A stretch of 63,296 nt of DNA, filler included, from Octopus bimaculoides (GCF_001194135.2; 5 parts of 5 records of this genome joined end to end with filler, not necessarily neighbours in it); one strand, 5' to 3'. Positions 1 through 63,296 are shown, counted from the first letter of the whole stretch. Numbers and translations are program-made. Notes: a model not told the origin generated them from the sequence alone.

Positions 1-215
1 TATGTATGTGTGTATATGTTTGTGTGTCTGTTTATACCCCCAAAATCGCTTGACAGCCGGTGCTGGTGTGTTTACGTCCCCGTAAATTAGCGGTTCGGCA
101 AAAGAGACCGATAGAATAAGTACTAGGCTTCCAAAAAATAAGTCCTGGGGTCAATTTGCTCGACTAAATGTGGTGCTCCAGCATGTCCACAGTCAAATGA
201 CTGAAGCAAAAGAGT
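1..215 (+). mobile_element. 3' part of a tRNA-headed SINE (same family as 46275-46645)
   Basis: Matches the tail of the complete copy at 46275-46645 (ggtgtgtttac...gtactaggctt...ggtgctccagcatg...cagtcaaatgactgaa). Confidence 0.75.
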
Positions 216-234
216 AAATAATATATATATACTA

Positions 235-610
235 TTCTATATATTTTTGAGATGAGGAATTATGTATATTATTTACAATGGACGGATAGGTGTCCGCACT
301 TTGTTGATATCACAGCGTTTGAGCTGATGTGCTCTCCAGCCTTCATCAGATGTTCTAGTGGAATTTCGCACCAAGCGCCTTAGTTGACCAATGGGGCACT
401 CTGCTCTCATTCCTAAAGTATTCTTTTCTTTCCTTTTTTGTTTTTTGTTTTTGCTGAAGTTATTTTTTAATATTATATATCAAGTCCTTGCCTGAGATTA
501 AACTTAGGATCCGAAGGTTAGTAGCCCACGCTCAAATCCACTACTACGTTAGTCAAAAAAGGTTGCGTTCGAAATTTCACCACATCAGCTGATGAAAGCT
601 GGAGACTGCA
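235..610 (-). mobile_element. Non-autonomous element with a degenerate tRNA-like head and hammerhead-like tail, plus an inverted partial copy of the tail
   Basis: Minus strand 555->490 has a weak A/B-box-like tRNA head. Minus 349->317 reads CTGATGA-ag-gctg-(10 nt)-cagc-tc-AAAC. Plus 563-610 repeats the same segment (cgaaattt...CTGATGAaagctggaga) in inverted orientation. Confidence 0.5.
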
Positions 611-622
611 TTGTATGTATAT

Positions 623-678
623 ATGTACTTTCCGGACAACCCAATGTATATATATATTGGGTTGTCCGGAAAGTACAT
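623..678. repeat. Perfect 23-bp inverted repeat made of a mariner-type terminal sequence
   Basis: 623-645 atgtactttccggacaacccaat is the reverse complement of 656-678 attgggttgtccggaaagtacat, with a 10-nt TA-rich spacer. ttgggttgtccggaaag resembles mariner ITR starts. Confidence 0.8.
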
Positions 679-962
679 GCCTCCTAATCTTTCTAACAAT
701 TATTTACATGAATCATCATTGAACTTTAAAAACTCAAGAACTATATAATGTATTGGTATACTTATTTCTTTATATATTTTTAATAGTTTTTATTTATTTA
801 ATTTTTTTTTTTGTGAAAAACATTATTTTCATTTTCTCCTCTTCTTGAAAATTTCCTATGCAATGAAAACCGGTTAGAAATCCTTTTTAATCCTCCTTAT
901 ACACATCTATATTAAAATATGTTTTCGGTTTAGCATTCTGCATTATTATTATTATTTATTTT

Positions 963-1008
<46 letters not shown>

Positions 1009-1014
1009 TGCTCC

Positions 1015-1049
<35 letters not shown>

Positions 1050-1661
1050 CAATATGTGCATAACATTACTACTGTTTATGTTACAAGCAGTTAGAATATT
1101 TTGCCTTTATGTTAATACACAGTGGTATGCACATTTATTATCTCTGAGTTCTCAGCAAATGTAACAACACTAAGATTCATTTTCATTGAATCTGTGAAAT
1201 ATGCGGCCATTTTCATATTACACAAGTTCGCGTACGCATATATGCTAGCACATACACACATATATACGTACATATTAAAACATGAGACATATAGATAGAT
1301 ATAGATAGATGCATATATACATGTTTATATTTACACGCACATATGTACACAACGCTTATATGCACACATATGCATTTATATATATATATATGTTATATGC
1401 GCTTGTGTGTGTGTGTGTGTGAAACTGTGATGGATATTGAAGTCCATATAAACATATACATATATTTGTGTGAGCTTATGTGCCTCTGTTCATTTATATA
1501 ATTAGATATTTTCCTACTTGTTATCTCGTCTATTCAGGCACATCTGTTGAGATGTAGTCTTATTGTCTTATCTTACTTCAATAGAAAGTTTGCTTTTTTA
1601 TGGTGAGAATCAACTCGGATTATTGTTGTTGTTGAGGATATTTATATCGTAATGAACTTAC

Positions 1662-1858
1662 TTGTTTAAGAATTATCTCATATCCTCCAGGTGAAGAAAG
1701 ATCAAGTATAATACACTTGTAAAATTCCAATACCGAACGGTCAAGCATTCGTAGATCATCATGTGCTTGGGATACGTCTTCTAGTCGATGCATGTATATG
1801 GATACATTATATTGTTGTCGTGTAAACGTGCTCAATATTTGTTCGATTCGCATAAGTC
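1662..1858 (-). CDS. Internal coding exon, ionotropic glutamate receptor (AMPA/kainate-like) amino-terminal domain
   Basis: Acceptor ttctccaacAG at 1860-1859 and donor GTAAGT at 1661-1656. The exon is 197 bp (phase 1 to phase 0) with an open frame (G)LMRIEQILSTFTRQQYNVSIYMHRLEDVSQAHDDLRMLDRSVLEFYKCIILDLSSPGGYEIILKQ. This resembles the iGluR ATD segment GL..LQ..L....R.L..L......IILD......IL.Q, recognised by eye. Confidence 0.72.
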
Positions 1859-2057
1859 CTGTTGGAGAAATAGAGAAAGAATTTTTATGTGATTAGACGT
1901 TTCGTTTCTATGAACCAAATCAAAGAATGTGATTTAATCTTTAATGCATCATCAACAGAGCAGAATCAAACAAAACAATGGTAAGAAAGGTTTGTGGTAA
2001 CAAAGATAAAACCGACATTTTGAGATAAATACCGAATTATTTGAAAGCCATTAATTC

Positions 2058-2091
<34 letters not shown>

Positions 2092-2938
2092 NNNNNNNNN
2101 NNNNNNNNNNNNNNNNNNNNNNNNNNNNNNNNNNNNNNNNNNNNNNNNNNNNNNNNNNNNNNNNNNNNNNNNNNNNNNNNNNNNNNNNNNNNNNNNNNNN
2201 NNNNNNNNNNNNNNNNNNNNNNNNNNNNNNNNNNNNNNNNNNNNNNNNNNNNNNNNNNNNNNNNNNNNNNNNNNNNNNNNNNNNNNNNNNNNNNNNNNNN
2301 NNNNNNNNNNNNNNNNNNNNNNNNNNNNNNNNNNNNNNNNNNNNNNNNNNNNNNNNNNNNNNNNNNNNNNNNNNNNNNNNNNNNNNNNNNNNNNNNNNNN
2401 NNNNNNNNNNNNNNNNNNNNNNNNNNNNNNNNNNNNNNNNNNNNNNNNNNNNNNNNNNNNNNNNNNNNNNNNNNNNNNNNNNNNNNNNNNNNNNNNNNNN
2501 NNNNNNNNNNNNNNNNNNNNNNNNNNNNNNNNNNNNNNNNNNNNNNNNNNNNNNNNNNNNNNNNNNNNNNNNNNNNNNNNNNNNNNNNNNNNNNNNNNNN
2601 NNNNNNNNNNNNNNNNNNNNNNNNNNNNNNNNNNNNNNNNNNNNNNNNNNNNNNNNNNNNNNNNNNNNNNNNNNNNNNNNNNNNNNNNNNNNNNNNNNNN
2701 NNNNNNNNNNNNNNNNNNNNNNNNNNNNNNNNNNNNNNNNNNNNNNNNNNNNNNNNNNNNNNNNNNNNNNNNNNNNNNNNNNNNNNNNNNNNNNNNNNNN
2801 NNNNNNNNNNNNNNNNNNNNNNNNNNNNNNNNNNNNNNNNNNNNNNNNNNNNNNNNNNNNNNNNNNNNNNNNNNNNNNNNNNNNNNNNNNNNNNNNNNNN
2901 NNNNNNNNNNNNNNNNNNNNNNNNNNNNNNNNNNNNNN

Positions 2939-2973
<35 letters not shown>

Positions 2974-3322
2974 TTTATGAATTGGTTTCAAGTGTTACGA
3001 AGGAATGGCACGCAACAAATTTATTGGGAGTTACACGTATGAAGCAAAAGTGTTTCATTGAAATTCGTTCGTACTCCGAGTTTCGAGTGTGATACAAATC
3101 CTCAGTCATTGTGGATTTGAAATTCAAATTACCAATACCTGACGATTAACAACACGCTTCGAATTCGTTGTACCGATGAATGTGAATCAAACTGTTTTGA
3201 CCCATATATGTCACTCCCAATAAATGTGTTGCGTGCCCCTTCCTTCGTTTATTCACTCACACTTATATATATATATATATAACGAAGCGTTAGCGCGAAG
3301 CATTGTTTAGGTCCGAGCAGAC

Positions 3323-3728
3323 TTTAGGCTAATTGAAGTATGTTTATCACATATTTCAAGTGCTAAAAGGCAAATGCACTGCAGTTATCGAGGAGAAAAA
3401 ATGTCGCTTATTTTAAAAAGGTGTGAAAATATGAAGTTAGTTCAGTATTACCATCCATTAGGAATCCCAGATATCGTATTGACTAAATTATATATAAAGG
3501 TATGGCTTTATTAAGTACGTTCAGAGTTGCCTCTCTTGGGTACATCTCATTGAAATGAGTAGAAAAAGTCGAAACATCGATGTTTGGGATTCCTAATAAA
3601 TGACGCCACTGAACGAAACAGGTGTTTTCACACCTTTTTACCATAAGAGAGAGTTTTCTCCACGGTAACTGCAGTGTTTCTGCCTTTTAGCAGTTGAAAT
3701 ATGTGGCAAACATCTCAACTAGTCTAAA
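3323..3728. mobile_element. MITE-like foldback with ~155-bp imperfect terminal inverted repeats
   Basis: Left arm 3323-3478 (tttaggctaattg...acatatttcaagtgctaaaaggca...aaaaaggtgtgaaaa...taggaatccc) aligns to the reverse complement of 3576-3728. Confidence 0.7.
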
Positions 3729-3790
3729 TTTTGCACATATATATATGCGTTGTTCCCTGTCGAAGCTTCTATGTTGATTAAAAAACAACA

Positions 3791-3823
<33 letters not shown>

Positions 3824-4139
3824 NNNNNNNNNNNNNNNNNNNNNNNNNNNNNNNNNNNNNNNNNNNNNNNNNNNNNNNNNNNNNNNNNNNNNNNNNNNNN
3901 NNNNNNNNNNNNNNNNNNNNNNNNNNNNNNNNNNNNNNNNNNNNNNNNNNNNNNNNNNNNNNNNNNNNNNNNNNNNNNNNNNNNNNNNNNNNNNNNNNNN
4001 NNNNNNNNNNNNNNNNNNNNNNNNNNNNNNNNNNNNNNNNNNNNNNNNNNNNNNNNNNNNNNNNNNNNNNNNNNNNNNNNNNNNNNNNNNNNNNNNNNNN
4101 NNNNNNNNNNNNNNNNNNNNNNNNNNNNNNNNNNNNNNN

Positions 4140-4183
<44 letters not shown>

Positions 4184-4649
4184 TGTGTATGTGTGTGCGT
4201 TTGTCGAGTTATAATAAAAGCAATGTCATATTAAACCAAATAATTAGTTTTTGTTAAATACACACTTATCTATAATAGTTTTAGAAAAGTCGAGGTGATT
4301 GTAACTTCGAAATTTTGTCCTGTTAGCCTGCATGTAATTTGTATAAAAGTGACTGCGATAAATTGAATTAAATTACTTTATTGTTGTTATATTGACAAAC
4401 ACTAATCTAAACAGTAATAATGTATTGTAATGATAATCTACATACATCGGGGGTTGTTACTAAAATTTGCATGGAGACGTTTTTCAATAATTTCATGAAA
4501 TAGATGCAATTATTTGTATGCGTTGAGGATTCTTTGGTATTACATATTATAGACCTTTTGTCTCATGTTAGAATGTGAGCAATTTTCATACGTTGTACAA
4601 TAACCTATTTCTAACGAATGATATTCCTCTAAGACAATTTAAATATTAT

Positions 4650-4852
4650 GGGACTGAGTGAGTGGGTGAGTGAGTGATTGGGTGAGAGAGTGGGTGATTA
4701 GGTGAATGGGTGAGTAGGTGAGTGGGTGAATGAGTGGGTGATTGGGTCAGTGAGTGAGTGAGTGAGTGAGTGGGTGTTTGCGTGAGTAGGTGGGTGATTG
4801 GGTCAGTGAGTGAGTGATTGGGTGAGTGAGTGAGTGAGTGAGTGAGTGAGTG
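4650..4852. repeat. Degenerate (TGAG)n/(TGGG) tetranucleotide satellite
   Basis: Direct reading; it explains the His/Thr/Leu-rich ORFs at 4646-5021. Confidence 0.9.
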
Positions 4853-5181
4853 GAAGACGATGACATGATCGAAAAAAGGAAGTTGGAACCAGAAATATGT
4901 GATCCCCGATTTTGAAATCACTGCATATTTTACCATAAGTCGACCCAAGTCCTTGAGTAAAATTAGACGGAACACGCACGGAAACTGTTCGGGTGGACTG
5001 TACCGGTGATTTGTATGTCACAATGCCTCACGCTCATTCATCTTCGATTTAAGTAAATGTGACATATATTTGTGGAATATGCACCCTTTTACGCGTATAT
5101 TCGACGAGCAAGTAGTTTAGTTGATCAGAAACCTTAATAATGATTATCATCTACGACACGTATATATAATAATAAAAATAA

Positions 5182-5428
5182 ATGCGCCCTTTTAAAGCCT
5201 AGCCAGGCTCATGCACCCGGTTTCCCGGTTTCAATAGGGTATGTGTTTCCCAGCTGGACGGGACACCAGTCCATCACAGTGTTACATTTTTGCCAGCTGA
5301 GTGGACTGGAGCAATGTGAAATGAAGTGTTTTGCTCAAGAACACAACGTGTCGCCCGGTCCAGGAATCGAAACCACAATCCTATGACCATGATGCTGACA
5401 CCCTAACAACTAAGGAACGCGCCTCCAC
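5182..5428 (-). mobile_element. tRNA-headed SINE
   Basis: Minus strand begins gtggaggcgcg...ttagttgttagggtgtc...ggtttcgattcctggacc (A/B-box-like). Body or tail is shared with 27490-27785, 30045-30196, 47455-47680 and 62655-62905. Confidence 0.75.
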
Positions 5429-5432
5429 ACAC

Positions 5433-5515
<83 letters not shown>

Positions 5516-5554
5516 CACACACGCATATATGCATATATATGTATATGTCAACTG

Positions 5555-5596
<42 letters not shown>

Positions 5597-7730
5597 CAGT
5601 TGACACTTAACGACTGCTGTCTTAGGTTTCCTTTTATTGATCTACTGCAAAAAGTACCAACATCAATGAGCGAACAAATGAATAAGCCATGAAAGAGCGA
5701 TAGGGAACCGAACTAGAAATCAGATTAGTTGTCAAAGTTATGCCCATTGTGATGTATAGGTATATATTTAGATAACAATATGTGTGAGTGAGTGTATGTG
5801 GAAGGATGGATGGGTGGATTGCTGCAGTTATTTAATGGCGAACTATGATAACATGAAAAATACAATAATTGCGATTTTCTATTTCCATCTAACTGAAAAT
5901 TTTTCATCCGGAATCACATGATTTCGTTCCGGGTAAACATATCTCTCACAAGTCACACACTATATGTTACAAATAATAGGACCTTACATTTTACATGAAA
6001 CAGTGTAATTGCTTAGTATTGCTTGGTTTTATAAAACCTAACATTTATATAGACCTAAAACTTGCAGGTCAGTAGGTGTATGTTCCTAATAACCATTTCC
6101 ACATATGTTGTTTTCGTCTTCAGTCTTTTCATTCGAAAATAGACTACAGCTACAATTTACAATTTCTCAGCAATTCTCTGGCAGGAAGGAAATGAAAGTC
6201 TCCGGCAAATTAATTCCAATATAAGATGAAATGAGAAAACAGAACGCTGGAGATAAAGAGATATGTTCAATGAGTGAAAACTAAGTCATATAAAGATAGC
6301 AAGCCAAGAAATGAGACAAACATTTTAATAGAAAATACGAAATTTGGCAGAAAGCCACAGCTTACACCAGTGTGTGTCATGTTTATATATTGTGACTTTG
6401 TATAGTATTGAAGATATAAGCACAAAATACTTCTTCATACTAAGGAATATATTTCATGTTCGGGAAGAAAATTTGATAGATTTTGCTAATTGTGTTTGGT
6501 AAGGCACTAATACCAATTTACATAAATATTGGTAAATCTAATCCAATATCTCTCTATATAAGTAGAATGTCGTTAAGTAAATTTAATCAAAGAAATCGAA
6601 GTAGAATGATGAAATAAGAACACCGTTCACACGAGAATAATTTATTTATACATTGATATATGTGTTAAGGACTGCGATGTAATTTGGAGATTATTATTGT
6701 GTTTACAAACGCTGACTGAATTATTTAACTCCAGTCGAAAGTGTAATTTTCGTTTAAATAGATTTTAATTAATTTAAAATAAGGCGCGGTTTTGTCTTAG
6801 TTGAACCTTACTGTACATTACCAAAGATACCGTCTTCTCGATCCCGAATAAAGACTCTGAACATTTTGGGTTTCAAGGGTTCACAACTATTCGACATTCT
6901 AACGATCAATCTCAGAGATTAGCAAGGTGTAGATGTGTAGATCTCCACAGAGTGTCTGAACAAATGTTTATCTGAAATACCACACGAAACCACATTACGG
7001 CAGGAGGCACAAAGAAGAGCAGCTCCGTCCAAGTAGCTGCTTCACCAAAGACAATACAGAAAAAACTCCCAAACACACTGAAAGGTGTTCATCTATTATG
7101 GCCACAGCCTCTGGCTGAAACCAAGTAAAAGGATAAGTGTTCATTACCATAAACACGGTACAAAGATTATAATATACCATAGGAATTGAAATTTATAAAA
7201 ACATTATTCTTCCCTATACGTCTTATAATATATTTTTGCAATCAAATTTTAGCAAAAGACGAGCGGAATTAATAGCATTGATTACATTATTCTACTGAAA
7301 GAAACCAAAAAAATACCTCGACCTTATTATGTAAGAGAAGTAAATGTGAGATTTGTTATTTACATCTCAGGCGAAAATATATTTGGTTTTTATTATCCAA
7401 GAACAATAGTAAATACACCATTATCATTCGAACAATTTAAAAATAATTTATAGTTCTATTAAAATCATACGATTAGCATTGTTCTCGTACTAATTAACAT
7501 TTTGCTGTTACATCTGTCAAGGTTTTAGTGGCTGGTGTTCAAACATGTTGGGTAATATCCTTTTGTGCATTTGGTCTATTATATCAAACCTAACACTTAA
7601 TACAGTCCGGAAAATATATGTTATCGATCACCAATAACCAATTTTCTATTTAACGGTTCTGAAATCAAGGTATGCGACTTGGTGCATTAGTTTACACAAG
7701 AACGACAATACTACAACTGATAAAGTTGCT

Positions 7731-7769
7731 ACCACCATCACCACCACCACCACCACCACCACCACCACC

Positions 7770-7834
<65 letters not shown>
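7731..7834. repeat. Compound (CAC)n-(TAC)n trinucleotide microsatellite
   Basis: Direct reading; source of the spurious poly-Pro/poly-Leu ORF. Confidence 0.95.
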
Positions 7835-8239
7835 CGATTTCTAGCATAGACACAAGGCTAGTACTTTGGAGCGTAGATGTTTAATAGATTACATCAATTA
7901 GAATGGTACTAGACATTTTCTCCTGAGACATAACAAGTACTGTTGAACTCGACAGAATTTTAACTGAGAACATAGGGATCCGAAAGAAATACTGTAAGGC
8001 GTTTTCTCCTATGTTTTAACGATTCTGCAAGAACCTTAATGTTATTTATGCTCAGATCGTTAAGAGCCCTAACTAATAACCACAAGGCGTTTTATCTTTC
8101 ACTCTAACAGCTCTATAGCGGTTTAAATGAGAATTGCACGTTTCGTAGAAGCGCTTAATTCCTTTTTATTATTTTTTTTTTTGGTTAAGGTACAAATTTC
8201 TAGACTTTCATAACATTGTTGTATTAACTGAAATATTTC

Positions 8240-8830
8240 AATCATGTCTTGAATGGCATTCCATACTTAAGTTCATTGAAAATGTCACACTGAAACATGA
8301 TGTATGAAATGTTAAACATTTCATTATGGAGAGGTAACTTCCAGTATATGTGCGCTCGAAATACGTGATGCTTGTAGCTGACTCTTGACTTAACTAAGAC
8401 TCGGGAAGCCAGAGACAACGTGATTAAATGATTCCGCTTCTTCTCAACACATTCTGCATTTATTTGATGCATTCTTTTCATATGCATTTTGCAAATTTTT
8501 GTGCCGCGATGAATAATCCTACTACCTAAGCTTTGCTACATGCGCTTCTCAGTTGTTGGAATTTCCTTTGTCTTTGTCAGTAGCGTAGCAAGAATATATG
8601 CCACCCGGTGTAGTACTTGAATTTGCTCCTACCCTTCCGGGCCATCCAAGCATATACAGGCTTATACACTTGATCCGAAAGCGCTGCCCTCATAAAAGTC
8701 TCACACCGGGTGATCTGCTAGCTCCTCCACCAACCAGCTATGTTATTGGTCTCTGTCTATATGAGTTTTCTAACTCAGGGATTCTGAATCGCTGTTTTCT
8801 TTGCCTTTCTTTCACAGGGCATTCTGTAGT
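8240..8830 (-). mobile_element. Decayed R4/Dong-like non-LTR retrotransposon, C-terminal zinc-knuckle region
   Basis: Frameshifted minus-strand peptides GLFIAAQ, NKCRMC*EEAESFNHVVSGFPSL and KHHVFRAHIYWKL match the CCHC / RH..V..I.W signature of RLE-bearing elements. Confidence 0.55.
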
Positions 8831-11800
8831 TCTATCAATAATTTACATTTAAGACTGTTTCTCTTTTCTTGTTATAACTCTGACATTTCAGTCTCTGCTT
8901 TGTACTTATTGCCTTCCTTCAAAAAAAAATTTTTTTTTCGTGTTTTGTTTGCGAATTCTAGGTTTGCATTGCTTATAATGGTTGATATTTCCAGTTTTGC
9001 TGGCCGATACCAAGATATATTGATTTTAATTATTTAAATATGTTCAGGTTTAGACTTCCATCTGATGCATGGTATCTTACAATTTTCTATATTTAAATCT
9101 TCCAAATATTTTCATTGAAATTTGTGTTCGCTTTTGTTATATTGCTGTATTTTTATAACATTTTATGACATTTACCTCTAATTTGCGGGACTTGAAAATT
9201 AACATCCAATATTTAGTATATTGTCGTTTACACCGGGAGCAAGTTTATTATTACTGGTGATGACAACTTTTGCGTGTATCAATCATTTGTACTTTTTATA
9301 CATAACATTCACAATACGAATTCCTCGTTCCACCTTGGGTTGAACTGCATGATTTTTGTGTGTATGGGAGTGTTATAATCTTTTGAGTGGTGAAAAGGCT
9401 TCATTCTAATGTTAATATGAATCGTGCTGCGATTCATTGTTCACACAAAGTGTCATATCGCCAACTGCTATGAACAATTTTAATACTTTAATTATATGAG
9501 ACAATGATCAAGATTTTTTTTTTTACCCATGTTATTAATTATCCTTTAGCATTTTAATCACTGTATCTTCTTGATCCATTTATTTGGCTTTTTGATTCTT
9601 TGCTATTGGATTCTGTTCGGAGAAGTCAAGGAGCGTTGTCGCATGTTAAACGTTCCTTGATCATCATCATCATACTCATCACATATAGTGGTTATTGTCG
9701 TCATCATGACCATCGTCATACTATTTCCAACCGTTTTACGCCAGCGAACCATTTTCATTTATTAACGCATAAATGTGTTTTACTGCAACATTTGTATATC
9801 GATTTCTTTCTTGTATTATTTTCGAATTTCGTCGGTTGTGTGGGTTATGTGCTATGTGAGTTGTGTCTTTGTTTCCACTGTGCTTTATCATAAGTAAAAT
9901 ATGTTTTCGCGTTCTTTGACAATTGTGTATAACTTATACTAGGTGGACAATGCAGTGTAAGTAGCTTAGAAAGCAATGCACACTTATGAGTATACTACTG
10001 CATAGAGAAGGTCCTACGCGAAATTCTCTATACTTATATGTAAATATGAACACTGGTTATATGTAGAAGGGTTAAGACGTATGTGTCGATCTGTACAATG
10101 GAAACTGTGATACTTGAATGGGAATGGAAAAGTGATTATATTTGGTTTAAAACCATAAACGAATGAAAATAGCTATTTTATGGCAGCACAGGAATCCTTT
10201 GCTCTAAATTAAAGTAAGATAGCATGATATCTTGAATCTACAACTTTCTAATCTGTTTAACACTTTGAGCTATCTTCTCAGCCATTCTTCTTCACTTACA
10301 ATTAGATACTTGCATAATCACACACAAAGCATACGTAGAGATATTGCATTCATATCTTCCAACAATTTTCATGCCACATCTGCATAATTATTTCAACCTC
10401 ACACCTAAGAAAGTGACTTCAAATAATAATCTAAAACTATCAGTTCTCAAATCCCTGTTGTGTCTTCTTATGAGTGTTCTCTAATATTAGAAAGAAACAA
10501 TCATCACACTGAACACCATTCACATACACAGCAGACAATAATATGTGTAATTTAGTAGAAAACACCAAGAAAATTTACATTATATGTTGTAGAAATGTAA
10601 AATGTAAACGACACTGTGAAGCTCAAACTCATTTATGGTACACGCAATCCAGAAAATTAACATTAAGAATGCTAAAACGATATATTAGTTCCATCTTGGA
10701 TTATATCGGTTCAGCCTCGGTTTCTCAGTGTCTCGCCAACAAACCACATAAAAATGTCAAGCCACATACACATAAAATAGTCAGGCAAGATTTACCGATA
10801 CGTTTAAGTGGCCAGTAAATAAAAGCATATCTCACTAGCCGTTGAAATACATTACCTATTCTTTGTTCTTTTTTGTCGGTGTAATCATTCGATAGTCCAA
10901 TGAAATCTGTTTCAACTACTCACTAATTCAATATCAATGATAGTTCTTGGTAATAGTGCGAAGTAATATTTCAAGGGCAAATAATCCTATGTGTATGAAT
11001 ATAATATATTACTGATACCTACAGAGGAACAACTCCTTCTATCACTGCCCTATAAGAAATAGTGGCCACTATAAGAAGTGGCCACTGGCATACTGAAAAG
11101 TCAACATTTGGCGGCATTTCAGAGTATATTGTGTCATCTGCCCTATATCAATTTAGATGTTGCTCGTACGTAAACAGTCTATCGCATCTCTGCGTACATC
11201 AACGAGATACTTTTACTTGGTCACATAACATGCTAGAAAATCTAGCATCTTCTCACTTAAATTACATTCTCTTACCTAGAAGGAGGAATGAACACATCGG
11301 ATACAAATGTACTAGATAGAGCATAATCGAAAAAAATATAGTATGTGCTTTGATAAGATTACATTAGATATGTAGGTATCTGCCGTTAAACATGAAATGG
11401 GTTTTCCTAGGTACAACTTGTCTGAAAAATAGACCATGTCGCCTTTGCTTTAGAAAGTGGGATCAAGGTATAGATGCATTTTTAGTAAAATGTATTAGAA
11501 TTTCATTGTCTTCCAAATTAAATTATTACCATTTTTTTTCTTTTATCAAGAGAAGAGAATTATGACAGTAAGACATTCCTATGCATTTTCATTTCCAATT
11601 TTGGAATATCTCATTGAAATATAAAAGTTTGAGTTATTTTCTCGTGTACATGTAAAATGTGTTATTGTAAAAATATGGTGAACTATCATTAAAATTCAAT
11701 TAGTGACAGGTTGAAATAGCTTTCATTAGACTACCAAATGATAAAGCTCACATAGTAAAATAAATAATGCAGAATAATTCTGTAAGAAATATAAACTTCA

Positions 11801-13608
11801 ACAGTTGGTGATATATATAATTTTATTCACCGGTCTTATATGACATACAGAGAAATCCTGTATGACGATTTTACGTTCTTTGCATTGTTTCATAAAGAAG
11901 CAGGTTGATTTAAAATAAATGAACGCGCTTATTGCTCACTGGAAGTCGAATATCGGGCATGGATACTTCGATTCACAACCAAAGAAAGCCTAGCTACCTC
12001 CACACATTTTCTATTCTTTGTCATTACCTAGCGATTATACCATATTTTTCTTATCCAGTGTTTTCAGTACAAGGATACATTATCCCATCAAGTTTAAAAC
12101 AAATTGGTATCTTGATGCATAAGATAAGACTAGGAGTATATTTTACACCTTCTTCTTAACATCGTTTCATGGGACAAATAATTTCTTATGATGTTGTATC
12201 TATGTAACAAAACATTCATTTAGTTGGCAGCTGATTTCTTTCCTGAATTTTTATATTGCACAGTACTACATTCAATATATAAAGCAAATTAACCTTAATA
12301 AGATAATTATACACCTACAAGTATTTGAAAATATTAAAACATTAAATTATACCTAATACCTCAAAATGTTATGCTCTCTCTCCTATATATATATCGTGTG
12401 TGTGTTTGTCTAAAGTTGATTCAATTTAAAAAATTTTGTTTAAATAACTGGGATACAAGAAATATGTTCAATCTTTTAATTGATCTTGTTTCTGCAAAGT
12501 GGAACCATCTGTGCAAAGCATATTTTTACGAACTATGTTACTAATTGAGATTTTTCCTCTGGCACTAGAAATAAAGAAATTAACATTTTAGCACAGAAAA
12601 AAAATACTAAAATCTATGAGATCAAACGCAACTGTTACTGACTGAAATTAATATTCTTTGTCTACAATCGATTGTAAAGCCTTTCTTTGAATAAATGTCG
12701 GTGATATAATAGCCGTCTTTAATGAAGTATAGCCATAAGCAATTATGTATAATGATAGTAATGATAGTTACTGAAGTCTTCTGACTCCAGTGCCAATCTT
12801 CGTGTTGAAAAGTTTCGAAGTCTTCTGTAATCATAGATGGGTTAAATCATTAAGTATACTGCTGATATAATTAGCAGGGAAAACTATGCTGGCGACCTAT
12901 GAAATATAATTGTACAGCAGATACTGATTATTGGATACTGTATTAAATATAACACTCAAAATCTAGTAAAATATCCTTCAAAATTCTAAGAAAGGGCCGG
13001 AAGCAACATTCTATGTAATCTGTAAATCGAGTGAGAGTATATAATTAGATGAATGGCACTGTAAATAAATACTATAGAAAAATAAACAAATGTGTGTACG
13101 TTTAAAATGTCTTGCAAAAATTGACGTGGATGGAAGACAAATTTCAAACTTTAGATGTCAATTATTATTATTATGTATTTAATATTTTCTTTGTAGTACT
13201 TCTTCTTCTTTTCCTCATGTGTGTGTGTGTGTCTTATTGTACAATGATATAAAGATTTCTGCTGACATTCCCAAACAGCACGCTTTTATTTCATAAAAAA
13301 TAAACCCTTGATAATGCAGAAATAATAACTTAGTTGGACAGTAATGTATCTTACAGCTGCTTATGCGGATGTCAAACAGAAAAGGGCTGATATCGGATCT
13401 GAGTTATCCCAGCTTGGAAAAGTCTTGTATTTTTTTTTTTAACTAGGACAACGTTAGGCAAGTGTCTATCCTTTTTCATATTGCTAAATATGTCGAGATT
13501 CCCCTCACAAGTGTTGCATCAGCGAAGATTAACTTCATAATTTGCATCCAAATACGATTAAACTTTGCATTAAAAGTAACTATCATTACACTTAATTACA
13601 ATATTGGT

Positions 13609-13805
13609 TTCAAATTTCGGCACCAGGCCAGCAAATTCAGTGAAGTGGGGTAAGTCGATTGCATCGTTTCCAGTGTTCAACTGGTACTTATTTTATCGAC
13701 CCCGAAAAGATGAAAGGCAAAGTCGACCATGAACTCAGAACTTAAAGACGGGCGAAATGCCGCTAAGCATTGTGCTCGGCGTGCTAACGATTCTGCCAGC
13801 TTCCT
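13609..13805 (-). mobile_element. tRNA-headed SINE (ggcggcgagctggcagaa family)
   Basis: Reverse complement of the head and body of the copies at 13949 and 40490. Confidence 0.8.
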
Positions 13806-13948
13806 GTCATCACAAATAATTACAATATTACTAATGAAAAAATCTAGCTACGAAAATGAGAAGGTAATGCTTTTCAAATGCCATCCTCAGTTTTCTCCGA
13901 AAATATGTTTTTCAATATAGTTTGCAATATAGTTTTCAATATAGCTTA

Positions 13949-14185
13949 GAGCGGCGAGCTGGCAGAATCGTTAGCACGCCGGGCGAAATGCTAAGCGGTA
14001 TTTCGTCTGCCGTTACGTTCCCAGTTCAAATTCTGCTGAGGTCGACTTTGCTTTTCATCCTCCATTCGGGGTCGATTAAATAAGTTCCAGTTACGCACTG
14101 GGGTCGATGTAATTGACTTAGTCCCTTTGTCTGTCCTTGTTTGTTCCCTCTATGTTTAGCCCCCAGTGGGCAATAACGAAATAAA
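13949..14185 (+). mobile_element. tRNA-headed SINE (ggcggcgagctggcagaa family), full length
   Basis: gagctggcagaatcgttagcacgccgggcgaaatgc...gttcaaattc...ggggtcgat...ttgtctgtccttgtttg...; nearly colinear with 40490-40722. Confidence 0.85.
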
Positions 14186-14619
14186 TATAGTTTGCAAACA
14201 TAGTCAACCTGAAAGTGTAGCTAACATTCATACAAGATCTTCCAATGCAGCCACAGTAAAGAATATCAACAAACTACACAGATGAACTGAATATAAGGAG
14301 TAAAACAATTATGAAAATTAGTGAACCATAGCTGCTCTGTGGGACTTTAATTATTTTAGTAAAAACTTCCATTGCACGTTTGCGCCGGTACACTTAATTA
14401 TACAATATCAGCCGTCTCATATTCAGATGATCGTGACACCTCTTTACATCAGTGGATTTAAGTGACAATGCTCGTACAACAGTTTTACCACTTCTCGGCC
14501 GTCATAGTGGGTTCCAGTGACAAGCATTGTAAAATGACTGATGTTGTCTTAGCTGCAAGTTTTATGAGTATGTCAGAGAATCTAAAAGAGCTGCATTCTC
14601 TAGAGCGTTGTCAGAAATA

Positions 14620-14965
14620 ACAGGGGATCTATTTAACCCATAGATGGGATCCTGATTGTTACTAACCTCCCGGGTCAGAACGGACCTGGAAATAATGGTA
14701 ATTAAGGGGTGACTGCCTTCTTCCCACAGCTCAAGATCTTCCGAACTGGAGCGTCACAACCGAAAAAGTTCCATATCATATGCAGGGCAATCTATTATCC
14801 ATAGATGGGCTTGACATGTACTAACATCCCGGGTCAGAATGGACATGGGTGTAATGATAATTAAGGGGTGACCCAACGCTTCTCACAACTCCAGACGTCT
14901 CAGACGCAAACATCTCAGACTGGAGTCTTACTACTGGATTGAGTTTAATGTTATATCCAAGACAT
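14620..14965 (+). repeat. Two diverged tandem copies (~190-bp period) of an interspersed repeat fragment
   Basis: ccatagatggg...ctaac.tcccgggtcagaa.ggac..gg..taatg.taattaaggggtgac occurs at ~14638 and again at ~14799. Confidence 0.6.
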
Positions 14966-15828
14966 GTATACGTCCAATCATTTAAGCCATAACCATTAAT
15001 CCGGCAATTATGTACATACATACATACATGAATACTTGAATACATACATACACATGCAGAGAAACACCTCTGTGTGTGTGTGTAGTTTTCATATTAACAT
15101 TCCATTTGAGAAGCACAGCACATCCCTCCAGTCACTCCTCAAAACTCTGGTTAGCACATGTCAGTCAGGTAGTAAAGGCTGCAAGCGCCTCAATCTACGT
15201 TTGGCATATATGGAGAAAGGGAAGATGTGAGTGGCTCATTACGACCTTTCTCTTAGTGTAACAACAGAATTCGTATGAGAAAGAGGAAGATAAAAAAAAA
15301 ACCGAAAAATAGAGAAACACCTACAGTGAAAGGAATCGACTATAGGTGACTGTTGTGCGGTGATGTTATTTTTATCAAATGAAGTGCTGACTTTTTTCAG
15401 GGAATAATACAGATATTAACTATATTTGTTATTTTATTAAATTTAATCCTTTAATTCCGTAAACAATCGTATGTTCTTTTCCATTAAGTCTGTATTAAAA
15501 TGTTGCTTGCCATGGACAATGTTCTTTTGCACATGATGCTGAAGAAATAAAACTGTTGAAGATAATGAAGATTGTTATGAAAATATGAAAGCGCAAACTA
15601 TTTCCAAACAATAATTTAACAATGAATCAAATATCGATGTGCTAATAACAAATCACATCTCGATATTATTTCTAGTGGTTTTGCTACTAAATTGGCATTC
15701 ATTAATATTTTGAAGAGGAAGAAAAGAAATTTAGTTTCATATAATTATTAGATGTGCCTGATCACATATATATATGCATCTACACACATACGTCCGTGCA
15801 CACACACACACATATATATAAACACATA

Positions 15829-15859
<31 letters not shown>

Positions 15860-17689
15860 NNNNNNNNNNNNNNNNNNNNNNNNNNNNNNNNNNNNNNNNN
15901 NNNNNNNNNNNNNNNNNNNNNNNNNNNNNNNNNNNNNNNNNNNNNNNNNNNNNNNNNNNNNNNNNNNNNNNNNNNNNNNNNNNNNNNNNNNNNNNNNNNN
16001 NNNNNNNNNNNNNNNNNNNNNNNNNNNNNNNNNNNNNNNNNNNNNNNNNNNNNNNNNNNNNNNNNNNNNNNNNNNNNNNNNNNNNNNNNNNNNNNNNNNN
16101 NNNNNNNNNNNNNNNNNNNNNNNNNNNNNNNNNNNNNNNNNNNNNNNNNNNNNNNNNNNNNNNNNNNNNNNNNNNNNNNNNNNNNNNNNNNNNNNNNNNN
16201 NNNNNNNNNNNNNNNNNNNNNNNNNNNNNNNNNNNNNNNNNNNNNNNNNNNNNNNNNNNNNNNNNNNNNNNNNNNNNNNNNNNNNNNNNNNNNNNNNNNN
16301 NNNNNNNNNNNNNNNNNNNNNNNNNNNNNNNNNNNNNNNNNNNNNNNNNNNNNNNNNNNNNNNNNNNNNNNNNNNNNNNNNNNNNNNNNNNNNNNNNNNN
16401 NNNNNNNNNNNNNNNNNNNNNNNNNNNNNNNNNNTATATACATATATATAAGTATATATACTCAAACCCACATACGCGTACATATACCCGTACATATTTT
16501 TTCCAGTTATATACACGTGTCTCTATGTATGTATGTAATGATATGCGACGAAATATTACTGTTATTCTCACTGATTATATTTTTAATTCAAATCTTAAAT
16601 CAAACAGTAATTATCTAGATCGATTTTGATAACACTGTTCAGCAGAAATATTTTGCATAAATGCGTAGGCGTCCATTGTAATTCTATTGTAATTTTCATG
16701 ACTGAAAGAAATAGTTTTTCCTTGTCTGTAGTTAAACGAATCTTCTCTTCGTGAATAGATTAAAACAAATATCTTATTCAGTTTAGCAAAAATTCTTGAA
16801 TTTATTCCGAATTGTCTCATCCAAAAAGTATTATGAAAATTAAAAAGATTTACTTGTATGCATAATCTCAGCATAGTCATATATAATATATTGAAAAATG
16901 TTATTTTGCTTTTCTGGGTTTTTTTTCTGTGAAATAGCAAAATAAATATTTGCAATTATGCAACTGGAAGAAAGATTTCGCTGAATGCTCCTTATGTACA
17001 TACGCTTCTCCGCGTATGTATATATACATATATATATGAGTGTGTGTGTGTGTGTGTGTGTATGTGTGTGTGTGTGTGTGTGTATGTGTGTGTGTGTGTG
17101 TGTGTGTAAATACACAGTAATGAATGAAGAAATTTGTTTGGACATTTGTTTGTATATGTTAACACTTTAATTAAGCTTCTCATTGTTTAAAGTTTCGCAG
17201 GTGTGTTCGTAACCAGATGCTAGAATACAAACTAGAAAGAATTTCAAAGAAATCTAAAATGGCTTCCATTTGGGAATTTTTAAATCCTCATTCATTGTTT
17301 TCGCTATCTTACTGAACTGAGTTCTGTTAGTAGTAAGTCTATACAGAGGAGTAGAGATTTGTGTTCCTCACTCTGACAACCTCAAACACGACGCGATATA
17401 TCAGTGACATTAATTGTATTAAATACAGCACGTTAGACAAATTGTGAGCCGGTTAGTCCTTATTTCAGTCGCAACAATTACACGTGATGAGGCAACCGAT
17501 TGATGATGTTAGAATACGTATGAGTTTAGGTGGCGGACACAGAATATAGTAGGCTTAAATCTCTTTTGACAGCCACCATTATATACCCTTCCATTGAGTT
17601 TGAGCTAACAAGATAAGTTATCGGTTGCCAATAGATTGAAGTAATTCAACTATGCGTACAAAAATCCAGGTGAAACTTCTGTTTTAAGG

Positions 17690-18260
17690 CGTTAAGATGG
17701 GAACAAAATGTGGGTGTGTAAATGCAAAAATAAGTTCGTATCCTTTCTGGAAACAGGTGTAAAAAGAAGTATTTTGTGTGTGGTGGAGTGGCGTGTGTGT
17801 ATAGGGATGCACAAAAGTGGAAGTATAGTTGTGTTGGTGAGAGCAGGTGTTGGTTGGCGTGTAGTCATTTTGTGGTTGGTGTGAACGCGTAAGGAGGTGA
17901 GACGGTGTGGTAGCGGGAGAGAATAAAGATATCGGTAAAATAGTTGAGATGGTAGGATCAATAGGAAAGTTGTTTTTCATGTTTTCACAAAGGCAAAGGG
18001 GTTTACAGGAGAAAAAAAGTTTGAGAAAAAAAGTAATATGTGTAAATTCTGTGGAGTGAGGTAAGGACAAAGACATTGGTAAAATTTTCACAACATTGAT
18101 AAAAGATCTGGAAAAGAAGGTAGAGTCTCCAGAGAATACTAAGAAACTGGTAAAGTTCACGAAAGAAGAGAAATAACTGCGTTGATGAAGCTGGCAAATT
18201 CCTCCGACAATAACTCCAAACGTGATGCATGTTGTGTAAAAAGAAAATGTTGGCGGGGAG
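17690..18260 (-). mobile_element. Highly decayed Penelope-like element fragment
   Basis: Minus-strand LSEEFASFINAV...ETLPSFPDLLSM resembles the PLE RT segment (FISFxN..HP....LPFLD). Weak match. Confidence 0.3.
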
Positions 18261-18501
18261 ATTTTAAAAAAATGAGTAACTTCTGTTTGTGTGCCTGTTT
18301 CTTATAACACCTATGAAAATAATTATTCGAGTTGCCCTTTAGCCGACAATGTCACTATTCCATTCAATAAATAAATATCGAAGAAATAAGTACTCTGGTC
18401 AATATTTCACTATTTTAATTGATTTAACTTTGTCTCATTCGTTATGGGGTTTTAAAATTATGATTGGAAGGAATCCTCTCCTTTACGGCAACATATCTAA
18501 A

Positions 18502-19278
18502 TTAACGAATGCAAAACATGTTCGAACTTAACAACGAATGCAAAACATGTTCAAACTTAATAACGAATGCAAAACATGTTCAAACTTAATAACGAATGCA
18601 AAACATGTTCGAACTTAACAACGAATGCAAAACATGTTCGAACTTAACAACGAATGCAAAACATGTTCGAACTTAACAACGAATGCAAAACATGTTCAAA
18701 CTTAATAACGAATGCAAAACATGTTCAAACATAACAACGAATGCAAAACATGTTCGAACTTAACAACGAATGCAAAACATGTTCGAATTTAACAACGAAT
18801 GCAAAACATGCTCAAACTTAATAACGAATGCAAAACATGTTCAAACATAACAACGAATGCAAAACATGTTCAAACATAACAACGAATGCAAAACATGTTC
18901 AAACTTAATAACGAATGCAAAACATGTTCGAACTTAACAACGAATGCAAAACATGTTCAAACTTAATAACGAATGCAAAACATGTTCGAACTTAACAACG
19001 AATGCAAAGCATGTTCAAACTAAATAACGAATGCAAAACATGTTCGAACTTAACAACGAATGCAAAACATGTTCGAACTTAACAACGAATGCAAAACATG
19101 TTCAAACTTAATAACGAATGCAAAACATGTTCAAACATAACAACGAATGCAGAACATGTTCAAACTTAACAACGAATGCAAAACATGTTCAAACTTAATA
19201 ACGAATGCAAAACATGTTCGAACTTAACAACGAATGCAAAACATGTTCAAACTTAATAACGAATGCAAAACATGTTCA
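18502..19278. repeat. 29-bp minisatellite, ~27 copies, running into a gap
   Basis: Unit aacgaatgcaaaacatgttc(g/a)aac(t/a)taa(c/t); unit starts at 18504, 18533 and 18562 give a period of 29. Confidence 0.95.
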
Positions 19279-19378
19279 NNNNNNNNNNNNNNNNNNNNNN
19301 NNNNNNNNNNNNNNNNNNNNNNTTAATTAATTAANNNNNNNNNNNNNNNNNNNNNNNNNNNNNNNNNNNNNNNNNNNN

Positions 19379-19560
19379 TTGAATGCTGGGATGTATGTTG
19401 TTAAGTATGGATTTGAATTCTAGAAGTTTCTCATAGGATTCCTTCCATATGATGAAACAATCATCGAAGTATCTTTTCCAGTTATCCATTAAATAGATGT
19501 GGAAAAGGTGTCCAAATTTCTGGCGTGAGATTTCATATAGTGATAATTCAAAAAAACCCA
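19379..19560 (-). mobile_element. Penelope-like reverse transcriptase fragment (catalytic YxDD region)
   Basis: MGFFELSLYEI...WKRYFDDCFIIWKESYEKLLEFKSILNNIHPSIQ matches the PLE RT motif RY.DD.F.IW....LN..HP.I. Confidence 0.75.
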
Positions 19561-20548
19561 TTATCCGGCGAATATGGTGGGTGGGGCATCGTTTCCAATT
19601 CAAACTGCTCTAGCCTTTGGAATGTCATCCTCGCTGTATGTGGCTGGGCATCATCCTGATGGAAGAACACCTTTCGCCTTGAAACCAAAGATGGGTGTTT
19701 TTCTTCTAGCACTGACTTAAGCCGCTCAAGCTGCTCGCAGTAGATCTTTGTCATCGTTTGGTTAGGGTTTAGATGTTCAAAGTGGACTAAACCTTTCGTA
19801 TACCCACCAAAACAGATAGAGTTCTTTAGCATGGGATGCCGGTGATTCTCCTTTCCCTACCCTCTATTTTCGGCACTTGACATTTTTATAGGGGACCCAT
19901 TTGCCGTCACCAGTCACTATTTGGTCCAAAAAAGATTCATTCGTGAGACGTGACAGCAAAGAAGAGCTCACATCCCCTCTCTGCGTGTGATTAGACTCGG
20001 AAAATTTGTGAGGAACCCATTGACCAAATTTGCTGACTTCTCCGACGGCACGCAGCTGTCGATAAATAGTTGAAAAACCAAATCCAAACTTCTTTGCTAG
20101 TTCCTCAACAGTTACGATGTGATATTGTTCCACAAGGGTTTGCAGGACGTCCTCGTCGAGTTCTACAGATCTTCCAGGACGAGGATCGGATTCTAGGCTG
20201 TAGTTTCGGGTTCGGAATTTCTGGAACCACCGCTGACACTGGCTTATACTTATTGTCTGACCCCCAAATACTGCATTAATATTTCTTGCACTTTCTGCTG
20301 CGTTGCTGATTTTATTGAATTCATAAAGCAAAATATACCGAATATGCTCCTTTGTCACTTCCAATATAGCTTTGAAAAAATAACTGTTAAAATCGAACAG
20401 TACGCCTCAAAATTTACCCTAAGAATAAGTACAAGGTAGAATTACTACCTGCTTTCTTAGCAAGTTAATGCAAGTAGTTTATCCCGACCCCTCCGACTTT
20501 TAGTTCATGCAATTGAAAAAACGGCATTATTTATGTGATGACCCAATA
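19556..20548 (-). mobile_element. Mariner transposon, 3'-truncated, pseudogenised transposase
   Basis: 5' ITR tattgggtcatcacataaataatgccg ends at 20548. ORF MEVTKEHIRYILLYEF...CQRWFQKFR...DPRPGRS...GQWVPH...VTGDGKW, then HQDDAQPH and PHPPYSPD. There is an in-frame stop at 19864 and a frameshift; the third catalytic Asp and 3' ITR are absent. Confidence 0.9.
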
Positions 20549-21968
20549 TGTGTATGTGTGTGTGTATACATATACATGNNNNNNNNNNNNNNNNNNNNNN
20601 NNNNNNNNNNNNNNNNNNNNNNNNNNNNNNNNNNNNNNNNNNNNNNNNNNNNNNNNNNNNNNNNNNNNNNNNNNNNNNNNNNNNNNNNNNNNNNNNNNNN
20701 NNNNNNNNNNNNNNNNNNNNNNNNNNNNNNNNNNNNNNNNNNNNNNNNNNNNNNNNNNNNNNNNNNNNNNNNNNNNNNNNNNNNNNNNNNNNNNNNNNNN
20801 NNNNNNNNNNNNNNNNNNNNNNNNNNNNNNNNNNNNNNNNNNNNNNNNNNNNNNNNNNNNNNNNNNNNNNNNNNNNNNNNNNNNNNNNNNNNNNNNNNNN
20901 NNNNNNNNNNNNNNNNNNNNNNNNNNNNNNNNNNNNNNNNNNNNNNNNNNNNNNNNNNNNNNNNNNNNNNNNNNNNNNNNNNNNNNNNNNNNNNNNNNNN
21001 NNNNNNNNNNNNNNNNNNNNNNNNNNNNNNNNNNNNNNNNNNNNNNNNNNNNNNNNNNNNNNNNNNNNNNNNNNNNNNNNNNNNNNNNNNNNNNNNNNNN
21101 NNNNNNNNNNNNNNNNNNNNNNNNNNNNNNNNNNNNNNNNNNNNNNNNNNNNNNNNNNNNNNNNNNNNNNNNNNNNNNNNNNNNNNNNNNNNNNNNNNNN
21201 NNNNNNNNNNNNNNNNNNNNNNNNNNNNNNNNNNNNNNNNNNNNNNNNNNNNNNNNNNNNNNNNNNNNNNNNNNNNNTATATATGTGTGCGTGTGTGTGC
21301 GCGCGCGCGCGCGCGTGTGTGTTAAATAAGGTGAGACAACAAAGCCAAGGCTGTGTGGGGTTTTCAGGGCATTATAAAGAGAAAGTTAGTCATACAGTTG
21401 TTTCTGGGATATTAGGGATACGCCTTCATTAAAGACGATGTGATATGATTAAATGGAGGGAAATATTAGGGTTCAATTTGAGGAGTTATTTGGGAAAAGG
21501 AAGCAAATAAGGAGTGTATAGGGAAATAAAATGAATGTAGAAAAAAGTAAAAATATATGTGGGATGTTATAGTTACAGTTCCATTATCCAAGGAAAGTGG
21601 TGTGTAGAAGTGGTAGAAATGCTTCCTGTCTATGATATGTAAATTCCAATAGCAGTTCATATCTTGTTATCACAAATGGCAAGTGTGGAGACGTAGATTC
21701 CATGTGCTGTTCATTCAAAGGGGTCTTGTGGTGTGAATGAAAATTTGAGAATGTAGTGGTAGTATTAGGTGGATAGAGAGGGGAGAAGAGATGTGTATAT
21801 TAAAATGAAGAGAGAGGTCAAAGGAAAAGGTGAGAAAAAAATATGCCGTGGGGAATAGAAAACTCATTGTTTTGGACAGTGTCGTTTTCTCCTTTCAAAT
21901 TTTAGTTCAAGAACGACTCTTTCCGAAACGTTGGTTTTTCTCACTTCACGGCAAGTTCACTATACTCT

Positions 21969-22015
21969 TTATCTGGCCATCGAAAAAAGTAGCATTTTTT
22001 TCGATGGCCAGATAA
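21969..22015. repeat. Perfect 20-bp hairpin with a 7-nt loop
   Basis: ttatctggccatcgaaaaaa-gtagcat-ttttttcgatggccagataa. Confidence 0.85.
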
Positions 22016-22420
22016 CTGAAGAGAGGATGACGGTATGGGTTTCTATCCCGACATCCGAAACTCGGAGTTTTATCATGGCTACCAAATAATTGCCACATAT
22101 TATTTACAGATAAATTCCTCTATTTACATAATATCGAGGTCTCTTTCTTTCTTTTGTTGTCTTACCTTTTCTATCAATATATATATATATATATATATAT
22201 ACACACGTGTGTGTGTGCGTGCGTGCGTGTGTAATGTAATGTAATGGCGTTTATCAGGAATATCAACGATATGGCTGCGGTAAAATACCTCAAAAGGTAT
22301 TTGCATACTAAATCCAAGTACAGTAGAATCTCACTTAATAAACTGAGATGAGGAACTACAATCGTCCGAGATTATCCAAGAAATTAAGACAAGAGAGATT
22401 TCTGCAGTAGTGATACGATG

Positions 22421-22946
22421 AAGTAGTTGTATGTTGTCAACTTAATGTGACAGTTCCCTGAAGGGAATAATACTACTGTTGGTTAGACCTAAGATGCTGC
22501 CTGTCGGACTTGACACATTTCCTGTGTCCTTATGTTTACAAGGGGGAGACAAGCACCTCCACCCAGCTAAGCCTGCATCCAGAGACATGTTTCTGAGTCT
22601 TTGCTCGTCATGCTACTCCAGACTGCATAAATCTCTCTGAGAGATTTAGAAATATATCATTTCCAAAATATGAAATCAATGAATGTATTTCACTAGAATG
22701 ATTATATGTTTACAAGAGCTTGACTGGCATCTTCGACTAGCAGGTCATGCTAATCCAGACTGATGACGAGCAAAGACTCAGAAGCATGTCTCTGGATGCA
22801 GGCTTAACTGGGTGGAGGTGCTTGTCTCCCCCTTGTAAACATAAGGACACAGGAAATGTGTCAAGGCAGCTTCCTAGGTCTAACCAACAGTAGTATTATT
22901 CCCTTCAGGGGACTGTCACATTAAGCTGACAGCATATAAAAACTTT
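22421..22946. mobile_element. Non-coding foldback element with ~190-bp inverted arms carrying hammerhead motifs (copy 1)
   Basis: 22421-22611 is the near-perfect reverse complement of ~22763-22946. The element is colinear and homologous with 53546-54080. Confidence 0.85.
22753..22797 (+). ncRNA. Minimal type I hammerhead ribozyme-like motif
   Basis: atccaga-CTGATGA-c-gag-caaaga-ctc-a-GAAG-c-at-GTC-tctggat: 7-bp stem I, 3-bp stem II, and a GUC site. Deviations are GAAG instead of GAAA and a C/A mismatch at the base of stem II. Confidence 0.6.
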
Positions 22947-24330
22947 AGAGTAGTTTAAAATCTAAAGCCAACAAGCATGGGAGATAATCCTATTAAGATC
23001 TTTTGGTCAACATTTTGGATATTAAAAGCATTTGCTTACTGAAGTCCATCTGATCTTTAAATCAACGGGTCTAACTATGAAATGAGTGTCTAATTAAGTT
23101 TGTTTGGAACTAAATATTTTAACTTGATTTTAATATGTTAAATATTTGTACATGTCTTCGATTTTGTCCCACAGTTTGATCTAACTTGTTTCATTGTATT
23201 AAGGATTTAGATCATGTCTTGGATTATGAGCCATCATTTTAAGATTGCCAAAATCGTAATACTGAAATACATAATTGCGCCAAGTAATGACTATCATTAT
23301 CCCTTCAATTCAAAGCCCCGTTCTTTTTTTTCCTGACTTCATCGTGATATGAAATCAGAACCCCAAACGAACCTCTTGGTTTGAGCGCCACCATATCCAT
23401 TATGCCAAAGCATCGCCGCCTACCAAAACTTTTTTTTTTTATATGAATACCGTTATATCTTTGTATTAGTGTCAGCTATTTCAATTTAACATTGGCGATA
23501 ACCTTGGCTATTTAGCTCGTTTTCTTATATTGGTCCGTGTGATTTCGAAATAACTAATAAGACACGTTGACAAAGAGGTTGTAAGGTTGTATCTTTTGAC
23601 ATTGCTGGAATTACGTTCCGTTCCTCTTAGGCTTTGACACCCATTTTATTTATATTTTATTTCATTTCATTTTATTTATATATTCTTTTATTTCTTTTTT
23701 ACATGAAACTTTCAAATGTCTTGTTTATCAAACCAAATCCTTCGAAATAGCCTTCATATTAACGATTGCCTTACGCAAATCTGTTTATTTCTATCTTCAC
23801 GTTGTTAATGGCATTCACACTTCCTATAAATACAAGGGACAAATTGTAACATATTTTGTCTTGTTTCCTAGTCCTCTAGGTTATTTACATCGTAAATCAA
23901 TGATTTTTGGCACTTTATATTTCATATTATACTGTAGAAAGAAACATTATTACTATAATTCGAAATTTCTCTCCCCCACTCCCACTTTCTTACACTAACA
24001 CACTAATACACACATCTTCAGAAGCATTAATAAACATACACAAAAGTACGCACGCACACACTTACAGACGCGCGCACGTACACACGCACACACACCGACA
24101 CACGCACGCATACGTGTACGCATGCAAGTATGAAAAACATTAAAAAGCGAAACCAATTCTTAGTCACACATACTCACACAAATATACAAATATATGCTTG
24201 AGTGTATGTATGTAAACACACACTCATACACACAAAAATACACATATATACACATACATGGACATATATAGATATACATGCATATGCACACATACATACA
24301 TACATACATATGGGTTATATGTATGCATAC

Positions 24331-24365
<35 letters not shown>

Positions 24366-24762
24366 TGGGTTATATGTATGCATACATATATATATGCATA
24401 TATATNNNNNNNNNNNNNNNNNNNNNNNNNNNNNNNNNNNNNNNNNNNNNNNNNNNNNNNNNNNNNNNNNNNNNNNNNNNNNNNNNNNNNNNNNNNNNNN
24501 NNNNNNNNNNNNNNNNNNNNNNNNNNNNNNNNNNNNNNNNNNNNNNNNNNNNNNNNNNNNNNNNNNNNNNNNNNNNNNNNNNNNNNNNNNNNNNNNNNNN
24601 NNNNNNNNNNNNNNNNNNNNNNNNNNNNNNNNNNNNNNNNNNNNNNNNNNNNNNNNNNNNNNNNNNNNNNNNNNNNNNNNNNNNNNNNNNNNNNNNNNNN
24701 NNNNNNNNNNNNNNNNNNNNNNNNNNNNNNNNNNNNNNNNNNNNNNNNNNNNNNNNNNNNNN

Positions 24763-24794
<32 letters not shown>

Positions 24795-25669
24795 GCATGT
24801 ATTTCGCTGCATACATGTTTGTGTGTGTGTCTGTGTATGCATATACTTATATACTGGGAGGGGTGCATTTATTGACCTGTAAAGCTCACTTCAATAGAAG
24901 TTTCTTCAATCAATAACCTTAGAAATATATGTGTATTGAAGATCTTCTTTGCCACGTTAGATGAGAATGCAAACTGAGTAAAGCAACGGATCATAGAAAA
25001 TATTGACAGGAGGTATATTTTAAATTTATATATTAGTTTGCGATGTTAGTTTTGTCTACGTGCTTCGTCTACTTCATTTGATATAGACGCTCTCTGCTTC
25101 AATAGAAATGTTTTCTGTGGGGTCCTATTTATTTTTATTTTGCTAATATTATTATTGTTGTTTTTTTCTTATTCTCCTTGCTTTTGTTTTTTTTTTCTTG
25201 GCACGGAACACTTAAGCTATCAAAAGGAATATAGTATATCTTCGATAGAATCCTATTTATTTATTTTTTAAATACACTGTTACGCTCAAATGGGATTAAA
25301 TTTATCAACGTTACGAGATCTATATCCTTTTACAACTTTTACGGCATGCTATTTCGCTGTGTTTGTATCTCTTTTATTTCTTCTTATTACATTTAGTATC
25401 TTTGAATAATACGACTGGCAAGTATTTCTAATAACTGTTTACTCAGGGAAAATAAAAGATATATCTGAACAGTACTAAAAAGAATATAACAGCTCATAGT
25501 GATATAAAACAGACTCATAAAAACTACTTGGCTTTTGCTGTTTCTTAATTTCAATGTGTCTAGAGAGAAACCATAGCATTTTTTTTCCTATCCAACGGAT
25601 TTGTTTTCTCAGTCAATGAACAAGTTAGAAATAGCCCTGGACACTACCAATGGTGATAGGTTGAAGGAG

Positions 25670-26200
25670 AAAAGAAAGAAAAATGGCGGTTTGATGTGAG
25701 ATCCAGAGAAGATTTAGTAGACGTCGGCCATGTTTGATTAGCAAGCTAACATCAATGCCCTATCGGCCATTTATCTGAGTTTGCGACTAGTGCTTTTACA
25801 CGCCCTCATCTACATCACTGTCATATCATCTGGAACATGCATACAATTGAATTCGTGCCGCCGTCAGAGATTGTAAACGTCATTCGGTTGCCATCCCTGT
25901 AGAACGTGTCATAAAACTACAGCGCCACACTCGAGACGTATTTCAATTTCGGTAAAAAAAAAAAAAAAAAGTAAGTAAAGAGTAAAGAGATACGCGAAAA
26001 GCAGCCAGCAGAAGTAGCTGGGGCGGAGTGTAGAGGTCAAGAGTAATAGATGGGAGAAAATAGTGACCCAACTGACATATGACATGTACTTTTACTTGAT
26101 GGGAGTTTATTACTCGCTCCAGTTTGATTTCCATACGATATTATGTCGGACATCTTATTATTATGGTAAGCAACTGCTGGATTCTTTTGGAAAGACAGCA
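25670..26200. promoter_or_regulatory. CpG-retaining unique sequence with YY1-like motifs; possible promoter or conserved non-coding element
   Basis: aaaatggcgg at ~25680 (+) and aaacatggccg at ~25725-25735 (-), and gggcggag at ~26021. It has many CpGs, is non-repetitive and has no long ORF. Confidence 0.25.
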
Positions 26201-26448
26201 GTTCATAGGGAAAAAGTGAGAACAAACTGTTAATCTTTCAAACGAGGAAAAATACCAAAAAAATAATAAAAGAATGAAAAGTAAAACATCTATAATAAGC
26301 GAGAAGAAAATGAATGAACATATAAATAAATAAATAAACAAAAAAGAAACAGAAAAATGTTGTTCAGTGACAGAACATTGGCTTGAGCTGTAAAAGAACA
26401 GTTGCGGAAAAATGCTGTGAGACGGAGAGACACGAAAGAGAGGGAGAC

Positions 26449-26490
<42 letters not shown>

Positions 26491-27489
26491 GGGGAACAGT
26501 ATGAGAAAAAAAGGTAAAAATGCATGCATGCATCTTTGTATGTGAACGTATGTAAATGCCAGAATTTACTCATCCCTCTCTCTCTCTCTCTCTCTCTCTG
26601 TATATATATATATATATGTATATANNNNNNNNNNNNNNNNNNNNNNNNNNNNNNNNNNNNNNNNNNNNNNNNNNNNNNNNNNNNNNNNNNNNNNNNNNNN
26701 NNNNNNNNNNNNNNNNNNNNNNNNNNNNNNNNNNNNNNNNNNNNNNNNNNNNNNNNNNNNNNNNNNNNNNNNNNNNNNNNNNNNNNNNNNNNNNNNNNNN
26801 NNNNNNNNNNNNNNNNNNNNNNNNNNNNNNNNNNNNNNNNNNNNNNNNNNNNNNNNNNNNNNNNNNNNNNNNNNNNNNNNNNNNNNNNNNNNNNNNNNNN
26901 NNNNNNNNNNNNNNNNNNNNNNNNNNNNNNNNNNNNNNNNNNNNNNNNNNNNNNNNNNNNNNNNNNNNNNNNNNNNNNNNNNNNNNNNNNNNNNNNNNNN
27001 NNNNNNNNNNNNNNNNNNNNNNNNNNNNNNNNNNNNNNNNNNNNNNNNNNNNNNNNNNNNNNNNNNNNNNNNNNNNNNNNNNNNNNNNNNNNNNNNNNNN
27101 NNNNNNNNNNNNNNNNNNNNNNNNNNNNNNNNNNNNNNNNNNNNNNNNNNNNNNNNNNNNNNNNNNNNNNNNNNNNNNNNNNNNNNNNNNNNNNNNNNNN
27201 NNNNNNNNNNNNNNNNNNNNNNNNNNNNNNNNNNNNNNNNNNNNNNNNNNNNNNNNNNNNNNNNNNNNNNNNNNNNNNNNNNNNNNNNNNNNNNNNNNNN
27301 NNNNNNNNNNNNNNNNNNNNNNNNNNNNNNNNNNNNNNNNNNNNNNNNNNNNNNNNNNNNNNNNNNNNNNNNNNNNNNNNNNNNNNNNNNNNNNNNNNNN
27401 NNNNNNNNNNNNNNNNNNNNNNNNNNNNNNNNNTAGCATTAACATTTTTTTGTAAGATCTTACACAACAAAATACAAAACGTTTAGAAC

Positions 27490-27785
27490 GTAGTGAGTTC
27501 GAGTCCCGGACCGGGCTATGCGTTGTGGTATGCGTTGAGTAAGACAGTTTATTTCACGTTACTCCAGTTCACTCAGATGTAGAAATGAGTCGCAGTATCA
27601 CTGGTATCAAGATGTATCAGCCTTTGCCTTTCTCTTGGATAATATCAGAGACGGATCGAGGAGAGGCTGGTATGCATGGCAACTGATGGTCTTCCATAAA
27701 CAATCTTGCCCGGACTTGTGCATTGGAGGGAAACTTTCTAGGTGCAATCCCATGGTCATTCAAGACCGAAGAGGGTCTTTACCCT
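27490..27785 (+). mobile_element. tRNA-headed SINE
   Basis: gtgagttcgagtcccggaccgggc B-box-like head, followed by tttatttcacgttactccagttcactcag as in 47455-47680 and the reverse complement of 5182-5428. Confidence 0.7.
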
Positions 27786-28379
27786 TCTTAGGTTTTCTCT
27801 ATACATATCGAGTTAATGAGGAAACTTTAATGAGGTCGGTCAACCCGCTAAATACAGCTAAGTCTCTCTGAATTCACAGCCTACTTTTATGATTAATATA
27901 AAAAGCATTGGATAATGTGGTTATTTGAGAGGGAACTATAGCTGCTGCTGCTGCTGTTGCTTATAGCTGCTTACGAAGAAAGAAACTAAGAGAGAGAGAG
28001 AGAAAGGTAGAAAGAGAGAGAGAGAGAGAGAGAGAGAGCGCAAGAGCGTTTACTATGAGATGACAAGAGAGGGTGAATGAATATTATTCTTAAGGAGAGA
28101 AAACCGCTTCTAGGTTTATATTGTATCTTTTTTTTTTCTTATCTTGAGCGGTCTTTTTCCTATGAGTGAAAGGGCATATAGTGTCCATTTATTAGGTATT
28201 CCTGTAATTGTAGTAGTTGTAGATAACGCTATTTCGTCCTTATTCTGGGTTCGCCAGCACAACATAACTTAAGGAGTTGAAATTAGTTGGTCTTATGTAT
28301 TCCTTATTTTATTTTCAAAGCATGAAAATAAAATGGCGTATGGACATAGCTGAAATTTGTAACTCTGGTGTTATCCAAG

Positions 28380-28620
28380 AGAGTAGGCTGTCAGGGTTTT
28401 GTGAGGGCGTTCATTCTGTAAAAGAAATGGACATATATTCAATCATCGAAGCTTCAGAGAAAGCCAGTAAGTGGTTTTCGGTAAAGAGGCTAAATCAGTG
28501 GTTTTCTGCTACTGGGACGCAATTTGGGACTTGATCAATCCTGAGGATCTGATGTTGAAAGATTCTTAAGCCTTAAGAGTCCAGAAACGTCATTGATGGT
28601 GCATCCTAGAACACCTGTGA
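28380..28620 (+). mobile_element. Possible 3' end of a HERO/R2-like RLE retrotransposon
   Basis: IIEASEKASKWFSVKR..W resembles the C-terminal AAE.AS.WLW..R motif, followed by a ctgatgttgaaaga-type 3' UTR. Confidence 0.35.
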
Positions 28621-28904
28621 TATGTATCCTGGAACTAAAACCATATAGCTAGAAAATAAAATGGTTTTATAATCATCGCTTGAATGGCTACAGTCATGTC
28701 ATAATTCTTTGAAATTAGGACGGCCTGGGGTTAAAAGACAACAAACATTAAAGGGCAGCAAAATCTGTTTATAACGACCAGGATCTGCGATTCGGTTGCC
28801 ATTTGCGATTTTAGTTATTTTATTTCAGTTAGTTAAAATGTCTTAAAATATGCTATTAACACGACGCAATCTCATTTCCTCCTCTCTGTAATCATTGTAT
28901 CTTA

Positions 28905-29041
28905 AACCGTACAGGATTGTTGGGACTGTATTCAGTTGAAAGTACACAAGCATACAAGCTCTTGTTACGTTTCCCTAGACACTTTTGTGTATGTGGGCGT
29001 ATTCATATACACATACATACATGCATTCATACATACATACA

Positions 29042-29073
<32 letters not shown>

Positions 29074-29220
29074 CATACATTCATACATTCATACATACAA
29101 ACAAAAATACCCTGTTGTTGATGTGGAAATTCCCATGAAGAAGCCTTAAATCTAGATTAGAAACCGGCTCTTTGTCTGCTGGCAAGAAATCTTGAAATAA
29201 AATTGAACAATGACATACAT
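28905..29220 (-). mobile_element. Decayed SINE-like repeat with an internal (CATA)n microsatellite
   Basis: Head-like segment at 28905-29000, then (CATA)n, then a unique tail ending in tgacatacat. Confidence 0.4.
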
Positions 29221-29519
29221 ACATACATATGTTTTTGCAAAAAATAGTTATAAACTATTTAATTTTTTTTTTCTTTTGAAAATCAGGACACGAATTTTTT
29301 GGAAGGAAGTTTTCGTATTGTGTGTAAGCGCTTTCATTGTTCAACCTTTCAAGCACACGTGTCATGAGCCAATCCATATAGAGGAAATTATTTTTACTAA
29401 TGGTGTTGACTACTTCCAGTTTAGTTTCGGATTTAGAATTTTTATAAAACATTCTCATATTGCATTTTGTTCTTTTATTTTGAAAAAAACCCCAAAATAT
29501 TTAAAATGTTCCATTTATA

Positions 29520-29900
29520 CAAATATCTAGATGTTCACAACATAGAACATTTCTTAGGTATGTATCTTTAATTTGCTAACTGTCTCTGACATTGCTGGTA
29601 AATTTTCCTGTTTGTCCTATGTATTTCTCACCACATTGTGAACATGTGATGCTGTAGATGAGATTTTAATTTACTTTGTATTCATGTTTTCATTCTCCTT
29701 CATTTCTTTCCCAGTCATGAGTATTTTGGTTGTTCCTTGTTCAATTATTTCACACATACATCAACGAGGGTCTTAACAGTTTATTACCTGATTTATTTCT
29801 AGGAGTCATTTGATATTTCGTGGTTGGCTTCAGCTGTTGATAATATGTGATTCTTTAATTATTTGTCGGAATTACGATGACTGATATAGAATTTGAAAGA
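29520..29900 (-). mobile_element. Penelope-like GIY-YIG endonuclease fragment
   Basis: Minus-strand NLIYSITCSQCGEKYIGQTG matches the PLE motif IY.I.C..C...YIGQT. Confidence 0.6.
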
Positions 29901-29993
29901 TATCATTTGGCCGATGATTTCAAGGATTATTGGTGACTATAAATAGAATACACACACACACACATACACATACACACACATATATGCATAAAT

Positions 29994-30041
<48 letters not shown>

Positions 30042-30044
30042 ATT

Positions 30045-30196
30045 ATGCGCCCTTTTAAAGCTTAGCCAGGCTCATGGGCCCGGTTTCCCGGTTTCTATGG
30101 CGTATGTGTTCCTCCCAGCTGGACGGGACGCCAGTCCATCGCAGCGTTACTCAAGAAACAGGAAGAAAGAGTGACAGAAAGTTGTGGCGAAAGAGT
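30045..30196 (-). mobile_element. SINE tail fragment running into a gap
   Basis: tgcgcccttttaaagc.tagccaggctcatg..cccggtttcccggtttc is near-identical to 5182-5270. Confidence 0.8.
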
Positions 30197-31141
30197 NNNN
30201 NNNNNNNNNNNNNNNNNNNNNNNNNNNNNNNNNNNNNNNNNNNNNNNNNNNNNNNNNNNNNNNNNNNNNNNNNNNNNNNNNNNNNNNNNNNNNNNNNNNN
30301 NNNNNNNNNNNNNNNNNNNNNNNNNNNNNNNNNNNNNNNNNNNNNNNNNNNNNNNNNNNNNNNNNNNNNNNNNNNNNNNNNNNNNNNNNNNNNNNNNNNN
30401 NNNNNNNNNNNNNNNNNNNNNNNNNNNNNNNNNNNNNNNNNNNNNNNNNNNNNNNNNNNNNNNNNNNNNNNNNNNNNNNNNNNNNNNNNNNNNNNNNNNN
30501 NNNNNNNNNNNNNNNNNNNNNNNNNNNNNNNNNNNNNNNNNNNNNNNNNNNNNNNNNNNNNNNNNNNNNNNNNNNNNNNNNNNNNNNNNNNNNNNNNNNN
30601 NNNNNNNNNNNNNNNNNNNNNNNNNNNNNNNNNNNNNNNNNNNNNNNNNNNNNNNNNNNNNNNNNNNNNNNNNNNNNNNNNNNNNNNNNNNNNNNNNNNN
30701 NNNNNNNNNNNNNNNNNNNNNNNNNNNNNNNNNNNNNNNNNNNNNNNNNNNNNNNNNNNNNNNNNNNNNNNNNNNNNNNNNNNNNNNNNNNNNNNNNNNN
30801 NNNNNNNNNNNNNNNNNNNNNNNNNNNNNNNNNNNNNNNNNNNNNNNNNNNNNNNNNNNNNNNNNNNNNNNNNNNNNNNNNNNNNNNNNNNNNNNNNNNN
30901 NNNNNNNNNNNNNNNNNNNNNNNNNNNNNNNNNNNNNNNNNNNNNNNNNNNNNNNNNNNNNNNNNNNNNNNNNNNNNNNNNNNNNNNNNNNNNNNNNNNN
31001 NNNNNNNNNNNNNNNNNNNNNNNNNNNNNNNNNNNNNNNNNNNNNNNNNNNNNNNNNNNNNNNNNNNNNNNNNNNNNNNNNNNNNNNNNNNNNNNNNNNN
31101 NNNNNNNNNNNNNNNNNNNNNNNNNNNNNNNNNNNNNNNNN

Positions 31142-31183
<42 letters not shown>

Positions 31184-32799
31184 CACACATGTATATATAT
31201 ATATAATGTCACAGTCATTATGAGTACTTCACCGTAAATCAGAGAATGGTATCACTTTTCCTTTGGTTATGACATGATTTATAAAGTTTTGAGGGTATTT
31301 TTTGTTTCTGAAGTAAAATATTTAGTTCTACCAGTCCTTTCTCTCATTTATTTGTTTGTGACTGTAATCCTTGAGTACATACATTTTGCCATATATATTT
31401 ATATATATGCGCATACACACAATGGACATCTATCAATTCCGTCAACCAAAACTATTCACAAGACTTTGGTAATCCTGGAGCTGTAGAAAACATTCAGCCT
31501 GAGCGAAACGCAGTGGGACGGAATCTGGAATGATATGGATGGAAGTAAACTTCTTACCACTCAGCCACGCCTGCAGTAATACTTTTTTAAAAGCAATTTT
31601 AATAGGCATACCAGAAAATTTGGTTCTATTGCTACATGTAATGAGGATGAAGGTTGATGAGATTCTGTCTGGTGTATGTGTGGAAGTACAAAAATTAAGT
31701 TGAACAAACATGTTATAAATAATTATGGGCGGTTATTAACACCATATTTTTGGCATTTCACATATAGATAAGCACACACACACATACACACACATATACA
31801 CACATATATATACATGCATATATATATGTACATGTATGTATATANNNNNNNNNNNNNNNNNNNNNNNNNNNNNNNNNNNNNNNNNNNNNNNNNNNNNNNN
31901 NNNNNNNNNNNNNNNNNNNNNNNNNNNNNNNNNNNNNNNNNNNNNNNNNNNNNNNNNNNNNNNNNNNNNNNNNNNNNNNNNNNNNNNNNNNNNNNNNNNN
32001 NNNNNNNNNNNNNNNNNNNNNNNNNNNNNNNNNNNNNNNNNNNNNNNNNNNNNNNNNNNNNNNNNNNNNNNNNNNNNNNNNNNNNNNNNNNNNNNNNNNN
32101 NNNNNNNNNNNNNNNNNNNNNNNNNNNNNNNNNNNNNNNNNNNNNNNNNNNNNNNNNNNNNNNNNNNNNNNNNNNNNNNNNNNNNNNNNNNNNNNNNNNN
32201 NNNNNNNNNNNNNNNNNNNNNNNNNNNNNNNNNNNNNNNNNNNNNNNNNNNNNNNNNNNNNNNNNNNNNNNNNNNNNNNNNNNNNNNNNNNNNNNNNNNN
32301 NNNNNNNNNNNNNNNNNNNNNNNNNNNNNNNNNNNNNNNNNNNNNNNNNNNNNNNNNNNNNNNNNNNNNNNNNNNNNNNNNNNNNNNNNNNNNNNNNNNN
32401 NNNNNNNNNNNNNNNNNNNNNNNNNNNNNNNNNNNNNNNNNNNNNNNNNNNNNNNNNNNNNNNNNNNNNNNNNNNNNNNNNNNNNNNNNNNNNNNNNNNN
32501 NNNNNNNNNNNNNNNNNNNNNNNNNNNNNNNNNNNNNNNNNNNNNNNNNNNNNNNNNNNNNNNNNNNNNNNNNNNNNNNNNNNNNNNNNNNNNNNNNNNN
32601 NNNNNNNNNNNNNNNNNNNNNNNNNNNNNNNNNNNNNNNNNNNNNNNNNNNNNNNNNNNNNNNNNNNNNNNNNNNNNNNNNNNNNNNNNNNNNNNNNNNN
32701 NNNNNNNNNNNNNNNNNNNNNNNNNNNNNNNNNNNNNNNNNNNTATATATATATATATATATATGTATATAAATATATATATATATACATATGATAATA

Positions 32800-32838
<39 letters not shown>

Positions 32839-33086
32839 TATATATATAAGGGATTATACATATTTTGCCGAAGCGCTAATTTGCGGGGGCATTAACGAAC
32901 AAGCACTTGTTGACAAGTAGTAGAGACAAAGACGATACGAAGACACACACATTGCAACCATGTAATTTAGAATTCAGTCCCACAGTGTTTTATGTTGGGC
33001 GAATGTCTTTTATTATAATAACAGATTGACATGACCGATGCCTTTTGAATGAATTTCGTCAAAAGATACTGTGCGGAAGCCGGTTG

Positions 33087-33143
<57 letters not shown>

Positions 33144-33558
33144 NNNNNNNNNNNNNNNNNNNNNNNNNNNNNNNNNNNNNNNNNNNNTTAATTAATTAAN
33201 NNNNNNNNNNNNNNNNNNNNNNNNNNNNNNNNNNNNNNNNNNNATATATATAAGATATATACATATGCATATATATATATATATGCATACACATGCATCT
33301 ATGGGTACAGGACGTCACCAACAGTAAACAACATGAAATACAAAAACAAATTAGTTGAATACGCAAAGAACGAGAAAAACAAATGGAAAACAGAACAAGT
33401 AACATAAAGAACGACCCTTCATCAGTTGTCAGCTGTCTATTATTTATATTATTATTTCAGTGAATGCTACACATCCATTTCCAAGTAAATTGATATATAC
33501 ATATGATATATATATATATATATGTGTGTATGTATATATTTTAAGGAAACAGAAAATA

Positions 33559-33636
33559 GAGAAGTACTGATGAACAACAATTGATTTACGTCAGTTATTA
33601 TTTATGTAAGTCAATTGTTGTTCATCAGTACTTCTC
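33559..33636. repeat. 78-nt hairpin with a 33-bp stem and 12-nt loop
   Basis: 33559-33591 pairs with 33604-33636. Pairing is complete on the + strand with two G-U wobbles. Confidence 0.85.
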
Positions 33637-33770
33637 CACTTACCAGGCTTTGGTCAGCCCAAGGCTATATAGTAGAAGACACTTGCTCAAAGTGCCATGC
33701 AGTGGGACTGAACCCGGAACCATGTGATTGGGAAGCAAGCTTCTTACCATACAGCCACTCCAGTTTCTGC
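33637..33770 (-). mobile_element. 5' part of a tRNA-headed SINE supplying the ORF stop codon
   Basis: gagtggctgtatggtaagaagcttgcttcccaatcacatggttccgggttcagtcccactg matches the head of 46275-46645. Confidence 0.85.
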
Positions 33771-34300
33771 TTCTGCCTGAGGCTATTGTACCTACTATTT
33801 CTTTTGTTGGAAGTCTTCTGTTTTGCTCTGAAGTTTTTTCCTTTTCTTTTACTCTCGCTCTTCCTGGGTTTTGTTTTGTCATTTATAAAATTTTGTTTTC
33901 TTCCTTTTTCAACACTCTCAACTCTTTGGCTGTCTACCACTGTGGGGACAGGGCCAGTGTCAGTGTTTCCTTCACTTGCAGGACTCTCATTCATGGCTCT
34001 GGCTTTGTTCTTTAGAAACTTTCTTGGGCCCAGAAGACTTTTCTTATCTTTGTCATCCCTGCTGCAAACAGTTCCCAGAATGCCATCCAGAATGTCAATG
34101 TGCGATCTAATGAGAGCATAGGAATGAAAAAAATTTGTATCCCTCTGCTCTATCTGCGCCATGGTTCTGGTGAAACCATTACTCTTTAGTGCTTCCATGA
34201 TGATGTTGTTTGCGGGATCTTTGTTGGCAATTTTCCAAGTTTGTAGAAATAATTGCAGCTTCTTGGTTCTCCAATTTCATGACATCTTTACTGTATATAC
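33665..34300 (-). pseudogene. Terminal exon encoding the C-terminal half of a death-fold-like domain plus a basic tail, with a premature TGA
   Basis: Acceptor ccccttctttctAG at 34302-34301. Frame VYTVKMS*NWRTKKLQLFLQTWKIANKDPANNIIMEALKSNGFTRTMAQIEQ...KQKLE then runs into a SINE. QLFLQTWK....N.I.EAL...G...AQIE resembles death-domain helices 4-6. Confidence 0.5.
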
Positions 34301-34510
34301 CTAGAAAGAAGGGGAGATTTTATAAGTATATATGTGCAGATATGCATGTGTATGTATATCTATACATACATATATATATATATATATATAGATGCACGTT
34401 TACCAATTCGTTTTGCAAGGTTCCTGTGGAATCGTGTGTTGAAACAGATATTGTTGTATTTCAGCTCATATTATTTATTATTATTATTGTTTTTTGTTAA
34501 ATAATCACAC

Positions 34511-34546
<36 letters not shown>

Positions 34547-34962
34547 TCACTCGTTTATTACTGTTATTTTAATGCCTATCCATTGTCCAGAAATCTTTCC
34601 TCACACATCTGTGACCTCTTCAGTGACATTTTTCGTTTCCATGTGTATTCTTGCTCCACTTACTCCATATATACCCTATTATTAAAGCTTCAAATCTTAA
34701 TCACAGCTGTCTGACGAATGGGAACGTGAAACTCTGAGCAGCAGTTTTTTGTGATATTTTTGTGATGTTTTTGAAGCTTTCATAATAAAGCATATTCCTC
34801 TACCTCTGGTATTCGAGTACTATTTTTTCCACCTTGTTTCACATTTATATGCTTACTCTAGCATATATATATATATATATATATAAAAAGATAGATAGAT
34901 GTGTGCATGGGTGTGTATACTTGTGCACATATGTGTGTGTAGATATATATATATATATATAT

Positions 34963-35154
34963 ATGAATTGTAAATGCAAAAAATAAAAACAAAAACACAA
35001 AGGATTATGCGGTACACGTGTTTCAAACTTTATATCAGTGTATAATTGACAATATAGCTTTATATTGTCAATTATACACTGATATAAAGCTTGAAACACG
35101 TGTACCGCAGAATCCTTTGTGTTTTTGTTTTTATTTTTTGCATTTACAATTCAT
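34963..35154. repeat. 192-bp palindrome (94-bp arms, 2 mismatches, 4-nt loop)
   Basis: 34963-35056 versus the reverse complement of 35061-35154; loop gctt. Confidence 0.9.
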
Positions 35155-37169
35155 TCATTCACCTCAACCACGAGCTGGCATACACAGGTGTTTACAATTG
35201 TCAAGTATTGCCTCTAACTTTTACTTTACCTATATATATATATATATAAGTGATTTAATCATGATTTTATCATCTCTTCATCCAAGATCAAGAAGAACAC
35301 CAATGTTCCATGCAATAGGTTTGAAACTTTTTAAGCGATAAAACTATCTGAATATGAAACTAATTGTAGCCTTGTTAACCCACAAATAGAAAATATTTAT
35401 CCACCAATGCAGTGTTGAGCATTCATTCTCACTGTCCAATATTCAGACACTCACATATGGGTGAGTGTGGGTTGTAGGAACCAAACTTTCTGAACTTAAT
35501 TTGTGAAGTACAATATAAATATATTATAGAAATAAGACAGATTATGTTTATACTGTAGAAATCTTTATATTATACTTGCAGTTAAGTAGAATTTAGTCTC
35601 TCTTGCAAGATAACCCTTATTGCAATTATAACAATGGTTCTTTACATTGTTGTACAAAATGCAGCTTTTGGAAAATATTAAAATCACAAATTAGATCTAA
35701 AATTTTATTATTTCAAACTATAGATCTATTACATCTTGCTTGTACAAACATTTGATAGTTATGGAAATAGATATTGTATTTTCTGTTTATTTCAATCTGA
35801 CAAATTACTATGGCAGAAGACAAGCAATTTTAGATGATATACAGGCAACCATATTTGACCTCTTAACATAGAGTAATAAATCTTATAAAGGTGACAAAGT
35901 TGAGAAATTCTGCAAAGTTTTCTTACATTCATTTGGGTCTCATGAATTAGATGACATAGCATTTAGTGTAAGGTGAAATACTAAACTGCAAACACATGCA
36001 ACCCACTCCCGCAGGGAAAAAAAGCATGCATTGAAACACGGTCTGTACTGTTGATCATAATGATGTAATCTGCATAAAGAAATAACAAGAAAAATTTTAT
36101 TTATGAGAAGCCTTCCATAAATTAATTTATCATAATTATAGTCAGTTAACCTCGTAATTGTTTGAATGTTTAACTTGTAAATTGGAATTAAAGAAGGACA
36201 TTAACTATGAAATAGATTTTATTTGGAGTTGAAAAATGAAAACCCATAGTCTTAGGATAGGAGTAAAAATAATTATAGTTATTTCATGCTGCCAGCTCCA
36301 CAGTTACAACAACTCTACTTTTATATAAAATACATGTATATGTATTTCAGACTTGTACCAACAGTTCTATGTAAATATCTATTTCCTTAATCTCAATGAT
36401 AATCAACACTGTACATGTCAGATCTATATCTCAGTCAGCACCATACACTCCAGATCTTTGCTCTCTCTGTGATAAACAGAATTGTCTCCAGATTACATAA
36501 TTTATGTATTGTAATTAAATCAATCAATGCCCATATTACTGATTTTGACAATGTACAAAACCCATTTAATATAAAAGAAGAGTATAACAGTGAGAAGAAG
36601 CCAATGTTGTTACTAATATTTTATCTATTCTATCAGATGTGAAATGATTAAAAGCAAAGTAAGCCTTGAAGATATATGGCAAAGTGATATGGTTGTTATG
36701 CTCCTGATCAAAAAGTCAGAAGTTCGGTTTTCAGATTGAGCAAAATGTTATGTCCTTGAGCAAAGCAGTTTATTTATTGTTGCTTCTGCCCTCACAGCTG
36801 CAAAATGAGACCTGTAAAGCCAGGTAGGAGTTAACACTAGTCTGGTACAAAGAGGTCTCCTGACAAGAAGAAAAATTTATTCTAGTCACTTAAACACTAG
36901 GGAAACTGAAACTCTAGCCAAATAGGGTTGGAGGTTTAAGACAGATGTTATTTTTTGTCACCTTATCTTTCATAGGGAGCAAGAGGAACTGTGCTCCTTG
37001 AACTAAACCCTGAAAACATTTTTCAAGTCAGAATGCAAAAAGATGATATCATGTACATTTATTCTCCTATAATTCTACCATAGTACACTTTAGTTAACTA
37101 GTTTGTATTAGCTAACACAATGAAGGCTATGCAGGAGCAACTATTTCCATCGCTGATATTAACAACTAA

Positions 37170-37313
37170 CTATTTCATTATGAGAAACCTATTAATCTTT
37201 AGTATTTCCACGGTGATGTTGCTTGGGGAATCTTCATTAGCAATTTTCCAGGTATACAGAAATAATTGCAGCTCTTTGATTCTCCAATTTCGTGACATCT
37301 TTACTGTATATAC
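37170..37313 (-). pseudogene. Duplicated, truncated paralog of the 34300 death-fold exon
   Basis: Same acceptor context (ctAG at 37315-37314). Frame VYTVKMSRNWRIKELQLFLYTWKIANEDSPSNITVEILKINRFLIMK*. Flanking intron sequence is also duplicated. Confidence 0.55.
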
Positions 37314-38125
37314 CTAGAGAGAGGGAGAAATGGAAAGAGAGAAAAGGGGAGATCATATAAGTATGCACAAGCAGATATGCACGTGTATGTATATCTATAC
37401 AAACACACACACATACTTTATTATTAAAGTTCCAAATCTTAATCACAACTGTCCAACGAATGGGAACAGATAGCTAGCTAGCTAGATAGATAGACAGACA
37501 GATGTGTGCATGGGTGTGTGTACTTATGCATGTATGTGTGTGTATATATATTCCAGTGGAGTGCAATGGTAGTTCAGATTATCTGATAATCATTTATGAT
37601 TCTCAAATGCAAATGTTACTTATTAAAAAACAAAGGTAAATTGTATTACACAACCACATCTTTCAAGCTCAAAGATTAAATGAGCTGAGTGCTACTAGAA
37701 AGATTTGCATTTGTTACCTTCCAGCTAGTAAGTCCAGTAGTGTAATTTCACAACTATTCCTGTAATTGAATGACAAATAATCATATAAATTGATAAAATA
37801 TAGCAGATCATTGTTGATTTTTGTTACCAAACCAAACTTTATCAACAGGTATATGATCAAAGACATTCCAGTTGTGATCATCCCAGCTTTTTAGGGTTAT
37901 GTAAGACTTCATTGTTTATTGTTTTCTTTACATGTTTAAGATGCAAGATGTGATTTAAAGGAGATTTGGTTGCTACTTAATCAGATTCCTTTGTTGGTTT
38001 GTAGTATGAGTAATTATGAGCTGAGATTTAATGAAACTACTTTGAATTAAGCATAGCCATGCAGTACTTGTAGATTTAAATCTGACTCAGTAGAATTATG
38101 ATCAAAAGCATAACTAGTATGACCA

Positions 38126-38367
38126 TTACATGTCTTTCTGTTTTTGTCTTTTATATGGTGTAAGTAAGACTTCATTATCCAGTGTGATGTTTTTTTCCCA
38201 AGACAGCAGGATATGATTAGAGAGAAAGTTGGTTAATATTTCTAACAGTTCAAACAACTGCAGAGTAACTCTTTTGCTGGTTTGTAGAACAGATGTTGTT
38301 GGGTTGCTATTTGAAGTTTGATTTTTATAATAGATAGCCCCTGTTAGATTTGTTGCCTTCAAACTAC
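38126..38367 (-). CDS. Possible coding exon, product unknown
   Basis: Open frame GSLKATNLTGAIYY...LFELLEILTNFLSNHILLSWEKNITLD... in unique sequence after a weak AG acceptor; no family recognised. Confidence 0.2.
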
Positions 38368-38599
38368 CTTTATAAGCTACAAAATTTCAAATTAGAATAA
38401 ATATGGTACATTATCTGTAGCTTTAGAGAAGAACACCTGCCATATTGTATCACGAAATATTGTAATACAACAGAGAAAAACATAATGTGTGTTTGGATTA
38501 AATTTTACAGTTTGCATAAAAGAAAAAGAAGACAGAATATCCCATCTAAAAATAAATGCATTTTAAAAACAAAAATATTAACTAAATTATGGCTGGAAG

Positions 38600-39310
38600 A
38601 TAACAATTTACTCAAAGTAGCCATCCTCAGCTTCCACTATGGCCTCAAGATGGCTCCAGAACCTGGCACATGCTTTCTTCATTGTGCCCTTGGAAGATCT
38701 TTGAATACCATCTTGATCTTGGCCATCAGTTTGTCATTGGTGGTGCAGAAAGAGTGGTTGGTGTATTTTGCAACCATGGACCACATATAATAGTAAATAA
38801 GATTACAATTGGGGGGATGAGAAGGCCAGTAATTGGCACTGGTGAAGTTGTAGAATTTCTCTGACGAGCACTTCTGACATTTTCCAGAGATATGACGAGG
38901 AGCTGAATCCTCCTGCCACATGTATAGCATTTCAGCAGCAATCCTCTCCAGTCAGGTATTGATCACAATCTTCAGTGGCTACCTTTAGCAGTCTGAATTA
39001 AGCCTAAGGCTGACCATGGCTTTATAGTCTCTGTTGCAGCTGTCCATGTCATGCCTTACTGCCGTTACAGTGTTCATAGAACATTGAGCAGCAATCATTG
39101 TGCTACTATCTTGATACCTGGTGTGAATCATCATGATACAGGTAATTCTTTTCCAATATTCTGATGGCTTCCAGTCCTCCATGTTAGCTAACTTTTTCTC
39201 AACAGTTTTAATCATTTTGCCCTCCAACACCTTTGACTGTTCACCACTGTATCAGGCTGCACTTGAATAAAAGGAGGCATAAAATTTATCAAATTTAGCC
39301 TGAACACTCT
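38600..39310 (-). mobile_element. maT/DD37D-type Tc1/mariner remnant, internally deleted
   Basis: MWQEDSAPRHISGKCQ...YNFTSANYWPSHPPNCNLIYYYMWSMV...KLMAKIK corresponds to WQQDSAP.H / WPP.SPD.NP.DY..W. An ITR-like gtgttcaggctaaatttgat lies near 39310. Confidence 0.75.
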
Positions 39311-39369
39311 GAATTTCTCCCTGTTGTATTAATGACTTACATCTATGCATGAGGATTATTTATTAATGT

Positions 39370-39540
39370 AGGTGTTAGTTGACTCAATGGTTAAGAAGTT
39401 TGCTTCTCAACAACATGGTTTTATGTTTAATCCCATTGTAGGGCACCTTGGGCAAGTGTCTTGTATCACATACAGCACTGGGTTGATTAAAACCTTGTGA
39501 GTGGATTTGGTTGACTGAAACAGAAAGAAGCCTATTGTAT
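39370..39540 (+). mobile_element. CpG-decayed tRNA-headed SINE head
   Basis: ggttaagaagtttgcttctcaacaacatggtt...ggcaccttgggcaagtgtc...ccttgtgagtggatttggttgac matches the 46275 family. Confidence 0.7.
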
Positions 39541-39639
39541 GCATGTATGTATGTATGTATGTATGTATGTATGTACGTGTGTATGTATGTATGTGTGTAT
39601 GTATGTACGTGTGTATGTATGTATGTGTGTATGTATGTA

Positions 39640-39689
<50 letters not shown>

Positions 39690-40303
39690 AGTCTGTGTGC
39701 ATAAATGTGTGTGTGTCTAGGTATTGTCTCCTATCAGCATCAGGCATTTGCAAATGAGTGTCTGTTCTGTACAAAAGTTTGTCCTTTGTTTCCACTCTTC
39801 TGTGCAAATATGAATTGCTATGGGGAAATATTACCTTGCATGAAAAGAGGTGGGAGTTGGTGATGGAAGGGTGTCCAACTATAGGAAATCTGCTTCAACA
39901 AATTGTGTTTGGCCCATGTGAGCATGAAAAAGTGAATGGTAAATTGATGATGATGATAATGATGATGATCATTTTTAAAAAGCAATATTTTTCCTATATC
40001 TGTATAAAATATCATTACTGTATATTTTCTAAACTTTAACTTTTCAAAACATATTTTCTAAAAACTACAAAACCAAATATGATTTTGAATCCATTGTTAT
40101 AGGAAACATATCATTTTCTATAAAATAGAATGCATATAACAGTGTTCAGTTCAAGCTATAACCAGCAGCACAAGAAAGTGAAATGGAATAAATTTTTATC
40201 ATTTGATATTCAATAGCTCAGGATCACAATTATTGGTAATGTATTCTTATCTGTAGTAGACACACATGCACACACACACATACACACACACACACACATG
40301 CAT

Positions 40304-40345
<42 letters not shown>

Positions 40346-40489
40346 TTATACACATCACAACTTGTATAAGAAAACCTATGATTAACTTTAATGTAGTCAA
40401 ACTATAGTTTAACACTTTTTGTTGTAGAACTTTAAACAGATGCAAATACTTATTGTTATTCTCTTCTTACACAAAAATTAAGTTGGTTG

Positions 40490-40722
40490 AAGGCGGCGAG
40501 CTGGCAGAAACGTTAGCACGCCGGGCAAAATGCTTAGCGGTATTTCGTCTACCTCTACGTTCTGAGTTCAAATTCCGCCGAGGTCGACTCTGCCGTTCAT
40601 CCTTTCGGGGTCGATTAAATAAGTACCAGTTACGCACTGGGGTCGGTATAATCGACTTAATCCGTTTGTCTGTCCTTGTTTGTCCCTTCTGTGTGTAGCC
40701 CCTTGTGGGTAGTAAAGAAATA
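40490..40722 (+). mobile_element. Young full-length tRNA-headed SINE with a 21-bp target-site duplication
   Basis: acacaaaaattaagttggttg at 40469-40489 and 40723-40743; CpGs are retained. Confidence 0.92.
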
Positions 40723-41314
40723 ACACAAAAATTAAGTTGGTTGTTTCTGATTTGTTTCATCATAAGACAAATACTAATATATTCCACTGTCCAAGAAGTG
40801 AATTATGTAGGTATTTAAATCACTGCCACCAACAAATTAACAGCATGCAATTTAATCTACCCATTATAGTTGAGTTCTAGTTTGTGGTTGATTTGTCAAT
40901 GAACTATGAAACATATCAAAACAATCTTCCATACTTCAAAAGTTAAAAGCTTAAAAGCTGCCATTTAACTGCTTTCAATTTATCTTAGAAAACCAACTAT
41001 AGTATGCATATATATATATCTGATGAAGGCTACATAACTGGAGCTTCATAGTGACTGACAAACTTTTACCTAATAAAAGTAAAATAAATATGTTACTCTA
41101 CTAAAAATTTTCAAGTGATCCTTCAGTCGAATATTTGACTGTTTTTATATATAACTGTCCATAAAAACAAACATATACAAACATACATACATACATACAT
41201 ACGTACATACATATATATACAGACATACACACACACACACACATACACACACACACACACACATATATATACACATATCCATAAATGTATATGCATATAT
41301 ATATGTATGTATCT

Positions 41315-41352
<38 letters not shown>

Positions 41353-42489
41353 ACATTAACATACACATGTAATGTTGATATATATGTGTGCGTGTATGTA
41401 TCACATTACCTTTTATTGTTATCACCTTTGATAAGAATTATGTAAAACGGATTAAGCATTAATGCACACTGCAATAAAATGAATAGATAAACTGCAATTT
41501 GAATGGAATGCACATATAGGAGAAAGTTGAGTTAATGGGATAGCTGAGAGCTCATCAGAGCATTCATTATAAGTTTCTTTTGATATTCATAGGATGTAAA
41601 GCAACTACTCAATATTTTGCTTAGCTTCTTTGATAAACCTATCAGAAATATGGGCAGAAAGAACTGGGTAGTAGATCTTCAAATATACTCTTTAAGATAT
41701 TATCTGTGATAGATATATACTGATATTTTTTATATCAAATATTTCTCATGTATATGTGTATGCATGTGTATACATGTTTGTGTAGAAATATATGTATACA
41801 TGCATATTTAGACATAGTTATACTTATTAAGATTGGAGAGATAACATAGGTAATGTGTATATGCACAATAACTATGTATGTATGTGGGTGCTTGTATGGT
41901 GATTTAGAAATTCATGTTGCAAACACATACTTTTTGGGTCCAGTCCTACTTTAGGCAACTATCTTTTACTATTACCCTGGGTTACCAATGCCTTGTAAGT
42001 GAATTTAGTGAGAGAAACTGTTCAAGGCCTATGGGTGTGGCTGTTTGTGTGTGTGTCTCTATGTGTGTAAGCATGTGTATATCAGTGAGAATGCTAATAA
42101 TTTATAACTGAAGAAGTTTCCTTTGTCATTTTGCTGTCCAGTAGATCAGTGCTTTTAAAAAGGTAAGGATAAAGGTGGTCAAGAAGGGCCTCTTGCAGTG
42201 AAACAATATTCCATCAATATGCATTCATTTAACCTATGCTGGCATGGAAAAATGGATGTATAAATAAACATAAAATTGCAGTGGCCTCCAGTAAATTTAT
42301 TGCCAGAGAAATATGATGCAACACTGGTTTAACTTATAATTTAATGAAAATTTAATCAAATGTAAATGAAAGTTGGTCTCCATATTTTGTAGACTCTACT
42401 TTAGTAAATATCATGGCTTCACCTTTTTAGGCACTGATTTGATTGATTTATCAATGACAAACTGATCCATGTTTATCGATGTTTATTCA

Positions 42490-42770
42490 CTCTTTGGATA
42501 ATGTTTTTTTTAGCTTTGAAATTTATGTAATTTTCAGTGAATTTGCTTGCAACTTTCTATCAAGACATTCCACAATGTATTCTACTGTATCATGATTGGG
42601 GATTTGTGTGATCCATTTCAGAGATTTGAGTTTCTGAGTTCTATTCCAAGCTTACAGGCATTGCTTATATGGCATAATGCCCCATTGTCAAGAAAAAGAT
42701 TGTTTTTATTATCAATATGATAGACCCTTTATGAGTGTTTGACGAGATCTGGAGGCCATTTAAATGATAT
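42490..42770 (-). mobile_element. Decayed Tc1-like transposase fragment
   Basis: LFLDNGALCHISNA and KSLKWITQIPNHDTVEYIVECLDRKL resemble FQQDNAP.H and L.WP.QSPDLNPIE..W..L.R. Confidence 0.45.
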
Positions 42771-43004
42771 TCACCAGACTTATTTTCTGAACTGCTCATC
42801 AACCAAATTGCCCCCACCATCTCATAACTCAAATTTTAGCTACTCCTTGAAAAGAATCCTGCTCTCATGATTTACTTTGCTTTAAATTAGAAAATTGGCA
42901 AAATTTGCTCTTGTCTGACTAAATTACTGGTGATCAAAACTTATCTTCCTTGTGATAGAAATCTTTAGTTCAATTGAGCCTTTTGGTTTTAGTTTTGAAA
43001 TCAT

Positions 43005-43612
43005 TACTCTTTTACTCTTTTACTTGTTTCAGTCATTTGACTGTGGCCATGCTGGAGCACCACCTTTAGTCGAGGACTTATTCTTTGTAAGCCTAGTACT
43101 TATACTATCGGTCTCTTTTGCCGAACTGCTAATTTATGGGGACATAAACACACCAGCATCGGTCGTCAAGCGATGTTCTGGGACAAACACAGACACACAA
43201 ACATGTACACACACACACACACACACACATATATATTGCCCAACTCTTCGAAATGCCGGTGTTAAAACGGGGGTAGCTGATGAAGAAGAATGTTCTCTAT
43301 GTGGCTTGTGTGTTTTCTCGTCTACGTTTTGTTTGCAATGTCCTGTACGCAGATATGCACCTACACATACAGGTGGATGTCGGTATGCACATACCTGTAC
43401 GTATATATGCATATACTCATTTACTATTTATATATGTATATATATATACATATATACGACAGGCTTCTTTCAGTTTCTGTCTACCACTCACAAGGCTTTG
43501 GCTGGCCTGAGGCTATAGTAGAAAACACTTGCCTAAGGTGCCACACAGTGGGACTGAACCCGGAACCGTGTCATTGGTAAGCAAACTACTTACCACACAG
43601 CCACTCCTACGT
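43005..43612 (-). mobile_element. tRNA-headed SINE interrupted by an internal insertion or microsatellite
   Basis: Head at 43455-43612 and tail at 43005-43230 are reverse complements of 46275-46645. Confidence 0.8.
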
Positions 43613-43926
43613 CTATATTAGTTTATTTCTTGCAATACTTCATTCACATTCAAGGACTTTGAGAATTCTCCTTATGCAATAAAGTGACATAAACATAATA
43701 TTTGCAAACTTTGTAAGAACAGCATGTTGAGGTTTAATAACTTTTGCTAAATTACAATATTTACTCTCTCTCAGACAATTTCTGCAGCTCACCTCATCCT
43801 TTCTTTACTCAGTAATACCTTTATCTATCTATCTATTATCTACCTGCCTACCTACCTACTGACCTACCTACCTACCTACCTACCTACCTACCTACCTACC
43901 TACCTACCTACCTATCTATCTGTCTG

Positions 43927-43986
<60 letters not shown>

Positions 43987-43989
43987 CCC

Positions 43990-44600
43990 TAACCAGCCCC
44001 TCCCCTCCTTCAAACAAGCCTACAACATACGAGACCTCTTGGTCCACAGCTTCTGCCCTAACTCAACCTCCCAACCTGGCTCATTCCCCTACTCCCGCCC
44101 ATGCTGCTGCACTTGCCCTTACCTCTCCAACGCCACCCTCCTCACCAGCATCCATCACTGGCACCCATCATTGACCCTATCATATCACCGACTCCTTCAC
44201 TTGCACTTCTACCAATGTCATCTACTGCATCTCCTGCTCTCTCTGCCTTTTTCTATATATCGGGCAAATGGGACGCCGCTTGGCTGACCGGTTCACGGAA
44301 TACCTCCAAGACATCCGATTTCGCAATGGCACCTCGGTCTCATGCCATTTCCGCTCTACCGGTCACTCTTTGCAACACCTGTCTGCATTCAGATTGTCCT
44401 TGCACAGGGGCCATCCGGATTATCTTCCCGTCTTCCTAGCTCTCCTGTGAAACCCTTCTGTCCAGCATTCGCCATGATAGATTGCTAGCCACTACACATT
44501 CTTTATTTTCTCTCCTTGTTTCTTTCTGTGTTCCTTTCTGTGGAAGTGTGTAGGCTCGAAACGTTAAAGACTTTTCACTTCCCGAGTGTTAAACAATTAT
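43990..44600 (+). mobile_element. Penelope-like element 3' fragment (GIY-YIG endonuclease plus terminal repeat)
   Basis: PSFKQAYNIRDLLVHS...PGSFP...CCTCPY; ITDSFTCTSTNVIYCISCSLC; YIGQMGRRLADRFTEYLQDIR...VSCHFRSTGHS, all across frameshifts. Confidence 0.85.
44534..44569 (+). ncRNA. Degenerate minimal hammerhead motif in the PLE terminal repeat
   Basis: cttt-CTGTGGA-agtgtgtaggctc-GAAA-C-GT-T-aaag: 4-bp stem I and palindromic ACGT stem III. A6 is mutated and stem II is imperfect. Confidence 0.45.
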
Positions 44601-44647
44601 ACATCTGTTTGTTGTCTACAACACCTGTCTTCGTCTTTTGTTTTCTT

Positions 44648-44729
<82 letters not shown>

Positions 44730-44742
44730 ATATATATATATA

Positions 44743-44796
<54 letters not shown>

Positions 44797-44814
44797 CATA
44801 TATATACATATATA

Positions 44815-45830
44815 TATATATATATATCATCGTCATCATCATCATGATCATCATCATTTAACGTCCATTGTCCATGCTGGTTTGATTAGGGCTGGCAAGC
44901 TGGAAGGCTGCACCAGACTCCAGTCTGATTTGGCATAGTTTCTACAGCTGGATGCTCTTCCTAACACCAACCATTACGAGAGTGTAGGGGGTGCTTTTAC
45001 TTTCCACTGGCACAGGTGCCAGTTGCGATACCAGCATCAGCCAAAACTATGATTTCACTTGGCTTGATGGGTCTTCTTAAGTACAGCATATTGCCAAAGG
45101 TCTCAGTCACTAGTCATTGCCTCTGTGAGGCCCAAAGTTTGAAGATCATGCTTCACCACTTCATCTCATGTCTTCTTGAGTCTACCTTTACCACAGGTTC
45201 CCTCCACAGTTAGAGTTCAGCACTTCTTCACACAGCTGTCCTCATCCATAGTGTCACAGGACCATACCAGTGCAGTCGTCTCTCATGCACACCACATCTG
45301 ATGCCTCTTATGCATTACTTTTCTCTTAAGATGCTTAAACTCTGTCGAACATGCACACTGACATTGCACATTCAGCAAAGCATACTGGCTTCATTTCTTT
45401 CAAGCCTACGCATGTCCTCGGCTGTTACAGCCCATGTTTCACTGCCATGTAACATAGCTGTTTCCTCACGTTGCCAGCAGAGGTATGGTCTCTCTGAACT
45501 TTGCCCAGCTTAATCTTATTTTCAAAGCTGCTACTAATTTGGTCACCTAGATAATGGAAGCTATTGACTACCTCTAGCTTACCCAGCTAGTAGTAATTGA
45601 TGGAGTCTATTTTCTGTACACTTTTGGTGTTTATTGTACCTGTGCATCTTCCACATACAAAACATATTTTCCCTGTTAACCTTCCTCTGATATTGCTTAA
45701 CCTTTTATGTATCCAAAGCTTACACTGGGTGCATCTTATGGAGTTTCTACAAACACCTTTTCTACAGATCAAGCAGGCCATCTGCCTGAAGGTGGTTTGG
45801 ATGCTATCTTCTTATGACGTAGCCATGCGG
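44815..45830 (-). mobile_element. RTE-like LINE 3' fragment with a Cys-rich insertion in the RT region
   Basis: CLICRKGVCRNSIRCTQCKLWIHKR..., LEVVDSFHYLGDQIS and AMLHGSETWAVTAEDMRRLERNEASML, with a (CAT)n tail at ~44815-44860. Confidence 0.8.
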
Positions 45831-46274
45831 CTCATGTATGTATATGTATGTGTGTGTGTGTGTGTGTATGCGTATATATATATATATATCTATATATCTA
45901 TATGTATATATGTATAGTTTTAGGGAAAATAACCAATTTTCAAGAACTCATCGATGAAAATCCACTATCACATATAGAAAAATTAATAATTAAAAGCACA
46001 ATAAATGAGTATAATGTAAAGTAAAGTAAATATCATAAGATAAATATAATATAATATATTGAATATATGAAATATNNNNNNNNNNAATAATTAAAAGCAC
46101 AATAAATGAGTATAATGTAAAGTAAAGTAAATATCATAAGATAAATATAATATAATATATTGAATATATGAAATATTGAGTGTTCAATATAAAGGATTAA
46201 ATATATAAAGGCGAATACGTATTTTCTATACCTTGTGGTATTTCATCATGGCCGGTATCTGACAGATAGGCACA

Positions 46275-46645
46275 GCAGTGGCTGTGTGATAAGTTGCTTG
46301 CTTACCAACCACATGGTTCCGGGTTCAGTCCCACTGCATGGCACCTTGGGCAAGTATCTTCTATACCCTCAGGCCGAACAAAGCCTTGTGAGTGGATTTG
46401 GTTGACGGAAACTGAAAGAAGCCCATCGCATATATATATATGTATATGTGTATATGTTTGTGTGTCTGTGTTTTGCCCCCCACCTCTGCTCCAATGTTGG
46501 TGTGTTTACATCCCTGTAACCTAGCAGCTTGGCCAAAGAGACCAAAGTACTAGGCTTACAAAGAATAAGTACTGGGTCGATTTGTTCAACTAAAGGCGGT
46601 GCTCCAGTATGGTCGCAGTCAAATGACTGAAACAAATAAAAGAAT
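46275..46645 (+). mobile_element. Full-length tRNA-headed SINE with an internal microsatellite
   Basis: Head gtggctgtgtgataag...ggttccgggttcagtcccactg and tail ...cagtcaaatgactgaaacaaataaaagaataaaagaat; multiple copies in the window. Confidence 0.85.
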
Positions 46646-46656
46646 AAAAGAATATG

Positions 46657-46707
<51 letters not shown>

Positions 46708-46799
46708 TAATGTAATTGAAACAGTTATTGGATTTTTAAGGTGTGATCTAAAATAAAGACATGATTTTCTTTGTACATATTATTTGTTGTTATACATAA

Positions 46800-47255
46800 A
46801 TGTTTATATATTATAGATGACTGCTTGTTTTTAGCTGCTCAACCTTTTCAAGTATGGTGTCTTCTTCCACAACATATTTCCTTGACCTTAGTTTGTCTTT
46901 GAGGCTGGTGTCACCTTCCTAGAAATGTCTGAACCAGTTTTGTACCATCTATTTGTTAACCATTCCTGGGCTTTCTACATCATTAATTTCTGTTGCTGCT
47001 GCTCCTGCATTCAACCCTTTTTCCACAGGTAGTTTAAAATGGCTCTGTTTTTTAATTCTTTCACCACTTATTATCAAAGCTATAAAATAAAGAATACAAA
47101 ATTAATGTTTATATGTTATATATGAAAATAAAAAATAAACAGTTCACCAACGATTGGACATTTTGTATAAAATCAAGGATATAACATGGAGATAAAAGTT
47201 GTTAAAAATCACCTGTAAAAAACCTGCAAAACATTTTTGACCCAACCTGGTATAG
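46800..47255 (-). mobile_element. Mariner 5' remnant (ITR plus HTH region)
   Basis: ITR-like ccaggttgggtcaaaaatg near 47250. Peptide GLNAGAAATEINDVESPGMVNK*MVQNWFRHF*EGDTSLKDKLRS matches the mariner HTH/WF..F..GD.SL.D..RS motif. Confidence 0.7.
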
Positions 47256-47454
47256 ATGGAAAAGTTTCTAAAAATATATATTTATGCCATAATACATCTT
47301 TATCAACCATTTCATTATGTGTGTGTGTATATATAGAGAGAGAGCAGTCACTTTTCTCCGCTTTTAGTATTCCAGAATATTTTAGCAGGCACTTTTGTGC
47401 TTTATGAAACTGATTATTAACTGAATAGCTCATATCTTGTTATATTAAAAAAAT

Positions 47455-47680
47455 TGTGGAGGAGTATGGTTTAGTGGTTAGGGTGTTGGAATCATGATAA
47501 TAAGATTGTAGTTTCAATTCCTGGACTGGGTGATGCATTGGGATCTTGAGAAAAACATTTCATTTCATGTTGCTCCAATTCAATCAACAGACACATCTGA
47601 GTAATCTTGGGGTGGATGAGTGTCCTGTCCAGGAGAAAAAATACATGCACCACAAAATCTAGGGCACTTGGGAAGGATCT
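47455..47680 (+). mobile_element. CpG-decayed tRNA-headed SINE
   Basis: ggtttagtggttagggtgttgg...gtttcaattcctggactggg matches the reverse complement of 5350-5428. Confidence 0.7.
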
Positions 47681-48235
47681 TTTTCCTATTATCCTATATC
47701 AAAAAATTGAGAACAAATAGGATAATATTGCTGTTGATACTTAGTCTTAATATAATATTGAATATTCATTAATAGTAAACCTTTGATATTAAGTTTGCTC
47801 TCTCAGGAGTGATCTGAGGCTATATAAGAAAAAAAAAAACTTCTTATAAACTGAGGCAGTTACAGCTCCCCAACAATCTTCTTGAAGTCATTATATCGGC
47901 AAGATGTATCTATATCTGTGTTGTCACTGGTATAATATTGTAACTGTAGCATTTTTTTGTCTTTTTAGTAGATACACTGTGATTGAATAAATGTCTATAT
48001 GCTGAAGTATGGTTTTGTCACACAAATATCTGAAATATTTCAATTCAGAATTGCAAATTGCACAACTCAAGAACTATATTCTGTATACTTTAGACATATA
48101 TTATTTGAAGTCCATGAAAATCACTAGTTTTGTCCTGAAATAACTGAAGTTTAAAATTTTTTATCCTATAAATATTGAAGAATAAAGATAAATTCAAACT
48201 ACTTGAGTAGAAAGTGATGATTCTTTTGAAAATTC

Positions 48236-48767
48236 CTACACCTTGATGTTGGTTGTAAAATTTGATTTACTACTTTGAGATAATATTGAGCTTTGATCTA
48301 TTGACAAATGATCTTTCAGAATAAAAGTAATTGTCTTCCATATAAATATTGAAACTAATTTAAAAGACTGATTTTGTTTATTTAATTTTCCTTGTGGAAA
48401 AGAAACAACTGAAAAGAAGATAAGATGGTGGATATGGTTAATTGTTCTGGTGTTGGATTTTGGAATGAGATATATCACTCCAATAGCTACTTGTAGGGTA
48501 ACTATATATAGATGTTGCTTTATTTTTAATATTTCAATTCTATTGGATAACTTATATTTGGTTGTGTCAAGAACATTTTCAACATACATTTTATAGTTTA
48601 AAATGTTATCTCCAGACTGAATAAAATAATAGAGATTCTGTTCAGGAAATTTTGATACAGTGTATGGCAACAACATAAAAATAAGATTCCTGGAACCATC
48701 AATGAAATAACGATCTCTAAGTCCAACTGTATCCCAAGTATGTGTACATAATGTATATGTCATTTGA
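48236..48767 (-). CDS. Probable coding exon or exons of unknown product, possibly of the death-fold gene
   Basis: A 573-bp stop-free frame in very AT-rich unique DNA. The listed ORF starts at TTG right after a stop, but there is an acceptor tttgtAG at 48769-48768 and a second strong acceptor ttttccacaAG near 48395. Confidence 0.35.
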
Positions 48768-50093
48768 CTACAAATGATGATCAAACCAGTAAAACAGAAT
48801 ATTTCCAATTAGTATCTTGTCTCTTCTTTAGCTTTCACTATATACAAATGAGTTGAAGTGTTATTGTCTACATGATAAACCTATTAGAAATTGTAATGGC
48901 GTTTGAATTCAAATAAAAATCAATACTGCTATCTTAGCTTTGTTTAGAAAGTTTGCAGAGGCAACCATTGTTATATTACTAGAATATGTAATCCCTGTGA
49001 TAATCTATTGGCATACGAAGCCATTCCTTGCAGTTTTTTGTCTAGCATATAATCTTACTATTAGCTACTTAGATTTTTTTTGTTAGACTCTTTTCATAGC
49101 AAAAAGAAAGCTTGGATAACTTTTAGATATATAAAATATTATAGATATAGCTAGAGAAAAATAAAAATTTAGTAGACATATAGTGTACTTTTTCTCCTTT
49201 TTGTATTGCTAAATCTGGAGTAATGGACAACGTATATGACTTTGATGCTGTTAAAATTTGGTTGAAACTTTTGTAAGTTAACACCTGCAGAGAAGACACG
49301 AGCAGGGAGAATTGAATATGTTCTGATATATACACTGATATATTACTGGTATTTATTCTATTGACATAAAAGAAATTCCAGTGGTATTTGAAAGCATTGA
49401 GAGAGAGGGGAAGAGGGAGGCAGAGAGTGAAAGAAAGAGAAAGTGAGAGAGAGAGGTTGGGGTGAAACAGTATAATTTTATTGCTAACAAATTGTTATTG
49501 TCCAATTAAGAATAATATTGTTACAAATTTGATTTCTGCAATCCAAAAACTATATTACATTTTCTGGTTTTTTGTTTTTGTATATATTTAGAAAATACTT
49601 TTTTTCTTTTCATTATTTCTATATTTGAAGTTTTTATTCTAGATACTGTCGTTGTTATTCTCTTTCTTCTTCCAATGCTTACTACGTTTCTTCTAGTTTT
49701 ATGCTCTGAGTTCAAATTCTGCAATGATTGACTTTGTCTCTCATCCCTTCAGGATAGATAAAATAAATATCAGTCAAATACTGAAACCATTGTAACTCAC
49801 TAGCCTCCTCCACCAAGATTTAAGGCTGCCTATAGTAGAAAAGATTAACATTATTATTATAATTATTTGGATTCATTTAGATTTGGTCTTATTCCTGGTA
49901 GAAGTTATGTGGGTAGCAGTTTACTACATGTAATTTTAGATATCCACAAGCTTTCAATAATCTTTCAAGTGCTCAAAACATTTCTGATAATCTTCTGTGT
50001 CCTTAAGAAGCCAAATTTCTATACAAGCTCTACATGACCTCTACATGACATTTCATTCCAATCTTCAGCCATTTGTCTATATCATTACCTGCA

Positions 50094-50141
<48 letters not shown>

Positions 50142-50929
50142 TTATGTTTGACTTTTGTTTTGCATTTGTACAAGTTGGATCCAAGTCTCACCCAGAGACC
50201 TCAAGAGACAACAAGTTAGAAGTTCATGTAGGTGTTATGCCTAGGGTACCATATATTTGGATTTGTACAGTTTTGTTCAAGTGAATGTTTAAGAAACCAT
50301 AAGAAAATTATGTTTGCTTTAAAATTTGAGATCACATAGACAGTATTTTACGTAGGATATGGGCAGTTCCCNNNNNNNNNNNNNNNNNNNNNNNNNNNNN
50401 NNNNNNNNNNNNNNNTTAATTAATTAANNNNNNNNNNNNNNNNNNNNNNNNNNNNNNNNNNNNNNNNNNNNGGCTAGTCTGTCATGGCTCAGTGGTTTTG
50501 GAGACTGGTTTTAGAGGTCAGAATGTCTCTGTGCATGTCTCTATGTGTGTGTGTGTGTGTGTATATACATGTTTTTGTGTCTGTGTCTGTGTCTGTGTGC
50601 CGTTTTTGATTGGTCCCAGAGTTTATTGTAGCGTGTGTATATGGGACTGTGTATGTTTTATATTTGGTAGGATGGTGTGTGTACATGTGTGCACGTTTGT
50701 GTATGTGTGTGTGTGATTAGCATTTGTTAGGGTGTTGCGTGTGTGCATGTGTGTATGTGTGCGTCTGTGGGTGCGTGTATGTATGTTTGTGTGTTTTTTG
50801 TTGGTGGGGATGTTATGTGTGTACGTGAGAATGTGTGTGTGTGTGTGTGTGTCTGTATGTATATGTTGTTTTATGTATATATTGTTTTAATTGTCCTTGT
50901 GGTGTGTGTATGAGTAACCGTATGTATGT

Positions 50930-51385
50930 GTGTGTATCAACAGTGACAACAACCATATCCAATTTACAATGGAATATAGTGAAGACCAACTTCCTTTTCT
51001 TGACATTCTCATTATAAAAAAGGCACCAACATTGAAACTGATATCCGTTACAAACCGACTGATTTCAAGCAATACCTTCTGTTCACCTCTAATCACCCAA
51101 AGCACACGAAGACAAACATTTCTTTCAACCTAGCGAGAAGAATTTGTACAATTGTCTCAAATTATAGAACACGAAATAAAAGACTCCAAGAACTAAAGGC
51201 AATTCTTCTCGAAAGACATTACCCAGCATCATTAGTCGACAATGGAATAGAACGGGCCAAGACAATTGCTACCCAAGATTTGCGAAAATCGAAACACACT
51301 CACGGCATATTAAATAGTCTCCCATATCTCTCAACCCATAATCCAAGAAATACAGAAGCTTACACAATTATATACGTGCGACTCA
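50930..51385 (+). mobile_element. Penelope-like RT C-terminal (thumb) fragment
   Basis: NNHIQFTMEYSEDQLPFLDILIIKK, then TDIRYKPTDFKQYLLFTSNHPKHTKTNISFNLARRICTIVS...RLQELKAILLERHYP. Confidence 0.85.
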
Positions 51386-51581
51386 TAAACTTTCTCGGTA
51401 GTTTAAATATTTGGTGAAAAGCAATTTANNNNNNNNNNNNNNNNNNNNNNNNNNNNNNNNNNNNNNNNNNNNNNNNNNNNNNNNNNNNNNNNNNNNNNNN
51501 NNNNNNNNNNNNNNNNNNNNNNNNNNNNNNNNNNNNNNNNNNNNNNNNNNNNNNNNNNNNNNNNNNNNNNNNNNNNNNNNN

Positions 51582-51608
<27 letters not shown>

Positions 51609-51614
<6 letters not shown>

Positions 51615-52422
51615 CATCCACTCGTGCCCGAGGAAGACCATTGTTGACCTTCAGGAACACAGTGCGCTCTAGAACTAACTTATATTTTTGCATTTGCGGC
51701 TCCGTTGGAAGCTAATGAATTCTGCTTTTGACAAGCATACACGACTGCAAACATTGCAGACCCATTTTCCCCCATTCATTACACCAGCAGTGTGCTTTCG
51801 AGCAGCACGCTTAAGTTCTTTATGCAGAATATGTGTTCTCTCAAAAGTGTCCACCCTTTCCTTAACCTGCTCCCTCTATATGTGGCGATGACAGGCATTC
51901 CTTTCCCAGTCAGTATCCTGCATATCACAGGCCTTTAATGAGGACTTGACACAGTCCTTAAATCGCAGCCTTGGTTTCTGCCGGGGCCTCTTTCCATTGA
52001 CAAGTTCCCCATATCGTATCTGCTTAGGTATCTTGCTATAGTTCATTCTAATAAGGTGTCCAGTCCAACGTAACCGGTGTTTGTGCACCATCGCCTCAGT
52101 ACTTAATATATCAGCTGTCTTCAGGTCCTGTGTGTCTGGAGTTTTAAGGTGCAACCAGCATTCAGAATGTGTCTGAGTCATCTCTGATGAAACGTTCAAG
52201 GAACCTTACATGACGTTTGTAAAGGGTCCATGTCTCACATGAGTAAAGGAGCGATGTCAGTACACATGCACTGTACACAGCAATTTTTGTTTGCTTTGTG
52301 ATGCCATGCTGGGAACAGAGATGAGACTGAAGAGACCGGAAAGAATCAGTTACTCTCTGCAGCCTGAAAGATATTTCATCAGACAAGGAGCAAGAACGGA
52401 TAAGTGCGCTGCCCAGGTACAT
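51609..52422 (-). mobile_element. RTE (BovB-like) LINE 3' segment
   Basis: YLGS...TKIAVYSACVLTSLLYSCETWTLYKRH, and HRLRWTGHLIRM...PKQIRYGEL..GKRPRQKPRLRFKDCVK. The 3' end abuts a (TA)n tail at ~51609. Confidence 0.88.
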
Positions 52423-52810
52423 AAACTTAGTGCAGTCTGGAGGGATGATGCAATGCCTAAGTACTGGAAGGATGCGATTATTCTATAAAGGAAAAGGAGC
52501 CATAACAATGTATGGTAACTACAGAGGTATTGCTCTACTATCAGCTGCTAGCAAGGTTCTGACACATATTCTTCTTACCCGCCTGAATGGGTGTCTTGTA
52601 AATGATGTCCTATCTGAATCTCAATGTAGCTTCCGATCTGGTAGAGGGACAATGGATATGGTTTTCACAGCAGGAGTGCTATGAGCAGAATATGGATCTT
52701 GTCCAGGTATTCGTTGATTTAACGAAGGTCTTTGATACTGTGAATAGGGGCTTGCTATGGAAAATACTTAGCAAACATAGATGTCCTGATCAATTTGTAT
52801 CTATAATTAT
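52423..52810 (+). mobile_element. RTE LINE RT N-terminal segment, inverted relative to its 3' part
   Basis: WKDAII..YKGKG....GNYRGIALLSAASKVL...SESQCSFRSGRGTMDMVF and FVDLTKVFDTVNRGLLWKIL. Confidence 0.88.
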
Positions 52811-52852
<42 letters not shown>

Positions 52853-53711
52853 NNNNNNNNNNNNNNNNNNNNNNNNNNNNNNNNNNNNNNNNNNNNNNNN
52901 NNNNNNNNNNNNNNNNNNNNNNNNNNNNNNNNNNNNNNNNNNNNNNNNNNNNNNNNNNNNNNNNNNNNNNNNNNNNNNNNNNNNNNNNNNNNNNNNNNNN
53001 NNNNNNNNNNNNNNNNNNNNNNNNNNNNNNNNNNNNNNNNNNNNNNNNNNNNNNNNNNNNNNNNNNNNNNNNNNNNNNNNNNNNNNNNNNNNNNNNNNNN
53101 NNNNNNNNNNNNNNNNNNNNNNNNNNNNNNNNNNNNNNNNNNNNNNNNNNNNNNNNNNNNNNNNNNNNNNNNNNNNNNNNNNNNNNNNNNNNNNNNNNNN
53201 NNNNNNNNNNNNNNNNNNNNNNNNNNNNNNNNNNNNNNNNNNNNNNNNNNNNNNNNNNNNNNNNNNNNNNNNNNNNNNNNNNNNNNNNNNNNNNNNNNNN
53301 NNNNNNNNNNNNNNNNNNNNNNNNNNNNNNNNNNNNNNNNNNNNNNNNNNNNNNNNNNNNNNNNNNNNNNNNNNNNNNNNNNNNNNNNNNNNNNNNNNNN
53401 NNNNNNNNNNNNNNNNNNNNNNNNNNNNNNNNNNNNNNNNNNNNNNNNNNNNNNNNNNNNATATATATATATATATATAAATATATATATTAGAAATGAT
53501 CCATTTCTAAATCTCACAGAGAAACTTAAGCAGCAGTGTTACGATAAAGTACTTGTATACTGTCAACTTAACGTGACAGTCCTAATAAGGGAATCATACT
53601 ACTGCTATTTAGCCCTAGGTAGCTGAACCGCTTCCTGTCGGCCTTGACACATTTCCTGTGTCCTTATGTTTACGAGGGGGAGACAAGTACCTCCACCAAG
53701 CCAAGCCTGCA

Positions 53712-53754
53712 TTGAGGGACATGTTTCTGAGTTTTTGCTCGTCATCAGCCTGAG
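53712..53754 (-). ncRNA. Minimal type I hammerhead-like motif, intact core
   Basis: ctcagg-CTGATGA-c-gag-caaaaa-ctc-a-GAAA-C-AT-GTC-cctcaa: palindromic ACATGT stem III and a GUC site. Stem I has only 3 contiguous pairs. Confidence 0.6.
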
Positions 53755-53871
53755 GTAGAGTGATTTAGAAATGAATCATTTCTAATTTTTGTAATTAGTG
53801 AACGTGTTTCACTAGAAATATATATGTTTACGAGAGCTTGACAAGCATTTTCAGCCAGCTAGTCATGCTAC

Positions 53872-53914
53872 TTCAGGCTGATGACGAGCAAAAACTCAGA
53901 AGCATGTTCCTGAA
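53872..53914 (+). ncRNA. Minimal type I hammerhead-like motif
   Basis: ttcagg-CTGATGA-c-gag-caaaaa-ctc-a-GAAG-c-at-GTT-cctgaa: perfect 6-bp stem I. Confidence 0.6.
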
Positions 53915-54126
53915 TGCAGATTAGGCTGGGTGGAGGTACTCGTCTCCCTCTTGTAAACATAAGGACACAGGAAATGTGTCAAGGCCGACAAGGAGCGGTC
54001 CAGCTTCCTAGGGCTAAATAGTAGTAGTATGATTCCCTTATTGGGACTGTTACGTTAAGTTGACAGTATGCAACTACTTTATATATATATATATTGGCTA
54101 AACTGGCAGTATGACCATCCCCAAGT

Positions 54127-54173
<47 letters not shown>

Positions 54174-54190
54174 GGTGTGTGGGTGTGTGT

Positions 54191-54252
<62 letters not shown>

Positions 54253-54599
54253 TGTGTGCACATCTTTTGTTCTTCCTCTGCTTGGCAAATGGCGGTTGCT
54301 TTACTTTCCCATACCTTATCATAAATGATTGAATAAGTACCTAACATAGAAATTAGTACTGTTTATGTGCCATATACCACATTGAACAACAAGTTTCCGA
54401 TATTACTTGCGTAAGTTATAACTGTGATGACAAATGTGTTTATTCTTATTGTTTAGTTATTAATATATCTCTGACTCTTCTGTAATTTTTATAATTCTTT
54501 CCGTTATGTCTCCGTGTTCTGTCTTATCAGTTTCCTTTGTTCCTGTATTTGATTCTAGTCTACCTCTCTGATTTCAATATCAAAATCTAATTTATCGTT

Positions 54600-55500
54600 C
54601 ACAGTTTTAATTCATATGACTTTTCTCTGAGTAGCTTTATCATGTTTGCTTAGTGCTGTCTTTATTTTTTGTGTCTCACTTGAATTTCTGTAAATATTTT
54701 GAATAGATTCTCCCGTTTGAGAATGGTTCTGTTAATATACATGTACACCAGTCCTCTAAAGATGATTTATGATTTAACCATAGCATTACCAATAATAGTT
54801 TTATTCAGCAGGTTTGTTGAATTCCTCTCTTACGTGAATAAGCATGAGTTTAATAATCTTCATCTTGCCATTGCATTATTTCTTGTCTTTTCTAATTCCA
54901 TTTCGACATAGCATGCTTGATATACAGTCTTACTAATGGGACTACTTTATTGATAAACGTTGTATCGAATATTGAACAGCGTAGTCTGCTATCGAATACT
55001 TTACAGTAATCAATCCATGTCATGCTAAACATATTTTTTTTCTTCTTGTTTTTGCTGTCGTTAATAATTGCTCGGTTGAATTGTAGCTGCTCTTTACAAC
55101 CATAATTCCTCGCTCAACATCTATGCTTTGGTTCTGCTAAAATGGTATTTCTTTCCAGATGAGCAATCAGCCAGTTATAGAATACACACTAAACCAATTT
55201 GTATATTATTTGCATACAATTTATAGGTTTGTCGTTTTGGGTGCCTCTTGTGTTCTTCATTTGGCAATCAATATTGTTTCCCCTCCAGTAACCACTTTTC
55301 TGTTAATTATGGCCTGTTTATTAATTCATTGAATGCTGTTCCAACAAATTAATGAAATCTGGTTAGGTATTTCAATCAGAAATTGGGGTTCTTTGTCAAC
55401 TCTAAAATCTCTCCCAGCTGTTTCCCTGCTTTGCAGTATTGTTAAATTCCTCACTGTTTATGTCGAACTATGCTTGCAATGTTATTACATTTTCTTATAC
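54600..55500 (-). mobile_element. R4/Dong-like non-LTR RT fragment
   Basis: AHLERNTILAEPKHRC*ARNYGCKEQLQFNRAII...SMTWIDYCKVFDS matches the R4-clade motif GCKEQL...WIDY.KAFDS. Confidence 0.7.
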
Positions 55501-55649
55501 TTTTGTCTTTTAATCCATTCTACCTGAATTTTCTTCAACTTCTGTTGATGTTTGTACAAAGTCAGTTTTAAGATTTGTTGTTGTTGTTGTTGTTGTTTGC
55601 CCTACTGTGTGTCAAGAAGAGTGAGGAAACGAATCTTAGATGCATACAT

Positions 55650-56060
55650 AGAACCCATCTCTGCATACAGTTATTTGACCCGGAATCTCTACAGTTAAGT
55701 GCAAGAAAATTTTCAATATTGCAGAGATATGGTTCCTTAGAAGATCGGTGAAGGCGTTCTTTGCAGATAGAGTGACAAAGAGGAACTTAGGTGACCAAAG
55801 ACTACCAGAGAATTTCTTAACAAAATGAGCCAATAACTGGATGCCATTGGACATCATATGAGAACACAAAGTCTTGAGAGTTATGTGACACCTGGGAAAA
55901 CTGAAAGAGGGCAAATGCGATAGAGACACAGCGAGACAAAATACTCAAGGTCCATACACCTGGCTACAGAAAGACCGGCCAAATTACTTGCTCAGTTTTG
56001 TATGGACATGAAGGCTTCAAGGTCTATGATCGCAGACGTCTGTGGATATGGCTCACAAAG
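55650..56060 (+). mobile_element. Decayed LINE (RTE-like) 3' fragment
   Basis: VTPGKTERGQMR*RHSETK resembles the terminal GK.EG.R.RGR.R motif; many stops. Confidence 0.35.
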
Positions 56061-56081
56061 AGACGGAGAGACAGACAGACA

Positions 56082-56127
<46 letters not shown>

Positions 56128-57049
56128 AGCCATATAGAAGTTTTTAGAGTTTCTTTCAAATGCTTTGTTTTTCTGGACAAGACGCTAACACTTTCCAAAA
56201 CTCTTCAGGGCGACTTTCCTATTTTTACTTCCAGGATATCTTTCCAGTTTTATTAATATTGCGTTTATTTTAACATTTATGGCTGCCGCGACCTGACAGA
56301 ATCGTTACAGCGTCTGTCAATATTCCCAGCGATATTTCTTCCGACTCAATACGTTCTGATTTCAAATCCCTAAGTTGTCAATTTTGTCTTTGGAGGTCGA
56401 TATAATAAAGTACCAGTCTAGTAATAAGTCGATGTAAATGGCTTGCTCCTACCCCTAAATTGAAGTAATTACTTGAGGTTTCTCGCATTTCCCTTCCATT
56501 TCCGCTCACTCAGAAAAGAGAGGTCGCTGCAAGTTATTTTCCAATTCCAGACACCACATTTTCCTTTTACTTCCTTCAGTCCTTGGAGTGTGGCCCTGCT
56601 GGAGTACCGCTTTGAAGTGTTTAGTTGAAGCAAATCGACCATATTTTTAAGTATGGTACTTATTCCATCGTTCAGTTACGGGGACGTAATCAAACCAACA
56701 CCAATTTTCGAGCTGTGGGTGTTCGGACGAATACAAAGACAAATGAACACACACACACACACACACATACACGCATATATAATAATGTTGATTTGCTTTT
56801 ACATAACATATATTTTTTTTATATGTATTATGTATGTATGCATATATATCACGTGTGTTTGGAAAGGTTTAACGAAAGCACTCATACATTAGAAAAAACT
56901 TCTTCCCAAACAAGGTTAGTGACATCCTCATAACAGATTTCATAACATTTTTTAAACAATGATTTTTTTTTTAAATCACCTTTACACTTCAAAAACTTCT
57001 AAGTAATCTTCATAGACCTTCATATATATAAGTATATATATATATACTT

Positions 57050-57370
57050 TTATTCTTTTACTCTTTTATTTTTTCAATCATTTGACAGTGCCCATGCTGG
57101 AGCACCGCCTTTAGTCGAACAAATCGACCGCAAGATTTATTCTTTTTAAGTCAAGTACTTATTCTAATAGTCAATTTTGCCAAACCGCTAAGTTACGGAG
57201 ACGTAGACACGCCAACATCGGTTAAGCGATGGTGGGGGGACAAACACACACACACACACATGTATATATACGACGGGCTTCTTTCAGTTTCTTTCTACCA
57301 AATCCACTCATAAGGCTTTGGTCGACCCGACGCTATACTAGAAGACACTTGTCCAAGGTACCACGCATGT
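57050..57370 (-). mobile_element. tRNA-headed SINE, head truncated
   Basis: Reverse complement of the 46275-46645 family. Confidence 0.8.
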
Positions 57371-57834
57371 ATGTATGTATGTATGTATGTATGTATGCAT
57401 GCATGTATGCAGGTATGCATGTATGTTTGTGCGATTGTATGTATGTATGTACATATATACGATCAGCTTCTATAGAGTTTCTCACGACCAAATCCACTCA
57501 CAAGGCATAGGGCGGGTTGGGGCTGTTATTTCTATTTGTTCTTATTTGTTTATTTATTTATTTTGTCTCAGATTTGGTCACTGAAGAGGCATCTCTATCA
57601 GAATCTACTCCTATTCGTCTTTGCACTAACTTGCTTTATAGATTAGCTCTCACAGCCTCTTACTATTCAGCTTCGTTTCCATAGAGATTATATACTGTAC
57701 GATGGTCTTATCGTTTCTCTTGCCAACATGTTTGTTTGTAGCTTGACCACAGAATTTCGTTAATCCTTGTTCATTGATTTCATAATAGTCAATTCTTCTG
57801 TCTTTTTCTGTATTGTTTATCGCAAATTTTCATT

Positions 57835-58010
57835 AAAGGCGACGGAGTGGATGTGTGATTCAGAAGCTTGCACCCGAAACATGCGGTCTTAGATTCAGTC
57901 TCACTGCGTGGTATCTCGGATAAATGTCTTACGTTACAGCCCCGAGCTGACCAAAGCCTTGTGAGTGAATTTTGTACGCTAAAGCTGAAAAAAGCCCGTT
58001 GTATATATAT
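57835..58010 (+). mobile_element. SINE head
   Basis: ggagtggatgtgtgattcagaagcttgc...gattcagtctcactgcgtgg...gaccaaagccttgtgagtg matches the 46275 head. Confidence 0.75.
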
Positions 58011-58019
58011 GTATGTATA

Positions 58020-58199
58020 TATGGTTTCATTTGTTTCACTCATTTGACTGGGGCCATGCTGGAACACTCGCCTTTAGTCGAACAAATCGACCGCAGGACT
58101 TATTCGTTTATAAGCCTGTTCTATCGGTCTCTTTTGCCGAATCACTAATTTACGGGAACGTAAACACACCAACATCGCCTGTCAAGCGATGGTGGCGGA

Positions 58200-58289
<90 letters not shown>

Positions 58290-58430
58290 CAACAGGCTTC
58301 TTTCATTTTCCATGTACAAAATACACTCACAAAGCTGTTGTCTCCCCGAGGTTATAGTAGAATACACTTGCCCAGTGTACCACGCCGTGGGACTGAACCC
58401 GGAAACATATGGTTGGTAAGCAAGCTACTT
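58020..58430 (-). mobile_element. Full-length tRNA-headed SINE
   Basis: Reverse complement of 46275-46645 with an internal (CA)n/(TA)n tract. Confidence 0.8.
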
Positions 58431-58519
58431 TATTTCATAATATTTGCCATAAGGCAATGCATAGAGGGGATGGACAAGGGCAGACAAACCATCACCTCCC
58501 TCGTGTTTATTTCAGGCGG

Positions 58520-58690
58520 CACTTCTTATTTCTTTATTACCCACAAGGGGCTTAACACAGAGGTGACAAACAAGGACAGACAAAGGGATTAAGTCCATTA
58601 CATCGACCCCAGTGCGTAACTGGTACTTAATTTATCGACCCCGAAAGGATGAAAAGCAAAGTCGACCTCGGTGGAATTTGAACTCCAGTC
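58520..58690 (-). mobile_element. SINE (ggcggcgagctggcag family), 3' part
   Basis: Reverse complement of 40555-40720. Confidence 0.8.
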
Positions 58691-58889
58691 ATTAGATTCC
58701 GCTTTAAGGAATTTTAGTCGAGCTAATCGACACCTGGTACTTATTTCCTTTTTTCTTCTTTTTTTATTTCTTTATGCCTGGTCCTTATTTTATCGGACAC
58801 CTTTACCGAACTGCAGGCTTACGAGCACCTAAACACGCCAGTTGTCAGGTGGTGCTNNNNNNNNNNGATATATATATGTATATATGTAT

Positions 58890-58924
<35 letters not shown>

Positions 58925-58939
58925 TGTGTGTGTGTGTGC

Positions 58940-58989
<50 letters not shown>

Positions 58990-59004
58990 GTTTATGTATA
59001 TGCA

Positions 59005-59160
59005 TATACGACGAGTTTCATTCAGTTTCTCTCTACCAAATCCACTCACAAGTCTTCGGTGTGCCCGGAGCTGTAGTAGAAATCACCTGCCCAAGGTTCC
59101 CCGCAGTAGGAATAAACTGAGGACAATGTGGTTGCGAAGCAAACTTCTTACAACACATCT
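59005..59160 (-). mobile_element. SINE head
   Basis: Reverse complement of the 46275 head. Confidence 0.7.
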
Positions 59161-60245
59161 ACGTCCATATTGTTTTCCTTTTTACAGATTATACTTTATA
59201 TTATATAAGCTTCAATGGTTTCTTTTTTATAAACATTATTTTTTGGATCGCATCGCTCCAGTGACAATTATAACAGCCCCTTCCACCTTCTGATTTCGAA
59301 ATTCGTCTCTCATCTTCCATGAAATCCAAGTCTTCGTAACTATTTATTCTAATTGAAAACCGTGCGAGAACTTCAAAGAAACGTATTCTATACATTTCCT
59401 AAAATTGGAATGGTGTACTGTGAACCATAGCAATGTGAGGTTCCATAAAAGGAAATATCACCATCGAGATCATTGTTGCCTCCCACCGCTGATTCCCAAT
59501 GGCAGCTATGGTGTTAAAAGAACGTCTACAACATTATCCTGTGGCATTTTTCCATTGTCTTCCTTTACCAATATCGAACTGATGATTCTTAAGTCAGACA
59601 TCAAACACGCGGTTCGCACAAAAATCCAAGAAACAGAAAATTCCTGTCCTACTTTCACAAATACGAAAGAAACCCGATGTGTTCTTTGATATTTCCTCCC
59701 CCATCCCCACTCTGTTTCCGTACTTCCATAGATGTCACAATTGAGGCTGTATATCAAAGATGAATAGTCCAATACATATTAGCAGCTAACGACTTACCTG
59801 TAGTCGTCTTCTTTTTCATCGGATTTTATTCGTATTTTTCTATTTGATAAGGTATATTTCGGCCGTCCGGTGACCAATCAAATATCACAAGTGCATTATG
59901 GGATATTGATTTATTGTCTATGAAACGTTCCGATTGCAATCTCTTTCTCAATCTGGACTATATATTATATATATTATTTCTTGTTTGTTCTGGATATAAT
60001 CACAATACTATTTATTACAGGGAGAGAGCTGTTTATCCGCAGGTACAGAGAGGATTTTCATTGTCCACAAGCATTGAATATCCGTGAATAAATGAATGAA
60101 TGAAAGAATCCGCTAACTCACATCATCGCATGCAAATATACAGATGTATGCATTATACAGTGTGTATCTATATTCACTAACTATATATCTACATACATAT
60201 TCATTAATACAGACACAATCACTCACATGCATATATATGTGTGTG

Positions 60246-60299
<54 letters not shown>

Positions 60300-60309
60300 N
60301 NNNNNNNNN

Positions 60310-60344
<35 letters not shown>

Positions 60345-60881
60345 GAAAGAGAGAGAAAGAGAGAGAGAGGGAGAGACAGACAGATAGATAGATAGATAGA
60401 TAGATAGATATATAGATAGATAGATAGATAGATATATAGATAGATAGATAGATAGATAGATACACACATATATACACTGGCATGTGTATATACATATTCA
60501 TAGATACATGGAGAGACATACGCTGAGAAACACGGAGTAACAGAGATATTAGTAGCTATAAATATAGCTGCCAATTCGCGTACATATACATATGCATAGA
60601 TACAAGTTCACACAGACACACAAATACATATACATAAACATATGTGTGTGTCAGAGAGAGAGAAAGAGAGAGAGTGATTGTGTGCATATCAGAGAAATGC
60701 AAAAGATATTAAGACATTAAGAGCCTGTTATATAATATATAATATATATGTACATGTGTGTTTTTATATATATATATATGTGTATATGTGTGTATATATG
60801 TGTATATATATATACGTGTATGTATATGTCTGTATATGTGTGTGTGTGTGTGTGTGNNNNNNNNNNTATGTGTGTGTGTGT

Positions 60882-60930
<49 letters not shown>

Positions 60931-61221
60931 AATACGTACATATGTGTATTTCTGCACAATAGCTTACTAATATATTTTAGTCACGAAGGTATAACGAATG
61001 AGACAATAAGTGTGTTCAATTGTATATCCATGTGTGCGTGTGTGTGTGTGTGTGTGTGTGCGTGCGTGCGTGTGTGTGTGCGTGTGTGTGAGTGTGTGTG
61101 TGTGCGTGCGTGCGTGTGTGTGTGTGCGTGTGTATACAATTTCATATAAATACACGCATAATAATGTATATGTTTATTTATTATGTGAGTAAGCACGTAT
61201 GCATAAAATATACATACATAC

Positions 61222-61292
<71 letters not shown>

Positions 61293-61454
61293 CGTTAGAC
61301 CAAGAAAGAAACATTTCAAAGGAACCCTGGGCTATTTACTTGCACAATAAATAGGTTTTATCCCCAGATTTCTCTCGAAATGCAACTTGTTTCGGCTATT
61401 AAAATTTCTCTTCTGAGAGATGTAAAAGACATTAAGACATTAAGAAACTGTTAC

Positions 61455-61486
<32 letters not shown>

Positions 61487-62237
61487 NNNNNNNNNNNNNN
61501 NNNNNNNNNNNNNNNNNNNNNNNNNNNNNNTTAATTAATTAANNNNNNNNNNNNNNNNNNNNNNNNNNNNNNNNNNNNNNNNNNNNTATATATATATATA
61601 TATATATATATAAATATACACACACACACTGACGCATACATTATTATAATTATATATATATATATATATATATAACGTATATATACATAGGTGTGTTTAT
61701 CAAAAAAGGTTTACCTCACATTTCTCTCTCCCTCCATCTCTCTCTCATACAGACACACACACAAACGCGCGCGCGCATTCGTTTTTATATGGTCATACAT
61801 ACATACTATAAGCAGACATGTGTACTTTTTATACTTTTCCTTATATGAATTGTCATTCTTTCTTTCTTTTCTTCTGTCTGTCTGTCTATCTGTTCTCTTT
61901 CTCTCTCTCTCTCTTTCTCTCTCACCTGTACTTATGGCTTCTCCTCCCCATCCCCGTTTCTTTCTAACACACAATCACTGATCACGTTTGGTTACAGCTC
62001 GCAGCCAGTCTGGGCAATTAAAATAATTTTACTCTTGTAAAATTACTTTACCTGTCCCTTCATCTTTACCTGAGGGAGGTTTCTCTCTACGTGCCAGAAA
62101 AAGCCATCATTTTCCTCTGACAATATACCTTGTCTTCTAAAACAAAGGGAATGACATTGGATGTTGTCAGAACATAAGATAAAATGGGAATGACGGGGGC
62201 AGTTCGATCATAAAGTGGCACTCTATCAGTTGCAACG

Positions 62238-62390
62238 ATGCGAGATCCAGTTGATCCGATCAACGAAACAGCCTGTTCGTTTACAACGATGCGGGATCCA
62301 GTTGATCCGAACAATGGAACAGCCTTCTCGTTTACAACGATCCGAGATCCAGTTGATCCGATCAACGGAACACCTCGCTCGTTTACAAGG
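62238..62390. repeat. Three tandem 51-bp units derived from a SINE terminus
   Basis: Units start at 62238, 62289 and 62340. The core tccagttgatccgatcaacg.aacagcct.ctcgt recurs at ~62665-62698. Confidence 0.85.
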
Positions 62391-62654
62391 TATGTTTTGA
62401 CAATCTAAGAACAGGAAATAACAACACAGTACCTTATGAACAAAGGTGATAAGATGCAGGTAAAAAAAGAAATAGATGTGATAACAGAGGCAGACTGCGG
62501 AATTAACAAAGATATCGCATCATAAGCACCACTCTAAAGATACCGTCACGATCCTATCTGTACATTAGGCATGATGTTAGTGACCAAAACTCTACAGAGA
62601 ACAATCTGTTGAAAGAATAATCCTGAAATGGCACTCAGTCGGTAACCCTCAGAC

Positions 62655-62905
62655 GATGAGGGTTCCAGTTGATCCGATCAACGAAACAGCCTACTCGTGA
62701 AATTATCGTGCATGTGGCTGAGTATTCCACAGACATGTGTACCTTTAATGTAGTTCTCAGGGAGGTTCAGCGTGACACAGAATGTGACAAGGCTGGCCCC
62801 CTTTGAATTACAGGTACAACTCATTTTTGCCAGCTGAGTGGACTGGAGCATCGTGAAAGAATGTGTTTTGCTCAAGGACACAACACAACGCCGGGAATCC
62901 AACTC
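62655..62905 (-). mobile_element. SINE
   Basis: Shares catttttgccagctgagtggactggagca...tgttttgctcaag with 5285-5345. Confidence 0.75.
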
Positions 62906-62917
62906 ACACCCTGTTAC

Positions 62918-63125
62918 GACGAGCTGGCAGAATCGTTAGCATGCGAAGCAAAATGCTTAGCGGAATTTCCTCCGTCTTTACGTTCTGAGTTCAAATCTCG
63001 CTGAAGTCGACTTTGCCTTTCATCCTTTCGGAGTCGATAAATTAAGTACCAAATGGGTACTTGGGTCGATCTAATCGACTGGCACCCTTCCCAAATATTT
63101 CGGGCCTTGTGCCTAGAGTAGAAAA
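62918..63125 (+). mobile_element. SINE (ggcggcgagctggcag family)
   Basis: gagctggcagaatcgttagc...gttctgagttcaaat...gtcgactttgcctttcatcc. A minus-strand fragment of the same family follows at ~63195-63296. Confidence 0.8.
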
Positions 63126-63296
63126 GAAAGGGAGCCTCTTCGTTGATATATCAACCGACTAGAAATAACCACCAAATCTTCCATGTTTTGGTCTCAAATT
63201 TTGGCATAAGGCCAGCAAGTTCCGCTGAGTGAATAAGTCGATTAGATCAACCCCAGTATTCAACTGGTACTCATTTTATCGACCCCGAATGAATAA

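Follow-up and report, generated by a model that had tools for sequence, protein, structure and literature searches.

Hammerhead-bearing inverted repeats of Octopus bimaculoides are probably insertions of a retrozyme-like monomer that closes head to tail

Two non-coding elements of ~530 bp in the genome of Octopus bimaculoides, each with long inverted arms and hammerhead-like motifs, raise the question of which unit was mobilised: the inverted structure as a whole, or a shorter sequence that became inverted upon insertion. The original prediction had opted for the former, namely a fold-back 'inverted retrozyme' with one minimal hammerhead ribozyme per strand, moved by Penelope-like elements (PLEs) and only superficially resembling a MITE. 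Alignment within the analysed stretch of DNA (63,296 nt; hereafter the window) confirmed two related non-coding elements with inverted arms (22392-22947 and 53518-54081; 77% identity over 580 columns, E = 7e-132), the arms being 90.6% identical over 191 columns in copy 1 (22421-22611/22763-22945) and 90% identical over 220 nt in copy 2 (53544-53763/53863-54082). Self-alignment of the whole window revealed no third copy.

The left boundaries first proposed (22421 and 53546) proved too narrow, with homology continuing leftwards through 22392-22419 and ~53490-53545, i.e. for 28 nt in copy 1 and ~56 nt in copy 2, on this side only. In both copies, this tail corresponds to the beginning of the central spacer in inverted orientation, which makes the unit a monomer of ~340-350 nt that closes on itself in the order tail (53 nt), spacer, hammerhead, arm and tail again, measuring ~336 nt in copy 1 and ~351 nt in copy 2, with a GC content of 40-41% and no ORF. 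Each insertion consists of a near-full monomer and, before it, an inverted, 5′-truncated, tailed one (Table 1), and the family has two termini, the arm end and the tail end, 53 nt apart. We consider it probable that the elements are two aged insertions of this multi-copy monomer, likely a non-LTR retrozyme pasted into AT-rich DNA by a PLE reverse transcriptase (RT)-endonuclease, with the inverted arm likely made anew at each insertion.

Table 1 Features of the two elements, in window coordinates
Feature	Position	Strand	Properties	Basis
Copy 1 tail	22392..22419	-	one-sided, 28 nt; continues left arm; inverted spacer start	sequence comparison
Copy 1 left arm	22420..22611	-	inverted, 5′-truncated partial monomer; hammerhead core broken at junction	
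Copy 1 junction insert	22607..22625	+	direct copy (18/19) of 22744-22762; GTCAT and ACTG overlaps at borders	
Copy 1 near-full monomer	22622..22946	+	325 of ~336 nt: tail part, spacer, hammerhead, arm	
Copy 1 right-arm type I hammerhead	22754..22796	+	stem I 6/6; C10.1-A11.1; G15.1; predicted cut after 22790	
Copy 2 tail	53490..53545	-	one-sided, ~56 nt; TA repeat blurs border; stops at family's second terminus	
Copy 2 left arm	53546..53763	-	inverted, 5′-truncated partial monomer	
Copy 2 left-arm type I hammerhead	53712..53754	-	A15.1; GUC; stem I 4/6; predicted cut after 53718	
Copy 2 near-full monomer	53758..54080	+	323 of ~351 nt; (TA)n microsatellite at right flank	
Copy 2 right-arm type I hammerhead	53872..53914	+	stem I 6/6; UAC bulge; G15.1; GUU; predicted cut after 53908	

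A structure-aware scan of the window for type I hammerheads returned exactly three sites, two with a 6/6 stem I (22760+ and 53878+) and one with 4/6 (53748-), compared to means of 0.0 at 6/6 and 0.08 at 4/6 or better in 100 first-order Markov sequences. A looser pattern, with 14 overlapping matches versus 3.4 expected, was too permissive by itself. Three of the four arms thus bear the predicted hammerhead, the exception being the left arm of copy 1, where C3-U4-G5 and the 5′ strand of stem I are missing at the inversion junction; likewise, the anticipated ~155 nt from cut to element end applies to copy 1 (156 nt), not to copy 2 (172 nt). The motif comprises a helix I of 6 bp, a helix II of 3 bp plus a C-A pair, capped by a CAAAAA or CAAAGA loop 2, and a helix III of 2 bp with a palindromic loop. 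It is the canonical metazoan type I form, deviating by the core-adjacent C-A mispair, and a predicted ribozyme. The 'minimal' PLE-type hammerhead, whose hallmarks are a helix II of 7-8 bp, a helix I of 4-5 bp and G10.1-C11.1 after one bulged base (PMC4209133), had to be abandoned: the octopus motif has a 6-bp helix I with a UAC bulge in copy 2 and a short helix II whose loop is of the HH9/canonical type. What it shares with the PLE forms is the opposite-strand pairing (pairs of hammerheads on the two strands, 100-700 bp from each other, were published in 2014; Cervera & de la Pena, PMC4209133), a palindromic 15.2-16.2 region and a dimer-type design.

Relative to copy 1, stem I of the copy 2 right arm carries two compensatory changes (A-U/G-C and C-G/U-A), a covariation between the two right arms. 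The accompanying Rfam comparison was less favorable, with Hammerhead_HH9 matching copy 2 at 53858-53931+ (19.9 bits, E = 0.0045) and 53695-53767- (19.8 bits, E = 0.013), far under the gathering score of 52, and no Rfam hammerhead matching within 22740-22830. The whole-window Rfam scan gave 126 matches, all of them microsatellite- or hairpin-driven miRNAs or snoRNAs and none a hammerhead; MIR2606 matches on copy 2 were rejected as hairpin artefacts. No arm in the window is a fully canonical ribozyme, since both right arms read GAAG (G15.1), two of six stem I positions are mismatched in the copy 2 left arm, and C10.1-A11.1, a ground for rejection in Perreault 2011, is mispaired in all four arms. 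For G15.1 mutation, an activity loss of >100-fold has been reported. The whole family probably shares the basal C-A pair of helix II. GAAG is a minority or unassessed variant in the DNA runs, because T>C at ≥8% occurred at only two places per run, both identified as other sites (22434 and 22455).

In silico folding of the two monomers yielded z-scores of -4.8 and -7.0 as linear RNAs, with 0/100 shuffles equally stable, and of -4.0 and -7.3 as circles; the antisense strands, too, fold better than shuffles (-2.4 and -5.4). Three of 80 predicted pairs in the resulting rod are compensatory and 15 substitutions in paired columns keep pairing, in a comparison of only two sequences, the same from which the structure was derived. 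A double-hammerhead fold is predicted to lie 7-8 kcal/mol below two monomer folds. In the whole fold-back, the probabilities of stem I and stem II were 0.0 on the three core-bearing strands, as opposed to 0.88-1.0 for stem I in the monomer alone, supporting the earlier proposal that the hairpin competes with ribozyme folding; the fold-back is predicted to sequester the hammerhead fully.

Public reads and contigs (four of 24 listed runs; contig sets X3 and X14) were aligned to copy 1 coordinates over a stretch excluding the right arm, depths near 22745-22762 and 22610-22624 being edge-affected. The RNA evidence consists of raw RNA reads, and among indexed runs no RNA run with the family was listed. 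Head-to-tail closure recurred in these data: 75 contigs of X3 and 90 of X14, as well as 60 and 49 RNA reads, lead collinearly from the arm end plus 11 nt to 22622. Loose ends at the arm end (22418/22421) and the tail end (22663) are heterogeneous and AT-rich (agreement 0.48-0.57), and summed depth suggests a copy number of ~10^4. Depth is strongly 3′-biased, with 0.35-1.1 million in arm and tail (X3) and ~40-80 thousand, about tenfold lower, in the spacer interior.

This bias would also suit an improbable alternative, in which a longer PLE, autonomous or long non-autonomous, has arm and tail as its pLTR end; its truncated ends would make up most copies, and the ~350-nt closed unit would be a passively amplified internal deletion without a circular RNA stage and possibly with an inactive hammerhead. 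Such an origin could accommodate 71 and 111 RNA reads in which the tail is continued by a different, well-agreeing sequence (agreement 0.86/0.96 at the loose end behind 22668), the in vitro transposition of PAc without hammerhead cleavage (PMC11167929), and a preprint that derives retrozymes from pLTRs and in which eight of nine tested dimers were uncleaved (Li, Clavereau & Pollet 2026, 10.64898/2026.07.22.740005). However, both copies keep the same tail-spacer-hammerhead continuity despite 14-17% divergence, and arm and spacer form a rod whose pairing is maintained by compensatory and wobble changes. The spacer still reaches ~1,700-2,600x flank depth at 22700-22714, even though mapping to it is lowered because the copy 1 spacer differs from the family majority at many sites. 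Similarity to PLE ORFs was not significant among the matches listed, and the RNA loose end behind 22668, two short motifs of which are absent from the window, may represent one expressed locus, since it does not rank with the top loose ends of the DNA.

A head-to-tail dimer with two same-sense hammerheads was not seen in the short contigs or the RNA reads, the junction reads among the latter extending no more than 57 nt into the spacer side and only ~16 nt beyond the tail end. In 807 and 578 aligned RNA reads, ends did not accumulate at the cut site (22583/22584), an outcome also reported for the active PAc element (PMC11167929). Exact 24-mer and 30-letter family patterns had 0 matches each in JGI metagenome contigs.

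We regard it as very unlikely that what is inherited and moves is the inverted configuration as such, PLE-copied from a fold-back master with conversion keeping the arms alike. The arms diverge by 6.6% and 9.5% within copies and by 14-17% between them, and 15 of the 16 informative columns group by copy, one by side and none crosswise. The side-specific column, which might speak for such a unit, is the A15.1/G15.1 site (GAAG right, GAAA left), at which GAAG is the variant discussed above. Both copies invert near the 5′ edge of the hammerhead and restart in the tail, but their junctions differ, copy 2 lacking the 19-nt insert of copy 1, which may reflect two template switches. Among the joints listed (15 of 72 and 12 of 38 rows), there were at least ten different truncation or inversion points of the left arm, and all but one joint had a depth of 46-71, compared to unique-flank depths of 45 (X3) and 27 (X14). 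Nearly all inverted junctions are hence at about single-locus depth. At least one inverted form has been amplified, because the junction from 22479 to 22634 reaches a depth of 3210 in X14 (~120x flank), yet it is absent from X3. One X3 contig (record 16) spanning a copy-1-like centre in the alignment would also suit a fold-back unit; against it, the ribozyme is predicted to be buried in fold-back RNA. With variable inversion points, arms grouping by copy, a one-sided tail and head-to-tail closure of the monomer, the fold-back did not stand as the family's unit.

No fixed-length target-site duplication (TSD) is present at copy 1, and the flanks of copy 2 are unreadable inside (TA)n; a 5-nt word common to the surroundings of the copy 1 ends was rejected because of its overlap with the element and its distance of 24 nt to the right end. 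MITE and Foldback DNA transposons are short and non-coding, with long inverted arms. Capture of a hammerhead in the long TIRs of such a transposon, suggested by the arms, the ~530-bp size and the TA flanks of copy 2, is highly improbable and largely refuted by asymmetric ends with a one-sided tail, variable arm length and centre in place of a uniform structure, the missing TSD, the 3′-biased depth and the RNA-level covariation of stem I, leaving the likeness to MITEs as superficial as had been foreseen.

The likely mode of insertion links the closed monomer to PLEs. PLE insertions feature an inverted 5′-truncated copy, a 30-40-bp tail and a microsatellite bias (PMC8557442; PMC3846280), and in PAc the tail is the interval between two RT start sites and targets are AT-rich (PMC11167929). 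Both octopus copies have an inverted 5′-truncated copy adjoining the 5′ end, joined head to head and variable between copies, and a one-sided tail (28 and ~56 nt) corresponding to the sequence after the pLTR, with two 3′ termini (22418-22421 and 22663). Likewise, targets are AT-rich or microsatellite, copy 2 lying in (TA)n and the loose ends at the two termini having an AT-rich consensus, with no fixed TSD. In contrast to PLEs, the family lacks an RT-GIY-YIG ORF, its tail measures 53-56 nt rather than 30-40 bp, and this tail returns into the unit itself instead of an ORF-bearing body. The notion of a non-autonomous, hammerhead-bearing family that is most likely PLE-mobilised is thereby supported. 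The four PLE fragments (RT/GIY-YIG) in the window, put forward as helper candidates, are real, but none is joined to a family arm, and the window yielded no helper pLTR with homology to the arm. After the GIY-YIG fragment (44175-44447) comes a hammerhead-like remnant distinct from this family. A tblastn comparison of 80 PLE-type proteins with the elements gave no significant match among those listed (best E = 0.048), and Pfam on 12 ORF fragments returned no PLE domain at E 0.01, with mariner in two fragments and only one RVT_1 match.

Non-LTR retrozymes of mussel (~350-390 bp) and axolotl (330/350 bp) are of type I, self-paired and 170-400 nt long (Cervera & de la Pena 2020, PMC7229834). The octopus monomer falls within this size range and resembles them in its canonical-type type I hammerhead, GC content below 50%, lack of an ORF, tiny palindromic helix III suiting dimers, predicted self-pairing and head-to-tail closure. 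The base of helix II is mismatched in axolotl HHR_Amex2 as well, which still cleaves, although the mismatch there is U-U rather than C-A. Unlike these retrozymes, the octopus copies analysed here appear as inverted pairs with a PLE tail and not as tandem arrays; with a type I motif and inverted repeats, they also differ from plant LTR retrozymes, which have type III hammerheads and direct LTRs. We found no literature description of such an element in cephalopods, the nearest being 235 Hammerhead_1 matches counted in giant squid. The repeat is likely a new family among non-LTR retrozymes or non-autonomous PLEs and not a new kind of element, its newness being judged from the literature rather than from Repbase or Dfam.

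In the mechanism we propose, source loci would be head-to-tail repeats whose monomer RNA is modeled as a long rod extending hammerhead stem I. The source transcript would either be cut by paired hammerheads sharing a 6-bp ACAUGU helix III and circularised, or be used uncut; as both copies are intact through the cut site, the template would be a circle or an uncut multimer. By analogy with PAc biochemistry, a PLE protein may nick both strands of an AT-rich target, and reverse transcription may begin internally at two sites 53 nt apart. The two cDNAs, 3′ ends outward and one of them tailed, would then be joined head-to-head at variable 5′ truncations via short overlaps. A read-through transcript of the product is predicted to form a ~200-bp hairpin that locks the ribozyme, so that fold-back copies would be ribozyme dead ends and possible dsRNA sources.

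A more far-reaching scenario, which we consider unlikely, supposes that the retrozyme is active through circular RNA and that the C10.1-A11.1 variant is family-wide, with ~10^4 insertions in an octopus genome, many of them ~200-bp hairpins and at least one inverted form (the 120-fold junction) mobile by itself; the read-through hairpins would provide an Alu-like dsRNA pool for ADAR editing or small-RNA control. The octopus lineage edits its RNA heavily. In the family's reads, there was no A-to-I signal (A>G+T>C versus C>T+G>A places 58:45 in RNA and 16:17 in DNA, the latter from other animals; Fisher p = 0.55). No current model is overturned by these results. They carry a warning for annotation, since such copies resemble MITEs, and the basal C-A pair of helix II offers a cheaply testable ribozyme variant. 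In the literature consulted, the case for a PLE origin of animal retrozymes has relied on co-occurrence and pLTR similarity; here, a closed non-coding monomer of retrozyme type carries a PLE-specific footprint, i.e. inversion and a two-terminus tail, and thus lends direct support to mobilisation by PLEs.

The two elements of the original prediction proved real and related, copies 1 and 2 sharing 77% identity over 580 columns, and their inverted arms were confirmed (191 columns at 90.6% in copy 1; 220 nt at 90% in copy 2). The left boundaries first assigned were too narrow: homology runs 28 nt (copy 1) and ~56 nt (copy 2) further left, and in both copies the added bases correspond, in inverted orientation, to the beginning of the spacer, the central non-arm part. 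Of 16 informative columns, 15 group the four arms by copy and one (the A15.1 site) groups them by side; divergence within each copy is 6.6% and 9.5%. The copy 1 junction holds a 19-nt insert, directly copied from 22744-22762 and flanked by GTCAT and ACTG overlaps, which is read as two template switches.

Four of 24 listed runs were mapped onto 22340-22762 at 80% likeness, namely the public DNA contig runs X3 and X14 (the latter from a second organism, organism B) and the raw RNA read runs X21 and X23. The arm end plus 11 nt leads straight into 22622 (75 and 90 contigs; 60 and 49 RNA reads) and the spacer end joins the hammerhead, so that the unit reads tail (53 nt)-spacer-hammerhead-arm, the tail being the one-sided extension left of the former boundary. 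This non-coding monomer measures ~336 nt in copy 1, including a 16-nt deletion, and ~351 nt in copy 2, at 40-41% GC. Its predicted fold is a long rod that prolongs helix I (z -4.8 and -7.0, matched by 0 of 100 shuffles); the antisense strands likewise fold better than shuffles (z -2.4 and -5.4). Between the two sequences compared, all 15 substitutions in paired columns preserve base pairing in the rod, with compensatory changes at 3 of 80 pairs. A 31-column block (22835-22865 and its counterpart in all four arms) is invariant, the arms otherwise differing by 7-17%; it takes in a small hairpin as well as the helix that closes the rod, and is a candidate protein-binding signal. Relative to the unique flank, summed depth peaked at ~24,000-fold and ~36,000-fold, which is no copy number as such and places family abundance at the order of 10^4 only.

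A structure-aware scan of the whole window found three type I hammerhead motifs, all in element arms; 100 Markov sequences gave on average 0.0 motifs each with a 6/6 stem I and 0.08 when 4/6 or more sufficed. A hammerhead had been claimed for every arm; three of the four carry the motif, but the left arm of copy 1 has lost C3-U4-G5. In Rfam, Hammerhead_HH9 gave weak matches to two arms (E 0.0045 and 0.013), scoring ~20 bits where the gathering score is 52, and none to the third core-bearing arm. The layout is canonical metazoan: helix I spans 6 bp, copy 2 has a UAC bulge, loop 2 reads CAAAAA/CAAAGA, and helix III has 2 bp with an ACAUGU or GCAUGU palindrome. This palindrome would suit a double hammerhead, whose modelled fold is more stable than two monomer folds by 7-8 kcal/mol. 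The right arms differ in helix I by two compensatory changes, A-U to G-C and C-G to U-A, and both 3'-strand variants (positions 22579 and 22583) are common across the family in the sequencing runs.

Three features count against activity: C10.1-A11.1 in all four arms, G15.1 in both right arms, and mismatches at 2/6 helix I positions in the left arm of copy 2. Perreault 2011 rejected matches with core-adjacent mispairs but described a natural U10.1-U11.1 variant; mutation of A15.1 is cited with a >100-fold loss, and according to Cervera 2020 (PMC7229834) axolotl HHR_Amex2 still cleaves with U-U at the helix II base. Among the best 40 of 108 variants, T>C at 8% or above falls at only two places per DNA run, 22434 and 22455, both identified, which leaves G15.1 and G11.1 as either minority or unassessed variants. 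The family norm is probably GAAA with A11.1.

The fold-back probably arises at insertion. Among the joints listed (best 15 of 72 and best 12 of 38), the left arm is truncated at no fewer than ten points, and all but one of these joints have a depth of 46-71 against a flank of 45 and 27, i.e., about one locus each. The exception, 22479 to 22634, occurs in X14 (organism B) only and reaches a depth of 3210, ~120 times the unique flank, showing that one inverted form was amplified. At two family termini, the arm end (22418-22421) and the tail end (22663), the loose ends are heterogeneous and AT-rich; no TSD was found at copy 1, and copy 2 lies within (TA)n. Penelope-like elements (PLEs) leave an inverted 5'-truncated copy plus a 30-40-bp one-sided tail, according to Craig 2021 (PMC8557442) and Arkhipova 2013 (PMC3846280); the inverted 5'-truncated partner and one-sided tail of the octopus family are this published footprint. 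Frangieh 2024 (PMC11167929) showed that the tail is the stretch separating two sites at which RT starts internally, with AT-rich nicks on both strands. Dual hammerheads on opposite strands, 100-700 bp apart, are already known from Cervera 2014 (PMC4209133).

RNA reads matching 22340-22762 numbered 807 and 578 (~6% of each run sampled). They derive equally from both strands, and 86-88% continue into sequence unlike this interval. Head-to-tail junctions were spanned by 27+19 (X21) and 20+11 (X23) reads, none of them extending beyond 57 nt on the spacer side. Among the 807 and 578 reads, no read ends piled up at the hammerhead cut site; the sole end pile lies at 22628 in X23, where 45 molecules end and the loose parts measure ~107 nt, as if a transcript started or ended inside the tail. 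In 71 and 111 reads the tail is followed by one well-agreeing foreign sequence (loose end behind 22668). Candidate sources are a promoter like that of a PLE pseudo-LTR, the body of a helper, a transcript of the host or an artefact of the library. Family reads gave no sign of editing (p 0.55). The proposal that the hairpin competes with ribozyme folding is borne out computationally: whole fold-back transcripts (three strands with core) have a predicted probability of 0.0 for both helix I and helix II, against 0.88-1.0 for helix I when the monomer is folded by itself. On these models, the fold-back copies are most readily regarded as dead ends.

The window consists of AT-rich animal DNA full of microsatellites and includes 6,600 N. 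Its PLE fragments, put forward as helper candidates, do encode RT and GIY-YIG remains, but none of the four has a family arm attached; gaps cut two of them. Their homologues number 77 and 3, many with RVT_1 and GIY-YIG. An annotated Octopus bimaculoides protein shares 88% identity with the PLE protein fragment at 51004-51414, so the host is probably an octopus. The window also has two or more additional families of dispersed SINE-like repeats, several as close inverted pairs.

Features of the window and truncation points of the family
Feature	Positions	Strand	Remarks
Type I hammerhead	22760	+
Type I hammerhead	53878	+
Type I hammerhead	53748	-
Left-arm truncation points	22424, 22479, 22494, 22533, 22541, 22551, 22556, 22583, 22593, 22595		run joints
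PLE fragment	19379-19609	-	broken RT / thumb / GIY-YIG
PLE fragment	29450-29949	-	broken RT / thumb / GIY-YIG
PLE fragment	50918-51414	+	broken RT / thumb / GIY-YIG
Decayed PLE 3' end	43982-44447	+	cysteine-rich GIY-YIG region
Different hammerhead-like remnant	near 44540-44570 (region 43982-44650)	+	GCTCGAAACGTT; follows PLE fragment at 44175
Another hammerhead-like type	22016-22070	+	CUGANGA ... GAAACUCGGAG
Another hammerhead-like type	3072-3105	-	same type; 3105 site inside loose 252-nt palindrome 2997-3248, opposite strand with CUGACGA at 3139
Third family, like minimal PLE hammerheads	290-349; 589-610	-; +	related outward-facing CUGAUGA motifs, ~240 bp apart
78-nt palindrome	33559-33636		inward-facing CUGAUGA at both outer ends; no full hammerhead
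Lone CUGAUGAAGGG	33425	-
Mariner transposase, frameshifted	19551-20406	-	Mos1-type HTH, partial DDE
Non-LTR RT fragments	51879-52850	both	internally inverted copy, presumably RTE-like; RVT_1 match at 52331-52681 (E 7e-5)
SINE-like repeats	13608-14184, 40493-40723, 58526-58685, 62917-63289
SINE-like repeats, further set	42-217, 43012-43177, 57058-57233, 58027-58193
Minisatellite	18359-19383		29-bp unit repeated ~35 times, with small N gaps within the array

On membership testing, the family came out as neither a MITE nor an LTR retrozyme, and its hammerhead fell outside the minimal PLE class. No description in cephalopods was found in the literature searched; the Cervera supplementary alignments, Repbase or Dfam may hold the family or the C-A variant. 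The octopus family appears to work like the non-LTR retrozymes treated in Cervera 2020 (PMC7229834), and can be likened to the retrozymes moved by PLE machinery in the Li 2026 preprint (10.64898/2026.07.22.740005). By analogy with these systems, it is probably a non-LTR retrozyme moved by PLE machinery, with putative circles, cleavage and tandem arrays.
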